DNA of 64,000 bases from the NCBI GenBank assembly GCA_024226555.1, contig JAAELO010000508.1, forward strand, positions 43,279 through 107,278. The letters run 5' to 3'. The translations under genes were made by a program, and so were the position numbers. Every line of letters begins with the position of its first letter. Position 1 is the stretch's first letter. Under the pieces are notes generated by a model that ran no database searches, was not told the origin of the DNA, and worked only from the letters and a program-made list of their open reading frames with translations. Origin of the DNA: Desulfobacterales bacterium. Lineage in GTDB: Bacteria > Desulfobacterota > Desulfobacteria > Desulfobacterales > JAAELO01. This document shows, piece after piece, positions 1 through 64,000 of this stretch.

Positions 1-300
1 TATCTTACTCTTTTTATCGATGCAATTTGGGCAAAGATGGTTTTCTGCTGTTTTGCTCTTAAACATTGCACCACACCTACTGCAATATGGAGGTGTTACC
101 GAAGTAAACGTTTTTAAACACGACTCACAAAGTACATCTTTTAAAACTGTTTTGAATGCATCATCTCTCTCCATCTCAACCAAATCATCAATTGAAGTGG
201 GTTTATCAACATCAATAAATTCCTTACAAACAAAACACATATCCGGGAAGAGTACCTTACGAATTGAGACCATTGTTGCATTCATGGATTGTTTAAGCAT
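1..300 (-). CDS. comF: ComF family protein (ComFC-like), N-terminal 100 codons; gene runs off the left window edge
   Basis: Hand translation of the minus strand from ATG (300-298), with an in-frame TGA just upstream (372-370): MLKQSMNATMVSIRKVLFPDMCFVCKEF..LCESCLKTFTSVTPPYCSRCGAMFKSKTAENHLCPNCIDKK. The four Cys pairs form the double zinc ribbon that precedes the PRTase domain in ComF proteins. It is absent from the ORF track because there is no stop inside the window. Confidence 0.55.
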   Translation of the reverse strand, partial: MLKQSMNATMVSIRKVLFPDMCFVCKEFIDVDKPTSIDDLVEMERDDAFKTVLKDVLCESCLKTFTSVTPPYCSRCGAMFKSKTAENHLCPNCIDKKSKI

Positions 301-402
301 TTTGGGAATCTCTTCTATAAGTAATTCAAAAACAGGTTGTACCTTATATAGTGTTCTATACTTATGGTTTCAACTGTTTATGATATTTTTTATGTTCTCG
401 TT

Positions 403-565
403 TCAGGCCTTTGGCAATGAACTTTTTGATTCAAGGCATTGCATAAAAAATAAAAACCATTTTTTTATTCATCTTCCTTCAAACTTGACATGTTTGAAGA
501 GGTACATAAAAATGTTTAAAAAACATAACATTTTTATTCAGGGTTCAATCAAAAACTTTATGATT
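403..565. repeat. decayed repeat related to 6783-6838 and to the element arms
   Basis: tcaggcctttggcaatgaactttttg (403-428) and ttcaatcaaaaactttatgatt (544-565) match 6783-6808 and 6817-6838. caaggcattgcataaaaaataaaaacc resembles the caaggcatttccaaaaataacgagcc arm. Confidence 0.5.
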
Positions 566-1730
566 TTAAAAATAAAGATTCTTATAGTACGGTTTAATTA
601 GAAAACATTCTAATGGTATATCATGATTAAGATTTTTTGAAGTTTTTTATGAAATTCAAAAAAATCAGGTTGTTATATGAGAGAAACATCCTAAATTTTA
701 AGGTCAAATGTCCCTGTAAAAGCAATTATAAATTTTGCTTAAATTAATTGCAGAAAAAATTTTACAGACTGTTTCTGTCCATATCTACAGTTAGTTTTGT
801 AATTGAAAATTATCGTCAAATATAAGATTCCTGACTCAATATCACCTGAAAACCATAGGGATGATCTTCTCGGAAATGACACTATACCTTTTGTTTACAT
901 ATATTTTATGTAAATTTCAGAATTTAATTTATTTTTGTTGTATAAAAAAACAGATAATTTTTTGAAAAATGAGTGTTGGGTTAAAATATTTTTTAAAAAA
1001 CCAGATTTTTTCCTTGTGTAATAAAAAGACAAAGTCTAAGGTTTCATTAGACATAAAAACATCGGTTTTTATGTAACAAGCTGGAAAGAGGCCGACACCC
1101 CAATCCAGCTCTAAACAGAACTCTTTACAACATAAGGAGAAAAGAGCATGTCTAAAACATGTTTTATCGAAACACAGAAGTTCCGTCAACGCCTCTTTCA
1201 CACCGGGCAGATTTTACAGCACATACAATCAGATCGTTTAAATTGCTGCACAAGCATTTATAGTGCAGGATTTGGGCCATTTTAGACTGTTTTTGTACAT
1301 CTGATTTGGTGTAAAAGGAATCGGTAAAAAACTAACTAAAGCTATATTTTAGATAGGAAAAATATTAGTTGAAGAATCTCTTCAGGTGAAACACCGATTC
1401 TGCGTAAAAAACTCAAAAGATTTTTTTTGAGGTGAAAGAGGTGAGACTAAAAATTTTACCTTTACATAACCTTTGCTAAAATTGTGCATTCTTAAGGGTT
1501 GGTTCTGCCCATAACCTCTTAAGAATCCAATTTTACAAGGGAAGGCGTGTGAAAGAGTCGTTCGTGGAAAGGAGTGGCTGGGTTTATTACAAATTCAGCC
1601 GCTCCAGACTATAGGCAAAACTCTACCAATTTATTTCCTATTACATAATATTCATTAAAAAAACTGAAGTTCTGGTAATCCGAGCTTAAAGAAATTAATG
1701 TTTTCATTAAGTTTTTGGAAAGCTATTTAA

Positions 1731-1812
1731 TTCTGAGTTGTAGAGGTAATTTTGCTGGAAATACAAGGCGTCGAGACATTAAGTCATATTTTTAAACAGC
1801 TTATGCAACATC
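1731..1812 (+). repeat. left copy of a direct repeat flanking the membrane-GAF cassette
   Basis: ttctgag..ggaaatacaaggcgtcgagacattaagtcatat aligns with 3252-3320 (ttctgag..gtaaatacaaggcgtcaagacatgaagtcgtat), roughly three quarters identical by eye. It shares the gaaatacaagg core with the MITE arm. Confidence 0.55.
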
Positions 1813-1858
1813 CGGCCGTATAAATAAGAAATGAAATTTATTATAAATTCAAATCAGA

Positions 1859-2008
1859 CTATCCTTTTTTTACTTTATGTGTTTTTACCATCTTTATGTT
1901 TGAACGTACTTTTTTTGCAAAACTTTCACTTCTTAATCTATCTGCAGCTTTCTCTGTTGTTGAATCAAGCCTTGATATTATTCTCACTTCTTTAGTTTGT
2001 GCGCTCAT
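1859..2008 (-). CDS. 49-aa basic small ORF translationally coupled to the upstream membrane-GAF gene
   Basis: Hand translation: MSAQTKEVRIISRLDSTTEKAADRLRSESFAKKVRSNIKMVKTHKVKKG. Its ATG (2008-2006) overlaps the TGA (2007-2005) of the 319-aa gene as ATGA. It is below the 60-aa track cutoff. The strand-then-helix pattern is only loosely ribbon-helix-helix-like. Confidence 0.3.
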   Translation of the reverse strand: MSAQTKEVRIISRLDSTTEKAADRLRSESFAKKVRSNIKMVKTHKVKKG

Positions 2009-2964
2009 TTGCTTTTTCCTTTCATAATCATTAGGCTATGTTCTATACAAACCCTAACAGAAAATTGACGAATAATCCATTCATATAGTTCAGAATTTTT
2101 TTCCATTAGACATTCTTTCTTATTTCCAGCTATTGATACAACATATTCAATATCATTGGTTGCCCTATGTCTTACAGGGAAACATAATTGAGAACCTTTC
2201 TTGTTATTATTTGTTCTTCCTTTTATAAATCTTCTTTTATTTTTAGGTCTTTTCAACTCTTTTTGTATATCATCTACAATAATAATTCCTCTATCTTTTA
2301 TACATTTCATAACAGTACTTGTTGTAGCACATAACTCTTTTGCAGTTGTAGATGGAGTTTCATTTGCCGGTTCATAAAAAAACCACTCAACAGGCTTATT
2401 ATTTTCTATTTTTAACAACCCTACACGAAATTTGACCTTTGAATTTATACACTGTTCAAAAGCTTTGCATAGTCCTACTACTAATAAGTTTATCTGTTGT
2501 TCGGGCTTAGTTATTGTTTTAAATGTATCTTTTGCACAAATTTCATCTTCTTTAATAGTTTCTCTTGCATGATCAGCCATTCTCTTACATTTTTCACCAA
2601 CTATATTTTCAATAATATCTGATATCCACATTAGCTCATCAACACCTATTTCTTTCTTAGGTCGAGAATGTTTCAACAGAAATTCATATGTTGCTTTAGC
2701 AATGAATTGAAAAGATATCGCAAAAGTTATTATCAGAAATGCCGATTTCTTTACTGTTTCACCCCAATTATTAAAACCACTATTATCCAATAGTTTAAAA
2801 AAAGGAGCTCCAACATTTTCTTTTGTAAGCATAAAAACAATTAATGAAGGAAGCACAACAAGCAATACAGGTCTAATAACAAATTCACAAACCCATAAAT
2901 TACAAAGAGTTACAATTAAACTTGACGCTTTATTACCATAATGACCCTCAAATTCAGGAACCAC
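2005..2964 (-). CDS. membrane-anchored protein with a C-terminal GAF-like domain and no recognisable output domain
   Basis: 319-aa ORF with GTG start (2964-2962) 4 nt downstream of AGGAGG (rc of 2969-2974). Hydrophobic segments: LIVTLCNLWVCEFVIRPVLLVVLPSLIVFML and SAFLIITFAISFQFIA. The C-terminal half (..VGLLKIENNKPVEWFFYEP..GSQLCFPVRHRATNDIEYVVSIAGNKKECL) resembles a GAF fold by eye. Confidence 0.5.
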   Translation of the reverse strand: MVPEFEGHYGNKASSLIVTLCNLWVCEFVIRPVLLVVLPSLIVFMLTKENVGAPFFKLLDNSGFNNWGETVKKSAFLIITFAISFQFIAKATYEFLLKHSRPKKEIGVDELMWISDIIENIVGEKCKRMADHARETIKEDEICAKDTFKTITKPEQQINLLVVGLCKAFEQCINSKVKFRVGLLKIENNKPVEWFFYEPANETPSTTAKELCATTSTVMKCIKDRGIIIVDDIQKELKRPKNKRRFIKGRTNNNKKGSQLCFPVRHRATNDIEYVVSIAGNKKECLMEKNSELYEWIIRQFSVRVCIEHSLMIMKGKSK

Positions 2965-3251
2965 AGAACCTCCTGTGAACTAAAATAGCAATTGTAATAT
3001 GGTCAATCACTATTTATTTATTTTTTATATTAAAAAGTCGTGTTGGGTAAAACAGAAATTATATTAACGTATAGCTAATATATTTAATAATCAAAGAAAA
3101 AGTACAAGTTAGTGATATTTTCTTTTGAAGCTCCATCACTTTTAATCAGCAACTTCCCTCGATAAATTGCTAAAACACCATGCTTTAGCTTGGGTAGATT
3201 AAGTTTATTGCGAAGATTGGGTTTACCGACTTTTAAGGCGGATATTATTTA

Positions 3252-3365
3252 TTCTGAGATGCATGGCTGAGTTTGCGGTAAATACAAGGCGTCAAGACAT
3301 GAAGTCGTATGTTTTTTTATACTACGAATGTCTTGCAACATAGTATTTACCGTGAAATCGGCCTT
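3252..3365 (+). repeat. right copy of the direct repeat flanking the membrane-GAF cassette; forms a long imperfect hairpin
   Basis: ggtaaatac..caagacat ... atgtcttg..gtatttacc inverted symmetry. Confidence 0.55.
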
Positions 3366-3369
3366 GCTT

Positions 3370-4209
3370 TTATTTTTGCCTTTGCCTCAAGGATTCGTAG
3401 ATGACTATTGCTCCTGCCACTGAAGCATTTAGTGAATTAAATGAACCATGCTGTGGTATGGATATTAAAAAATCACAATTCTTCTGAACAAGCGGACGCA
3501 CACCTTTATCTTCACCACCAACAACAATCGCAAGCGGTCCCTTAAGATTTGCATCATATAAAGAGGTTTCCGCCTTTGCATCAAGTCCTGTTACCCAGAT
3601 ACCTTTTTCCTTTAGCTCATTGATGCAATTGACCATATTTGTTACCTTTGCAAATTTCACATGTTCAAGAGCTCCGGCTGATGCCCTTGAAACTGAAGGT
3701 GTGTGAGATACTGCTCTGTCTTTAAGTGTGATGACACCATCAACACCTGCGCAATGGGCAGTCCTTATCAGTGCACCTAAATTACTTGGATCTACAACAT
3801 TTTCCACAAGGAGGAGAAAAGGATTTTCTATATTGATAAATGCGCCCATATCAACAACAGGATAATCGCTAACCTTTGCACAAACTCCCTGATGGTAATC
3901 TGATCCTGACAAGATTGAGAGTTTATCAGGGGTTTCATTTACAACTTTAATATCTCTTTGTTTTGTAAATTCTGTGATTTTCTGCAATCTCTTTGAATTA
4001 GGATCTTTGGAGAAATATATCTCGAAGAATTTTCTTCTATCTGCTTTTAAAGCCTCATAAACAGAGTTGATACCGAAAAGAATTTCATAACCTTTTTGTT
4101 CAGGTCTCTGTGAAGTTTGTTTTCTGGCCTTTTTCTTAGCGCCACCTTTTGATCTGTTTTTTTTCTGCATTTTATAGAAGCTCTTTTCCAAGGATTGATT
4201 TTGTTTCAT
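3370..4209 (-). CDS. rlmB: 23S rRNA 2'-O-ribose methyltransferase, TrmH/SpoU family (RlmB-like)
   Basis: ILFGINSVYEALKA substrate-binding N-domain. SpoU motifs: LLLVENVVDPSNLGALIRTA, AIVVGGEDKGV, IPQHGSFNSLNASVAGAIVIYE. The alternative start ATG at 4170 (MQKKNR) would remove the 38-nt overlap with gmk. Confidence 0.85.
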   Translation of the reverse strand: MKQNQSLEKSFYKMQKKNRSKGGAKKKARKQTSQRPEQKGYEILFGINSVYEALKADRRKFFEIYFSKDPNSKRLQKITEFTKQRDIKVVNETPDKLSILSGSDYHQGVCAKVSDYPVVDMGAFINIENPFLLLVENVVDPSNLGALIRTAHCAGVDGVITLKDRAVSHTPSVSRASAGALEHVKFAKVTNMVNCINELKEKGIWVTGLDAKAETSLYDANLKGPLAIVVGGEDKGVRPLVQKNCDFLISIPQHGSFNSLNASVAGAIVIYESLRQRQK

Positions 4210-4735
4210 TTACAGCTGCATCAAGATCATCATTTACAACAATATACTTATAAAGATCTTTTTTTGCGATTTCAGTCTCTGCGTTTTTAATTCTTTTATC
4301 AATTGTATCGATAGAATCGGTTCCTCTTTTTATAAGTCTTTCACGAAGCTCTGTCATATCGGGTGGCATTATGAAGATTGTTACGCTTTCAGGATATTTC
4401 TCAAGAATCTGAATGGCTCCTTCAACATCTATATCCAAAAGGATACTAAAACCGTTATTTAGGTTTTCATTAATATAATCTATCGAGGTGCCATAATAGT
4501 TATCGTGTACTTTTGCCCATTCAAGCCAGAAACCGGTTTCAATCTTCTTTTCAAACGCATCTGCTGTGATAAAAAAATAATCAATACCATCTTTTTCAGC
4601 ACCTCTAACTTGTCTTGTTGTATATGATACTGAAAATTTTAACTTATTGAAATCCCTGAGGACCTGCTCACAGATAGTTGATTTTCCAGCTCCTGATGGA
4701 GCTGACATGATAACTAATTTTCCTTTTTTATTCAC
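4172..4735 (-). CDS. gmk: guanylate kinase
   Basis: P-loop [10 protein letters not shown]; [21 protein letters not shown]; typical length of 187 aa. Confidence 0.93.
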
Positions 4736-5033
4736 TGTCTTTTTCCCTTAAAGATTCAAATCTCTGTGAGATGGTTTCTGCCTGAATAGCAGAAAGAACA
4801 ATATGGTTACTATCCATGATAATTATAGATCGGGTTCTTCGTCCATGTGTTGCATCTATCAATCTATGCTCATCTTTTGCATCATCTTTCAGGCGCTTCA
4901 TGGGCGCTGAATTCGGAGAAACTATACCAATAACCCTTTCGGCAACAACACTGCTACCAAAACCAATGGGTAATAGTACCTGATTGAATTTTTTCTCCGG
5001 GATAATAACCGGTTCTTTTTTAGCTTTACTCAA
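4728..5033 (-). CDS. remA: DUF370 / RemA-like regulatory protein
   Basis: [56 protein letters not shown] matches the conserved DUF370 core. It has the usual position between yicC and gmk. Confidence 0.8.
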
Positions 5034-5907
5034 TATTTTGAACCTGTTCTCTCAGTTTTTCAAGCTCAGATTTAAGATCCACAACTATGTGGGAGATAGA
5101 TGCATTTCCTATCTTTGAGCCCATTGTATTAAACTCTCTGTTGAACTCCTGAAGAAGAAAATTGAGCTTCTGTCCAGATGGTTCATTTTTTTCCATTATC
5201 TCTCTGAACTGCTTGATATGGCTGTCAGACCTTGTAACTTCCTCAGAGACATCGCTTTTATCTGCTAAAATTGCAGCTTCCTGTGCGATTCTTGCAGGAT
5301 CAAGCTCAACCTCACCTTTGGTCAGTTTTTCGATTCTATCTTTCAATTTTTCCTGATAAACATCTAAAATACCGTCCATCTCACCTTCAATTTTTGCAAC
5401 ACTATCTTCGATATAGGTAAGGCGTTTTACAAAATCCTTTTGAATAAATTCACCTTCAACAAGTCTCATCCCATCAAGGTCAACAAGTGCTTTTGCAAGG
5501 CATTTAGATACGATAGGCCACTCTTTATCAATATCTTTGTCCTTTGTTACTGATTCAAGCACTCCGGTTTGTCCAAACAGTGATTCCATTGATATTTTTG
5601 GCTTTATATCATACTCTTTTTTAAGAGTTGATAATGTATCTTTTAAAGCAAGGGCCCTTGAAGCTTTAACCTCAATAATCTTTGAATCTTCAGCTTCGCT
5701 TTTGATGTATGTTTTTACATCAACCCTGCCTCTTGAAACGGTTTTCTTTATCTCACCCTTCATTTTATCCTCAATAGCGCTGTAACCATGGGGCAGGCGG
5801 ATTGAAAAATCCAGATATCTGTTGTTATAGGTACGAATCTCGATAACCACATTCAGATCACCCTCTTTTACTTCTGCCCTTGCAAAAGCTGTCATGCTTT
5901 TTATCAT
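5026..5907 (-). CDS. yicC: YicC/YloC family stress-induced protein (putative endoribonuclease)
   Basis: N-terminus [12 protein letters not shown] and C-terminus [39 protein letters not shown] are hallmark YicC N- and C-domains. Confidence 0.88.
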
Positions 5908-6452
5908 ATTTTTTTGGTTCCACTTTTAAGGTTTTTTAAATCTATTATATATTTTTCTCTGACTTTTGATATAAAATCTATCATCTTCGGGTCTTTGTAA
6001 TTTGGAAATGTCCAGGGTAATGTATTATATTTTCCATCTTTGTAAATTAATGTCAAATCCGCGTAAACGCCTTTTCCAACATATATTTTATGGGCAAAAT
6101 TCTTGCAGGTAGCAAGTACAAAGCGTTCCATAAGTATATATCCGGGATCTATATTTACATTTCTGTTTCCATCATTCGATAATTTTTTCTCAATCCTAAT
6201 AGAAAAATGCTTAATATCAGCAATACTACTTTGCTTAATAAGATCTTGAAATATAATTATGCGCCTTTGAAGGTTTTTGCCCATCTCCTTTTCATAGTAA
6301 GATGTATTATCAAAAGCTGCCCAATCTGACATTATATCAATTTCACCAAACTCTTTGGACAAAGATAAAGCAACATCTTCAAACAACGTTTTATCATTTA
6401 AGAATACAGCTATAAAAAGCTTTGCCGGATTTGGTGGTAATGCTTTACTCAT
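5904..6452 (-). CDS. DUF4416-like conserved protein
   Basis: 182-aa ORF overlapping yicC by 4 nt. The family assignment is from memory of deltaproteobacterial DUF4416 proteins and was not verified. Confidence 0.45.
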   Translation of the reverse strand: MSKALPPNPAKLFIAVFLNDKTLFEDVALSLSKEFGEIDIMSDWAAFDNTSYYEKEMGKNLQRRIIIFQDLIKQSSIADIKHFSIRIEKKLSNDGNRNVNIDPGYILMERFVLATCKNFAHKIYVGKGVYADLTLIYKDGKYNTLPWTFPNYKDPKMIDFISKVREKYIIDLKNLKSGTKKI

Positions 6453-6455
6453 ATT

Positions 6456-6626
6456 CTATTCCAAAGATTTTGCTTCATCTACAAGCATTATTGGAATATC
6501 ATCACGAATCTCATAAATAAGTTTGCATGATTCACATATTAGACCTGTTTCATCTGGGTTTAGCTTCACAGACTCTTTGCACTTTGGACATGCAAGAATA
6601 TCTAATAATTCTTTATTTACAGCCAT
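6456..6626 (-). CDS. ycaR: Trm112/YcaR (UPF0434) family small zinc-ribbon protein, 56 aa
   Basis: Hand translation: MAVNKELLDILACPKCKESVKLNPDETGLICESCKLIYEIRDDIPIMLVDEAKSLE. AGGAG lies upstream of the ATG at 6626. The motifs LLxxLxCPxC .. Y.IrDgIP.ML are the Trm112 signature. It is below the track size cutoff. Confidence 0.8.
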   Translation of the reverse strand: MAVNKELLDILACPKCKESVKLNPDETGLICESCKLIYEIRDDIPIMLVDEAKSLE

Positions 6627-6782
6627 TTAAAACTCCTATCATATTTTTAAATTAAATTCTTTTTGTCTTATATAGTAGCTTGAGAAAAAAAAAAACTCTA
6701 AAACATAAATATGAAAGATTAAATAAAATTATTAAATGTTATTATTGTTTGTTTCTAATTTGTCTTTTTTTAAGATCTAGTA

Positions 6783-6838
6783 TCAGGCCTTTGGCGATAA
6801 ACTTTTTGTAAAAAGTTTAATCAAAAACTTTATGGATT
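6783..6838. repeat. 56-bp repeat (compact version of 403-565) containing the palindrome aaactttttgtaaaaagttt
   Basis: Direct comparison by eye with 403-428 and 544-565. Confidence 0.55.
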
Positions 6839-6860
6839 AGAAAATTTATAAATAACATTA

Positions 6861-6989
6861 GGGAACCTCTAATAACTGCTCTTTTGGCGAAACCCTTTGT
6901 TATTTCCGAAAAAAACTGTAATAAAATCGGCTCGTTATTTTTGGAAATGCCTTGTATTTCATCCAAAATTCTAATTATTAGAGGTTCCC
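6861..6989 (+). mobile_element. MITE-like element, copy 1 (129 bp, minimal form)
   Basis: Perfect 15-bp terminal inverted repeat GGGAACCTCTAATAA / TTATTAGAGGTTCCC. Flanked by ATTA (6857-6860) and ATTA (6990-6993). Strand sign is an arbitrary orientation: + means the CTCTAATAACTG arm comes first. Confidence 0.85.
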
Positions 6990-7094
6990 ATTAACTAAAG
7001 AAAATGTTTTATATAGAAACATAAAAACTGTGGAAATTTATCAAGCCAGAAAAGACACCCTCTTAGAAGAAGTTTATCACATTTCAATAAAGGT

Positions 7095-8339
7095 TTATTC
7101 CAAAATATTTTCCCACACTTTCTTTGCCCCACCCCTCTTACTTTTCAAATAATCTCCCACTTTTTTCATAATATCACTCTTATCAGAAGTTTTGCTAAGA
7201 TTCTCACATATTGTTTGTGCAACACCAACTTCATCTTCTGAAATAGTTACAAGTCCCTCTTCAACAATTTCATTACCAAGCCAGAGAAAATTATCCCACG
7301 ATGGCCCAATCACAGGTATTACACCACACATAACTGGTTCTAAAAAATTTTGTCCCCCAAGATCTGCGAGGCTCCCACCTACAAATACAGCATCAGCAAT
7401 TTCATATGAAAGGGAAAGCTCTCCAAATGTGTCCCATAAGATAACCTCTCCACCATTAACTTTCTTTTTTATTTCAGATCGTAGAGTGTATTTAATTTTG
7501 TTTATTTCAAATATTTTCTGCCAGGACTCAATTCTGTGCATATGTCTTGGGAAAAGACCAATAACCGTTTCAGGTTTTTGTTTTAAGACCTCATTAATAA
7601 TATATGTGACTTTCTCCTCTTCCTCTTCACGAACAGATCCTAAAACAAGGAATCTTTCTGAAACTATCTTTTTTAATGGGTTTTCGCTACTTTTATTAAA
7701 GCCTGCAATGCGTTCAAACTTTATATTATTCATAACACAGGTTTCTGTTTGAAAGAGTTCATTAAAAAGTTTCGCATCAAGCTCTTTAGTTGCAAGAATT
7801 TTTGAAGGCGCAAGCTTTGGCCAAAGAAAAGATATTTTTTTATAACCCCTCATGCTTTTTTCTGTAATTCTGCCATTTACTATAATTGTTTTTACTTTGT
7901 TCTTTTTCAGTGCATAAAAAAGGCCAGGCCAGATCTCAGTCTCAAGAATAACAACAATTTTTGGATTGTATTTTTTTACAGCTTTATTCATTAGAGAGGG
8001 CTTGTCAAATGGCAGATATCTAATCTCAAGTGAGAGATTAGGGTTACATTTTTTTTGGACCACTTTTTCAAGAATTTCTATACCCTGGCTTGTGCATGTG
8101 GTTAAAAGTATGTTTATTTTTTCTTTATGATCAGCTTTTTCAAGGAGTGTTTCAACAAGGTATGCTTCACCAGCTGAAGCAGCCTGGATCCAAATATCCT
8201 TTTTTGTTAATAGAAAACCCTTAAGTTTTCTTTCTTCAAAACCTTCTCCAATTCTCTTATGATTTTTCAGAAATGGTGTGACCAATATCCACAAAATTTC
8301 ATAAAAAAGAAAAAGGATTTTTACTGCAATATTAGTCAT
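7095..8339 (-). CDS. waaA: 3-deoxy-D-manno-octulosonic acid (Kdo) transferase
   Basis: IWIQAASAGEAYLVETLL, ILETEIWPGLF and FVGGSLADLGGQNFLEP are typical WaaA/KdtA blocks. Confidence 0.9.
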   Translation of the reverse strand: MTNIAVKILFLFYEILWILVTPFLKNHKRIGEGFEERKLKGFLLTKKDIWIQAASAGEAYLVETLLEKADHKEKINILLTTCTSQGIEILEKVVQKKCNPNLSLEIRYLPFDKPSLMNKAVKKYNPKIVVILETEIWPGLFYALKKNKVKTIIVNGRITEKSMRGYKKISFLWPKLAPSKILATKELDAKLFNELFQTETCVMNNIKFERIAGFNKSSENPLKKIVSERFLVLGSVREEEEEKVTYIINEVLKQKPETVIGLFPRHMHRIESWQKIFEINKIKYTLRSEIKKKVNGGEVILWDTFGELSLSYEIADAVFVGGSLADLGGQNFLEPVMCGVIPVIGPSWDNFLWLGNEIVEEGLVTISEDEVGVAQTICENLSKTSDKSDIMKKVGDYLKSKRGGAKKVWENILE

Positions 8340-8348
8340 TCTCCCACC

Positions 8349-9407
8349 TTATTCTTTAATTTTATCTAAGAAAAAGTTATCAAACCCCTCATCAATAAAC
8401 TCAATATCAATCGATACAATCAGCAGATTTTTAAAGTTGTTAATCTTTTGGATTTTAACAAAATCTTTCTCTGTTGTTACTATAAAATCACAGCCTTTGG
8501 AACTTTCATATATATCATCAATATCTGCCCGCTCATATCTGTGATGATCTTTATACTCTTTAAAACCTTCAACAATTAAACCTAAGGAGGTGGTGCTTTG
8601 TCTGAATTTATCATTGTGGGCTATGCCTGAAAATGCAAATGCCGACTTTCCATTTAAAATATTTAAATCACAATTCCCATCAACATTATAAATTGATTCT
8701 TTATGGGTTGTTCTGAAAATATTTTTTGAAGGGATTATATTTTTTAGTGAATCAGGGTCAACACCTTTGTATCTTGTTAAGATAAAAGCATCTCCAAGCG
8801 ATAGATACTTTAAAGGATCTCTTAAAGACCCCCTTGGAATAAGATGTCCATTTCCAAATGGCTTATCACTGTCTAATAATATAATTTCAAAGTTTCGATC
8901 TATTTTCAGATGCTGGAAACCATCATCTAATATTAAGAAATCGGCACCGCCAATTACTGCTTTATCAGCTGATTTACACCGACTGCTCCCAACATAGACA
9001 GGAACATTTTTTAGTTTTTCAGCTATTAGGTAAGGCTCATCGCCTGCTTCATAAACATCTGCAAGCATCTTTTCACCATCATGGACAACGGCTCCCTTTT
9101 CCTCAAGAGTTCCGCCATATCCCCTGCTAATAACAGCTGGATTAAAACCATTTTCTTTTAAAAGTTTTGCAAGATATATTGTAAATGGTGTTTTGCCAGT
9201 ACCGCCTACTGTTATATTACCTACAGATATTACCTTAACAGGTGAGGAGAAAGACTTAAAAATATCTTTATTATAGAAGGTTCGCCTTGTTGAAACTATT
9301 AACCCAAAGATCTTTGAAAGAAGATACAGGATAAATTTTACTGAAAAAAAAGGAGTTTTTCCATCGTCATATATAATATCCTCAATTTTCTTTCTAAGTC
9401 TTTCCAT
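8349..9407 (-). CDS. lpxK: tetraacyldisaccharide 4'-kinase
   Basis: VISVGNITVGGTGKTP P-loop, ISRGYGG, ILDDGFQH. Confidence 0.92.
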   Translation of the reverse strand: MERLRKKIEDIIYDDGKTPFFSVKFILYLLSKIFGLIVSTRRTFYNKDIFKSFSSPVKVISVGNITVGGTGKTPFTIYLAKLLKENGFNPAVISRGYGGTLEEKGAVVHDGEKMLADVYEAGDEPYLIAEKLKNVPVYVGSSRCKSADKAVIGGADFLILDDGFQHLKIDRNFEIILLDSDKPFGNGHLIPRGSLRDPLKYLSLGDAFILTRYKGVDPDSLKNIIPSKNIFRTTHKESIYNVDGNCDLNILNGKSAFAFSGIAHNDKFRQSTTSLGLIVEGFKEYKDHHRYERADIDDIYESSKGCDFIVTTEKDFVKIQKINNFKNLLIVSIDIEFIDEGFDNFFLDKIKE

Positions 9408-9413
9408 TATTAA

Positions 9414-10478
9414 CTATACCCAGGAACTTCTTTTAACAACAAGATATGAACCTGCTGAAAAGAATAGAAAATTTGCAAGCCAGGCAGCCATAACAGGGGG
9501 AAGTACTTCTCCTTTTCCAAGGGATAGAAAAAGACTGTGCAGAGACCAGTGGAGAAACCATATAATCAAGCCTGTAAGAATTGATAAAGGTATACTTTTG
9601 CCAACTCTGTCAAGAGTTGTTATCAGAGTTGCCATTATAACCATTATGATACAAACAAAGGGCATGGCAAGCTTTCCATGGTAGTCCACTCTGTATCCAA
9701 CGGCATCATATCCCTCATCCTCCATTTTCCTAATCATCTTCTTCAAATCCTCTGAACTCAGGGCTCTGTTTTTACGAACCACATTCTTCAAACTTTCAGG
9801 CTTAAGGGCAAGTTTCATATCTTTTGTTTCATTAAAAACCTCAGTAAAATCACCTTTGTTGTCTATTGTCTGGGTTATTACATACTTCATATGCCATATG
9901 TCTTTATTCTCATCATATATACAAACTTTGGCATCAATACGTTTAACCAATTTAAAGTTTTCCCCAAAGTAATAGATGGAAAGACCTGATACTTTTTTTG
10001 TAGAAGGTTCATAGTACCTTACATGTGTAATGGATTTCTTTGTTTTAACCCAGTTATAAGTCACATTTTTGTGGCGTGGTCTTATTTTATTTGCTTCAAG
10101 AAGAGTCATTGGGGTGATGATTTCAGCAACAATAAACAGAAAAACAGTAAAAATCAAACCTGTAAAAAGAGCTGCTAAATTAATATACATAGTACTAACA
10201 CCACCACTCTTTATAGCGACAAGCTCTTTGTTTTTCTGCATCAAACCATACACTATAAGAACTGATAAAATAGTACTAACCGGAAGAATTGTAGAGATGA
10301 AGAAAGGTACCCTTAATAGGACATACCAAAACCCTTTAATCAGGGGTATACCAGCATTTGCAAAATTATTAATTGTTCCAAGAAAATCATTAAGTACAAA
10401 AATACTTGTTACTAAAATAATTACTATTGCAACATAGCGTATAATTTCCTTTATTATGTATTTATGAATTATAGACAT
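9414..10478 (-). CDS. lptG: LPS export ABC permease LptG
   Basis: YjgP/YjgQ-type permease with multiple TM segments and a periplasmic beta-jellyroll insert. It is second in the lptF-lptG pair. Confidence 0.8.
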   Translation of the reverse strand: MSIIHKYIIKEIIRYVAIVIILVTSIFVLNDFLGTINNFANAGIPLIKGFWYVLLRVPFFISTILPVSTILSVLIVYGLMQKNKELVAIKSGGVSTMYINLAALFTGLIFTVFLFIVAEIITPMTLLEANKIRPRHKNVTYNWVKTKKSITHVRYYEPSTKKVSGLSIYYFGENFKLVKRIDAKVCIYDENKDIWHMKYVITQTIDNKGDFTEVFNETKDMKLALKPESLKNVVRKNRALSSEDLKKMIRKMEDEGYDAVGYRVDYHGKLAMPFVCIIMVIMATLITTLDRVGKSIPLSILTGLIIWFLHWSLHSLFLSLGKGEVLPPVMAAWLANFLFFSAGSYLVVKRSSWV

Positions 10479-11653
10479 TATGCTTTCGCTCTACTTTTTT
10501 TGATTAAATTATAGATCTTGATAAATATAGCTCCAAACTCAACGGGCCTTTCCTCTCCAACCCTTTTATAGAGGTATATTGTGATAATACCAAGAACTAT
10601 ATTTGGCATCCACATAGTTAGAATTGGTGGATAATTTCCGGATTTTCCCACAGATGTGCCAATAGTTAAAATTGTGAAGTAAAGAAGAAAAAGAAAAATA
10701 CCAGGTCCTGTTCCAGAAACTTTTCTGCCTGAAGCGGATTGTACTCCAAGTGGTATCGCTAAAAGCCCTAAAACAAAACACCCAAAAGGGATCGCAAATT
10801 TTTCATAGTATCTCACTAAAACTTCATTATAGACAGCACCCTCTTTATTTTTTTTTATGAAAGCACGATATTCGGAAATATCCCATTCAGATATTCTCTT
10901 TTTTCTAACACCTTTAATTGCTGACCTGTTAAGATCTATTTTTATCTCAGTTTCATCAAAGTGTGATATAGAATAAACACTTTTTCTATCCAGATTAACT
11001 GTATTATATGAACCATTATGAAGTTTCAAAACAAATATTTTTTCTTCAGGTCTGCTTATTATACTACCCCTTGGGGCTATAATTGAAGTAATACTGTTTT
11101 TACGACTCTGATCTTCAATAAAAATATCTGTTAGTTCCTTTTTTTTAAGATCAATCTTATTCACATATAAAACCACATCTTTCAAACTTTCGTTAAAAAC
11201 CCTTTCCTTCAAACCAAAATCAGCACTGGTGGCTGCAACTTCTTTAACCATTTTATCAATGGAAGATTTGCCCCATGAAATCCCGTAAAGTTCAACATAA
11301 AGTGTCATAATGTATCCAACTGTACAAAAGAGAAGTACAGGAGGTATTAGAAAATACACACTAAATCCACCCGATTTTAATGCCGTAATCTCATTATCAC
11401 CAGACATTTTCAGCATAGTCAGAAGCACAGCTAACATCACAGACATTGGGATTGTTAAAGCAAGAAACGATGGTACGGTATAAACCAACATCATACATAC
11501 AACATAAATACTTACATTGAAGTTTACTATTAGATTTGCGATATCCGGTATTTTAGCAAGCAAAAAAATTGCTGTTAGAAATGCCAGATTAATAAAAAAA
11601 GGCGGTAAAATCTCTAAAATTATGTATCTATTTACAATCGAGTTTAATTTCAT
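10478..11653 (-). CDS. lptF: LPS export ABC permease LptF
   Basis: YjgP/YjgQ family (IVNRYIILEILPPFF N-terminus). Its stop overlaps the lptG start. Confidence 0.8.
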   Translation of the reverse strand: MKLNSIVNRYIILEILPPFFINLAFLTAIFLLAKIPDIANLIVNFNVSIYVVCMMLVYTVPSFLALTIPMSVMLAVLLTMLKMSGDNEITALKSGGFSVYFLIPPVLLFCTVGYIMTLYVELYGISWGKSSIDKMVKEVAATSADFGLKERVFNESLKDVVLYVNKIDLKKKELTDIFIEDQSRKNSITSIIAPRGSIISRPEEKIFVLKLHNGSYNTVNLDRKSVYSISHFDETEIKIDLNRSAIKGVRKKRISEWDISEYRAFIKKNKEGAVYNEVLVRYYEKFAIPFGCFVLGLLAIPLGVQSASGRKVSGTGPGIFLFLLYFTILTIGTSVGKSGNYPPILTMWMPNIVLGIITIYLYKRVGEERPVEFGAIFIKIYNLIKKSRAKA

Positions 11654-11665
11654 ACAAATTATTAT

Positions 11666-12325
11666 CTAATTCCCCAGGAATTTAACTTTGTTTAGATCCC
11701 AGATAGTGTCGTCAAAAAGTCTGTCCGGCATTGGAATAATATCATTTAAAACTTCATATTTTTTGTAGTAGCTTTTTATAAATTTTTTATAATTATTATA
11801 AGTTTTTTTATAAAGAGTATACTCCTTCTTATAATTAAGATAATATTTGTCATAAAGTGTTCGTAACATTTTATTACCAGACTTTATCTTTTTAAGATTG
11901 TCCTTTGAAAACAGCAACAATTTTCTAAACGCTAAAAGGTATTTTTTTAGTTTTACACCATGTCTTCTTCCAATTCCATATCTAAGTTCCCTCCTCATTT
12001 TTATAAGCCCTGACAATCCTTCATTGTTTAATGAGGATTTGTTGTTTTTTATATAATCATCAAATTCTGAAGCTTTTTTCTCAAAATTTTTCTGATATTT
12101 TAGTGTTTTATCCAGAAGCCTTATTATTTTTCTCATTTTTGAAACAGATGTGTAGAACCGACTACCCCGATCAAGGTCATTAATACTTAGTAGTAAATTA
12201 TGGACAGCAACTCTGTAAGTTCTACAATTTCTTTTCGTTATTTTAGAGATTGCTCCATATGAAGGACAGGCGTATACAATACATAATACAGATATTAACA
12301 AAAATTTCATTTTTGCTGAACCCAT
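11666..12325 (-). CDS. hypothetical secreted K/Y-rich protein
   Basis: Signal-peptide-like MKFLLISVLCIVYACPSYGA. The probable start is 12310. No recognisable domain. Confidence 0.5.
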   Translation of the reverse strand: MGSAKMKFLLISVLCIVYACPSYGAISKITKRNCRTYRVAVHNLLLSINDLDRGSRFYTSVSKMRKIIRLLDKTLKYQKNFEKKASEFDDYIKNNKSSLNNEGLSGLIKMRRELRYGIGRRHGVKLKKYLLAFRKLLLFSKDNLKKIKSGNKMLRTLYDKYYLNYKKEYTLYKKTYNNYKKFIKSYYKKYEVLNDIIPMPDRLFDDTIWDLNKVKFLGN

Positions 12326-12335
12326 CTTTCTCTCC

Positions 12336-14777
12336 TTACTTATTATTGTTACAAAACTTATAGGTATAATTATTTTTACTTATATCTAAAATGATTGAAC
12401 CTTTCAAATCAATCCTTTCAACTTTACATTTGCTATCAAGATATCGCTTAATAACTTTTTTATCTGGAAATCCAAACCTGTTCCTAAAGCCAGCTGAAAT
12501 TATTGCAAGTTCAGGTTTAACTCTATTTATAAAGGTTCCAGAACTTGATGTTTTGCTGCCATGATGGGGAACCATTAATATTTGAGACTTTACACTCTCT
12601 GACAATTGAGCAAGTTCTGTTTCAGCCTGATGTTCAATATCTCCTGGAAAAAGAACTGATATCTTCCCATGGGTAACCTTAACCACAAGAGAGTTATTGT
12701 TTGAGTCTCTCCATCTATCCTTTAAACTTTTAAAATTCCTGTTAGGATAAAGAACCTCAAAAGAGATTTTTTGAAAATCTCTTTTTTGAAAATGCTGATA
12801 TTCATCATGGATGATATTGTTCTTTTCAACAATCCTGATCAAATCTTTAAAGGCTATTGTATCACTTGCTTCTCCGTTAGACCACAATCTTTTTACATTA
12901 AAGTTTTCAGCTATATAGATAAGTCCGTTTAAATGATCACTATTTGCATGGGATAGAATGATTGTATCTATGGTCAGTATTTTTTTTGAAAGAAGAAGTG
13001 GAGCGATCACAATTTTCCCCATGTCAAAATATTTGTTGTTTGAATATCCACCACCATCTATGAGAACCGTTTCTCCATTTGGAAGTTCAATTAAGTTTGC
13101 ACTACCAAGGCCAACATCAATACAGGTTATTCTCATATCATTTCTAAAGTAGCGTTGCTTAACCCAATAACCAAAATCTGTTAAAACAGATAAGAATAAA
13201 ATTACGATGAAAAAAACAGTTCTTTTATTTTTATATTCGCCTCTTTTTATTAAATAAAAAGCAAAATAAGCTATTGAGTAATAGAGAAAAAGTTCCAGAA
13301 TTGAAGGTTTAAAAGTAATAATTGAAGACCATTTTAATCCTGCGAAAAAATCTATTACATTAATAACCTTTGAGATCAGAAAGAGTGTTATCTCAACAAA
13401 TATTTGTGCAATCTGACTATTAAAAAACGAAGATAATACCGATATCAAACCAGTAGGAATTATGAGAGTTGAAAAAAAAGGTACAACAACGATATTGGCA
13501 ACTAAACTAATAATTGAGAACTGGTTAAAATAGTACATTACCAAAGGAAATGTTCCTAAAGTCGCAAATAATGTAACTAAAAAAAATGTAATCCCTTTAT
13601 TCAGAAAATAATGTTTGCTTTTTAATGGGAATAACTTTAGACCGTACGCAATGAATAAAACAGCTGCAAAAGAGAATTGAAATGATATGGAAAAAATTGC
13701 AGGTGGAAAAAAAACAGTTATTAAGAGAGCTGCTGTTGCAAGAATATTTATTATATCAAGTTCCTTTCTGATATTAAGGGCCAAAACAAAACACACAACC
13801 ATTATAACAGCTCTTTGTGTGGCAGGTGACATGCCTGATAGGTATCCAAAAAAAATGGTTGGAGGAAGAATCAGAAGAGCAGCATATCTTTTTAAATTTC
13901 CACTCCATAATAATTTATTAATAAATGAAAAAAGAAAGCTTGTAATAACAAAAAAGAAAGTTGCAATAATGCCCATATGCAAACCGGAAACAGCAAGAAT
14001 ATGACCTGTTCCGGTTCTATTAAATATATCTCTTAACTCGATCGGTATTTTTTTGTTCCCTGTTAACAATGCTTTCAAAATTGATTTTGAATCGGGATCA
14101 GATTCAGCATTAGTTATAACCTCTTCAATATCTTCTCTGATTTTTAAAACAATGCTTTTGCATGATGGTTCTATTTGGATTTTAGAAGAGTTAACATAGG
14201 TTCTTCCATAAATACCTTTAAAATACATAAATTGTTTATAATTAAAAGCGTTTGGATTACTGAAATTGCGTATGGATTTAATTTTGGATCTGAATTTAAA
14301 ACTGTAATTATTAAAGATCTTTTTTTTAATTTTACCTATTACAGTAACCTTAAGACGACCTTTAATTTCAGATCCATTTATTTTGATATTCTTTGCTATA
14401 AAGGATGTTCCTGAAGACTTTTCAATTTTGCTGTCAATTACACCTTCAATTTCAAATTTTCCTTTATCACAAAAATAAGTAAGATAATCTTCAGAGTATG
14501 GAACATTCAAAAATGGGTGAATTAGTAAAATACCTAATGAATAAAACAATAGTAGTGGAGAGATGATAACTGCATCTCTTTTATATAGAGATTTTATAAT
14601 TGATAAAATCGCTAAAACAGAGGATGTTATAGAAAAATAAAAAGGAAAATGATTATTTATATAATAGCCTGTTAAAATTCCTAATATTAAAAAAATCAGA
14701 ATTACAGCAACTGGCCGTTTGTAAAAACCCGTAATATTAATATTTGAAAGATTTTTGTAAATTTCAAAACTCTCCAT
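12336..14777 (-). CDS. comEC: DNA internalization-related competence protein ComEC/Rec2
   Basis: Polytopic competence domain (TGTGHILAVSGLHMGI) plus a C-terminal metallo-beta-lactamase domain (ILSHANSDHLNG, VPHHGS). Confidence 0.9.
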   Translation of the reverse strand: MESFEIYKNLSNINITGFYKRPVAVILIFLILGILTGYYINNHFPFYFSITSSVLAILSIIKSLYKRDAVIISPLLLFYSLGILLIHPFLNVPYSEDYLTYFCDKGKFEIEGVIDSKIEKSSGTSFIAKNIKINGSEIKGRLKVTVIGKIKKKIFNNYSFKFRSKIKSIRNFSNPNAFNYKQFMYFKGIYGRTYVNSSKIQIEPSCKSIVLKIREDIEEVITNAESDPDSKSILKALLTGNKKIPIELRDIFNRTGTGHILAVSGLHMGIIATFFFVITSFLFSFINKLLWSGNLKRYAALLILPPTIFFGYLSGMSPATQRAVIMVVCFVLALNIRKELDIINILATAALLITVFFPPAIFSISFQFSFAAVLFIAYGLKLFPLKSKHYFLNKGITFFLVTLFATLGTFPLVMYYFNQFSIISLVANIVVVPFFSTLIIPTGLISVLSSFFNSQIAQIFVEITLFLISKVINVIDFFAGLKWSSIITFKPSILELFLYYSIAYFAFYLIKRGEYKNKRTVFFIVILFLSVLTDFGYWVKQRYFRNDMRITCIDVGLGSANLIELPNGETVLIDGGGYSNNKYFDMGKIVIAPLLLSKKILTIDTIILSHANSDHLNGLIYIAENFNVKRLWSNGEASDTIAFKDLIRIVEKNNIIHDEYQHFQKRDFQKISFEVLYPNRNFKSLKDRWRDSNNNSLVVKVTHGKISVLFPGDIEHQAETELAQLSESVKSQILMVPHHGSKTSSSGTFINRVKPELAIISAGFRNRFGFPDKKVIKRYLDSKCKVERIDLKGSIILDISKNNYTYKFCNNNK

Positions 14778-14806
14778 TAATGATTATAGATTTTACTTTA
14801 TAAAAC

Positions 14807-14850
14807 AAAAAAGCGTTTTTCTGAACATATAATTCAAAAAAACGCTTTTT
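14807..14850 (-). terminator. rho-independent terminator ending the qrc operon
   Basis: 13-bp stem aaaaagcgttttt / aaaaacgcttttt, 15-nt loop, and a U-run on the minus-strand transcript. It sits between the small ORF stop (14870) and the comEC start (14777). Confidence 0.75.
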
Positions 14851-14869
14851 ATTTACTTTTTCTTAAACT

Positions 14870-15031
14870 CTAATGGTGATCGCCACCACCTTTACCATTT
14901 TTGGTATCAATTGCAGCTTTTAGAACACAATATGTCATTCCTGCTCCAATTATAGAAAGTGCATACCACATACCACCATGAAAAACTACATGACCAACAT
15001 CCCAGATCCATTCAAATGAAAAAGGAAACAT
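14870..15031 (-). CDS. 53-aa hydrophobic small protein immediately downstream of qrcD
   Basis: Hand translation: MFPFSFEWIWDVGHVVFHGGMWYALSIIGAGMTYCVLKAAIDTKNGKGGGDHH. GGAGG lies 7 nt upstream of the ATG at 15031. The start is 14 nt after the qrcD stop, and the operon terminator follows at 14807-14850. Confidence 0.55.
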   Translation of the reverse strand: MFPFSFEWIWDVGHVVFHGGMWYALSIIGAGMTYCVLKAAIDTKNGKGGGDHH

Positions 15032-15045
15032 AGAGAACCTCCTCT

Positions 15046-16290
15046 TTAATCTTCAACAGGATTAAGTTCCTGTTCCTGTGGAAAAATAGGTAAATAACGA
15101 TATGAAAAAGCTATTACCATAATACCACCAGCTATTGGCAATATTGTAGTTGCGATTTCCTGCCAGCTTGGGAGATAAAGAACCCATTCATCAAAAGTCA
15201 TTACAGGCATACTCATTGGTTGCATAACCAGAACCCATCTGTTTAAACAGATTCCAATTGTTGCAAGTATAGCAGCTGTCCATAACAATTTCTGATTTTG
15301 CCTTGTCTTCTCTCTTAAAAGGATAATTGCAGGAATATAACCACAAATAACGATCTCCATAATTAAGATCCATATTCCATGTGCCCAGAAATTATCATCA
15401 TAAAAATCCATAACATTGAAACCAGCGTGTGGCGCAGTAACAAAAGCCCAGTAAAGGGTATCTATGGTCTTAGCAATAATGTATGAGCAAATCATCCAAC
15501 CTGAAATTTTTGCAAGAAGATCAATAACATTATCTTTTACAAGCTTCTTGTTTGTAATTTTTTCAGTTATTTTAGTAACTAAAATTGTAAAACAAGGGCC
15601 ACATGCTGCTGCTGACCATGTGAACAGAAAGAATGTCCAGGGCCAGATAAAGATACCTTCCCTAAAAGCAAAGGGTCTTCCAAAAAGCACACCACTAACA
15701 CCACCAAGAGATCCCTGGTGAAAACAGGATAAAAAAGCACCTGTTGCTGCAAATACAGCCATTACAACGTGCATATTGTGGCTTAAGTTATGAAAGAACG
15801 GGATTTTATCAACTTGTCTGTTCTCAAGCAGAAGAGGAATATATTCAATAATAAGAACAGCCATATAAAGTGATAAACAAAAAGCAACTTCTGTAAGCAT
15901 GGAGTGAACATTTGCATGCCAGAAAATGAACCAGCCCCTGAGTGGTTGCCCAATGTCAATCGCAAGAATTAACAGCGCTGAACCATAGCAGCAAACACCA
16001 ATTAGAACAGCGTAATTAATAATATTTTTAAGATCTTTTAAACCAATAACATAACGTAATAAACCGGTAAAAAAGGCTCCACCACCAACAGCAATAACCG
16101 CAAGGTCTGCCCAGATCCAGAGGGCAAATCCAAATGAGTCATTCATATTGGTCTGGTTAAGGCCCTTCATCCAGCAGAGAATCATTGCGTAGACTCCCCA
16201 CAGAACCACGGCTCCTACTATTGCCTGCCCAAGTAAGAAACGTTTTAACGAGCAGCGTTCAACTCCTTTGGGTATTAATGCAGAATCCAT
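15046..16290 (-). CDS. qrcD: quinone reductase complex membrane subunit QrcD (NrfD/PsrC family)
   Basis: 414-aa polytopic NrfD-like protein. It is last in a cytochrome c / Mo-pterin-like / FeS / NrfD four-gene order. Confidence 0.78.
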   Translation of the reverse strand: MDSALIPKGVERCSLKRFLLGQAIVGAVVLWGVYAMILCWMKGLNQTNMNDSFGFALWIWADLAVIAVGGGAFFTGLLRYVIGLKDLKNIINYAVLIGVCCYGSALLILAIDIGQPLRGWFIFWHANVHSMLTEVAFCLSLYMAVLIIEYIPLLLENRQVDKIPFFHNLSHNMHVVMAVFAATGAFLSCFHQGSLGGVSGVLFGRPFAFREGIFIWPWTFFLFTWSAAACGPCFTILVTKITEKITNKKLVKDNVIDLLAKISGWMICSYIIAKTIDTLYWAFVTAPHAGFNVMDFYDDNFWAHGIWILIMEIVICGYIPAIILLREKTRQNQKLLWTAAILATIGICLNRWVLVMQPMSMPVMTFDEWVLYLPSWQEIATTILPIAGGIMVIAFSYRYLPIFPQEQELNPVED

Positions 16291-16324
16291 AAATTTTTAC
16301 TCCTCACCTTTAATTGACCTAATA

Positions 16325-17131
16325 TTAATGACCTTCAGTTTTATATTTAACACTGCCGGTTTTCTCACCAGGATTATAATTATCACCAGCACGTCTTACC
16401 CATTCTCTTTCAGAGATATAGTAAATTTTTGTGTTGGTTCCTAATCTCTCAAGTAAACGGAAAGCGTTCTTATCATCTTTAAGTTTATGAACAGCATGGG
16501 TTTCATCATTCAGATCACCAAAAGTGATAGCACCTGCCGGGCAAGCCTGTGTACAAGCAGTCTGATAATCACCCTCTTCAAGAGCTTCTTTATCATCACT
16601 TCCATAAACTTCTTCCATGGCAACCTGATATCTGTGGAAACAGAAACTGCACTTTTCAACGATCCCCCTCATACGAGGAGAAACATTTGGACTCAGGTAT
16701 TTTTCCATACCATCAGGCCAGACCGGATCCCACCAGTTGAAATATCTTGCATGATAAGGACAAGCTGCCATACAATATCTACATCCAAAACACCTTGTAT
16801 AGACCTGACTAACAATACCTGTTGTGTAGTCATAGTCAGTTGCTGTAGCAGGGCAAACAGAAACGCATGGAGAGTGTCCTTCGTGTTGACCTCCGCAATG
16901 CTGACATGGTCTTGGAATATAGAAAACTTCGTTATTAGGATAAGGTTTTTTATTAGAAACTTTATAAACCCGCATCCATGTTATACTATCAAGTTTATTT
17001 GATTCGTCTTCCTTAAATGGAACATTGTTCTCAGACATACATGCGACCATGCAGGAACCACAGCCGGTACATTTGTCCAGATCAACGACCATTCCGTATT
17101 TTTTATTTACTTTATCGTGTTCTTTTTTCAT
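16325..17131 (-). CDS. qrcC: quinone reductase complex iron-sulfur subunit QrcC (4Fe-4S ferredoxin type)
   Basis: CTGCGSCMVAC, CQHCG..PCVSVCP, CFGCRYCMAACP and CSFC..C..ACP cluster motifs. Confidence 0.8.
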   Translation of the reverse strand: MKKEHDKVNKKYGMVVDLDKCTGCGSCMVACMSENNVPFKEDESNKLDSITWMRVYKVSNKKPYPNNEVFYIPRPCQHCGGQHEGHSPCVSVCPATATDYDYTTGIVSQVYTRCFGCRYCMAACPYHARYFNWWDPVWPDGMEKYLSPNVSPRMRGIVEKCSFCFHRYQVAMEEVYGSDDKEALEEGDYQTACTQACPAGAITFGDLNDETHAVHKLKDDKNAFRLLERLGTNTKIYYISEREWVRRAGDNYNPGEKTGSVKYKTEGH

Positions 17132-17179
17132 CAGAACCTCATTGATACAATTTATATAGTGTTAATAATCATTTACAAA

Positions 17180-19279
17180 TCAGACTTTTTCAATTTTACA
17201 TCTGATTGCCCATGCACAGTTTGAACCTGTAACTGGATCCTCAACTGTTCCAAGGAGATTATTTACATTAACACCCTTACCAGCAAGGTATTTATCGTAA
17301 GCTGTATGACCAAGACCTTTTGCCATTGCAACAACACCTGGCATAATCTGTTCAGACAGATTTACCTTAACTTTACAACTTCCTTCAGAAGTTTTAACTT
17401 TTACAGAACTCTTATCCGAAAGTCCTAATTGTTTTGCTGTTACAGGATTGATTTCAACAAAACCATCTTTTCCTTTAATCACTTTATCAGAAACAGTTTT
17501 CACAGCAAATGGAGGTGCTCCAATATAACCATTAGGTATTCTGATAGAATCATAAGGAACAAGAACAAGTGGATAAACGCCCTTATCCCCTTTTGGTGCC
17601 AGAACTTCATTTTTAGGTGCTATGAATTTGAAGGATAAATTTTTTGCTCTATAATCCTCATTAACAATAACACCCTCTTCCTGAAGAGATTCCAGTTTAT
17701 CTCCAAGAATTGCTGAAATGCAGCTTTCATAATCATCCCATGGAAAAGCATCAGCCATTCCATCGATTGTTTTAGCTGTTTCAATAAGGATTTCACCTAA
17801 ATCTTTAGTATTAAACTGTAAATCTGAAACAGGTGCGACATAACCAATACCTGGTTTTTGTACTGACTCTGTAATTGAAACAACGTCTGTTTGCTCAAGG
17901 TTCACGTTGACTGGTAATACAAGGTCAGCAATCTCTGTTGTTTCATCCATAAAAGATGAAAAACTTACTTTGTACGGAATCTTTTCAAATGCTTTTTTAA
18001 CTGCATCCGAATCTGCCATTGTATAAAGAGGATTGTCATTTGCAATCAGGAGAACTTCAACAGACTCATTAGGAAGTTTATTTAAAAAAGATTCTGTATC
18101 AGGAAATTTATTACCTGTGATAGCCTGCTTTTTATTTGCAGCTTTAGCAACTGAATCCATTTTCATGTTGGACCAGTTAAAAAATCCAGAATCTTTAATA
18201 ACCTGCACACCACCTTTTTTGTTGATGTTATTTGCAAGTATATTAAGAGTGTGAACTGCAACAAACTCATCAAAGCTTCCGGCTGTATTACCAGCACCTT
18301 TTCCGCAAATAGCGATGGACTTATTGGTTGCAAAATCTTTCGCCATCTCTGTGATTTGTGCAGCATCAATACCAGTTACTTCTGCGACTTTTGAAAGACC
18401 ATATTTATTTAAAAACGGCTTTAAAGATGCAGAACCTTTTGGTTCCTTCATTTTTATAACTTCTGCAGCAATTCCATATGCAAGAGTAATATCAGTACCT
18501 GGTTTTATTGGTACCCATTTATCCGCTACAATTGCTGTGTTGGACATTCTTGATTCAATCTGAACAAGCTTTCTTGAATTATCAACACCCTTGCTGTTTG
18601 CTTTAATTGAATTAACAGGAGATCCCCATCCATCAATAATTCCACTTCCAAAGCTTAATATATAATCAGCTTTATCAATATTAAATGCTGGTGTTGCATC
18701 TACGCCATGCATCTTTTTGATCACTTGTTTATAAGTGTCATTCATTGTCGCTCTTGTGAAATAGTTAGGCGACCCATATGCTTTTAGAAAACGCTTTAAA
18801 AGAAGTGTTGAAAGACTTTTTGAATTTCCGGAAATTACTGCAACTTTATCTGATTTCTCATCTCTAATTCCAGAAAGTTTTTCGGAAAGCTCAGTAATTG
18901 CATCTTCCCATGAAATCTTTCTTAATTTACCTTTAATTTTTTTGAGAGGAGATTTTACTCTCGTAGGACTATAAAGAAGCTGAGGTCCTGAAAGCCCAAG
19001 GAGGCAAACACCACCATCATTAACGATGTGATCTTCCTTACCCTCAACTTTAATTACCCGATCTTCAATCTTACGAGCTTTTATTCCACAATTACCTGAA
19101 CATAATGTACAAACAGAATCTTCATAGGAAATTGCACCATCTTTTGGAACTGGTGTCCACGGCCAATTCTGGGACCAAATGGATGAATCATCCACCATTT
19201 TCCAGGGTAATGGCGAAAGAGCTGTTCCCACAGCAGCACCGACTCCCAATGCTAAGAAACTTCTACGGTATATTTTCAT
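17180..19279 (-). CDS. qrcB: quinone reductase complex subunit QrcB (molybdopterin-oxidoreductase-like, Tat signal)
   Basis: Tat motif YRRSFLALGVGAAVG; N-terminal CTLCSGNCG FeS motif; 699-aa Mo-bisPGD family fold. Confidence 0.78.
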   Translation of the reverse strand: MKIYRRSFLALGVGAAVGTALSPLPWKMVDDSSIWSQNWPWTPVPKDGAISYEDSVCTLCSGNCGIKARKIEDRVIKVEGKEDHIVNDGGVCLLGLSGPQLLYSPTRVKSPLKKIKGKLRKISWEDAITELSEKLSGIRDEKSDKVAVISGNSKSLSTLLLKRFLKAYGSPNYFTRATMNDTYKQVIKKMHGVDATPAFNIDKADYILSFGSGIIDGWGSPVNSIKANSKGVDNSRKLVQIESRMSNTAIVADKWVPIKPGTDITLAYGIAAEVIKMKEPKGSASLKPFLNKYGLSKVAEVTGIDAAQITEMAKDFATNKSIAICGKGAGNTAGSFDEFVAVHTLNILANNINKKGGVQVIKDSGFFNWSNMKMDSVAKAANKKQAITGNKFPDTESFLNKLPNESVEVLLIANDNPLYTMADSDAVKKAFEKIPYKVSFSSFMDETTEIADLVLPVNVNLEQTDVVSITESVQKPGIGYVAPVSDLQFNTKDLGEILIETAKTIDGMADAFPWDDYESCISAILGDKLESLQEEGVIVNEDYRAKNLSFKFIAPKNEVLAPKGDKGVYPLVLVPYDSIRIPNGYIGAPPFAVKTVSDKVIKGKDGFVEINPVTAKQLGLSDKSSVKVKTSEGSCKVKVNLSEQIMPGVVAMAKGLGHTAYDKYLAGKGVNVNNLLGTVEDPVTGSNCAWAIRCKIEKV

Positions 19280-19312
19280 AAAATTATCCCTTTACCTTGA
19301 AATCAGGAAACA

Positions 19313-20011
19313 TTACTTGTGACACTGAAAACAAGCACCTTTGTAATTATTCTTTTGTTCGTGCTTTGTTTCCTTTTCTTTTTGCCTAGCATGCTTTTCA
19401 TGACATTTTGCACAAACATCCATCTTCATGCTATCCCAGGTATTACTTTTGAAACCGCCGATACTCTTACCCCAAACGTCGCGACTTATACCTGTAAGTC
19501 TGTTTTCTTCATAAACTTTAAGGCTTTTAGACGTTCCAATGTCACCGTGACACTCTTTACATTCCATTTCTGCTTTTTTAACATGCGCTGCATGAGAAAA
19601 GAATACACAATCTGGTTGCTTTGAATATATCAACCATGGAACTTCTTTCTCTTTAGCCACATACTCTTCAACAAAAACCTTCTCATTGGGTGTATCACCC
19701 TGAACTTCTTCATGACATTCAGCACATTGAGCAAGTTTAGGTACACCGGCGAATGTTCCGTCATCTCTAAAGAAATGACAGCCTGTACACTCTTCTACTT
19801 GTTCGCTATGAACTTCATGACTAAAATCAAATGGTTGTTTTTTCTGAGAATAAAGAACTTTCGGAAAGATTACCCATCCCACAACAAGACTTGCAACCAG
19901 ACCAGCTATGAAAAAGACTAGTATAATTGCACTGGAACCTTTTTCAGATCCGATTATCTCATCAACAGGACTTACAACAACCTTTTGGTACTTCTCATCT
20001 ATTGTACTCAT
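19313..20011 (-). CDS. qrcA: membrane-anchored multihaem cytochrome c QrcA
   Basis: N-terminal TM segment (AIILVFFIAGLVASLVVGWVIF). Five CXXCH motifs are visible: CTGCH, CAECH, CKECH, CAKCH, CFQCH. Confidence 0.75.
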   Translation of the reverse strand: MSTIDEKYQKVVVSPVDEIIGSEKGSSAIILVFFIAGLVASLVVGWVIFPKVLYSQKKQPFDFSHEVHSEQVEECTGCHFFRDDGTFAGVPKLAQCAECHEEVQGDTPNEKVFVEEYVAKEKEVPWLIYSKQPDCVFFSHAAHVKKAEMECKECHGDIGTSKSLKVYEENRLTGISRDVWGKSIGGFKSNTWDSMKMDVCAKCHEKHARQKEKETKHEQKNNYKGACFQCHK

Positions 20012-20639
20012 GGATACTCCAGACTAAAATTAAAGTTGATGATGTTTTTCTACACAAAATCCATTTATATAATGAATAAAGAGAATTTGTACACGATTAT
20101 TAACAACAAAACTAAATCTTATTTTTCAGCAAAATTTATAAATTTTATAGGCAGGAATGTCAAGAAAATACTGTAAAATCAGGATTTGCCTGATTTTTCA
20201 AACCGTTGTCTGAAGTTCTTCATTTAATAATTATACAATGATTAAAGAATTTTCATTTTTTATGTCTTAATTTGAAAAACCTGTTTATTTTTTTTTTCAA
20301 ATGAATCAACTACAGATTAGCTTTTGTTTTAGGATCAAATATTAATTCAGATTGGACGCACACAAGGTAAAAACCCTTGAAAAAAGACAGTAGATCTCGG
20401 ATTTAGCATAAAACATTCAAGTAGTTTCTCGATTTTAATTAATCTTTACTATTAAGACAGTTATTTTTTTGAGCATTATTTTCTTCATAAAGGATCTTTT
20501 GATAAAATCGATTTCTTTATTATTCCTCTTAAATCTGGATGTTTCTCTTGAAAGGCTTCTTTTGATTTTTTAATACTATCTTTTATTGCATATTGCGTAT
20601 AATAGTCAGTTTCAGAATCAGTCATTATAATTGATCGAG

Positions 20640-21077
20640 TTAATGGGTAAAATAAAACTGAATTGCATTTATAGTTTTATTTTTTCTAACTTCCTTATAG
20701 TTACCAGCTTTAAGGTTTGTATAAATATCTCCTAAACAGTAAACCCTATTATTATCAAGAACTTTAAATTTGCAATTTCTAAGATTTCTTGTATCTGAAA
20801 AATTCAGACGGGAATCACATTCATTGAATTTAATGGACGCTATTCTATATTCACTTGGCAGTTTTGCTGAGAAAAAATTATTTTTAACAGGGACTCTAAT
20901 TTCAAACTCTGTTAATACATCTCTGATAGTTATCTTATAGCAAATTTTACTTTTAGGATTTTCAATAAATTTCCCAAAAACATGAGTTTTTTCAATTATT
21001 CTACTTGGACCTGGCTCAAATTTAGAACATCCGAAAGCTATAAAAACTATTACTAACAACACAATTTTTTTTAACAT
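20640..21077 (-). CDS. hypothetical lipoprotein
   Basis: Start moved to MLKKIVLLVIVFIAFGCSKF (lipobox FGC). The upstream 31 codons of the track ORF look non-coding. Confidence 0.5.
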   Translation of the reverse strand: MLKKIVLLVIVFIAFGCSKFEPGPSRIIEKTHVFGKFIENPKSKICYKITIRDVLTEFEIRVPVKNNFFSAKLPSEYRIASIKFNECDSRLNFSDTRNLRNCKFKVLDNNRVYCLGDIYTNLKAGNYKEVRKNKTINAIQFYFTH

Positions 21078-21200
21078 TGTATTTCTTATTGAAAAATAAA
21101 TTTGTTTTAAATATATGAAATATTTTATTTTTTTGCCAGGAAACTTGAATTGCTTTTTAGTTCCTGGCAAAAGTTAATTATTGAAAAGTTGATTTATACA

Positions 21201-21803
21201 CTAAAAATAGATTCCAAAATGAGCTCCAATACTATCACCACTGAATTTTCGACCATTAAACTCATAATCAATGTTTGTATATTTAAAACCAAGAAAAACT
21301 TCACAAATTTCTCTTTTACCTAAAAACCAGTCAATTTCAGATACTAGTCCAAATGTATCAGCAGCTGTTTCATTCAAAGAACTTGCAACACCAGTACCTT
21401 TAACCTTTGGGTCAAAATGATAGGTTCCCCCAAACCCAATTCTAAAGTTCTCAAATCTATAGAATTGTATAAGATCAACAGTATATCTTGACCATTTTAC
21501 AGTTCCATTTGTTGCTTCAGATTTATGCTCCTTAAATCCTGCAGTAATTTGAGTTTCAAAGTTTCTGTCACTAAAAGGTTTTACAAAAAAACCAACATTT
21601 AAATAATCTCCATCTCCACCATCAATATCTTCTGTTGTGCCATCAGAATATGTTAAACCAACTAACTGGTCCCCACCAGTTGCTATTCCTATTTGACCAA
21701 CAAGAAAAATACTATCCCCCTCTTTTGCATAAGCACTTCCTGAAATAACAATAGATAAAACAACTGCAATTAGATACTTTACCGGGTTTGAATAACTACA
21801 CAT
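21201..21803 (-). CDS. outer-membrane beta-barrel protein (OmpW/porin-like)
   Basis: Start moved to MCSYSNPVKYLIAVVLSIVISGSAYA (signal peptide). Alternating beta-strand pattern with C-terminal ..GAHFGIYF. Confidence 0.6.
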   Translation of the reverse strand: MCSYSNPVKYLIAVVLSIVISGSAYAKEGDSIFLVGQIGIATGGDQLVGLTYSDGTTEDIDGGDGDYLNVGFFVKPFSDRNFETQITAGFKEHKSEATNGTVKWSRYTVDLIQFYRFENFRIGFGGTYHFDPKVKGTGVASSLNETAADTFGLVSEIDWFLGKREICEVFLGFKYTNIDYEFNGRKFSGDSIGAHFGIYF

Positions 21804-22078
21804 CTTCCCACTCCCCTCTAAATAAATTAAATATAAACTTGGAACAAACAATTTTGTTCCATGGGAAAGAGTTATTTGCACTTGCTATGCCACAACCTTT
21901 CATTTTCATAAATATCTGTTTATACAAGAATTAACAATTCAACATTACATTTCAGCAACGCATTGAGAGATCCTCTTGTATACAATTAATGCCAGACTTA
22001 ATTTTTTAATCAGTTTTCGCGTTGTAAGCTATATTTAAGAAGTTTTGAAGACAAGGAGATCTTTGTATTCAAGAAAAG

Positions 22079-22108
22079 AAAACCACTCTCTTGAAAGAAA
22101 GTGGTTTT
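22079..22108 (-). terminator. rho-independent terminator after the FkbM methyltransferase gene
   Basis: 9-bp stem aaaaccact / agtggtttt with a U-rich tract following on the minus strand. Confidence 0.6.
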
Positions 22109-22130
22109 TACAAACTAAAAATATTGAACC

Positions 22131-22964
22131 CTAATGCTTCCATGGAATATCATTAGCGAACTTTTTATTTCTTGCATTAAAAATGCTCAAACGTTTTCCA
22201 AGGGATTTTTGTATATCAATATCAAACCACTCAGATAAATATGCTAATAATTCATAGTCTTTATGCCCATGTAATTCGCCTAGTATCCACTTAACGTTTG
22301 TGAGTATATTTTTATCCATGGATGTCAAAATATCATACTCTGCACCTTCGGTATCTATTTTTATTAAATCTACATTTGTGATCCCTGATTCTGACATAAA
22401 ATTTGAAGTATTTCTTATTTCAACCTTTTGTGATTTTGAATCATCAACTTCAAGCCCATACAATGAAAACCCTCCTACATTCTGATTGTTATCACAACTA
22501 TAAATATCCATTGTTCCATCTTCACTTCCCAACCCAACATTAAAAAAAGAAGCATTTTTTTTGGATTCCAGATTCATTTTCAACATTTCAAAATTTGTAG
22601 GAACTGGTTCAAAGGTATAAATCTTGGCGTCCGGAAACATGTGAGAAAAATAAACAGATGTACAACCAATATTCCCTCCAATATCCATGATTACCTTTGG
22701 CTCTACTTCCTTTGGTACCCAGTATTCATTTTTCCCTCCAATTCTGATAAAACGATGCGCTCCTGGATGCCTTGAGCGACTGATTAAAACTTCATAAATA
22801 GGTTCTGTATCCTGTACGTAAGTACGATAGTTAATAGTATGGCCCTTCCAATTATAAGTAGCCATTTTTTTTGATTTTTCACCTGGTCTGCTGTTTTTAA
22901 CAAACTCCCAGGATTTTGAACGTAACAACCTTTTAAATTCTCTAAAAGTCATGATATACTCCAA
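22131..22964 (-). CDS. FkbM family SAM-dependent methyltransferase
   Basis: DIGGNIGCTSVYF, FEPVPTNFEML, LIKIDTEGAEYDIL. Confidence 0.85.
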   Translation of the reverse strand: MEYIMTFREFKRLLRSKSWEFVKNSRPGEKSKKMATYNWKGHTINYRTYVQDTEPIYEVLISRSRHPGAHRFIRIGGKNEYWVPKEVEPKVIMDIGGNIGCTSVYFSHMFPDAKIYTFEPVPTNFEMLKMNLESKKNASFFNVGLGSEDGTMDIYSCDNNQNVGGFSLYGLEVDDSKSQKVEIRNTSNFMSESGITNVDLIKIDTEGAEYDILTSMDKNILTNVKWILGELHGHKDYELLAYLSEWFDIDIQKSLGKRLSIFNARNKKFANDIPWKH

Positions 22965-22970
22965 TCTATT

Positions 22971-24062
22971 TTACATTAAGTTACTAATAGTTTTCTTAAA
23001 TTCGTTAATAATTTCTTCAGGTGAAATTTCGGACACATTGTTCTCTGAATACAACCCCTTTGAGTTTTTTAATCCAGACATTCGCATTTCAGGAAAAACA
23101 CCTCCGGCAAAAAGACCAATCACAGGAGTCCCCATTGAATTCGTTAAGTGGAGTAAACCACCATCGGCACAAATCATTAATTTTGATCTTCTCAAGACTT
23201 CAGCTGTTTCAAAAATAGTTAATTTATCCGTAAGGTCAGTTACCGGGTATAAATTTGAAATTTCAAGGGCCGACTCTACTCCATTACGACTACCTACCAA
23301 AACAATATTTATTTTTGGATATTTCTTAATAATCAGTTCAACAATTTCTTTCCATTTATTATAGATCCTGAATGAATGTACCCCTCCAGTAGTAATAGTA
23401 ATAAATGATTTATTACATTCCTCAATAGCATCAACACTGTCGAATGTTTTTTCTGGAAGGGATAACATTAAGTTTGCATTTTCTGTTACCTCCTCATAGG
23501 AGACAGGAATATTGAGAAGAGTGTACATCCTACAGAAACTAAATAAAGTTCTGTTAAATTCACCTTCATCATAATATCTTCCCATTGAAACGTATTGGTT
23601 GTTTTTTAAATATTTACTTTTAAAGGCAATACTTTTTTTTTTAAAAATATCAATAATAATCAGATCATATCTTTTATCTACAAGTTCTTTCTCATTGGAA
23701 ATCAATCGATTAAAAAAATCATCATATCTGAACAAGGAACAAACATTTTCCTTAGAAAAAAGGTCCACTTTCCTGTCTTTGAGTAAAACGCGACTGGACA
23801 GATCCATCAAGGAATCACCAATCTGAGGCATATTCAAAGAAACCCATAATATTTTCTTATGTTCCGGTTTTATATATTCTAACTCAAGTTTTAGCTGCCC
23901 TTTAATAGCTACATTCATAAAACGCCTAATAAAACGCCTCAGCACTTTAAATTTTGATTTTTTCAAAATGTTATTCAAAGGTGTTGTTGGTATTGGATAT
24001 AAAGTTGGAGGTGTGCATAATTTTGTGATTAAGGAATTAATGTAACCCATATTAATCTCCAA
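22971..24062 (-). CDS. glycosyltransferase family 9 (heptosyltransferase-like)
   Basis: LMICADGGLLHLTNSMGTPVIGLFAG is the GT9 C-terminal signature. Confidence 0.8.
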   Translation of the reverse strand: MEINMGYINSLITKLCTPPTLYPIPTTPLNNILKKSKFKVLRRFIRRFMNVAIKGQLKLELEYIKPEHKKILWVSLNMPQIGDSLMDLSSRVLLKDRKVDLFSKENVCSLFRYDDFFNRLISNEKELVDKRYDLIIIDIFKKKSIAFKSKYLKNNQYVSMGRYYDEGEFNRTLFSFCRMYTLLNIPVSYEEVTENANLMLSLPEKTFDSVDAIEECNKSFITITTGGVHSFRIYNKWKEIVELIIKKYPKINIVLVGSRNGVESALEISNLYPVTDLTDKLTIFETAEVLRRSKLMICADGGLLHLTNSMGTPVIGLFAGGVFPEMRMSGLKNSKGLYSENNVSEISPEEIINEFKKTISNLM

Positions 24063-24190
24063 AGAATTTAAGAATCAAAAAATCTTTTATACATCCAAAT
24101 AATAGGATTATCAACTTTTTATATTTTATTATTTTTGACTATATGAAACTTAATATAATTTCAGCAAAAACAGGAAAGTTTATTGATGAA

Positions 24191-25927
24191 CTAACGATTT
24201 TTTTTAGGATTCTTTTGATTTTTCTTTCTGCTAAAAGAGTTTTCAGTGATAATATTTTTCTGCTTCTCTTTCCTTTTTATATCCCTTTCTACAAAGATAT
24301 TATTCCCAGACATGTCTTTTCCTGTGTAGTACATATGAGTGGAATATGTGGATGGTGTCGGAGTAAAGACCTGAACCTGCTCCGGGTTTATTTTTAGCTC
24401 TTTATTCATAAAATTTTTAAGGTTTGACATATCCTTTTCTCTACAACCAGGGTGTGCTGCTATAAGGTAATAAGTTAGAAACTGTTTCTTTCCTATATCT
24501 TTTGAATGTTTATCAAACATTTTCTTAAATTTGACTATTTCATCCTGATCAGGTTTACCCATCATTTTAAGAATATTTTTCTCAGTATGTTCCGGGGCAA
24601 TCTTCATCTGACCTGAAATATTATCTGATACTATCTTTTTCAGATATTTATCCCCGGATATTCCATCTTTCAGAATCAAATCATATCTTATACCTGATGC
24701 GATAAATACCCTTTTAACACCCTTTATTTTTTCCATTTTTTTTATTAAAGATATTTGCTTTGAATGATCCGGCTTAAGTGTTTTACATACTTCAGGAAAA
24801 AGGCACCTTTTATCTTTACAAACACCTTTTTCAAGCTTCTTTTTGCACTCAAAACCATACATGTTTGCAGTTGGACCGCCTGCATCCATAATATTGCCTT
24901 TGAAATCTTTTATAGCAGACAGATTTCTGGCTTCCTCTAAAATTGATTTTTCACTTCTATACCGTACCGTTCTGCCTTGATGTACTGATATTGCACAAAA
25001 ATTACACTCCCCATAACAACCTCTGTGTGTTGTTATGGAAAATTTAATTGTATCAAGGGCTCTGACATCTCCCATTTTTTTGTAATAGGGGTGCAGTTCC
25101 AACTCATACTTATATCCATAAATTTCATCGAGCTCAGTCTGTAATAAATATTCTGAAGGAGGATTTTGGATCAGATATCTTTTGTCATGTTTCTGGATAA
25201 GACCGCTTGCTGTTATAGGGTCACAATTTTCATAAAAGATGTTAAACATCTTTGTAAAAGAGCTTTTAGAACTATCAACTTCTTCAAAAGATGGAATGTT
25301 AACAAAATTATCAGTGATATTTTTTAGGTCTTTTGAAGTATAACAAATTCCATTAATATTTTTGTAATTTTCACCATCTCTAAGATTTTCAGCCAAATTA
25401 AGAACAGCTCTTTCACCCATTCCATAAATTAGAATATCTGCCTTTGCATCAAACAGAACAGACCTTCTAACTTTATTACTCCAGAAATCATAATGGGATA
25501 CCCTTCTAAGGCTTGCCTCAATACCTCCGAGCACAACAGGAACTGTGTTCTTAAAAAACCTTCTGATTAAACCTGTATAAACAATAAGAGATCTGTCCGG
25601 TCTTTTATCGTTTATTCCTCCTGGTGTGTAATCATCTCTTTTTCTTCTTTTTTTGGTTGCGGTATAGTTTGCAACCATTGAATCTACTGAGCCTGATGTC
25701 ACTCCCCAAAAAAGAAGTGGTTCACCAAGCCTGATTATATCTTTTTCTGAATTTATATCGGGTTGAGCAATCACACCAACCCTGAAGCCTTTTTCAACCA
25801 GATGCTTTCCAATTACAGATATTCCTATAAAAGGGCTATCTATATAACTGTCACCGGATACAAGAATAACATCAAGGTTTTTCCAACCCAGTTTATCCAT
25901 CTCTTTTATTGTTGTAGGAAGAAACAT
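24191..25927 (-). CDS. ygiQ: YgiQ family radical SAM protein (UPF0313)
   Basis: MFLPTTIKEMDKLGWKNLDVILVSGDSYIDSPF N-terminus; radical SAM cluster CYGECNFC. Confidence 0.9.
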   Translation of the reverse strand: MFLPTTIKEMDKLGWKNLDVILVSGDSYIDSPFIGISVIGKHLVEKGFRVGVIAQPDINSEKDIIRLGEPLLFWGVTSGSVDSMVANYTATKKRRKRDDYTPGGINDKRPDRSLIVYTGLIRRFFKNTVPVVLGGIEASLRRVSHYDFWSNKVRRSVLFDAKADILIYGMGERAVLNLAENLRDGENYKNINGICYTSKDLKNITDNFVNIPSFEEVDSSKSSFTKMFNIFYENCDPITASGLIQKHDKRYLIQNPPSEYLLQTELDEIYGYKYELELHPYYKKMGDVRALDTIKFSITTHRGCYGECNFCAISVHQGRTVRYRSEKSILEEARNLSAIKDFKGNIMDAGGPTANMYGFECKKKLEKGVCKDKRCLFPEVCKTLKPDHSKQISLIKKMEKIKGVKRVFIASGIRYDLILKDGISGDKYLKKIVSDNISGQMKIAPEHTEKNILKMMGKPDQDEIVKFKKMFDKHSKDIGKKQFLTYYLIAAHPGCREKDMSNLKNFMNKELKINPEQVQVFTPTPSTYSTHMYYTGKDMSGNNIFVERDIKRKEKQKNIITENSFSRKKNQKNPKKNR

Positions 25928-25937
25928 TTGGATTCAA

Positions 25938-27104
25938 TCAGGATGAATAGTAAGCAGCATTTTCTTCAACATAACCCTGGGTAAGATCGCACCCATAAGC
26001 TTTTGCAGAACCACTACCTACATTTAAATTTATAGTTATGGAGACTTTGTTACCACTAATGGATTTACGAAGATTATCTTCATCAAAATCAGCTTTATTA
26101 CTATCCTGATACACAATAGTACCGTTAATAACAGCTTCCATTTTTTCAGGAATAATATGACACTCATTGCATTTACCAAGAGCCATTAAGATTCTTCCGA
26201 TGTTGGGATCTGCTCCGTATGCCATAGTTTTTATTAAAGGAGAATTTATCAGGGATTTTGATAGTATTCTTGCTTCAGATTCATTCTTTGCCCCATTAAC
26301 CTCAGCAGTTAATAGCTTTGAAGCTCCTTCTCCATCTCTTGCAAGCATCTCAGTCATCTTAATGCAGGCAAATTTCAAAGCATCAAAAAATGTATTTTTA
26401 TCAATATCACCACTTAGACCATTTGCAAGTATCAGACATGTATCAGATGTGCTGGTATCAGTATCAACTGAAAGCATATTAAATGAATCTTTAACAGCAT
26501 CCTTAAGCATTTTTGAAAGATCAGCTTTATCAATTTTAGCATCGGTCAAGATATAAACAAGCATTGTTGCCATATCAGGTTCTATCATACCAGAACCTTT
26601 TCCTATAATAGTAATTACAGCATCATTAACCTTTATAGATATAGCTTTAGGATAAGTATCAGTTGTCATTATTCCCTCAGCTGCAACAACTGGATTTTTT
26701 GACATCACTTCTGACAGACCTTTTATTCCATTTTCAATAAGATCTATCTTAAGTTGCATCGCTATAACACCTGTGGAGCTCATAATCACATCTTCAACCG
26801 GGATATCAAATTCCAATGCCACAGCTTTTGCCGTTCTTTTAGCGTTTTCTATTCCTAAATCACCGGTTCCCACATTACTAATCTTACTATTTGCAACAAT
26901 TGCTCTTAACTCACCTTTTTCAATTATTTTTCTACCTAAAACAACAGGTACTCCCGGGAAAAGGTTTTTGGTAAAAACCCCAGCTGCATTGGCTTTTTCT
27001 TTGGTAACAATAACGGAGAGGTCTTTTCCTTCATCCTTCAATCCACAATTTACACTTGCACATTCAAAGCCATCTGGCATTATTGGTCTTTCTAATATTT
27101 TCAT
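25938..27104 (-). CDS. argJ: bifunctional ornithine acetyltransferase / N-acetylglutamate synthase
   Basis: GFECASVNCGLK, GMIEPDMATMLVY (autoprocessing ATML site), C-terminus NAAYYSS. Confidence 0.92.
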   Translation of the reverse strand: MKILERPIMPDGFECASVNCGLKDEGKDLSVIVTKEKANAAGVFTKNLFPGVPVVLGRKIIEKGELRAIVANSKISNVGTGDLGIENAKRTAKAVALEFDIPVEDVIMSSTGVIAMQLKIDLIENGIKGLSEVMSKNPVVAAEGIMTTDTYPKAISIKVNDAVITIIGKGSGMIEPDMATMLVYILTDAKIDKADLSKMLKDAVKDSFNMLSVDTDTSTSDTCLILANGLSGDIDKNTFFDALKFACIKMTEMLARDGEGASKLLTAEVNGAKNESEARILSKSLINSPLIKTMAYGADPNIGRILMALGKCNECHIIPEKMEAVINGTIVYQDSNKADFDEDNLRKSISGNKVSITINLNVGSGSAKAYGCDLTQGYVEENAAYYSS

Positions 27105-27150
27105 TATGATTCTATTCCTGGATTTCTTTCTTTATTAAATAACGTTTTAC

Positions 27151-27534
27151 CTAACCAAATATATCTATAGAGTCCTCAATATCTGAAACAATATCCTCAA
27201 TATCAATGCTTTCAAGTCCTAATAATTTCTTTAATCTGTCAACAAAGGTTATCTCTTCATCAGTTACTACACCATCTGCTTTTACAACAGAACCTGATAG
27301 TAACAAAATGTGCATCTTCTGTTCATGGGAGAATTGCTGGTAATCTATACTTTTGATATCTTCAAAAATAACCGGTTTGGTTTTCCATCTCTCAGCAACA
27401 CGTATTTCCTCTTCATTAAATTCAAGAGAAAGAATAACTTCAGAAAGAAGATCCTGCTCCTCTTTCTGTAGTTCGCTATCTGCCCATGCAATGGCAAATA
27501 AAATCTTTATATAATCAAGGTTTAACCCTTTCAT
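27151..27534 (-). CDS. TerB-like (tellurite-resistance TerB family) domain protein
   Basis: Two ADG/E-rich helical repeats: FAIAWADSELQKEEQDLL and VVKADGVVTDEEITFVDRL. Confidence 0.5.
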   Translation of the reverse strand: MKGLNLDYIKILFAIAWADSELQKEEQDLLSEVILSLEFNEEEIRVAERWKTKPVIFEDIKSIDYQQFSHEQKMHILLLSGSVVKADGVVTDEEITFVDRLKKLLGLESIDIEDIVSDIEDSIDIFG

Positions 27535-27540
27535 TTCAAA

Positions 27541-28194
27541 TCACTCCTTAATATAGTATATTTCCCGACCATCAAATGAATAATATTTCAAAGCATTTTG
27601 TTTAAATGACTTCATTGTGACAAGATTGAAACTTCCACCAACTATAGCTCCTACCCCAAAGGGGGCTAAAGTACCTATTGCCACCCCACCCCGTCTTTTA
27701 ATCATAGAGGATCCAACTTTTTGGTTGATCCTGTTAAAAATTTTAGGTGGTACTGCCTGTTCCTGATTAATAACAACCTTATCCCCGGTTTGTCCAATAG
27801 ATTCTTCCCCAATAACTAAAATACCACTCCACAAACCTAAGACCTGAATAAAATCTTTATTAAATTTCTTATAAACATCCCTTTTATACATAAGAGAAAT
27901 ACCTGCAACCATTGAACCCATCCAACGTATCATCATTGCAAGATTGCCTGACAGAGTACATCCCTCTGTTGCTATCATTGCAGCTGTGCCTATTCCGGGA
28001 AGAACACCTGGAAGAGTAGTTATTGCTCCTAAAGAAGCAAATTTCCAACAGATTCTGTCTGCATAGCTTCTGGCAAGCTCATCCCTTCCCACACCAAAAT
28101 TTTTCTGTTCATAAACTTTAATATCCTTTTCAATCTTATCATATGATGGTGTTAAGGTCGTTGTCAGTTTTATAAGTAATGAACTTACATCCAT
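27541..28194 (-). CDS. EcsC-like family protein
   Basis: 217 aa; the glycine-rich hydrophobic core LGAITTLPGVLPGIGTAAMIATEG resembles EcsC. From memory only. Confidence 0.4.
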   Translation of the reverse strand: MDVSSLLIKLTTTLTPSYDKIEKDIKVYEQKNFGVGRDELARSYADRICWKFASLGAITTLPGVLPGIGTAAMIATEGCTLSGNLAMMIRWMGSMVAGISLMYKRDVYKKFNKDFIQVLGLWSGILVIGEESIGQTGDKVVINQEQAVPPKIFNRINQKVGSSMIKRRGGVAIGTLAPFGVGAIVGGSFNLVTMKSFKQNALKYYSFDGREIYYIKE

Positions 28195-28745
28195 TTTTTT
28201 ATATCTCTCCGGTTCAATGAACTATAATATTTGGAGACTCCGAAAGGAATTTAGCAAATGATCTATTATTTTGACAGACCTTTAGTTTTTTTTAAAGGTT
28301 TAAATAAATATTTTTAATGTATATTGAACTATTTCAAAACCATACAAAATATTAAATGATTATTTATTGAATGATAAACCTGTTGAAAAACACAAAAAAA
28401 TTTATCTATAAAACATTGTGTACGAAAAACCCTGAAACTAATAATTTTCCAAGGTGCTGTTTTATGATATCTGTTTTAATCGAAATATTTTGGGAAAGTT
28501 TGTTAAACTGTTAGAGATTTCAAATTTTATAAACCTATTTCTGATAATAAATAATGAACAATTCATCAAACAACACCCTTAATTTACCATTTTCGCTTTA
28601 TTTATTGATATATTTTTGTAAAATTCCGATTTTTTCAAAAATATTTATAAAAATTTCTATTGAAAATAAGATTTCTTAATTATAGGATATATTGTTTTGG
28701 TTTTAATATTAATTTGAATAATTTATAATAATAGAATAAAAAAAA

Positions 28746-29414
28746 ATGAATTTATCTTTATCTGAACTTGCAAAAAAATTAAATCTTCCAGAAAGTACTG
28801 TGGAAAGATGGATTAAACAAGGTAGAATGCCTGTTCACAAAGAGAGTGGGAAATGTATCTTTAACAAATCATCTCTGATAAAATGGGCCTCAAAACATAA
28901 TCTTAAGTTTATGATCTTTGAAGAGAATAACAAAATTGGAGATGATAAAAAGGAATTAACCTTTTTATCATCCATGGAAAATGGTGAAGTCTTCTACGAT
29001 GTAAAAGGTGAAGATATATATGGTGTTCTTGAAAATGCTGTGAATAAAATCAGTTCGTTTGATGAAAATCAGAAAAAAGATCTATTAGCTAAATTGATAG
29101 AGAGGGAAAACCTCACTTCAACAGGTATTGGTAATGGAATTGCAATTCCTCACCCGAGAGTCCCTGTTGAAAATTTTTCCGAATCTGCCGTTATTACTTG
29201 CTTCATTGATGGAACAGTTGATTTTAATGCCATTGATGGAAAACCTGTCTTCATACTTTTTATTCTTCTTAGTCCATCTACAAAAGAGCACCTTAGTTTA
29301 TTGTCCAAACTCGCATTTTGCATGAGAGATATATCCTTTGTTGAGTTTTTAAAGTCAAAACCCTCAAAGGACTCTTTAATTGAAAAAGTGTCTGAATTTG
29401 AGAATAAAAGTTAA
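28746..29414 (+). CDS. fusion of an excisionase/MerR-type HTH with a PTS EIIA(Ntr)-type domain
   Basis: N-terminus LSELAKKLNLPESTVERWIKQGRMPV (HTH). EIIA type-2 motif TGIGNGIAIPHPR with the phosphorylatable His. Confidence 0.75.
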   Translation: MNLSLSELAKKLNLPESTVERWIKQGRMPVHKESGKCIFNKSSLIKWASKHNLKFMIFEENNKIGDDKKELTFLSSMENGEVFYDVKGEDIYGVLENAVNKISSFDENQKKDLLAKLIERENLTSTGIGNGIAIPHPRVPVENFSESAVITCFIDGTVDFNAIDGKPVFILFILLSPSTKEHLSLLSKLAFCMRDISFVEFLKSKPSKDSLIEKVSEFENKS

Positions 29415-29438
29415 CAATAAAACATGAGCAATTATTAA

Positions 29439-31157
29439 ATGAGAAAGCTATTTTCACTACGCTCTCCATCCAGATGGTTTTTTTTTAGAGCTGATGACAG
29501 ACTTCTGCTTATATTAATGGGCATTATTGTTGGTATCTGCAGTGGCCTTGCAGCCCTGGCACTTAGTTATTCACTTGAAACTCTTCTTGAGTTTTTTCAC
29601 CACTATAGTCAACACTGGTGGGTCTTTATTCTGCCTGCAATCGGTGCAGCTCTATCCTCATTTTTTTTAAACTATGTTTTAAAAGAGGGAGCAGGTCATG
29701 GTGTTCCTGAAGTTATATACAGTGTTTCCAGATACGGAGGGCTTATAAGATTAAGATCCAGTTTTTCCAGACTTGTATCAAGCTGTTTAACTATAGGCTT
29801 TGGTGGATCAGCAGGGCCTGAAGCGCCTGTTGTAATGAGTGGCGCGGCCATAGGGTCAAATATTGCCAATTTCTTCTACCTCAATGACCGCCAAAGAGTA
29901 ACTCTTGTTGGTTGTGGTGCAGCTGGTGCTATCGCTGCTATTTTCAATGCTCCAATAGCTGGCATGATTTTTACAATGGAAGTGATATTAGGTGAATGGT
30001 CGATGGTAAATATCATCCCCATTGCTATAGCATCTGTTGCTGGAGCAGAAACCAGCAGACTTCTGGTGGGAAATTATATAAAGTTTTCACACCTTACACT
30101 CAACACTAATTTTATTGATATGGTTGCATGTTTTGGACTTGCTGCTGTTACTGCAATAGTTTCAATCTTAATGACACGTATGTTAAGGAATATGCACCAT
30201 GTATCTGAAAAGGTCAAAACCAAACCATGGATAAGAGCTGCAATGGGCGGGTGTCTTGTCGGGCTTTTGGGTTTTCAGGTTCCTGAAGTTCTTGGAGAGG
30301 GATATCATGCAATAGAAGCAATGGTTCAGGGGACTTTTAAAGCTGGATTACTGGTAGTTGCAGTGGCTGCATTTGCTAAAATTTTAGCAACTTCCTTAAC
30401 ACTAGGTTGGGGTGGTTCTGGAGGGATATTTGCGCCATGTCTTGTAATAGGAAGTTTTACAGGATTAGCCTTTCACAGACTTTTGGTTATAGTTTTCCCG
30501 GAAATAGCATGGGTTAATGAAGGTTGTTTTGCACTTCTTGGCATGGCAGGCATGATAAGCGGCATTCTACAAGCACCTCTTACCGGTATCTTTCTAATAG
30601 TCGAAATTACAGGTAGTTCCGAAGTGATGCTACCTTTGATAGCTGTATCATCAATATCCACTACTTTATGCCACTATTTTGAACCAGCATCATTCTACGT
30701 TAAAGACTTAGTGGAAAAAGGACAACTATTAAGACCTGGTACAGACGAAAGAGTTCTTACAGATCTTTCAGTTGCTGAACTGCTTGAATTTGATTGTGTT
30801 GTCATTAAAAAGAATATGATGTTCAGGGAGTTTATTGAAGTTGTGAAATCTTCAAAAAGGAATTATTATCCTGTTGAAAATGAGGATGGTAGTTTCGCTG
30901 GAATTGTTTATTTTGATGAAATAAGACCATATCTTTTTGACACACTGATGTATGATGCAATAATCATAGAACAAATAGTTGATGACAAAGTCCGGGTTGT
31001 TAATTATACAGATGACTTGTCTGAAGTTTTAAAAACAATGGATAATAATGGACTTTACAGCATGCCTGTTGTATCAAATAATAGATTTGCAGGTATGATT
31101 TCAAAGGCCACGATTTTAGACCATTATAGAAAGGAACTGAAAGTTCAAACTACTTAA
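29439..31157 (+). CDS. ClC family chloride channel / H+-Cl- exchanger with a C-terminal CBS pair
   Basis: GAGHGVPEV, GGSAGPEAP, GGIFAP and GILQAPLTGIFLIVEITG motifs, with CBS domains in the last ~130 aa. Confidence 0.88.
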   Translation: MRKLFSLRSPSRWFFFRADDRLLLILMGIIVGICSGLAALALSYSLETLLEFFHHYSQHWWVFILPAIGAALSSFFLNYVLKEGAGHGVPEVIYSVSRYGGLIRLRSSFSRLVSSCLTIGFGGSAGPEAPVVMSGAAIGSNIANFFYLNDRQRVTLVGCGAAGAIAAIFNAPIAGMIFTMEVILGEWSMVNIIPIAIASVAGAETSRLLVGNYIKFSHLTLNTNFIDMVACFGLAAVTAIVSILMTRMLRNMHHVSEKVKTKPWIRAAMGGCLVGLLGFQVPEVLGEGYHAIEAMVQGTFKAGLLVVAVAAFAKILATSLTLGWGGSGGIFAPCLVIGSFTGLAFHRLLVIVFPEIAWVNEGCFALLGMAGMISGILQAPLTGIFLIVEITGSSEVMLPLIAVSSISTTLCHYFEPASFYVKDLVEKGQLLRPGTDERVLTDLSVAELLEFDCVVIKKNMMFREFIEVVKSSKRNYYPVENEDGSFAGIVYFDEIRPYLFDTLMYDAIIIEQIVDDKVRVVNYTDDLSEVLKTMDNNGLYSMPVVSNNRFAGMISKATILDHYRKELKVQTT

Positions 31158-31279
31158 GGCAACCTTTTTAGAATTTGAAGCTTGCTCAAAAAGCAGCAAT
31201 TAGGTTACCTTAGAATTGAACTTTCTAAATTTTTTAGGAGAATTAGCTCCTATAATTTTTTTTACTAAGGGGGTTTTAT

Positions 31280-32107
31280 ATGGATTCTCAACTGTTTCAT
31301 ATTTTCAGGAACACACCCCTGGGGAGAGAGACGCTTCTTCAATCAATTTACTTTAGTAAACAAACCAACGCCTCTTTAAATATTTATATTCCCAAGTTTA
31401 TAAAATTTCTAATGTATTTTGATAACGATGTTGTACAAGTTGACCTTGATGAATCATACCTTTCATCACCGGATACAGCATTAGATCGCGTAAAAAATCT
31501 TGTTGAATCAAACGGGCTTTCTGCAAACTTTATTGAACCTAAAAATTTTACGGCATCAACCTTACCTGACATTCCTGTTAATTTTGACTTTATGTGCAGC
31601 CCAAGAAGCATAAGCGATCTAACATCAAAAATTGGGTTAGGCCATATTGGTACGAGGGTTCGTAGAATTGTTCAATCAGCAAAATTTCCTGTTCTAATCA
31701 CAACTCCTGTCTACAGTGAGTGGAATAATATTACAGTCTTTTTTGGAGGATCTCACAACTCAATAAAAGCACTTAAGCTTGGAATAAGATTAAGCCGTCT
31801 AACGGGTAAGGAACTTTTCATCTTCACTCAACTTGATGGTAAAAAAAGAGAGCACTACCAAGAAATTCTGGAAAAAGAGGAACTCCAGAAAGAGATTAAT
31901 CTGATGGTAACCAAATGGAATTTCTATGGGTCAAAAAGCTTTGAAGAAAACCTTTATAACGTACCACATGATTCCCTTGCCATAGTTGGAGCATATGGAC
32001 ATAGCGTAATAAAAAATATTATATTTGGAAGCAAAATGGAAAAAATTCAATCAACTATTCAAAATAACTTTCTCGTTGTTGGACCAAATTATGGACAAGT
32101 TAGTTAG
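31280..32107 (+). CDS. universal stress protein family protein (tandem Usp-like)
   Basis: C-terminal ATP-binding motif G-x2-G-x9-GS visible as VGAYGHSVIKNIIFGS. Confidence 0.55.
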   Translation: MDSQLFHIFRNTPLGRETLLQSIYFSKQTNASLNIYIPKFIKFLMYFDNDVVQVDLDESYLSSPDTALDRVKNLVESNGLSANFIEPKNFTASTLPDIPVNFDFMCSPRSISDLTSKIGLGHIGTRVRRIVQSAKFPVLITTPVYSEWNNITVFFGGSHNSIKALKLGIRLSRLTGKELFIFTQLDGKKREHYQEILEKEELQKEINLMVTKWNFYGSKSFEENLYNVPHDSLAIVGAYGHSVIKNIIFGSKMEKIQSTIQNNFLVVGPNYGQVS

Positions 32108-32266
32108 AGATTTGGTTTTCTGGTATTTATAGTTTATTTTGCAAGTTAAAAGTCTTCGAATACGTTCTAAATGATATTTTAACAGATCTGCCATAATTTC
32201 TATAAAAGTGGCGGGCTTCTTACCTTAAAAAATTATGTTTAAAATTTGATAATTTTAAAGCAAAAA

Positions 32267-32309
32267 AAAACTGATATGAAATAACCCCAGGGGTTTTCAT
32301 ATCAGTTTT
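32267..32309. terminator. bidirectional terminator between the convergent usp-like and AP2 genes
   Basis: 15-bp stem aaaactgatatgaaa / tttcatatcagtttt with a GC-rich tip (cccc/gggg). An A-run precedes it and a T-run follows it. Confidence 0.75.
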
Positions 32310-32319
32310 CTAATTCGGT

Positions 32320-32949
32320 CTAAGAATTTTGATAAACAGTGTCTTCGTATATCTCTTTTTCTTTTTCCTCTCTTATGGCACAAGCTCGTCTAAAAGCTTC
32401 CTCTTCGCCATGAGCCCTGATTGACACGGATGTCCTTCTTGTAATATTTGGCCTTGGACACCATGTGACTTCATAAACATCACTGTAATTTGGCTTTCCA
32501 TCTTTTGAAAATCCACCAGTTTGTTTTTTGATACGACGTACACCAATCATATCCGTCCTGTTAAATGGATTTTGTGAAACAACGACTCTTTCTGTCCTTG
32601 GTTTTCCGATTTTTTCCTCAATTGTATTACGATAATTAATCGCTTCATCAAGGGCATTTTCAGTACCATTATACAGCTTGTCGCTGAAAAATTTGGGAAA
32701 ATGCATCTTCCCTTTATAAAAAACTCTAACATTCCAACCATGAGTCTTTTTTGCAGGAACATCCATTCTTGTAATACTTTTATACTTTTTTGTTATTCGT
32801 TTGGCAGGTTCTCCCTTCCTTCTTCGAATAACATTTCCCATTGTAACAGGATGAGCATGTTCTTGTTTTTGCTCAATAGGCTCTTTCATGTTTAATGAAA
32901 CCATTTTTTTTAATTTGGCTTCAATTTTTTTCTTTGTAGCAAATTCCAT
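32320..32949 (-). CDS. AP2/ERF-like DNA-binding domain protein (two AP2-like repeats)
   Basis: Start moved to MEFATKKK. First repeat: HGWNVRVFYKGKMHFPKFFSDKLYNGTENALDEAINYRN. Second repeat: YEVTWCPRPNITRRTSVSIRAHGEEEAFRRACAIRE. Confidence 0.6.
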   Translation of the reverse strand: MEFATKKKIEAKLKKMVSLNMKEPIEQKQEHAHPVTMGNVIRRRKGEPAKRITKKYKSITRMDVPAKKTHGWNVRVFYKGKMHFPKFFSDKLYNGTENALDEAINYRNTIEEKIGKPRTERVVVSQNPFNRTDMIGVRRIKKQTGGFSKDGKPNYSDVYEVTWCPRPNITRRTSVSIRAHGEEEAFRRACAIREEKEKEIYEDTVYQNS

Positions 32950-33250
32950 AATTATATATCTTATAGATTGTATAATATGTGCTTGAACAAAAACGTTAAC
33001 ATACGTTCGCTGGGCATCTGCCTTTCGCACAATATTAAGATTAATAAAACAAAGGCTATAACCCAACTTATTTAAAAGAGCGATACCTTACCTAAAGGTA
33101 AGGTTCTAAAGCAAAAACAGAATTTCCTTATCAAGATCCTTAATGATTCATGATCAAGGTAAATCCTCTTTCTTAATAGGTTGATGTATTTAATACAATA
33201 AAATGAAAAAATCAACTAAATTCTACTTTATTTTTTTGTTTGAAAACTAT

Positions 33251-34699
33251 TTAATGGGCCACACGTTGATTTTCAATTTTTTCTAATTCAGATGTTGGCA
33301 TAGGAATTTCCACATGTATTTTGGTTCCACGATTAACCTCAGATCTAAGTTTAAAATTCCCTCCAAGCATACCCGCCCTTTCTTTCATATTCTGTATTCC
33401 TGTTTTCTTTTCATCAACAAGGGTCTTCAATCTTTGAGTAACATTAAAACCCTTTCCAAAATCATCAATCCTTATGATGATATTTGGAAAAGCAGCGACA
33501 ATTTTTACTGATGCTATAGTTGGACCTGCATATTTTTTAATGTTGGTCAAAGCCTCCTGAACAAGTCTAAAAATATTTATAGAGGTTTCAAAATTCAGTG
33601 TCAGGTTATCAATTCCAGCGGAATGGAACTTAACAACGATATTATTTTGCTCTGTAAAATCCTCACAAAGTCTGAATATCGTTTGGCTTAAACCCAATTG
33701 CGAAAGATTTGGTGGTTGTAATTCGTAAGCTATATTTCTAACAGATGATATTGACCCTTGAAGAACTTTCGAAAAATTAGCTACTTTACTTTTAGTTTGC
33801 TTAGAGGCCTCATCCCTGTCACTCATTATTGAATCACAGGATATTTTAAGTGAAGCAAGTTCCTGGGCAACATTATCGTGGAGGTTTAGTGCAATATTCC
33901 TTCTCTCCATCTCTTGTTTTCGCAATATTTCTCTTGTTAAAACATGTACTGTTTTTTCCGCATTTTTTATATCAGTGATATTAATAGAAGCTATAATTGC
34001 ACCATCAAAAAATGGAGCCATTCTTATATTCAGATACTTATTATTATATTTAAGCTCTGGAAAATCCTTTTCAACTCCCTTATCAATACATTCTTTGAGT
34101 TCTGCATACATATCAGCTTCATGTTTTGCAGCATAATCAACGTACATAACATCTCCATTTATAGGAGTACGACCTGATTTTATCTTTGCAATATTACAAC
34201 TGGTCACTTTTAAGTTCTTATCAACTGTTACTATAGCAACTGGATTATTATTGAAAAGTGCGAAATATCTTTTCTTACTTTCCAATAGTGATTTTTCAAT
34301 CTGATTTCTAACTTCTATTGTCTGTATTAATGAAAAATTCGCATTTTCAAGATTCAAAGTTCTTTCCGATACAATTTTATCTATATTTTTTTCCAATGCC
34401 TCAAGTTTGTATTTCGCTTCCATTCCTTCCTGAATTTTAACCACCATCTTATTGTTCGTTGTATTTAGATAAAATCTAACCATTGATTTTATCAAAATCG
34501 CAGATGTGGCGAGAGAAAACATGGCAATGAAGCAAATTAATAAAAGATAGTTGTATTTACTTGAATATAAATTAATAAACAGGAAGAAAAACATACAGAT
34601 TAGAATGAAGAAGGTTAAAAACAGAAAAAGAATCCTTTTTTCTCTTCCACTTAACTGACTTGTCTTATAATATTCTGCAATAAAATTAATATATTCCAT
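33251..34699 (-). CDS. sensor histidine kinase, TM + PAS + HisKA_3 + HATPase_c (NarX/LiaS class)
   Basis: Two N-terminal TM segments. H-box IALNLHDNVAQELASL. The ATPase region contains RIDDFGKGF and RAGMLGG. Confidence 0.85.
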   Translation of the reverse strand: MEYINFIAEYYKTSQLSGREKRILFLFLTFFILICMFFFLFINLYSSKYNYLLLICFIAMFSLATSAILIKSMVRFYLNTTNNKMVVKIQEGMEAKYKLEALEKNIDKIVSERTLNLENANFSLIQTIEVRNQIEKSLLESKKRYFALFNNNPVAIVTVDKNLKVTSCNIAKIKSGRTPINGDVMYVDYAAKHEADMYAELKECIDKGVEKDFPELKYNNKYLNIRMAPFFDGAIIASINITDIKNAEKTVHVLTREILRKQEMERRNIALNLHDNVAQELASLKISCDSIMSDRDEASKQTKSKVANFSKVLQGSISSVRNIAYELQPPNLSQLGLSQTIFRLCEDFTEQNNIVVKFHSAGIDNLTLNFETSINIFRLVQEALTNIKKYAGPTIASVKIVAAFPNIIIRIDDFGKGFNVTQRLKTLVDEKKTGIQNMKERAGMLGGNFKLRSEVNRGTKIHVEIPMPTSELEKIENQRVAH

Positions 34700-35239
34700 A
34701 AATAGAAACCTATCTAAAATCGATTAATATTTTTATACAAATTAAAAATTATGGATTCGAAATGCTCTTATTTAGATATTAGAATTCAGCAATAATAAAA
34801 AGTGTTAGCAACTGACTATTCAAGGTTTTATTTCGAATGAAAACAAACTGACTATTTCAAAATTTTTTTATCATTTTTATTTTTTTTTGTAAAGTTGCTC
34901 TATACATAATAAGAAAATTTGTTGCAATTTTTTGCAAGTTTGGAAACTCAACAATATCAATTAAAAAAGTAAAAGTAGAGAACATTTTTTTTGAGGATGA
35001 TTTCTATAAACCATTGAATCAAAAGTCATAATAAGAAAAATGAAAAAAGTTTTATTTTTTTTACAGGATTTTACAAAGAGACTATAAATACAACTATTTA
35101 CAAGACTTGCTTTTTTTAAGAAAAACTATTAAAAAAAAAAAAACAGGAGATTTTTTTTAACTTATAGCATATATTAATAAATAAATATAATTTAATTTTA
35201 ATTGAACATCAAATCATAAAAAATGTAATTATATTACTA

Positions 35240-36283
35240 TTATTTAACAGGTATCTCGAAATATATATTTGTTCCGGCATGTGGAGTTGATTTGATTCTC
35301 GATTTTCCTCCCATCATCTTAACCCTCTCTTCTATGTTACGAAGGCCTGTTCTCTCTTCACTCAAATTATCAATTAATTCTTCTGTCACCTTAAAACCTA
35401 TTCCATCATCATCTATTCTAAAAATAATATTGGGCGATGCACCAACAATCCTTAATGTAACATTTGTTGCACATGAATGCGTTGTAATATTTTTAAAAGC
35501 TTCCTGAATAATTCTATATATATTGATCTCCTTTTCATAACTAAATTTTAAATTTTCAACCCCTGCAGTATGAATTTGAGTGCTTATATTTCTCTTTTCT
35601 GAAAAATCGCTACACATTATCTTAATTGTCGGTATAAGCCCTAGTTCTTTAAGGGTTGCAGGGTAAAGATCGTATGAAATCTCTCTAATATTTTTAATTA
35701 CATTATATAGCATACTGCTGACTTTTTTTATTTTGTCGTTTTTTATATCATCAGAAAAAAGATTCTCACAAAAAAGTCTGATTGAAGAAAGGTCCTGAGC
35801 CACATTTTCATGAAGTTTTCTTGCTATTTTACTTCTTTCATTCTCCTGAAGCCTTATAAATTTTTGGGTCAGGGCATGTATAAATTCCTCGGCCCTTTTT
35901 CTCTCTATCGCATATCTAAGGGATCTAACTATCATTGTTTTATTAATCTGACCTTTAAGAAGATAATCCTGTGCGCCAGCTCTTAATGCTTTCATAGCAA
36001 TTGCTTTGTCATCCATGTGTCCTGTAAGAACTATTACAGGTATGTGTGGGGTGTGAGCCTTAATTTTAGCAAAAGTTTCAATACCATCGCTATCAGGAAG
36101 AGACAGGTCCAGCAGGATTACATCAATATTATTCTGTATCAGAGATTTTAATCCATCAGATAGATTATTTGAACATTTTAAGATAAAATCAATATCAATA
36201 GCTTTTTTAAGCATTGTTTTGATTATCTCGATATCAACTGGATTATCTTCAATTAATAAAACACTTATAGAGTCATTATCCAT
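35240..36283 (-). CDS. hybrid response-regulator receiver / HisKA_3 histidine kinase
   Basis: Receiver VLLIEDNPVD..DVILLDLSLPDSDG..LLKG. H-box IARKLHENVAQDLSS. ATPase IDDDGIGF, RVKMMGG. Confidence 0.85.
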   Translation of the reverse strand: MDNDSISVLLIEDNPVDIEIIKTMLKKAIDIDFILKCSNNLSDGLKSLIQNNIDVILLDLSLPDSDGIETFAKIKAHTPHIPVIVLTGHMDDKAIAMKALRAGAQDYLLKGQINKTMIVRSLRYAIERKRAEEFIHALTQKFIRLQENERSKIARKLHENVAQDLSSIRLFCENLFSDDIKNDKIKKVSSMLYNVIKNIREISYDLYPATLKELGLIPTIKIMCSDFSEKRNISTQIHTAGVENLKFSYEKEINIYRIIQEAFKNITTHSCATNVTLRIVGASPNIIFRIDDDGIGFKVTEELIDNLSEERTGLRNIEERVKMMGGKSRIKSTPHAGTNIYFEIPVK

Positions 36284-36326
36284 AAATCAAAAATCCAAAT
36301 TTTTATATAGTCGTGAATTGAATCAT

Positions 36327-36410
36327 GAGAACTTCCAATAACTATAACTTTTATTGAAATTCAACGTTTATAAAAGCTTTTTGTTTTATAAGCGTTTATT
36401 AGAGGTTTCC
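36327..36410 (+). mobile_element. MITE-like element, short degenerate copy (84 bp)
   Basis: Ends GAGAACTTCCAATAACTATAAC ... GTTTATTAGAGGTTTCC. The interior is only the AT palindrome module (aacgtttataaaagctttttgttttataagcgtt). Flanks are TCAT / TTAT. Confidence 0.55.
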
Positions 36411-36503
36411 TTATAATATTTTTTGATACGGCTTATGATAAGATCGTAATATTGTTTAACAGTAACACATTTCGTGGAAAATAGACAGGTATTATGTATT
36501 ATT

Positions 36504-37706
36504 TCAGACAGTTCTATGTTTTTTTCTAAGTTCATAGGATTGAGCATTATTGATAAATCGGTTTATACTCAATTCATGTTTTTTTTGCATATCACTAAAA
36601 CGAAAACCAATATGTTTCTTATTTTTGCTTATTTCAGCCTCTCTAACAACCTCAATACAAGTATACAATTCTGTATTTTTGGTAATATTTTTCTTTGCTG
36701 GTTCAATCAATTTTATCACAATCTCAACATTATCACCTATTGATGTTTCTAAACTTTTCCTTCTGCGACTTCCATTTTTAGGCACTTCTAATCCAATTCC
36801 TGTTGAAGAAATATCACCCACTTCAAAATGTTTATTTGAGAAATATTTATTACCTCCATAAGATATCATACTTTCGACCCTGTACTTTGAATTCAGATTA
36901 TATCGGTATGAAGCCCTAAGGTTAACCTCTCTTTTTGGCGGCGAAAACTCCAACAAAAGTGCGTTTTTAATAATGGTATTTGGTAATTTATACTCTTTAA
37001 TTATTTTTAAAATTTTACAATTATATGCAACTCTGACAGTTGACCCTTTTTCATTCTTAGCAAGGGTTGTTAAAAGCAGATCGCTCGACTCTTCTTTTAG
37101 AGTTTCAGGAATGGTCTGAGAAGTTAATACCAAATTGGTTTTTAGATTACTCTGATAAATTTTTGCAGACCTTGAATATGGATTACTGGTATCACTATCA
37201 AAAACAAGCCCAATCGTCTTATTTGGCCCGAAATCATCAACCACAGAAACCTTTTTATTTTTAGCTGTTACTTCATCAAGCTTATTCCGGGATAAAAATT
37301 CAAGTATAGTTTTATGCTTACGCTCACTCTTTAAAATTTCTATTGCATGATCAACATTTTCAGCCAATAAAAGTGTTGTCCCATTTTTTCTGCTCAATTC
37401 TCGAAGTTCTTTATTAATTGAATTTGTTAATTTAACTCTTCCAATTGTTAAAAACATTTTGGGGGGCTTAAGGTTTAGAAACTTAATTACCTTAACCATT
37501 CTCATCTCATCAGCTTTAGTAAATCCATCACATCTTCTAAGATCTAAAATATATACGGTTCTTTTTTTTATTTTAACAAAACTTTTTAAAAGCCGACGTT
37601 CAAGAGTCTTGTAATCATAGCTATATTCAACATTTGCACCAATCTTGATACAGCAGCACTCATAATTTATATATTTTTCAAAAAGATACATAAAATATCC
37701 ACTCAA
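36504..37706 (-). CDS. PilZ domain protein with a long uncharacterised N-terminal region
   Basis: C-terminal RASYR (RxxxR) and DISSTGIG (DxSxxG) c-di-GMP binding motifs. Confidence 0.65.
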   Translation of the reverse strand: MSGYFMYLFEKYINYECCCIKIGANVEYSYDYKTLERRLLKSFVKIKKRTVYILDLRRCDGFTKADEMRMVKVIKFLNLKPPKMFLTIGRVKLTNSINKELRELSRKNGTTLLLAENVDHAIEILKSERKHKTILEFLSRNKLDEVTAKNKKVSVVDDFGPNKTIGLVFDSDTSNPYSRSAKIYQSNLKTNLVLTSQTIPETLKEESSDLLLTTLAKNEKGSTVRVAYNCKILKIIKEYKLPNTIIKNALLLEFSPPKREVNLRASYRYNLNSKYRVESMISYGGNKYFSNKHFEVGDISSTGIGLEVPKNGSRRRKSLETSIGDNVEIVIKLIEPAKKNITKNTELYTCIEVVREAEISKNKKHIGFRFSDMQKKHELSINRFINNAQSYELRKKHRTV

Positions 37707-37926
37707 CTATTTAAATTTTTAAATTTTCTTTTTTTAGTATTTTCTAACAAAATCTTTCTGTTTCCCATTTATCACTTAACATATTAATTGTAAATGAATA
37801 TTTTAACCTAATTAATAAAGATAGTTATTAAGTAAATAGCTTTTCTGTTATGGATTATTAGACATTATTCTGTATCTGTTTTTAATTGCAGTATTGTCAT
37901 ATTTTTCTTTAAAAAGGAGGTAATAT

Positions 37927-39096
37927 ATGAAGACTGAATCTTTGTTAGCTGCGCGTACATTGAATATGGGAGAGAATGCAATTCGGGAAATTTTAAAAGT
38001 TGTTTCACGGGAAGGTATGATATCTCTTGCAGGTGGTATTCCATCTCCTGAAAGTTTTCCGGTAAATATTATTAAAAAATTATCACAACTTATTCTTGAT
38101 AAATATGGAGATCAGGCACTGCAATATGGATTAACTGAAGGATTTTATCCATTAAGAGAAACTCTTGCAAAACAATTAAGAAAAACTGATATCATCGTTT
38201 CTGCTGATGATATAATAATTTCAAGTGGATCACAGGGAGCTCTGGATTCGCTTGGAAAAACCCTTATAACCAAAGGTGATAAAATAGCTGTTGAAGCTCC
38301 AACATATCTTGGGGCAATATCGGCATTTAACCCATATGAGCCCGAATATATAACTATTGAAACTGATGATCAGGGAATTATTCCTGAGAGTCTTGAGAAT
38401 ATATTGAAAAAAGGTGATGTAAAGTTTATCTACCTTGTACCTACTTTCCAGAATCCTACAGGTAGAACGCTTTCCCTCAATAGAAGAGTTGCCGTTGCAG
38501 ATCTTATAAAAAGGTATAACACACTTCTAATTGAAGACGATCCATATAGTGCCTTAAGATATAGCGGTGAAAACTTACCACAAATTAAATCAATTGCTCC
38601 ATCAAACACTATATATATAGGGACGCTTTCTAAAATACTATCACCCGGATTAAGAGTTGGCTATATCGTTGCACCTAAAGCAATAAAAGAGTGGTCTGTT
38701 CTTGTTAAGCAAGGAGTGGATCTTCACACAAGTTCATTTAGCCAGGCAATAGGTTATGAATATCTTGAAGGGGGATATTTTGATAAACATTTGCCGTATA
38801 TTCTTGACCTGTATAAACCTAAGAAAGATACAATGCTAAAAGCCCTTAAAAACAATTTTCCAGATAGTTTTACATGGTCAAAACCAGAAGGAGGTATGTT
38901 TATTTGGGTTGAAGGTCCAAAGGGCTTTAACGCAGAATCTCTTTATCATAAAGCAATTCAGGAAAATGTAGCTTTTGTTCCTGGAAAATACTTTTATACA
39001 AATAATGAAGGCTCATCAACAATGCGACTTAATTTTACAATGAGTAGTCCCATGGAGATCGAAACTGCTATTAAAAGGATTGCATCATTATTATAA
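37927..39096 (+). CDS. PLP-dependent aminotransferase, class I/II (2-aminoadipate/aromatic transaminase-like)
   Basis: YGLTEGFYPLRE, PTFQNPTG, TLSKILSPGLRVGY (PLP lysine), RLNF. Confidence 0.82.
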   Translation: MKTESLLAARTLNMGENAIREILKVVSREGMISLAGGIPSPESFPVNIIKKLSQLILDKYGDQALQYGLTEGFYPLRETLAKQLRKTDIIVSADDIIISSGSQGALDSLGKTLITKGDKIAVEAPTYLGAISAFNPYEPEYITIETDDQGIIPESLENILKKGDVKFIYLVPTFQNPTGRTLSLNRRVAVADLIKRYNTLLIEDDPYSALRYSGENLPQIKSIAPSNTIYIGTLSKILSPGLRVGYIVAPKAIKEWSVLVKQGVDLHTSSFSQAIGYEYLEGGYFDKHLPYILDLYKPKKDTMLKALKNNFPDSFTWSKPEGGMFIWVEGPKGFNAESLYHKAIQENVAFVPGKYFYTNNEGSSTMRLNFTMSSPMEIETAIKRIASLL

Positions 39097-39146
39097 AGTA
39101 GGTTTAAAAATCAACAATTTAAATCTGGAAACCCTTGATATTTTGT

Positions 39147-39304
39147 AGGAATCTCTAATAACTGTTCTTTTTGCGAAATATTTCGTTTTTACAAAAATCT
39201 GTTGTAAAATCAGATCGTTAATTTTTGTCATGCAGAAATTTTATAAAACTAAAAGCTTTTATTAATCTGTATTTCAATCAAAAGTTCAAATTATTAGAGT
39301 TCCC
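39147..39304 (+). mobile_element. MITE-like element copy (158 bp)
   Basis: AGGAATCTCTAATAACTGTTCTTTTTGCGAAA ... CAAATTATTAGAGTTCCC. Carries the ttttataaaactaaaagcttttat module. No clean duplication (TGTA / TCAA). Confidence 0.8.
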
Positions 39305-39696
39305 TCAAATATATTCCCAATTTTTACTAATCCTTTGCTGTTAAATATTTCACACTTGATTGTTTCTAATAAATTGCATTTTTCTATTTTTATATGAAAA
39401 GCACCTAATGTGTGAAATTATTCACACTCGCAATCTACGTAAAAGTCTATTTATAAAGGCTGGACGTTTTATTTCTTTTACGACCTTGCCTAAATTCCTG
39501 TCTTCGTCTTAAAAATTATTAAACATTAATTGTAAAAATAAAACACTGAACTTTAAAAATAAAAGGAGAAACCGATGATTTTAATCTACCAAAACGAATG
39601 TATGGATTTTTTTAATAAACCGAAAAAGATTCCACAGAAATTAAAACCATTTATAAAGTCCCAATAATTTAAAAATAAAAAAGTGAGAAAAAAGAT

Positions 39697-41379
39697 ATGA
39701 ATTCATCTTATAGCAAAATTGAAAATGTTGTAGAAGATTATTTCAGCGATGAAAAGATTGATAAAACGGCAAACAAAAATTTATCTTATGATATTGAAAA
39801 AAGACATGTATCTTTAAAGCATGCAAAAAATTCACTTATTCACCTTATTGAAGCAGGATTCTCAACTAAAGACAGATCAATGACATTTTTACGAGTTAAA
39901 GATTTGATCAAAGAAGGAGCTGATGTAAATCAACGATCAAAAGATGGTAATACACCACTAATTGCAGCCATTCAAATGAACTGTTTTGAAACCTCAGATC
40001 TGCTTTTAAAAAATGGTGCTGATATTGGATGTACAAATGTATCTGGTGAAAACGCAATTGATATCGCTAAAAGAAATAAGAACAAAAAGATACTTACTCT
40101 TTTATTAAACAAAAGATCAAAAACCAAAGTAACTTTAAAAGAATCGTTAGAGTCTACTGATGTTAATTTTTTCAAAGCGCTTCTCAAAGATGCTACAACA
40201 AGACAAAGGGGTGCAGCGCTTCTTGAAACAGCTATACTGCATGATACAGAAAAAGCTTTTTTAATTCTGGAATACAAAATTAGTCAACTAACCCTAAATA
40301 AGGCATTTTTTATTTTTTTAACACAGATTAAAGATGAACAGATTCTTATAAGGGTTTTGAAGAGATTAATTGATAAAGGCGCAGAAGTTAAATCAAGGGA
40401 TGAAAATGGTAATACATTACTTCTTGCATCCCAATTAAAATATAAACTAATCTGTTTTCTTATAGATGCTGGTGTTAATCCAAATTTCAGAAATCAGAAA
40501 GGTGAGACACTTATTTTAAGAGCGGTACGATTAAATGCTTTTGATATAATAAAGTTGCTTGTTGAAAAAGGAGTGGACCTCAACCACTTGAATAACGATA
40601 AGGAATCAGCTCTATATTTAGCTATAAGAAACAGTAATCTTGATATTATACGATACCTGATCAAAAACAGTGCTGATCTAAATCAGGAAACCAGAGGCGA
40701 TTTAACACCTCTCTATCTTTTAAACAGATATAATATGCTGAAATTTGTCATGGATGCGAAATTGCCCCCTCGTAAAGGTGAGAATAAAAAGTCCCTTAAT
40801 TACAATTTTGAGATCATTGATCCTAAGGAGAATATTGATCATTTTTTCCCTTGTACAAATAACATAATTGATCACTGGGATGAAACGGATGTAACCGGAG
40901 AACTCAACATTAGCATTGAAGGAGAGATAAAACCTCTTACTATTCATTATAAACAGTACAAATATGGAAATCATTATTATAGCACATGGGATAAGAAACA
41001 CTATATAGCAACGTTAAGGTACGATGGAATTAAAATTGTTACTAAGGAGTATTTCACCTATTCCAAATATTATGAGAAAACATCTGATAAAATAAATACC
41101 ATAACTATGGATGCTCTTTCTGATTCAGGTATCTGTTTCTCTGAAATTGTTGAGAGAGTATTAAATGGAGAGGATTTAGTTCTTGTTAAAGAAAAATCAC
41201 ATTTAACAATTGGGGATTCAATCTATAATGAGACACCTTTCCACAGTCTTAGCTTTACAGAACATAAAAAGGTTCAAAAGGGTAATCATTATGTAAAAGT
41301 GAAAGAAGATTTCAGAATTTTTCTTGATTTAAATACACATAATGCCTGCATACAAAGAGATACTTCAGCTTATTTATAA
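39697..41379 (+). CDS. ankyrin-repeat protein with an uncharacterised C-terminal ~200 aa
   Basis: Repeats such as DGNTPLIAAIQMNCFETSDLLLKNGADI, NGNTLLLAS..LIDAGVNPN and KESALYLAIRNSNLDIIRYLIKNSADLN. Confidence 0.85.
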   Translation: MNSSYSKIENVVEDYFSDEKIDKTANKNLSYDIEKRHVSLKHAKNSLIHLIEAGFSTKDRSMTFLRVKDLIKEGADVNQRSKDGNTPLIAAIQMNCFETSDLLLKNGADIGCTNVSGENAIDIAKRNKNKKILTLLLNKRSKTKVTLKESLESTDVNFFKALLKDATTRQRGAALLETAILHDTEKAFLILEYKISQLTLNKAFFIFLTQIKDEQILIRVLKRLIDKGAEVKSRDENGNTLLLASQLKYKLICFLIDAGVNPNFRNQKGETLILRAVRLNAFDIIKLLVEKGVDLNHLNNDKESALYLAIRNSNLDIIRYLIKNSADLNQETRGDLTPLYLLNRYNMLKFVMDAKLPPRKGENKKSLNYNFEIIDPKENIDHFFPCTNNIIDHWDETDVTGELNISIEGEIKPLTIHYKQYKYGNHYYSTWDKKHYIATLRYDGIKIVTKEYFTYSKYYEKTSDKINTITMDALSDSGICFSEIVERVLNGEDLVLVKEKSHLTIGDSIYNETPFHSLSFTEHKKVQKGNHYVKVKEDFRIFLDLNTHNACIQRDTSAYL

Positions 41380-41393
41380 AGTCATTTTTTTAA

Positions 41394-41521
41394 GTGAATC
41401 TCTAATAACTGATCTTTTTGCGAAACACAGATATAACAAAAATAAAACTGTTGTAAAATCAACCCGTTGTTTTTTGTTATGCCTTGTTTTTCATCAAAAA
41501 TTCTAATTATTAGAGATTCCC
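41394..41521 (+). mobile_element. MITE-like element copy (128 bp, minimal form)
   Basis: GTGAATCTCTAATAACTGATCTTTTTGCGAAA ... CTAATTATTAGAGATTCCC. Flanked by TTAA (41390-41393) and TTAA (41522-41525). Confidence 0.85.
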
Positions 41522-41659
41522 TTAAATTAAAAAACTTTCTTCTTTATGGCAACTCTTATATAAGAACATATTTGAAAATTAGAATTAATATTGTTGCAAA
41601 GCATCTTAAATTAAAGAGGTCTTGTATATAATACAAACAGATAATTACAGGAACCAATA

Positions 41660-42460
41660 GTGAAAACTAAAATTTTCTTTCTTATATTTCTATTTCTACC
41701 ATCAGGCCTCCTTGCTGGTGATATAACTCTTTTTTTCCAGAATGGCACTGAAAAAGTTATTAAAACTGACGATCAAATAATTCGATTTGACAATATGAAT
41801 ATTGTCAAAATTTCAGGTCTTGAGAATTTCAAATCTATAAAATCACTATCCCTTAGAGGAAATAAAATATCAGAAATTGGTTTCTTAAACTCTGTTAATA
41901 ACATTGAGAAAATTGACCTTTCCCATAATAATATTAATATAATAACCTCCCTTAATATCAAAGGTCTGAAAGTTCTAAATCTTTCTTATAACAGAATCAG
42001 GAAAATTGAGGGCTTGGATAATCTATCAAATGTAATTGAGTTAAATTTACAATCTAACAGACTCAAAAAAATTGAAAATCTTTCCCATTTAACAAGACTA
42101 AAATCCCTTAACCTTATATATAATATGATAAAAAAAATTGAAGGACTCGAAAATTTAAGATTACTTTATACCCTTCAATTAAGTTCAAATAAAATCACTA
42201 AAATTGATGGTTTAAAAAACTGCGTTGAACTTTCCAACCTTCTTCTTGATAGAAACAGAATTACCAAAATCGAAAACATCAATCATCTTTATAAACTTAT
42301 AAATCTTTCTCTTATTTTTAATAAAATTAGAAAAATTGAAAATATCAATAAACTAACCCAACTAAGACATCTTTCCCTAAGAAATAACAGGATCAGAAAA
42401 AAAGAAGGTGTTGAAAAGCTATATAACCTTCAACACTTTGATCTGAATTACTTAATGTAA
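41660..42460 (+). CDS. secreted leucine-rich-repeat protein (about ten 22-residue SDS22-like LRRs)
   Basis: GTG start; signal peptide MKTKIFFLIFLFLPSGLLAG; periodic LxxLxLxxNxIxKIEGLxNL units. Confidence 0.85.
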   Translation: MKTKIFFLIFLFLPSGLLAGDITLFFQNGTEKVIKTDDQIIRFDNMNIVKISGLENFKSIKSLSLRGNKISEIGFLNSVNNIEKIDLSHNNINIITSLNIKGLKVLNLSYNRIRKIEGLDNLSNVIELNLQSNRLKKIENLSHLTRLKSLNLIYNMIKKIEGLENLRLLYTLQLSSNKITKIDGLKNCVELSNLLLDRNRITKIENINHLYKLINLSLIFNKIRKIENINKLTQLRHLSLRNNRIRKKEGVEKLYNLQHFDLNYLM

Positions 42461-42525
42461 TTGTTTTTTAAGGCCCATCCTGAAAAAAATCTTTATTTTT
42501 GAGTTGTCTTCAAATTTAAATCAAA

Positions 42526-42545
42526 GGGAATCTCTAAAATTATTT
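42526..42545 (+). repeat. solo element terminus (GGGAATCTCTAAAATTATTT)
   Basis: Matches the element end for about 12 nt. It lies 55 bp upstream of the next full copy. Confidence 0.4.
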
Positions 42546-42600
42546 GGTTGGAATACATAATAATTTCATTTATAATCAGTATTATTACCTCAAATGTTTA

Positions 42601-42761
42601 GGAAAACTATAATAACTGTTCTTTTGAACAAATACTGCGTTTTTCGAAAATGGAATTACCTTTAAAACGTAGGCAATTTTTTCTCATGCAGAGATTTTAT
42701 AAAACTGAAAGCTTTTATAAACGTTGAATTTGAAACAAAACTCCAATTATTAGAGGTTCCC
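42601..42761 (+). mobile_element. MITE-like element copy (161 bp)
   Basis: GGAAAACTATAATAACTGTTCTTTTGAAC ... CCAATTATTAGAGGTTCCC. Flanked by TTTA (42597-42600) and TTTA (42762-42765). Confidence 0.85.
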
Positions 42762-42832
42762 TTTAAATAATTAATTTAGCTTTCGCTTGAATCTACGTTG
42801 ATAAACATTTCCAACCTTAACGGGGATGCAAA

Positions 42833-44863
42833 ATGGGACAAATTCTTGAAGATATATCAAAAAACAGAGAGTTTTTCGTAAGCTATAACATAAATAGAAT
42901 GCGTGAGCTGATAAGATATCTATCAACAAAAAAATTTAATCTATTCCACACCGTTCCTTTTCTTCTCCATGTAAACTCACCTGAGTTTGCAGGTTTTGTT
43001 CACGATGCAAAAACATTTGGAATTTCTAATTTTGAGGAAACAAACTTCTGGAAAATCACTATAAAATCAAACAATTTAACTGGAGAAAAGATAAGACCCT
43101 ATCTCGCTGAAAAAAATGCAATCCGTGCAATATATTTAATGGGGAGTACCGGAACACTTGCACAAGGACATGTTTCAGATTTTGATTACTGGGTGCTGAT
43201 AGATGAGTCGATAAATGAACCTGAAGCATTAAAAGAGCTTTCAATGAAACTACACTTAATTGAGAAATGGTGCAAAGACAAATTTAACCAGGAAATTCAT
43301 TTTTTCGCAATGTATCCTGAGCAGATTAGGCAAAATAATTATTCACAAGTATCCGATGAAAGCTGTGGAACCGCTCAAAAAACAATATTAAAAGAGGAAT
43401 TTTACAGAACTTTTATTGTCATTGCAGGACAAATCCCCTTTTGGTCAGTATTAAAAGGAGAGGTAAGTGATGCAGCTTACGATGCTTTTTTTAAAAAAGG
43501 TCTTGAAGAGAACTTTGATTACATCAACAGAAATTTCGTAGATCTTGGTAATCTCACAAATATAAACAAGGAGGAGTGCCCTGGTGCTATCCTTTGGCAA
43601 ATAAACAAATCACTTAGTAATCCTGCGAAATCACTTGTAAAATCAGCTCTTATAACTTACTACAGTTTTATTACAGAAAATAAAGAGCTTCCATGTAACA
43701 TTGTAAAAAGGAAATATTCAGATCGTTTCCTTGATGATCACCTGGCAGATCCTTATACAATAATATTTGAAAAAATTCTTGAACTTCTCAAGAAAAATCG
43801 AATGACCGAACTTTCAGATATTATTAAAGAGTGTATTTTCTTACAGCTATGTGGTTTCCCCATAGTTTCAGAACCTGATGCAGAAACTCCCAAACATAAA
43901 CTGCTTCTAAGTTATGTCAGGAGATGGAAATGGAGTACAGCTAAAATCAGACATTTCATGCTATACGCCGCCTGGGCAGAAACTAAAAAAAGGAAATATG
44001 AACAAAAAATAGTAAACTCACTTTTAGATCTTTATGAACTTGTTATAAATGCTAATAAGAAATCATCAAAACTATATGATATTAATATGTCAGATCTTAA
44101 AATCCTGAAAAACAGAATTGCAAGATATTACCAGAAAAAACCTGGGAAAATCCCAAATTGTTCAACATATTTAAGAGCTCAGACAGGAAAAGAATCTCTA
44201 CTTATATCCTGTGAAGCTGATCAATATATGGGTGACATTTGGGCCGTTTATGGTTCATATCATACAAGCAAGGACAAAGAACAAGCTATTCTGTTTAATG
44301 GACCTGAACTATTAAAAATTATTGGCTGGATTATCAAGAACAACATCTATTCAAGAAGAAAAACATCTCTCTTTTTTAGTAGTGCTGAATCAAAGATGCT
44401 CTCAAGGAGCGCCAAAGGACTTTTCTTTGAAGTGGTTGATTTTCTATCAGACACACCCCATGATTACAGTTTAACAGAGTCGATGCCAGTATGGGATAAA
44501 ATAATTTTAACTCTTACATCTCAAGCCTCAGAAGATAGCAACACATTCGATCATTATGATTTTATAGTCAGAAATACCTGGGGAGAGATGTATTTTGATT
44601 CTGTTGACCTCTCTCACATAACAGATGAACAGATTAAAAGTCAGAAAATTGCAGAAACCATTTGGACTTACATGAAACAAACCCCGGAATTTAATCTGGA
44701 TTTTATATTTACTCATCCTGGCCTGAATTATGACAGGGATCTTAGAAATATGATCCTAAAGGATATTATTCTTCTCAGAGACCAGCATAAACACGAAGAG
44801 GTGGATATCGATATTGATGAAGACGATGATGATGAAAATTCTCTGTTTCTTGATCTCGTATAA
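42833..44863 (+). CDS. cyaA: class I adenylate cyclase (CyaA-type catalytic domain, short C-terminal region)
   Basis: LMGSTGTLAQGHVSDFDYWVL, ESCGTAQKTILKEEFYRTFIVIAGQIPFW and VDLGNLTNINKEECPGAILWQINKSLSNPAKS parallel E. coli CyaA blocks (MGSTSSVGQSCSSDLDIWV, EDCGSTQHILLLDEFYRT, ASLWQLYKSIDSPYKA), recalled from memory. Confidence 0.85.
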   Translation: MGQILEDISKNREFFVSYNINRMRELIRYLSTKKFNLFHTVPFLLHVNSPEFAGFVHDAKTFGISNFEETNFWKITIKSNNLTGEKIRPYLAEKNAIRAIYLMGSTGTLAQGHVSDFDYWVLIDESINEPEALKELSMKLHLIEKWCKDKFNQEIHFFAMYPEQIRQNNYSQVSDESCGTAQKTILKEEFYRTFIVIAGQIPFWSVLKGEVSDAAYDAFFKKGLEENFDYINRNFVDLGNLTNINKEECPGAILWQINKSLSNPAKSLVKSALITYYSFITENKELPCNIVKRKYSDRFLDDHLADPYTIIFEKILELLKKNRMTELSDIIKECIFLQLCGFPIVSEPDAETPKHKLLLSYVRRWKWSTAKIRHFMLYAAWAETKKRKYEQKIVNSLLDLYELVINANKKSSKLYDINMSDLKILKNRIARYYQKKPGKIPNCSTYLRAQTGKESLLISCEADQYMGDIWAVYGSYHTSKDKEQAILFNGPELLKIIGWIIKNNIYSRRKTSLFFSSAESKMLSRSAKGLFFEVVDFLSDTPHDYSLTESMPVWDKIILTLTSQASEDSNTFDHYDFIVRNTWGEMYFDSVDLSHITDEQIKSQKIAETIWTYMKQTPEFNLDFIFTHPGLNYDRDLRNMILKDIILLRDQHKHEEVDIDIDEDDDDENSLFLDLV

Positions 44864-44939
44864 TCTGTTAATATATTAATTGAAATTTCTCTTTAAATTC
44901 AACTACACAATAATAAATATTTCCAGTTGGTATTCTGAT

Positions 44940-45953
44940 ATGAAAAAAAAGAAAAAAATTCTTCTTGTTGATGACAACACAGACTCTCTTCGTGAAATGA
45001 GAAGTTTACTTAACTCGATCTCTTTTAAAGATATATTTCTCACGGATTCAATTGATAAAGCCTGGGTAATTGTTAATAAAAAACAGATCGATTGTGTAAT
45101 ATGCACATGGGAAATGACTGCGATGTCTGGTCTATCCTTGTTAAGAAGCATACGAAATGAGGACAACTTTTTCAATCTTCCTTTTTTTCTGTCCCATCAT
45201 GCATTTACTAAGATAAAAGTTATTCAGGCAGGTCACAGTGGAGTTACTGGCCTTTTTGTTAAACCTTATAGTGCCAACAATGTTAAACAAAAACTCCTAA
45301 AACTTCCTGCACAATATAACATTCCTGAACCCACATATGAAAATGACATGCTTGAAAAGGGTAAGAAATTTGCTGAAAGTGGAAGTTTCGAAAAAGCAAT
45401 CAGTGTTCTTGATACTCTTTTGGAAAATGGCGAAACAGCTGAGTTTTATTACAATAAAGGTTATATACTAACTACTGAAAACAGATTTGAAGAGGCTATA
45501 AGAGCTTTTAAAAAAGCAACTCAGTTAGACAGACTTTTTGCTAAAGCTTATCAGGAAATGGGAAAAGCTTACTTGAAATTAGGCAGGCGAAAAGAAGCTG
45601 AAAAGTATTTACAGAAAGCAGCTGATATAAATATGGAAAATGATGATATTGAAACAGCAGAAAAAATTTTAAATGATATTATGGAGATGGACCCACAAAC
45701 TGTTAATATTTATAACAGTCTGGGAGTTTTGCATAGAAAAAAGGGAAACCTGGAGTTTGCCCTTAAGCAATACATTAAAGCTTTAAAAGTACATCCCGAA
45801 GAACCATTTATTATGTACAATATTGGAAGGCTTTACCTCGATATGAATAATGCTGCTAAAGGTAAAGAGTATTTTGAGATGGCATTAAAACAAAATCCTC
45901 AGTTTAAAGAAGCGAAACAAGTGATTCGAGCTATAGAATTAGGTAGCCTATAG
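44940..45953 (+). CDS. receiver-domain (phospho-acceptor Asp replaced) plus TPR-repeat protein
   Basis: Start moved to MKKKKKILLVDDN. CVICTWEMTAMSG aligns to CheY [13 protein letters not shown], so D57 becomes T. K109 is retained in FVKPY. The C-terminal half contains TPR units. Confidence 0.75.
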   Translation: MKKKKKILLVDDNTDSLREMRSLLNSISFKDIFLTDSIDKAWVIVNKKQIDCVICTWEMTAMSGLSLLRSIRNEDNFFNLPFFLSHHAFTKIKVIQAGHSGVTGLFVKPYSANNVKQKLLKLPAQYNIPEPTYENDMLEKGKKFAESGSFEKAISVLDTLLENGETAEFYYNKGYILTTENRFEEAIRAFKKATQLDRLFAKAYQEMGKAYLKLGRRKEAEKYLQKAADINMENDDIETAEKILNDIMEMDPQTVNIYNSLGVLHRKKGNLEFALKQYIKALKVHPEEPFIMYNIGRLYLDMNNAAKGKEYFEMALKQNPQFKEAKQVIRAIELGSL

Positions 45954-46109
45954 GGAATCTCTCATAATTAGAATTTTGATTGAAATACAAGGTTGATAAA
46001 AAAACAACGAGCCGGTTCGTTTATAAAAAGTTTTTATTTTATAAAGTTTACAGTTATTTTTTTTGAAAAACGCAGTAGTTCAGTCAAAAAGCAGTTATTA
46101 GAGAATCCC
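45953..46109 (-). mobile_element. MITE-like element copy (157 bp), inverted orientation
   Basis: GGGAATCTCTCATAATTAGAATTTTGATTGAAATACAAGG ... GCAGTTATTAGAGAATCCC. Its first G is the last base of the upstream TAG stop. Flanks are TATA / TTTA. Confidence 0.8.
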
Positions 46110-46141
46110 TTTAGTTTTAAACATTTAAATCTTATAAAAAT

Positions 46142-47698
46142 ATGGCAGAAGATAAAGGAACAATGCGATCCGGGTTTGAGTTAGATCTTGTAGATCTTTC
46201 AGGTGTTGAATTGGGTTCTGAAGATGATTCTCCCAAAGTGTCCAAAAAAAGGGACAAGGAGAAAATGATAGATAACTATCTAAAAAAAATGAAATCAAAA
46301 GGTGATTTTCCGATTTTTTCCAAACAACTTGGTGATATAAACAGAATCTTATCATCTGACTATGCTTCAGCTAACGATATAGCCAATGTTATCACACAGG
46401 AATTTTCCCTAACCAACAAACTGCTTAAATTAGTCAACTCATCTTTTTATGGGAATTTTACAAGGGATGGAGATATCACCACCATTACCCAGTCTATGAT
46501 TATTGTCGGAACAAACCAGATACAAAAAGCTTCCACAAGTCTTATACACTTTGAACATCTACAAACAAACTCCCAGACAGCGGAATTAATGGATATCTCT
46601 ATTGGAACATTCTTAAGCGGAATGATAGCAAAAGATATCGTGTCACAAAAAGTAAAAAAAATTGACCCTGAAGAGGCTTTTATCTGCTCAATGTTTCATA
46701 ATCTTGGTTTACATCTTGTAATGTTTTATAACTATGATGATTTTGAAAAAATTAAAAAACGTGTGGAACTTGGTAATGATAGAAAAACTGCATCCAGAGA
46801 AGTTCTTGGCATTTCTTATGAAGAATTAGGTCTAGGAGTAGCTAAGAAATGGGGGCTTCCCGATTATATCGTTCAAAGTATGGAAAGATCAAAGGTATTT
46901 GAAAACGATCAAAAAACCTCGAGCAGAACAAAAAAAGACTGGCTCTTAAACATCTCTTTTTGTGCCAATGAACTTTGCAGAGCTGTAAGTGAAGAATCCG
47001 AAATAACATTTAGCGCAGTTGTTAAAAGATTCAGAACTGTATTTCAACTCCCGGAAAAAAAAACAAAAGAACTTGTTGAATCTGCGTTTAATAAAATCAT
47101 AAAACACTCATCCACTCTTAATATCGATGTCAACAAAAGTAATCTGCTAAGCAGGGTTAAATCTCTTATTGCAAACGAAAAAAGCAAACCAAACAAAAAA
47201 GTTATATTTGATGGCATTCACAAAATTTCAGAGACGATTCAAAGCCCTGACTATACTTATCATATGGTTTTAGCTGATATAATTGACATAATGTATGAAG
47301 GTTTTAAATATGATAGAGTTCTTATCTGCATAAAAGATATTAAAACAGAAGAGTTTGTTTGCAGATATGGAAAAGGTAATGATTTTTTAGACCTTCTCAA
47401 CAGTTTCAGATTTAGAATAGATAATACCAAATCTATTTTTAATATCACATTGGAGAGACAAAGAGATATAGTGATAACTGATCTCAAGGAAAGCGGATAT
47501 GGTGATAAGATCCCTGAATGGTTTCAAAACATTATAAAAACCAATACTTTTGTGCTGTACCCTATCGTAATTCAAGGTGTACCTGCAGGGCTTTTTTATG
47601 CAGATACAATGTATAAATCCATATTAGACAGTAATATTCAAAAACATATGAAAACATTAAGAGACTTGGCCCTTAGGGCCATAAAGCAAAGAATTTAA
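46142..47698 (+). CDS. HDOD domain signalling protein with a C-terminal GAF-like domain
   Basis: DFPIFSKQLGDINRIL..ANDIANVITQEFSLTNKLLKLVNSSFYG and FHNLG are HDOD hallmarks. Confidence 0.75.
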   Translation: MAEDKGTMRSGFELDLVDLSGVELGSEDDSPKVSKKRDKEKMIDNYLKKMKSKGDFPIFSKQLGDINRILSSDYASANDIANVITQEFSLTNKLLKLVNSSFYGNFTRDGDITTITQSMIIVGTNQIQKASTSLIHFEHLQTNSQTAELMDISIGTFLSGMIAKDIVSQKVKKIDPEEAFICSMFHNLGLHLVMFYNYDDFEKIKKRVELGNDRKTASREVLGISYEELGLGVAKKWGLPDYIVQSMERSKVFENDQKTSSRTKKDWLLNISFCANELCRAVSEESEITFSAVVKRFRTVFQLPEKKTKELVESAFNKIIKHSSTLNIDVNKSNLLSRVKSLIANEKSKPNKKVIFDGIHKISETIQSPDYTYHMVLADIIDIMYEGFKYDRVLICIKDIKTEEFVCRYGKGNDFLDLLNSFRFRIDNTKSIFNITLERQRDIVITDLKESGYGDKIPEWFQNIIKTNTFVLYPIVIQGVPAGLFYADTMYKSILDSNIQKHMKTLRDLALRAIKQRI

Positions 47699-47795
47699 TA
47701 TGAACATAATCAAGTTTCATTTTTTTTGCCAATTAATTATTAATCTGTCATAATATGTTTTAGTTTTAAAACATCAACTGGTATTGGAATTTTTT

Positions 47796-48986
47796 ATGGA
47801 TCCTTATAGCAATAAAAAAAGCACATCAAACTCCCCTTTTTTTAACAGTAAGATCATCTGCCCAATATGTGGAGTTCCCTCTACGCAAAGAACTATAAAA
47901 CCTTCATACTACACTGAACAAGAGGTTGATATAATATTAAGACCAACAAAAGTAAAATGGCTTAAAAAAGATATAGCGAAAGAGGATAAAAGACAGCCAA
48001 GACTTTTTTATATGAGGCATTGTATTTTCTGTAAATTCACTGCTGCTGATAATAATTATGAAAACCCGGTTGAAAATTATGATATCAGTACAGGAAAATT
48101 CCAGAAAAAAATGAAGTTTTTACAGGAGAAAAGTGCTAATTTTAAACAGATAGTGACAATTCTATCCCAGGGAGTGAATGTTCTTCAACCTGATTATTTT
48201 CAAGCAGTAAGACTTCACCTTTTAGCTCCATTCCAACTTCAGCTTATTGAGGAAGTTGGAAAAAAAGATGCTTTCAATATTGCTAGATATTACCTTAGGC
48301 TTGCATGGTTATTCATTGATCTTGAAGAGAGTGAAGACCTTTACCACAAATATATTCCAAAAATAAACAAACTTACACAGATTTTAAGAAAAAACTGGAA
48401 AAAAGTTCCATCAAATTCAGAGGAAGCACTCTTATTAGCAAAACACTACTACAATACAACTCTTATAAAATCCAGACTTATAAAATCAGACCTTGAGGAG
48501 ATACGATTACTTCTGCTTATGTGTAGAGTTACCATAAAACTTGAAGATGTTAAAGATTCCCATAAGTTTCTTTTTGGTTCAATAGAAAAATCAAGGATGT
48601 TTGAGAGAAGAAGAAAAGGAATGGTTGCTCAGGTAAATTATGACGAGCAAGAGCTTAAAAAGGAAAAAAAGATCAGCTTTAATGCTGGAGCAAAGAGATC
48701 TGCTGCCGAGAAGGAGGTTGCTAAAATGGCTGTGGATTTTAGAAGAATGAATGTGATGATTAGAGAAGTGCAAAATCTTTACGATGACTTCAGGGAAGAA
48801 TATGATGAGAAACAAATGAGAAAAGCTAAAAATATGCTCTCTCGAATTGATACTGAAAGAAAAACCCAGCAAGAACTTAGAAAATATCTTGTAACTAAGG
48901 GAATTGATGATAGAGTTGCCTGGAGAGTGGCACCAGATAAAAAAAAGAAAGGTATTCTGAGTATCTTCAAACGTAAGGAAAAGTAA
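47796..48986 (+). CDS. DUF2225-like protein (N-terminal zinc ribbon, helical C-terminal region)
   Basis: CPICGVPSTQRTIKPSYY ... MRHCIFCKFTA Cys pairs. Start taken at ATG (MDPYS). Confidence 0.55.
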   Translation: MDPYSNKKSTSNSPFFNSKIICPICGVPSTQRTIKPSYYTEQEVDIILRPTKVKWLKKDIAKEDKRQPRLFYMRHCIFCKFTAADNNYENPVENYDISTGKFQKKMKFLQEKSANFKQIVTILSQGVNVLQPDYFQAVRLHLLAPFQLQLIEEVGKKDAFNIARYYLRLAWLFIDLEESEDLYHKYIPKINKLTQILRKNWKKVPSNSEEALLLAKHYYNTTLIKSRLIKSDLEEIRLLLLMCRVTIKLEDVKDSHKFLFGSIEKSRMFERRRKGMVAQVNYDEQELKKEKKISFNAGAKRSAAEKEVAKMAVDFRRMNVMIREVQNLYDDFREEYDEKQMRKAKNMLSRIDTERKTQQELRKYLVTKGIDDRVAWRVAPDKKKKGILSIFKRKEK

Positions 48987-48987
48987 A

Positions 48988-49863
48988 CTGATAATTAGTG
49001 TAAGTAGAAGAACTGATATACCTGCTTTTTTTGGAAAGTGGTTTGAAGAGAGAATTAAATCCGGTTTTTTCACAAGTATTAATCCCTTTAATCCCAATCA
49101 GAAGAAGATGGTGAGCTTAAAAACAGGTGATGTGGAGGCATTTGTCTTCTGGTCTAAAAACCCCGGACCTTTTTTCAAACATTTGAACCTTTTGGAAAAT
49201 CATAGTTTTTACTTCCAATACACCTTAAATAATTATCCTGATTTTCTGGAACCAGGTTTACCTATTTTTGATAAGAGAGTTCATACTTTTAAAAATCTTG
49301 TTGACCTTACCTCAAAAGAAAGAGTTGTTTTGAGATACGACCCTATAATTTTAACAAATAATATGAATATCTCTTTCCACCTTGAAAACATACATAGAAC
49401 TTTAGAACTGCTTTCAGGATACACTGAAAGGCTTATGATCAGTTTTATGACACCTTATAAAAAGGTTCAAAGAAAACTCGCGAAACTTGAGAGTCAAAAT
49501 GATTTTTTAATTAAGACTCCTGAATTGGATGAAATTAAAGATTTTTCAGTTAAATTGGGTAAAATTTGTAAACTTTACAAAATCAAAGTGTATTCATGTG
49601 CAAATAATATGTTTGAAAAAAGTTCAATTAAAAAAGGAAGTTGTATAGATAAAGATCTTATAAATTCTATAAAAGGCTCAGATATTAATTTCAAATACGA
49701 CCCAGGTCAGAGAGATGGGTGTGGATGTGTAAAATCTATCGATATGGGTGTTTATAATACATGTTCATTCCATTGTTCGTATTGTTATGCAAATCATAGC
49801 AAAAGCAGTGTTTCAAAAAATCTAAAAAAATATAACATATCAAATAAATCCCTGCTTTTATAA
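48988..49863 (+). CDS. DUF1848 family protein; start extended upstream to a non-canonical codon
   Basis: Track ORF starts at ATG 49108. The 40 in-frame codons upstream read (L)IISVSRRTDIPAFFGKWFEERIKSGFFTSINPFNPNQKK, matching the conserved DUF1848 N-terminus (MIISASRRTDIPAFY.., from memory). An in-frame TGA lies at 48958-48960. C-terminal cluster: GCGCVKSIDMGVYNTCSFHCSYCYAN. Confidence 0.65.
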   Translation: MIISVSRRTDIPAFFGKWFEERIKSGFFTSINPFNPNQKKMVSLKTGDVEAFVFWSKNPGPFFKHLNLLENHSFYFQYTLNNYPDFLEPGLPIFDKRVHTFKNLVDLTSKERVVLRYDPIILTNNMNISFHLENIHRTLELLSGYTERLMISFMTPYKKVQRKLAKLESQNDFLIKTPELDEIKDFSVKLGKICKLYKIKVYSCANNMFEKSSIKKGSCIDKDLINSIKGSDINFKYDPGQRDGCGCVKSIDMGVYNTCSFHCSYCYANHSKSSVSKNLKKYNISNKSLLL

Positions 49864-50040
49864 AAAATATTTCAGAATTTAAAAACTGCAATTTTAAATT
49901 TACAAATAATTTTTCCTACACTCTTTTATTAAAATAAAGTGTATGATACAAAATTATGCAAGGTAACTGAAAAAAATTGATAATTCTCTATTTTATAAGG
50001 GTTTAATCATAGAAAATATTAAGAAAAGGAATAAATATAT

Positions 50041-51324
50041 ATGAATACAGATAGATCCAAACAACTATTCGAATCAGCCAAAAATGTTATACCTGGTGGA
50101 GTTAATAGCCCCGTTAGGGCATGTAAATCTGTGGGAACAGATCCTTTGTTTATCGAAGAAGCAAGTGGACCAACAATCACTGATGCGGATGGAAACAGTT
50201 ACATTGATTATGTTGGGTCCTGGGGGCCAATGATTTTAGGCCATAACCACCCTTTTGTAACGGAAGCACTTCAAGGTGTTCTATCAAGAGGGACAAGCTT
50301 TGGTGCTCCAACAGATCTTGAAACAGAGCTTTCAGAGATAGTTATAGATATGGTTCCATCTATTGAGATGGTTAGAATGGTTAATTCAGGTACAGAAGCA
50401 ACAATGAGCGCCATTAGGCTCGCAAGGGGAGTAACTGGCAGAGATAAGATAATAAAATTCGATGGATGTTATCACGGTCATGCTGATTCTTTACTTGTGG
50501 AAGCAGGATCTGGAATAGCAACACTAAATATTCCTGGGAGCCCGGGGGTTCCGGAATCTTTTGTTAAACATACGCTATCACTCCCATACAACGATATTAA
50601 ATGTGTAAAAAAGGTTATGGATGAAGAGGGGGATAAAATTGCCTGTATAATTTTAGAACCTGTTGCCGGGAATATGGGGATGATTCCTCCAGCTAAAGGT
50701 TTCCTTGAGGCACTTCGGGAATTAACTGAAAAATATGGAGCTCTTTTAATATTTGATGAAGTTATGACTGGATTCAGAGTAGCTAAAGGATGCGCCCAGG
50801 AGCTTTTTAATATCTCTCCGGATCTTACCTGTTTAGGTAAAATAATTGGTGGTGGTCTTCCTGTTGGAGCTTATGGTGGAAAGAAGAAGTTTATGGAACA
50901 AATGGCTCCCGTTGGCCCTGTTTATCAGGCAGGAACTCTCTCTGGAAACCCACTTGCAATGACAGCAGGTATTGCAACTTTAACAAAGGTTAAAGAGGAT
51001 GGATTTTACGATGAACTGAATAAAAAAGCTGAATATCTTGTTAAAGGCCTGAAAAAATCTTTGGAAGAAAATGATATTAAAGGAAGTGTTGGTAGAGTTG
51101 GATCAATGTTTGGTTTATTTTTTACAGATCAGAATGTTTCAGATTTTGCATCTGCGAAAACAAGTGACCTGGACAGATTTTCTAAATACTACAAAGGAAT
51201 GTTAAATGAAGGTATTTATCTTGCTCCTTCTCAATTTGAAGCAGGTTTTGTTTCAGCAGCCCATACTTATGAAGATCTTGATAAAACAATTGAAGCAGCA
51301 TCTAAAGTTATGAAATCTCTTTAG
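50041..51324 (+). CDS. hemL: glutamate-1-semialdehyde 2,1-aminomutase
   Basis: [48 protein letters not shown]. Confidence 0.95.
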
Positions 51325-51349
51325 TTTTGTTTTTTTCTCTTCAAATAAA

Positions 51350-51514
51350 GGGAACCTCTAATAATTAGAATTTTGGATGAAATACAAGGTTTGATAAAAA
51401 ATAACGAGCCGATTTTATTACAGTTCTTTTTAGAAATATACTCCGTTGTTTTGTTTTTATTCTTTTTAAAACAACTTAAGTATTTAGCCAAAAGATCAGT
51501 TATTAGAGACTCCC
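51350..51514 (-). mobile_element. MITE-like element copy (165 bp), inverted orientation
   Basis: GGGAACCTCTAATAATTAGAATTTTGGATGAAATACAAGG ... TCAGTTATTAGAGACTCCC. Flanked by TAAA (51346-51349) and TAAA (51515-51518). Confidence 0.85.
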
Positions 51515-51568
51515 TAAAGAAGTATATTTATCATTATACTTCTTTTTCGACTTAAATGAGGTATCCTT

Positions 51569-52990
51569 TTGCTAAAAAAAGAGTTCAATAAAGTCCCTGG
51601 CGATGTAAAAACAATACATCTGATTGCTGTTTGTGGAACTGGTATGGGAGCGCTTGCCTGTATGTTAAAAGATCTGGGATATGAAATAACGGGCTCAGAC
51701 CATGCAGTGTATCCACCCATGAGTGATTTTCTTAGAAATAAGGGTGTTATCATTAATGAAGGTTTCAATGAAGAAAACCTTAACTATAAACCAGATCTTG
51801 TAATTGTTGGGAATGCTATCAGTTCTGATAATTCTGAAGTCGCAGCTATTCTAAAAAAAAGTCTATACTACTGTTCAATGCCCCAGGCTCTTAATTTCCT
51901 GGCTTCCAAAAACAAAAAACAACTTTTAATTACAGGAACCCACGGAAAAACAACCACTTCATCTTTACTCTCATACATACTGTTCAAAGCCGGACTGGAG
52001 CCATCTTTCATGATAGGTGGTATTTTAAAAAATTTTGACAGCAACTACAGAATTGGCAGTGGAGATTATATAGTTATTGAAGGAGATGAATACGATACAG
52101 CCTTTTTTGATAAAGGTGCTAAGTTTTTCCATTATAATCCTTCAATAGCAGTTCTTGGAAATATTGAGTTTGATCATGCTGATATATTTACTGACCTTAA
52201 CCATGTTAAAAATACTTTTAAAAGATTTGCTGATGGAATGGATGTAAATAGTTCTCTTTATACTTTCGATACAGATCAGAATATAAAAGATGTAACAGTT
52301 GATACTAATTGTAAAATAGTAAACTATGGAAAGAGAACTGAATCAGACTGGTCACTTGGAAAGTTCTATCCAAATCCACCATATAATAATTTTGAAGTGT
52401 ATAAAAAGGGAGAACTTTTTAGTAATTTTGAAACACGATTAACAGGTGAGCATAATCTTTTAAATGCACTTTCTGTTATAGCAATTGCAGACTCTCTAAA
52501 TATCCAGAAAGATATTATAAAATCAGCCCTTAAGTCTTTTGAGAGTGTCAAAAGAAGGCAGGAGATAAGAGGGGTTAAAAAAGGAATTACAGTGATGGAT
52601 GATTTTGCACATCATCCAACAGCAGTTAGAGAAACTGTCAAAGCTTTGAAACCATTTTATTCAGGAAAAATAATAGCAGTATTTGAACCCAGAACAAATT
52701 CAAGTATGCGTGATATTTTTCAGAATATCTATCCCTCTTCATTTGATGATGCAGACCTCATTTTTATAAGAGAGCCGTCAATGATTAAGAAAGTTTCTGA
52801 ATCAGAGAGATTTAGTTCAAAGAAACTCGTATCTGATTTAAATTCAAAAGGGAAAGAAGCTTACTACTATAACGAAACTGAATCCATAATGGAACATATT
52901 GCTAAAATTGCTGAAAAAAACGATCTGGTCTTAATTATGTCAAATGGTGGTTTTGATAACATCCACGAAAGGTTACTGGACATACTATAA
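51569..52990 (+). CDS. mpl: UDP-N-acetylmuramate:L-alanyl-gamma-D-glutamyl-meso-DAP ligase (murein peptide ligase)
   Basis: IHLIAVCGTGMGALACMLKDLGYEITGSDHAVYPPMS parallels E. coli Mpl. GTHGKTTT P-loop. TTG start as called in the track. Confidence 0.85.
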   Translation: MLKKEFNKVPGDVKTIHLIAVCGTGMGALACMLKDLGYEITGSDHAVYPPMSDFLRNKGVIINEGFNEENLNYKPDLVIVGNAISSDNSEVAAILKKSLYYCSMPQALNFLASKNKKQLLITGTHGKTTTSSLLSYILFKAGLEPSFMIGGILKNFDSNYRIGSGDYIVIEGDEYDTAFFDKGAKFFHYNPSIAVLGNIEFDHADIFTDLNHVKNTFKRFADGMDVNSSLYTFDTDQNIKDVTVDTNCKIVNYGKRTESDWSLGKFYPNPPYNNFEVYKKGELFSNFETRLTGEHNLLNALSVIAIADSLNIQKDIIKSALKSFESVKRRQEIRGVKKGITVMDDFAHHPTAVRETVKALKPFYSGKIIAVFEPRTNSSMRDIFQNIYPSSFDDADLIFIREPSMIKKVSESERFSSKKLVSDLNSKGKEAYYYNETESIMEHIAKIAEKNDLVLIMSNGGFDNIHERLLDIL

Positions 52991-53655
52991 TGAAAAACAA
53001 CGATTTTATGAAAATAGAGGATGAGTTTCTGAAACCCCCTGGCATTCTTGGCAGTGATGAATTTATGAAGGCATCAGTTCTTATCACCTTAGTATTAAAA
53101 GACGATGAGTATTTTTTTCTTTTTGAGAAGAGAAATGATGAGATCAGGCAGGGAGGTGAGATCTGTTTTCCAGGTGGACTTTTTGATGATAAAAAAGATT
53201 CTTCTTCTGAAGAAACAGCAATCAGGGAGACTATTGAAGAGTTAGGTGTAACTAAAGACCAAATCGATATCAAAGGTCGATTAGATACACTTATAGCCCC
53301 CCAGGCAGGAATTGTTATCGAGTCTTTCATTGGAATTTTGAAAATAAATAGTTTAGATGAGTTAACACTCTCAAAAGATGAAGTTTCAGAGGTATTTCTA
53401 TTACCTGTTTCATACTTTGAGAATAATGAGCCTATAATCCATAAAGTAAGATTGGTAGCAGAACCTTACTATTATGATAAAAATGGAGTAAAAAAAGTAC
53501 TTCTTCCATCTGAAGAACTCAATCTCCCCGAAAGATACCATAAGCCATGGGGCAAAAAGCTTATAAATGTATACTTCTATGATTCAAAACCTGAATTGAT
53601 ATGGGGTTTTACTGCAAAATTAATTATCGCTTTCATTGAGAAGCTTGCGAATTAA
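52990..53655 (+). CDS. NUDIX hydrolase, CoA pyrophosphatase-like
   Basis: Nudix box GGEICFPGGLFDDKKDSSSEETAIRETIEELG. Confidence 0.72.
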   Translation: MKNNDFMKIEDEFLKPPGILGSDEFMKASVLITLVLKDDEYFFLFEKRNDEIRQGGEICFPGGLFDDKKDSSSEETAIRETIEELGVTKDQIDIKGRLDTLIAPQAGIVIESFIGILKINSLDELTLSKDEVSEVFLLPVSYFENNEPIIHKVRLVAEPYYYDKNGVKKVLLPSEELNLPERYHKPWGKKLINVYFYDSKPELIWGFTAKLIIAFIEKLAN

Positions 53656-53669
53656 AAAGTGAATTGGTC

Positions 53670-54146
53670 ATGAATGAAAAATCAAAAATAGTTATAGGTA
53701 TAATCTCGGATACACATGGAACCCTTTCAAAACACGCAATAGATGCTTTAAAAGGTGCAGATTTCATTTTGAATGCTGGTGATAGCGAGAAAATTGAGAT
53801 AATAGAAAGGCTTTCAGACATTGCTCCTGTTACATCAGTAAGAGGAAATATGGACTATCAAAAATGGGCTGAATCTATTAATAAAACTGAAACGATAACC
53901 ATTGGTGAGAAAACTTTCCACATACTCCATAATTTAAATGATCTTGAGCTTGATCCAGAAATAGAAGGTATTGATGTTATTATAAGTGGTCATACCCATT
54001 GCCCTGAGATCCATGAAAAAAACAACGTATTCTATCTTAACCCAGGCAGTGCGAGTAAAAAAAGGTATCACTACCCTCATTCTGTGGCAAAAATTGTAAT
54101 AGGTAATAAATCAACAATAGAAATTATTCCAATAGATGACCCTTAA
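53670..54146 (+). CDS. YfcE/MJ0936 family metallophosphoesterase
   Basis: IISDTHG, NAGDS, GNMD, SGHTH motifs. ATG at 53670 preferred over TTG at 53664. Confidence 0.78.
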   Translation: MNEKSKIVIGIISDTHGTLSKHAIDALKGADFILNAGDSEKIEIIERLSDIAPVTSVRGNMDYQKWAESINKTETITIGEKTFHILHNLNDLELDPEIEGIDVIISGHTHCPEIHEKNNVFYLNPGSASKKRYHYPHSVAKIVIGNKSTIEIIPIDDP

Positions 54147-54170
54147 TTTCAATTAATTAACATACCCTTT

Positions 54171-54325
54171 AGGAACCTCTAATAATTGCTCTTTTTTCGA
54201 AATACTTCGTTATAACCAAAAAAACTGTTGTATTTTATAAATTAAAGCTTTTTATAAACGAATCCTCTCGTTATTTTTTGTTATTACTTGAATTTCATCA
54301 AAAATTTCTAATTATTAAAGGTTCC
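54171..54325 (+). mobile_element. MITE-like element copy (about 155 bp)
   Basis: AGGAACCTCTAATAATTGCTCTTTTTTCGAAA ... CTAATTATTAAAGGTTCC. Flanks are TTTA / TTTT, so the exact boundary is ambiguous by 1 nt. Confidence 0.8.
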
Positions 54326-54443
54326 TTTTATTGACTTTAAAAAATGTTTTAATTAACATTAAAATAAATTTTTCAGGTATAAATATAAATAGGAATCTCA
54401 ACCGAAACTCACAAGCCGGAACTGCCCCTTTACGAGGATATAG

Positions 54444-55478
54444 ATGAGCGAATTAAGCGATTGCAAAATATTGATAGTTGATGACACCAAGACAAATATA
54501 GATGTGCTTGTACAAACTTTGAAAAAAGAATACAAACTTGGGGTCGCTTTGAATGGTAAAAAGGCTATTGAATATGTACAGCAAAATCAGGTTGACCTCA
54601 TCCTTCTTGATATCTTAATGCCAGGCATGGACGGATTTGAAACATGTCAGATTTTAAAAGAAGATGAAGATACAAAAAACATTCCGGTTATTTTCATAAC
54701 AGCGATGGATGACCCAACTCACAAGACCAAAGCATTTGAAGGAGGTGCTGTTGATTATATCACAAAACCTTTTGATATCAGAGAGGTTGGGGCCAGGGTC
54801 TATACACATCTCAAACTGAAAGTATCCCAGGAGGCTCTCAAAAATCAAAACACTATTCTTGAGGAGAAAGTTAAAGCAAGGACAAGAGAACTTGAAGAGA
54901 CCCAGGTGGAAATTATTAACCGTCTTGGTATGGCTTCAGAATACAGAGATGAGGAAACAGGAAAACATATAAAGAGAATGAGTGAATATTGCAGATCTTT
55001 AGGAAAATCTATTGGCTTGCCCATTAATGAATATGACAACCTTGCTCTGGCAAGTACCATGCACGATGCAGGCAAAATTGGTATCCCGGATGATATTCTC
55101 TTAAAAGAGGGTAAACTAAGTGATAACGAATGGAAAATAATGAAACGTCATACCTCAATTGGACAAAAATTGCTTTCCGGTGGTAAATCCAAACTAATGC
55201 AAACAGCTGAACAAATTGCAAAATACCATCACGAGAAGTGGGATGGAACTGGTTACAATGGATTAAGGGGTGAAGAAATTCCTATGTCTGGAAGAATAGC
55301 TTGCATTTGCGATGTTTTTGATGCTCTTATTTCAAAAAGACCATATAAAGATCAATGGTCAATAAATGAAGCCCTTAAAGAGATCGAAGATGGTAAAGGC
55401 TCTTTTTTCGATCCTTATCTTGTTGATAAATTCCTGACTCTGGAGAAAGAACTTAGAGATATTATAAAGCAATGGTAA
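54444..55478 (+). CDS. response regulator with an HD-GYP domain (c-di-GMP phosphodiesterase, RpfG family)
   Basis: Receiver ILIVDDT..LILLDILMPGMDG..ITKPF. HD-GYP region: MHDAGKIGIPD, HHEKWDGTGYNG. Confidence 0.85.
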   Translation: MSELSDCKILIVDDTKTNIDVLVQTLKKEYKLGVALNGKKAIEYVQQNQVDLILLDILMPGMDGFETCQILKEDEDTKNIPVIFITAMDDPTHKTKAFEGGAVDYITKPFDIREVGARVYTHLKLKVSQEALKNQNTILEEKVKARTRELEETQVEIINRLGMASEYRDEETGKHIKRMSEYCRSLGKSIGLPINEYDNLALASTMHDAGKIGIPDDILLKEGKLSDNEWKIMKRHTSIGQKLLSGGKSKLMQTAEQIAKYHHEKWDGTGYNGLRGEEIPMSGRIACICDVFDALISKRPYKDQWSINEALKEIEDGKGSFFDPYLVDKFLTLEKELRDIIKQW

Positions 55479-55501
55479 AACCCCTTATAAAACATATTAT
55501 T

Positions 55502-55739
55502 AGCAACCTCTAAAAGTTTTGTTTGTTTTGATCGAACTACAGTGGTTTCCGCTAATCAACTTGCAATGCTGTGAATGCTTCGCATTATACTGGTTTGTTC
55601 ACAAAACAATAACGTTTATAAAATAAAGCATTTTTATAAACGAATCTGCTTGTTACTGTTTTCTCACCCAAAGATTTTATAAAACTAAAAACTTTTATAA
55701 TCTGTATTTCAAACTAAATTATAGCAATGAGAGGTTCCC
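55502..55739 (+). mobile_element. MITE-like element, long form (238 bp) with an extra ~80-nt module
   Basis: AGCAACCTCTAAAAG ... AATGAGAGGTTCCC. Contains the gaactacagtg..gcaatgctgtgaatgcttcgcattatactg module and two AT palindrome modules. It ends 4 nt from the stop codon of the GGDEF gene. Confidence 0.75.
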
Positions 55740-55743
55740 TGTA

Positions 55744-56766
55744 TCAAACTGAAAAAACACCATCTTTATTAGCTCTTTTAATTTTGTACATATGTTCATC
55801 AGCAAGAATTAAAATATCATTTTTTGTTTTAGCATCTTCAGGGAAGGATGCAGTTCCAAAACTTGCTGTAATTTTAACATTTTTCCCCTCATCTTTTAGG
55901 AATTCAGCCTCACGAAGATTCATAATTATTTTTTCAATATAATTTAAAGATTCTTTTTTATTTTTCCCTTTCATAATGATCACATATTCATCACCACCAT
56001 ATTTAATCAATGTATCTGATGTGGAAAGACATTCATTGATATTACTTCCAACTTCACATAGAATTTTTGAACCCAGAAGGTGCCCGCATCTGTCAACAAC
56101 CTCCTTAAAGTTATCAATGTCGACAAACACCACCGAAAAAACAGTATCATTTTCAGCATCTTTAATATATTCATCCAATAAAATATGAAGATATCTTGAA
56201 TTGTAGAGACCTGTATACTCTTCTGTAATACTTAATCTGTTTATACTGTCAAATATTTTTGCATTATTAATTGCAATGGCGACATAATCGGCCATTATTG
56301 AAACAATAGGATGGTTTTTTTCCTCGAATATTCTATGGTCTTTGACATTAACAATCTCAAGTACACCTAAAACGGTATCATGGCTTTTCAGAGGAACACA
56401 GATTATGGATTCTGTTACAAAACCTGTAAACGAATCAACTCTGTCACTGAAATGATCGCTCTTTAAAACATCTTTCAAAAATAACGATTCACCTGTTTCC
56501 GCCACATAACTTGCTACTCCCTCACCGGGCTTCAATTTGATATTCTTGACAACATCAGCATCAACTCCAACTACTATTTCAAATTGAAGCTCACCTGTTA
56601 GTTCATCATATAATAGGAGTGACCAGTTATTTGCATCTATTAATTCACTGCCTTTTATTAAAATGTTTTCAAGAATCTCTTCTCTGCTAAATGTTGAGGT
56701 GAGCAGTTTTCCAATTTCAAGACAGGTCATTAACTCTTTTCCACCAGGAGATAAATTATTATCCAT
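55744..56766 (-). CDS. GAF domain diguanylate cyclase (GGDEF)
   Basis: N-terminal GAF domain. The catalytic region has DIDNFKEVVDRCGHLLGSKIL and YGGDEYVIIM (GGDEY variant of GGDEF). Confidence 0.85.
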   Translation of the reverse strand: MDNNLSPGGKELMTCLEIGKLLTSTFSREEILENILIKGSELIDANNWSLLLYDELTGELQFEIVVGVDADVVKNIKLKPGEGVASYVAETGESLFLKDVLKSDHFSDRVDSFTGFVTESIICVPLKSHDTVLGVLEIVNVKDHRIFEEKNHPIVSIMADYVAIAINNAKIFDSINRLSITEEYTGLYNSRYLHILLDEYIKDAENDTVFSVVFVDIDNFKEVVDRCGHLLGSKILCEVGSNINECLSTSDTLIKYGGDEYVIIMKGKNKKESLNYIEKIIMNLREAEFLKDEGKNVKITASFGTASFPEDAKTKNDILILADEHMYKIKRANKDGVFSV

Positions 56767-56820
56767 TTATTTTGTCCCTTTTATTTTTACCTGTAAATTT
56801 TATATTTTTTACAGATTAAA

Positions 56821-57061
56821 TGGAATCTCTAATAATTGCCTATAAAACAAAAGGCTTTAGTTTTGTTTGTTTTGACTGAACTACAGTGTCTTTCGTCTAT
56901 CAGCTTGTAATGCTGTGAATGCTTCGCATTACACTGAATTATTGCGAAAAAAGAACTGTAATAAAAACGGCTCGTCATTTTTTCTAATGCAGAGATTTTA
57001 TAAAACTAAAAGCTTTTATAAACGCTGTATTTCAATAAAAATTCTAATTATTAGAGGTTCC
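56821..57061 (+). mobile_element. MITE-like element, long form (241 bp) with an extra ~80-nt module
   Basis: TGGAATCTCTAATAATTGCC ... CTAATTATTAGAGGTTCC. Shares the gaactacagtg..gtaatgctgtgaatgcttcgcattacactg module with the 55502 copy. Confidence 0.8.
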
Positions 57062-57363
57062 TTAAATGTGGTTTTATTTTAAATTTAATAATAGCAAATC
57101 GTGATTTATAAAAAAAGTTTATAATTACCATTGATGAATAAAAAGGATTTCTATATTTTTTATAAACATAAAAATCCGATTTGCTCGCAAGGCATAAGGC
57201 GACTTCTAACTATTTAAATAATATCCTTTTTTATTCAAAGTTGCTTGACAATATTTATCAATTAATGTTAGGTTTCACAGTTTCAATTGGCTGGGCCTTT
57301 TGAAAAATATCCTTGCTTCTGAATATTATAATTCAGAGGCTTTAATATCCATGAGGAGGTTTT

Positions 57364-57792
57364 ATGAGAAGATATGAAACTATTTTTATAGTTGACAACG
57401 ACCTTACAGAAGAGGGTCGTAAACAACGGTTTGAGAAAGTTAAAGAATTGCTTTCACAGTATGGTGGAGCTCCAATCAAGTTTGATGAATGGGGACTAAA
57501 AAAACTTGCTTACGAAATCAACAGTAAGAACAGAGGTTATTATGTATATTTTGATTACTGTTCAGAACCTGATTTTGTAAAAGAGATGGAACGTTCTTTC
57601 AGATTAGATGATAAAGTTCTCAAGTTTATGACAGTTCTTCTAAACAGTGACACAACTCCTGAAGCTGTTCTTGCTGAAGCAGAAAAAGCTGAAGCTGAGA
57701 AGATTAAGGCTACTGAAGAGACAGCAAAGGCTGCCGAAGCTAAAACTGAAACAGCTAAAACTGAAACAGCTAAAGCTAAGGAGGAAGAATAA
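57364..57792 (+). CDS. rpsF: 30S ribosomal protein S6 with an acidic/Ala-Lys-rich C-terminal tail
   Basis: [37 protein letters not shown]. Confidence 0.95.
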
Positions 57793-58040
57793 TGGCACAA
57801 CCAAAACGAGCAAAAAGAAGAGTGTTTCACCGCAGAAAAGTATGTCGTTTTTGTGCAGACACTACAATTGTAATTGACTACAAAGACCACAAAGCTCTTA
57901 AATATTTTACATCAGAACGTGGTAAAATTATACCAAGAAGAGTTACTGGAACTTGTGCAAAGCATCAGAGAATGCTTGCAAGTGCGATAAAAAGAGCAAG
58001 AACAATAGCTCTTCTTCCATACATTGGAACACTTGATTAA
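57792..58040 (+). CDS. rpsR: 30S ribosomal protein S18
   Basis: [45 protein letters not shown]. Confidence 0.95.
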
Positions 58041-58088
58041 GAATTTATCAATTCAATTGATTCGTTGCCTTAAACGGAGGTTAGTAAG

Positions 58089-58544
58089 ATGAATATAATA
58101 TTAAAAGAAACAATCCCAACACTGGGAATTATAGGTGCAGAGGTATCTGTTGCAGATGGTTATGCAAGAAATTACCTTCTTCCTCAGGGAAAAGCTCTTG
58201 AAGCAACTGATGCAAACCGTAAAGTATTGGAACAGGCTAAAGCAAAATTTGAACTTCAAATAGCAAAAGAGAAATCCCTTGCTGAAGAACTTGCTAAAAA
58301 AGTTGAAACTATTACATGTAAAATATCAGCTAAAGTTGCTGAGGAAAACAGATTATATGGTTCTGTTACAACACACGACATCATGGAAGCTTTAAAAGAT
58401 CAGGATGTCGAGCTTGAGCGTAGAATGCTTTTACTTGCAGCTCCTATCAAAGAGATTGGTACATATAAAGTTGCTGTAAGACTTTATAAAGATGTTGAGC
58501 CACAAATTACAATTGAGGTAGTTCCTGAAGTTAAAAAAGATTAA
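58089..58544 (+). CDS. rplI: 50S ribosomal protein L9
   Basis: MNIILKETIPTLGIIGAEVSVADGYARNYLLPQGKA. Confidence 0.95.
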   Translation: MNIILKETIPTLGIIGAEVSVADGYARNYLLPQGKALEATDANRKVLEQAKAKFELQIAKEKSLAEELAKKVETITCKISAKVAEENRLYGSVTTHDIMEALKDQDVELERRMLLLAAPIKEIGTYKVAVRLYKDVEPQITIEVVPEVKKD

Positions 58545-58570
58545 GTTCTTTTTGAATATAAGCGTTAAAA

Positions 58571-58611
58571 AAGCCTGGACTTTTAGTTTTATTAGTTCAG
58601 GCTTTTTTTTT
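58571..58611 (+). terminator. rho-independent terminator after rplI
   Basis: Stem aagcctggac / gttcaggctt with one G-U pair, followed by T9. Confidence 0.75.
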
Positions 58612-58659
58612 GATCTTAACCCAAAATTGTTCTATAAGAGATAGAACATTTAAAATAAA

Positions 58660-58844
58660 GGTAATCTCTAATAAATAGATTTTTGTTGAAATACAAAGAC
58701 TATAAAGGCTTTCAGTTTTATAAATCTGCGTGAGAAAAAGTAACGAGCGGATTCCGTTTATAAAAAGTTTTAATTTATAAACATACAACAGTTTTTTTTA
58801 CGAAATACGCAGTAGTTTGATAAAAAGAGTTATTAGAGAATCCC
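58660..58844 (-). mobile_element. MITE-like element copy (185 bp), inverted orientation
   Basis: GGTAATCTCTAATAAATAGATTTTTGTTGAAATACAAAG ... GAGTTATTAGAGAATCCC. Flanked by TAAA (58656-58659) and TAAA (58845-58848). Confidence 0.85.
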
Positions 58845-58869
58845 TAAACACCAAAAATAGAGATCTTTA

Positions 58870-60264
58870 ATGTATCAAAAAAAACCCTACAATCAAAATC
58901 AGGTTAACTCTGATCCGTATTTAAATAAGTTACCACCACAAAATATCGATGCAGAGGAATCTATAATAAGTGCAATATTATTAGACAGAAATGCTCTTAT
59001 TGAGATTGTCGATCTTCTTGAACCTGAAGATTTTTACAAAAAAGCTCATCAGGAGATATTTAAAGCTGCTGTTAAGCTTTTTTCTGATAATGAGCCTGTT
59101 GACCTTGTTACTTTAGCAAACAAGATGAAAGAGTCTGGGAAGCTTGAAGAGGTTGGAGGTGCAACTTTTTTAGCACAGATAGTAGACACTGTCCCTATGG
59201 CGGTAAATGCATCTCACTATGCTAAAATTGTTAAAGATAAAGCTATTTTAAGAGTTCTTATTGAGAAATCAAGTCACATTACCGAAAAGTGTTTTGATGA
59301 CAGAGGGGATGTTGATGAAATAATTGATTTTGCAGAAACCTCAATCTTTAAAGTTTCTGAAAAAAAGACTGTTAAGGCATTTACAACCATTAAAAAGCTG
59401 GTAAATGAGAACTTTAATACCCTTGAAGAACGTCAGAACAATGATAGTCAATTTACAGGTGTTCCTACAGGTTTTTCAAAGCTGGATGAAATAACTTCAG
59501 GATTACAACCATCTGACCTTATAATATTAGCAGCAAGACCCAGTATGGGTAAAACGGCATTTGCCCTTAACATAGCAAGAAATGTTGCGGTGGACGCCAA
59601 TGTTCCAGTGGCTGTATTTTCTCTTGAGATGGCAAATGATCAACTTTCCATGCGTCTGCTGACATCTGAAGCCAGAGTAAATTCAGCTCGTTTAAAAGGA
59701 GAGGGTTTTTTAAATCCCGATGACTGGAACAGACTTACTGATTCAGCAGAAGTTCTCTCTAATGCACCCATTTTTATAGATGATTCGGGTTATATCACTG
59801 CAATGGAGATAAGAGCTAAAACCAGGCGTTTGAAAATGGAACACAATTTAGGTCTTATAATAATAGATTACCTTCAGCTAATGAAAGGTTCCAGTAGCGG
59901 GGGCGACAGGAGAGACCTTGAAATTGCAGAAATTTCAAGATCTTTAAAGATGCTGGCAAAAGAACTTCAAATCCCGGTGATAGCCCTATCACAGCTTAAC
60001 CGTATGCTTGAGCAGAGAAACAATAAAAGACCGATGCTTTCGGATTTGAGGGAATCTGGTGCTCTTGAGCAGGATGCCGATATTGTTGCTTTTATCTATA
60101 GAGATGAAGTTTACAATAAAGAGGATGAAAACAATAAAGGAACTGCCGAGATAATTCTTGCAAAACATAGAAATGGTGAAGTTGGAACCGTCCACCTAAC
60201 CTTCATGGGTCAATTCACAAGGTTTGAAGACAGAGCTTTTGGGGATTATCCTGATCAAATGTAG
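58870..60264 (+). CDS. dnaB: replicative DNA helicase
   Basis: PPQNIDAEESIISAILLD, Walker A ARPSMGKTAF, IIIDYLQLM, SQLNR, LRESGALEQDAD. Confidence 0.95.
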   Translation: MYQKKPYNQNQVNSDPYLNKLPPQNIDAEESIISAILLDRNALIEIVDLLEPEDFYKKAHQEIFKAAVKLFSDNEPVDLVTLANKMKESGKLEEVGGATFLAQIVDTVPMAVNASHYAKIVKDKAILRVLIEKSSHITEKCFDDRGDVDEIIDFAETSIFKVSEKKTVKAFTTIKKLVNENFNTLEERQNNDSQFTGVPTGFSKLDEITSGLQPSDLIILAARPSMGKTAFALNIARNVAVDANVPVAVFSLEMANDQLSMRLLTSEARVNSARLKGEGFLNPDDWNRLTDSAEVLSNAPIFIDDSGYITAMEIRAKTRRLKMEHNLGLIIIDYLQLMKGSSSGGDRRDLEIAEISRSLKMLAKELQIPVIALSQLNRMLEQRNNKRPMLSDLRESGALEQDADIVAFIYRDEVYNKEDENNKGTAEIILAKHRNGEVGTVHLTFMGQFTRFEDRAFGDYPDQM

Positions 60265-60285
60265 GGAACCTATAATTAATTCTAC
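60264..60285. repeat. solo element terminus fragment (GGGAACCTATAATTAATTC)
   Basis: Begins with the last G of the dnaB TAG stop. No matching second end lies before the hflX start. Confidence 0.45.
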
Positions 60286-60309
60286 AACCATTAGTCACAA
60301 CGGGAATTT

Positions 60310-61932
60310 ATGAAAAAACTCCAGGGAAATCTGGCTGGGTTAAAATCCAATCACAAAAAAAGATTAGATAAGCTTTATAAAAGACGAATACCGGTTGAGT
60401 CCATAATAACAAAAGAGGTTGCCGATGAGCTTGCAAACCTGTCCCAGGAAACCGGAAGACAGATTGGACTCCTGATAAACAGATCAGGTAAGATAATATA
60501 TGTAATTGTTGGAGATCAGCAACAAATCTACATCCCTGAAACTCCGGATTATATCTCTTCACATGGAAGAATGAAGGGCTTAAGATGCATACATACACAC
60601 CTTAAAAACGAAGAACTCACCCAGGATGATTTTACAGATCTGTCACTTTTAAAATTAGATATTATTGCTGCTATTACAATAAAAAACAGTAAAGCAGATT
60701 TAATACATTCCGCTGTCATAAACCCCTTATCTGAAGCTCCATACAGGAAATTAGATTCTGTTCCAGCATACAAAATTCCTGATGATTGTAATTTTCTTAT
60801 TGAAGAAACAGAAGCTGATCTTTCTAAGGCAGAATCTTTACATATTTCTGAAAAAGGCAAAGAAAGAGCCTATCTTGTCAAAGTTTATACAGGCTCTAAA
60901 AATGATGCTCAGGATTCGATGTTAGAACTTGTTGAACTGACAAAATCAAGTGGGTTGAGCGTTATAGATACAACCCTTCAAAAAAGAAAAAAAATAGATC
61001 CAAACTTTGTTGTGGGAAAAGGAAAGCTTTTTGATATTGCAATCAATGCGATGCAAAAGGGCGCAACTATTATAATTTTTGATAGAGAACTGTCTCCATC
61101 TCAAATAAGATCTATAACAAACCATCTTGAGATGAAAATAATAGATCGAAACCAATTAATTCTGGATATTTTTGCACAAAGAGCAAAATCAAAAGAGGGA
61201 AAACTTCAGGTTGAACTAGCTCAAATGAAGTACATGCTGCCAAGACTTATTGAAATGAACACTGCCATGTCAAGATTAACTGGTGGAATTGGTGGACGTG
61301 GGCCTGGAGAAACAAAACTTGAGGTAAACCGAAGAACAGTACGTGATAAAATAAATAAACTTGAAAAATCAGTAAAAAAAGTTAGAGGTCAAAGAAAACA
61401 ACAAAAAGCACAAAGGGTTAAAAAAAATATTCCCGTGGTTTCAATTGTTGGCTATACAAATGCCGGAAAATCAACTCTTATCAACTCTCTTACCAATAGT
61501 AAAATTTACGCAAAAGATCAGCTTTTTGCAACTCTTGACCCTTCAAGCAGAAGGCTGAGGTTTCCTAAAGATATTGAAGTTATAATAACTGATACTGTTG
61601 GTTTTATCAGAAGGCTACCAAAAGAACTTGTAGAATCATTTAAAGCTACTCTTGAAGAGCTTGAAAGCGCCATAATACTACTTCACGTTATAGACATCAG
61701 TAATCCTTCATATGAAGACCATATCAGATCAGTTGAAAAAATATTAACTGATCTGAATCTCCATAAAATTAAAACAATTTATGTTCTTAACAAAATCGAC
61801 CAGTGTGAAAGTGACATAATAGAAGCTGCAATAAACAAAACAAGCGGCTATGCCATTTCAGCTATGGACAGATCAACGCTAAGCCCCCTTTTAGATGAAA
61901 TTGAGAATCTGTTAACTATTGGAAACCTCTAA
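60310..61932 (+). CDS. hflX: GTPase HflX
   Basis: IFAQRAKSKEGKLQVELAQMKY, GGIGGRGPGETKLE, G1 VGYTNAGKST, DTVGFI. The last four codons (GGA AAC CTC TAA) lie inside a repeat element. Confidence 0.92.
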   Translation: MKKLQGNLAGLKSNHKKRLDKLYKRRIPVESIITKEVADELANLSQETGRQIGLLINRSGKIIYVIVGDQQQIYIPETPDYISSHGRMKGLRCIHTHLKNEELTQDDFTDLSLLKLDIIAAITIKNSKADLIHSAVINPLSEAPYRKLDSVPAYKIPDDCNFLIEETEADLSKAESLHISEKGKERAYLVKVYTGSKNDAQDSMLELVELTKSSGLSVIDTTLQKRKKIDPNFVVGKGKLFDIAINAMQKGATIIIFDRELSPSQIRSITNHLEMKIIDRNQLILDIFAQRAKSKEGKLQVELAQMKYMLPRLIEMNTAMSRLTGGIGGRGPGETKLEVNRRTVRDKINKLEKSVKKVRGQRKQQKAQRVKKNIPVVSIVGYTNAGKSTLINSLTNSKIYAKDQLFATLDPSSRRLRFPKDIEVIITDTVGFIRRLPKELVESFKATLEELESAIILLHVIDISNPSYEDHIRSVEKILTDLNLHKIKTIYVLNKIDQCESDIIEAAINKTSGYAISAMDRSTLSPLLDEIENLLTIGNL

Positions 61933-62112
61933 TAATTAGAATTTTATGAAATACAATGCCTATAAAAAATAACGAACCGTTTTCTACAGTTCTTTTTTTC
62001 AAATAACTTAGGTGTTTTGCATTTCAAACAACTCAATGTAAAGTGAAACTCATATACATTGTTAAAGAAAAGTCGCAGTCGTTCGGTCAAAAGACAATTA
62101 TATGAGATTTCC
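61921..62112 (-). mobile_element. MITE-like element copy (192 bp), inverted orientation, inserted in the 3' end of hflX
   Basis: GGAAACCTCTAATAATTAGAATTTTATGAAATACAATG ... ACAATTATATGAGATTTCC. Flanked by TATT (61917-61920) and TATT (62113-62116). Confidence 0.85.
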
Positions 62113-62136
62113 TATTAATTATAGATTTATATTTTT

Positions 62137-62835
62137 TTAATATAGCAGATTAATGTCAGATTCTCCTTTCTGCTTACAAGCATCACATAGGAATCTGTTT
62201 TTCAGGGGCTTGGAGTTACCACAGCCAGGTCTTGAACATATTCCATCCGATTTAACCTTTCTTCTTTGCCTTCTTTTCTTAAAATGATTCTCCCTTCTTT
62301 TAACAATGCAATCATCACAAAAAACTCTTGCACCATATTTAGGGCCAACTTCAAATGTTACACCACATTTTTTTTCCTGGCATATTTTGTATTCCATACT
62401 GAGGCTTTCACCATGTTTAATACAAATTCTTTTGTTCTTCACTCTGTATCTTTGTCCTTTGTACTCACATCCACAATTAAATACCCAATGTACATCACCT
62501 TCATGATATTTAGGTTTATTTTCCCTTTTAGATGCTTCAATATTCATGTTATTCTGCATTATTTTCTTTTTATGAAAAATTGTCATATCAGATACATTTA
62601 AATCCCTAGCCATTTCACAACCAGATGTATGGGTCCCTGTAAAGCATTTTGTGTAGATGTATTCAGAGATGGATCTGTATCCTAGTTCATTTACTCTTTT
62701 ATGAACCTCTTCAAATTTGCTAAATGTCTTAAAGTGGCTGGGTAATATGATTCCACACATTTTACGGTTGTTATTTTTTACTTCCGTCATTTCAATCCCC
62801 CTAATTTTCGAATAGTACTTATCCATTGCAATCAT
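62137..62835 (-). CDS. hypothetical HTH plus multi-zinc-ribbon protein
   Basis: HTH-like SGCEMARDLNVSDMTIFHKKK. Several Cys pairs: CGCE, CQEKKC, CDDC, CSRPGC, CDAC. No family recognised. Confidence 0.4.
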   Translation of the reverse strand: MIAMDKYYSKIRGIEMTEVKNNNRKMCGIILPSHFKTFSKFEEVHKRVNELGYRSISEYIYTKCFTGTHTSGCEMARDLNVSDMTIFHKKKIMQNNMNIEASKRENKPKYHEGDVHWVFNCGCEYKGQRYRVKNKRICIKHGESLSMEYKICQEKKCGVTFEVGPKYGARVFCDDCIVKRRENHFKKRRQRRKVKSDGICSRPGCGNSKPLKNRFLCDACKQKGESDINLLY

Positions 62836-63500
62836 AGTGTTTTGTTTGTTTTATGTATGTTATTTATTTGTAAACCCTGAATTTAGAGCAAGAGTATAGA
62901 AGATGATAGATTCACTTGAATTTGAATATATTAAGGCAATTTATCTGATATAAATTTACCTGGATTTTTAATGAACTATCTTCTTTTACTCTTGCTCAAA
63001 GCTGTTTAATTTCTGTGTTCCTGCGCCAAACTTAAATTCAGGGAATAGATTACTTTTTTTGATTAGAGTAGAATATCTGCATTTTCAAAATCCCCCATCT
63101 TTAAAATAGATTTTACAGTTAAAATCCTTTTTTTAAATTCATTCTACAACATAGTGTTGTCAAATAAGGTCACGATTATGAAAAAAAAGATAAATATTTC
63201 TTATCCCCTTGATATATTTACAAATACATTTATTTAAATTTTTTTTTATGCCAAATAATCATAGTATTGGTAATTTTTAAAATTATAATTTATTTTTTTT
63301 GATAAACTATCTAATACACTTCTAATACATATATTATTGCAATTCGGGTGCCACATCCCCATTTGTTTTGCTAAAATCCATATCCACTCGTTTTCATTAC
63401 CTTTATTCCTCCTTCAAAATATAAATGATAAAATGGTTTTGTTTTACAAAATTCAAAAAAAACAATAAATTGACGTTTAACGTCATAAAAACAAATCTTT

Positions 63501-63809
63501 CTAACTTCCTTTAACAAGATCTTTTAAGTCACTATTTTCTACACCAACTTTTGAAGCAACGACTAATATAATTCCTTTAACTATCCCAAGCTCAACCTTT
63601 ATATCACCTGTTTCCTCCCGATGACTCTTTTCGACCTGTGCTATAAAACCTTTAAGCTCATTTACTTCCTTTTCATGCTCCGTTTTTGTGATGTATTGAC
63701 CTGTCTCAGACATCCTATTGAAGAAATATTTTATAATCAGAGTTATTAGTTGATAAATGACAATAGCACATACAATGGTTAACGCGTTAAGACTGTTTGG
63801 TTGAAACAT
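63501..63809 (-). CDS. hypothetical small membrane-anchored protein
   Basis: 102-aa ORF with an N-terminal TM segment (LNALTIVCAIVIYQLITLII), then a charged helix. No family recognised. Confidence 0.35.
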   Translation of the reverse strand: MFQPNSLNALTIVCAIVIYQLITLIIKYFFNRMSETGQYITKTEHEKEVNELKGFIAQVEKSHREETGDIKVELGIVKGIILVVASKVGVENSDLKDLVKGS

Positions 63810-64000
63810 AAACCTTCCTTAATCCTTTATAATAGGCTTTTAAATTAATTAAATTAAATATTTACTGGGCAAATTATCTCAGTTTATATAAGGACAAACA
63901 ATCGTTACTTATTTTTTATACCGTCCCCAAATAATGTTCCATGTAAATAAAAGAAATTGCCCTTCTTTAAAAAAAAAATTAGAACTGTGAAATTGATCAT

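Follow-up and report, generated by a model that had tools for sequence, protein, structure and literature searches.

A dense intergenic MITE family, probably derived from an IS5-family insertion sequence, in an uncultured Desulfobacterales genome

Target duplications of 4 bp are the size made by IS5-, IS701- and IS1380-type DDE transposases, and the target consensus of IS5 is YTAR. The PIF/Harbinger transposases, which are eukaryotic relatives of IS5, mobilise Tourist MITEs; Correia elements make a TA duplication; and REP/REPIN sequences are short GC-rich palindromes with a GTAG head and an associated RAYT gene, which are not known to make a fixed target duplication. MITEs of the IS5 family have been described in Porphyromonas gingivalis (BrickBuilt and MITEPgRS) and Neisseria (the ATR element), with GAGACC... 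termini of another IS5 subgroup, irregular duplications of 2–5 bp and 10–20 copies per genome (PMC4596501). Other abundant intergenic repeats, namely Correia of Neisseria, ERIC/RUP/BOX and Chunjie of Geobacter, are co-transcribed with genes (PMC3184786, PMC10969869), and Chunjie carries a 21-bp TIR and a 9-bp DR (PMC3184786). Here we describe a MITE family in a 64-kb stretch of Desulfobacterales DNA (hereafter, the window) and trace its termini to an IS5 clade.

Pairing of termini combined with an nhmmer profile scan identified 12 copies and one terminal fragment in the window (Table 1), in line with the initial annotation, which had reported at least 12 short intergenic copies with shared termini. 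The copies are 84–242 bp long, occupy 3.2% of the window and end in GGGAAYCTCTAATAAYT, paired in inverted orientation. Searching the window for the terminus GGGAAYCTCTAATAA with up to 2 mismatches revealed 21 matches against 0.49 expected, a number reached in 0 of 100 shuffles. The copies lie almost only in intergenic DNA and have no coding capacity, as no ORF of at least 80 aa falls inside any of them; the minus-strand ORF listed at 51514..51768 touches copy 51350–51514 by a single base and is the only one to do so. The clustering noted initially was confirmed, except that 11 of the 12 copies, rather than 10, are located at 36–62 kb; 63% of the non-element intergenic DNA of the window is at 1–36 kb. 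The elements are AT-rich and share 64–86% pairwise identity, with interiors averaging 72%, while the termini carry on average about 1 mismatch in 15; such conservation of the ends far above that of the interiors fits their selection by a transposase. An AT-rich hairpin cassette of 26–28 nt was found only within copies, at several different internal positions, reminiscent of BOX modularity. The window family shows neither a GTAG head motif nor regular spacing.

Table 1. Family copies and related sites in the window.
Feature	Position	Strand	TSD or flanks	Details
MITE copy, 129-bp core form	6861..6989	+	ATTA 6857-6860/6990-6993	0 mismatches in both termini; nhmmer E 6e-34
84-bp deletion derivative	36327..36410	-	TCAT/TTAT
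MITE copy with internal AT-rich hairpin cassette	39147..39305	+	none
MITE copy, 128-bp core form	41394..41521	+	TTAA	nhmmer E 3e-27
Terminal fragment of another copy, B-end-like	42526..42600	+		2-mismatch terminus; weak nhmmer match; abuts copy 42601..42761
MITE copy with hairpin cassette	42601..42761	+	TTTA
MITE copy	45953..46109	-	TATA/TTTA, 3/4 positions
MITE copy	51350..51514	-	TAAA
MITE copy with hairpin cassette	54171..54326	+	flanks agree at 2/4
Long-subfamily copy	55502..55739	+		degenerate left terminus AGCAACCTCTAAAAGTT; nhmmer E 1.5e-8
Long-subfamily copy, 242 bp	56821..57062	+	TAAA
MITE copy with two hairpin cassettes	58660..58844	-	TAAA
MITE copy	61921..62112	-	TATT
Possible solo terminus GGGAACCTATAATTA	60264..60278	+		2 mismatches; dnaB-hflX spacer
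Empty target site, single ATAA	63829..63832	.		uninterrupted window sequence CCTTTATAATAGGC

Because the ends are distinguishable past the repeat (A-end, ...AATAACTGNTCTTTTTGCGAAA; B-end, ...AATAATTAGAATTTTGATGAAATACA), the orientation of each copy could be called, and both orientations reported initially were recovered, seven on the plus and five on the minus strand. The target 4-mers are AT-only, and 7 of 11 copies are flanked by perfect AT-only 4-bp duplications, against a chance expectation of 0.09 (binomial P ~9e-9). All six duplications listed in the initial annotation were correct, and a seventh, TAAA at 56817/57063, was added. Among the four copies of the 11 in which a perfect duplication is missing, two have flanks that agree at 3 of 4 positions. 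Outside the window, a contig scan of other genomes with the 17-mer terminus was estimated to return about 1,000 chance matches; only inverted pairs with duplications were counted because the 17-mer alone is too unspecific. Among the matches listed, 30 of 46 inverted pairs had a 4-bp duplication and one fitted 5 bp. The elements in the window are thus short, multi-copy and non-coding, with inverted termini and a duplication of fixed length, and constitute a MITE family.

The initial annotation had suggested looking for empty sites in relatives, and three window copies proved to be precisely missing there with a single 4-mer retained. In L084, the site of copy 36327 reads as a single TTAT (AATTATAAT), which explains why the duplication of this copy agrees at only 3 of 4 positions; copy 41394 is likewise missing at its orthologous site, and the spacer that contains copy 39147 in the window is occupied there by a different copy, inserted elsewhere and in inverse orientation. 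Copy 58660 is missing in L081, in which DnaB is 86% identical and the rplI–dnaB spacer aligns collinearly with that of the window except that the element and one TAAA are missing. The converse was observed in L082, where a 184-bp copy (4953–5136) flanked by ATAA/ATAA occupies the counterpart of the empty window site at 63829; copy 61921 also occurs in L082 but differs in internal indels. At the four presence/absence sites the differences coincide exactly with the element boundaries and one 4-mer remains at the empty site, demonstrating that the insertions are real and that the family has been mobile. The family had been called recently active, which holds on the scale of genomes whose DNA has diverged by 6–20% and does not hold among assemblies 99.5–99.9% identical, which contain the same copy sets; since copy number is equal in the latter, present-day activity is unproven. 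A structural difference from the MAG marks copy 55502..55739, located between convergent genes: it is collinear with its paralog 56821–57062 across 55528–55535, where the MAG contigs contain extra DNA flanked by ATCGA.

In the window, neither tblastn with an IS5 transposase nor the Pfam domains of the window genes revealed a transposase, as initially stated, and no transposase or autonomous element was found in ~50 kb of related contigs. All-against-all BLASTP of terminus-adjacent ORFs at the 76 loci listed returned only pseudopilin and ABC-ATPase paralogs and no shared mobility gene. Inspection of ORFs beside unpaired termini, however, brought to light a single IS5 transposase, in L023, encoded by a 1,279-bp element (4831–6109) that ends in the family termini and is flanked by a TTAA duplication. 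The 337-aa ORF of this element matched NF033581 with 291 bits (cutoff 140) and contains DUF772 and DDE_Tnp_1. Of 80 metagenome relatives of this transposase, 64 had both ends (IRL GGGTTCCTCTAAAAATT, IRR GGGAACCTCTAATAATT) 1.27–1.52 kb apart, 63 of them within 1.27–1.32 kb, which defines a parent-type IS of ~1.29 kb with 4-bp duplications, mostly TTAA. This is the longer transposase-coding element with the same termini that the initial annotation had proposed to look for. The B-end of the window copies agrees with the right end of the IS over ~26 nt. A Sphingopyxis IS5-family element has the inverted repeat GGGCACCTCGAAAAATG and the duplication AAAG.

Like E. coli IS5, the parent-type element encodes a DDE_Tnp_1 transposase of the NF033581 type, is ~1.2–1.3 kb long, makes a 4-bp duplication and has inverted repeats of ~16–17 bp with the pattern GGnAnnnnCnAAtAA. 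The matching transposase aligns with E. coli InsH over its full length (E 3e-31), although at only 27% identity, and the window elements differ from IS5 in being geneless, in their ends (GGGAAYCTCTAATAAYT versus GGAAGGTGCGAATAAG, the E. coli IS5 inverted repeat) and in their targets, which are AT-only 4-mers and not strictly YTAR. They resemble the MITEs of P. gingivalis and Neisseria in being non-coding, in having inverted repeats that match IS5-family elements (resident ones in those species), in their variable internal modules and in filled and empty sites between strains (PMC4596501); in contrast to those elements, the duplication here is fixed at 4 bp and the family is far denser, with 12 copies in 64 kb. 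Correia, ERIC/RUP/BOX and Chunjie are similarly abundant, intergenic and hairpin-forming (PMC3184786, PMC10969869), but their termini and duplication size differ, the window family gave no sign of promoter, terminator or RNase III functions, and identity with Chunjie was rejected on its 9-bp DR and different termini (PMC3184786).

Termini, duplications and empty sites all agree with the nonautonomous DNA transposon proposed initially, and among the candidate parents then named, IS5, IS701 and IS1380, the first fits, as NF033581 elements have the same inverted repeats and 4-bp AT-rich duplications. The other two become unnecessary because the termini match IS5, the ends compared being those of IS5-family elements. 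We therefore consider it very probable that the window family consists of MITEs derived from an IS5-family insertion sequence and cross-mobilised. A DDE transposase of the IS5 type, with its gene at another place in the genome, would recognise the ~17-bp terminal inverted repeats and excise or copy the element into AT-only 4-bp targets (TTAA, TAAA, ATAA, TTAT and similar), where repair of the staggered cut would produce the 4-bp duplication; the IS would have contributed its left end as the A-end and its right end as the B-end. The copies would thereby be mobilised in trans by a resident transposase, and they may influence neighbouring genes.

That influence could in principle be the main role of the copies, with transposition serving only as the route by which functional RNA structures (terminators, mRNA stabilisers or processing sites) spread. 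Hairpin folding, already suggested in the initial annotation, was borne out for most copies, which fold far better than shuffles (z down to -9.6, in copy 41394..41521, which starts 15 nt past the stop codon of an ankyrin-repeat gene; z -7.2 in copy 6861..6989, which folds end to end between two minus-strand genes, for a Kdo transferase and a DUF4416 protein). A stop codon lies 0–141 nt upstream of 11 of the 12 copies, and two supply or contain that of the upstream gene: the first G of copy 45953..46109 completes the TAG of a response-regulator/TPR gene ending at 45953, and the hflX reading frame ends in a TAA inside the inverted repeat of copy 61921..62112. Copies just downstream of genes would be co-transcribed and form long RNA hairpins. 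The terminator role suggested initially is nevertheless unsupported, because orientation between co-directional genes is unbiased (four sense, four antisense), no U-tract follows the hairpins, and rplI retains a conserved terminator of its own, separate from and upstream of copy 58660..58844, which lies 25 nt before the dnaB ATG. Terminator-like sites were no commoner than by chance (8 and 9, compared with 5.2 and 6.6 for shuffled sequence), only one of them fell inside a copy, and promoter and terminator consensus scans showed no enrichment; identity with intrinsic terminators was rejected. A curated structured RNA was rejected as well, as no covariance model matched at the Rfam gathering score anywhere in the window. 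Together with orthologous sites that lack copies in relatives and the weak conservation of the interiors, these results make a primarily RNA-based function unlikely, and co-option of the family as modular RNA elements, with the 26–28-nt cassette as a functional module, is similarly doubtful; if it did occur, transcript stability or translation would be adjusted by the copies that directly follow stop codons or occupy the dnaB leader. ARAGORN found no tRNA or tmRNA in the window, and copy 56821..57062 occupies the divergent spacer between a GAF-GGDEF gene and rpsF.

Nor do we favour a view of the copies as immobile, decayed relics, with the genome differences arising by deletion or assembly error. 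Their modest identity, the lack of differences between near-identical assemblies and the tendency of metagenome assemblies to break at family repeats could all be read in this way, but exact boundaries and a single 4-mer at four sites, one of them an insertion in the relative at a site empty in the window, together with the well-conserved termini, render it improbable. The intergenic, palindromic and abundant nature of the repeats would also suit a repeat type that does not depend on a DDE enzyme, whether REP/REPIN palindromes mobilised by a RAYT tyrosine transposase, integron attC sites or CRISPR-like repeats; here, however, the fixed 4-bp duplications, termini identical to IS5-family DDE inverted repeats, the missing head motif and regular spacing, and window genes without RAYT, integrase or cas leave next to no room for it. 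Anatomy was the ground for rejecting the REP/RAYT, attC and CRISPR readings, and REP/REPIN specifically was rejected on AT-rich elements, 4-bp duplications and no RAYT-like window gene.

Beyond the window, unrelated short elements from at least eight phyla are bounded by the same termini, which suggests that one IS5 clade, whose 17-bp ends are near-invariant, has independently seeded unrelated MITE families across these bacteria, a proposal better supported than RNA co-option. Such seeding would be the bacterial counterpart of Tourist/PIF-Harbinger, where short AT-rich targets (TTA/TAA for Tourist) and one transposase clade behind many unrelated MITE families offer a parallel only, Tourist making a 3-bp duplication in eukaryotes and the present elements a 4-bp duplication in bacteria. 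The recurrence provides a data set for studying the origin of numerous nonautonomous families from one transposase clade. A full-text literature search on the terminus sequences and on the MAG accessions retrieved no paper. The family represents a commonplace type of bacterial mobile DNA and opens no new biological question; it gives an uncultured Desulfobacterota lineage of low GC content an unusually dense MITE family with a link to a specific IS5 clade, accounts for assembly breaks in the host organism and indicates where strain-level rearrangement has occurred. Such repeats can readily be annotated with the nhmmer profile and the 17-bp terminus as markers. A last sequence in the window, at 60264..60278, may be a solo terminus or a chance match: no partner arm was found for it, and the dnaB–hflX spacer in which it lies measures 45 bp in the window versus 12 bp in L081.

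The 15-nt terminus GGGAAYCTCTAATAA, allowing at most two mismatches, matched the window 21 times against 0.49 matches expected, and no shuffle gave as many as 21. Pairing of the terminus matches, alignment of 11 copies and an nhmmer profile scan of the window yielded a family of 12 MITE copies of 84–242 bp and a terminal fragment (42526–42600), amounting to 3.2% of the window. Beyond the common repeat the two ends are unlike (A-end, ...AATAACTGNTCTTTTTGCGAAA; B-end, ...AATAATTAGAATTTTGATGAAATACA), so that each copy can be oriented, and the presence of both orientations reported in the initial annotation resolved into seven plus and five minus copies. The six perfect 4-bp duplications listed there were all correct, and TAAA on both sides of copy 56821–57062 adds a seventh; two further copies match at three of four positions. 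Only 0.09 perfect duplications would be expected by chance among 11 copies, and the binomial probability of six or more, calculated with the AT-rich flank composition, is ~9e-9. Pairwise identity among copies is 64–86% (mean 72%), while the termini, unlike the variable interiors, average about one mismatch per 15 nt. This combination of divergent copies and well-kept ends fits amplification from several source variants by a transposase that would select the ends, rather than simple decay. The clustering noted earlier is real, with 11 of the 12 copies rather than ten at 36–62 kb, yet 1–36 kb holds 63% of the non-element intergenic DNA. The first half of the window is made up of close-set housekeeping operons (LPS synthesis and export, molybdopterin oxidoreductase, arginine synthesis) and the second half chiefly of single signalling genes.

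Related contigs provided four clean presence/absence sites. Copy 36327–36410 is absent from L084, a contig of assembly GCA_024449855.1 with 90–97% DNA identity, where the site, AATTATAAT, contains TTAT only once; this accounts for the TCAT/TTAT match at three of four positions flanking the window copy. Copy 41394–41521 is likewise absent from L084. In L081, an ENA metagenome contig whose DnaB is 86% identical, the rplI–dnaB spacer is collinear with the window less copy 58660–58844 and one TAAA, and L082, from the assembly of L084, carries a 184-bp copy between ATAA and ATAA where the window has one ATAA (63829–63832). These four sites indicate that the family moved in both lineages after their split. 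The 39.1–39.7 kb spacer in L084 holds a different copy, in the opposite orientation and at another position. Contigs of MAG GCA_024224625.1 (labelled Deltaproteobacteria bacterium at NCBI), which are 99.5–99.9% identical to the window, carry the same copy set; the 'recently active' status first proposed thus holds for movement since the split but is not reflected in differences from these closest contigs.

In the same MAG, the halves of copy 55502–55739 (break at 55528–55535) lie on separate contigs (L167 5060–5066; L078 7456–7462), separated by 11 kb or more of additional DNA with ATCGA on both sides. This additional DNA encodes PadR, an ABC transporter, an SNF2 helicase and more, and is itself rich in MITE copies; about 10 copies, fragments included, lie in 20 kb of L078. 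The window copy is unbroken and matches its paralog 56821–57062 across the junction. Judged from these junctions, the difference is a strain-level structural variant or a translocation with a 5-bp duplication.

As the initial annotation had stated, no transposase was found in the window (tblastn; Pfam and precomputed domain hits), nor in the other related contigs read. An exact scan for GGGAAYCTCTAATAAYT in one genome per species (596 Gb) returned at least 76 loci; because we estimate ~1000 chance 17-mer matches in 596 Gb, single matches carry little weight. Among the 76 loci listed, however, 45 have a second, inverted terminus 49–361 bp off, and of the 46 inverted pairs among the loci listed, 30 have a perfect duplication, exactly 4 bp long, at their flanks (TTAA ten times, ATAA six times, then TTAT, TAAA, TAAT and others), with 5 bp fitting one. 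According to record titles, the loci listed belong to Thermodesulfobacteriota, Planctomycetota, Bacillota, Pseudomonadota, Bacteroidota, Nitrospinota, Nitrospirota and Spirochaetota. The interiors of these elements are unrelated to the window family, whose profile matched contigs of this lineage only, plus one marginal match.

The same ends also occur on full-length elements. The 1279-bp element at 4831–6109 of contig L023 has family-type ends, a TTAA duplication and a 337-aa ORF. This ORF reaches 291 bits against NCBIfam NF033581, 'IS5 family transposase', for which the cutoff is 140, and it contains DUF772 and DDE_Tnp_1. We fetched 80 relatives of this transposase (66–93% identity) from metagenomes. 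Both ends are present in 64, spaced 1.27–1.52 kb (63 within 1.27–1.32 kb), with left inverted repeat GGGTTCCTCTAAAAATT, right inverted repeat GGGAACCTCTAATAATT and, in many, TTAA-type duplications. Of the remaining 16, 15 have one end and one has neither, several loci ending at a contig edge near the transposase gene; the unequal flanks at many full-length copies are probably due to chimeric metagenome flanks. The window B-end matches the IS right end over ~26 nt (GGnAACCTCTAATAATTnGAATTTTGA), and the A-end is similar to IS left ends. An IS5-family element on a Sphingopyxis plasmid encodes a 56% identical transposase and has inverted repeat GGGCACCTCGAAAAATG and duplication AAAG; E. coli IS5 InsH can be aligned from end to end (27% identity, E 3e-31), and the IS5 inverted repeat, GGAAGGTGCGAATAAG, shares the GGnAnnnnCnAAtAA pattern. 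The common ends, the L023-type elements and the likeness to the Sphingopyxis element and E. coli IS5 together indicate that the parent of the window family is an IS5-group element, IS5 being one of three parent families suggested at the outset.

IS5-family MITEs are already known: BrickBuilt and MITEPgRS in P. gingivalis and ATR in Neisseria (PMC4596501). These have GAGACC-type ends and irregular duplications (PMC4596501), whereas the window family has other ends and a 4-bp duplication, which also sets it apart from Chunjie of Geobacter with its 9-bp repeats (PMC3184786). A literature search for the family terminus sequences found no paper. Two features stand out, the density of the family and the fact that unrelated MITEs across many phyla carry the same IS5 ends.

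If transcribed, most copies are predicted to fold into long hairpins (z −0.9 to −9.6), two 128–129-nt core copies pairing almost end to end, and a stop codon lies 0–141 nt upstream of 11 of the 12 copies. The TAG stop of a response-regulator/TPR gene (45951–45953) takes its final G from the first base of copy 45953, and the last three codons and TAA stop of hflX fall within the repeat of copy 61921 (61921–61932); HflX in L081 has a different end (…TDEPR). Several observations speak against the terminator role once proposed for such hairpins: orientation shows no bias relative to transcription, no copy hairpin is followed by a U-tract, and the totals of terminator-like sites are 8 and 9 where shuffles give 5.2 and 6.6, with only one site within a copy. 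Moreover, rplI has its own conserved GC-rich intrinsic terminator (58565–58612; AAAAAGCCTGGAC…GTTCAGGCTTTTTTTTT), common to L081, upstream of copy 58660. That copy lies past the terminator, 25 nt upstream of the ATG of dnaB, and thus interrupts the dnaB leader or promoter region in this lineage. We conclude that copy positions result mainly from the AT-only targets and from purifying selection that removes insertions elsewhere; copies may also influence the stability of mRNAs or the dnaB leader. Of 24 pattern matches to an AT-rich hairpin cassette of 26–28 nt (TTTATAAAnnnAAAGCTTTTATAAA) across the window and the related contigs, 23 fall inside MITE copies. The cassette occupies two or three different internal positions among copies, and copy 58660 holds two cassettes, so that the family has a modular architecture like that of BOX elements.

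Positions of the AT-rich hairpin cassette in the window
Feature	Coordinates	Strand	Basis
AT-rich hairpin cassette	39240–39265, 42696–42721, 46020–46045, 54234–54258, 55676–55701, 58699–58724, 58757–58781 and others		pattern match

The closest named relatives by DnaB are Desulfobacterales/Deltaproteobacteria MAGs (66–68% identity), a placement with which the class III cytochrome c and NrfD/molybdopterin complex of the window agree; G+C is ~32%. Contig numbers in the source assembly of L082 and L084 exceed 13 million (JAANSV013347191), from which one might speculate that the sample was host-associated or very complex. A 560-aa ankyrin-repeat protein is encoded at 39697–41379. The 1.4-kb stretch 602–2004 contains no ORF of at least 100 aa, no tRNA and no Rfam match. 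An unrelated 21-mer, AAATACAAGGCGTCRAGACAT, occurs at 1759–1779 and 3280–3300 (two occurrences, 0 expected); at 3261–3367, upstream of a SpoU methylase gene, it forms a 40-nt imperfect inverted repeat that may be another small palindromic element. Genes are mostly on the minus strand to 28.2 kb, mixed at ~28200–37900 and mostly on the plus strand from 37.9 kb, with single minus-strand genes at 55.7 kb and beyond 62.1 kb. GC skew turns from negative to positive in the mixed region, with a cumulative minimum near 36–44 kb, and together the two changes are what would be expected near a replication origin, here a candidate one. In the termite-gut Planctomycetaceae MAG Cd354_bin63, L065 3581–4450 is a tandem array of 112–142-bp units in one orientation, each headed by the same IS5-type terminus as the elements above; GC-rich hairpins (CACGGGGTAAACCCCGTCG) lie within the units, and many short contigs of this MAG terminate at such termini.
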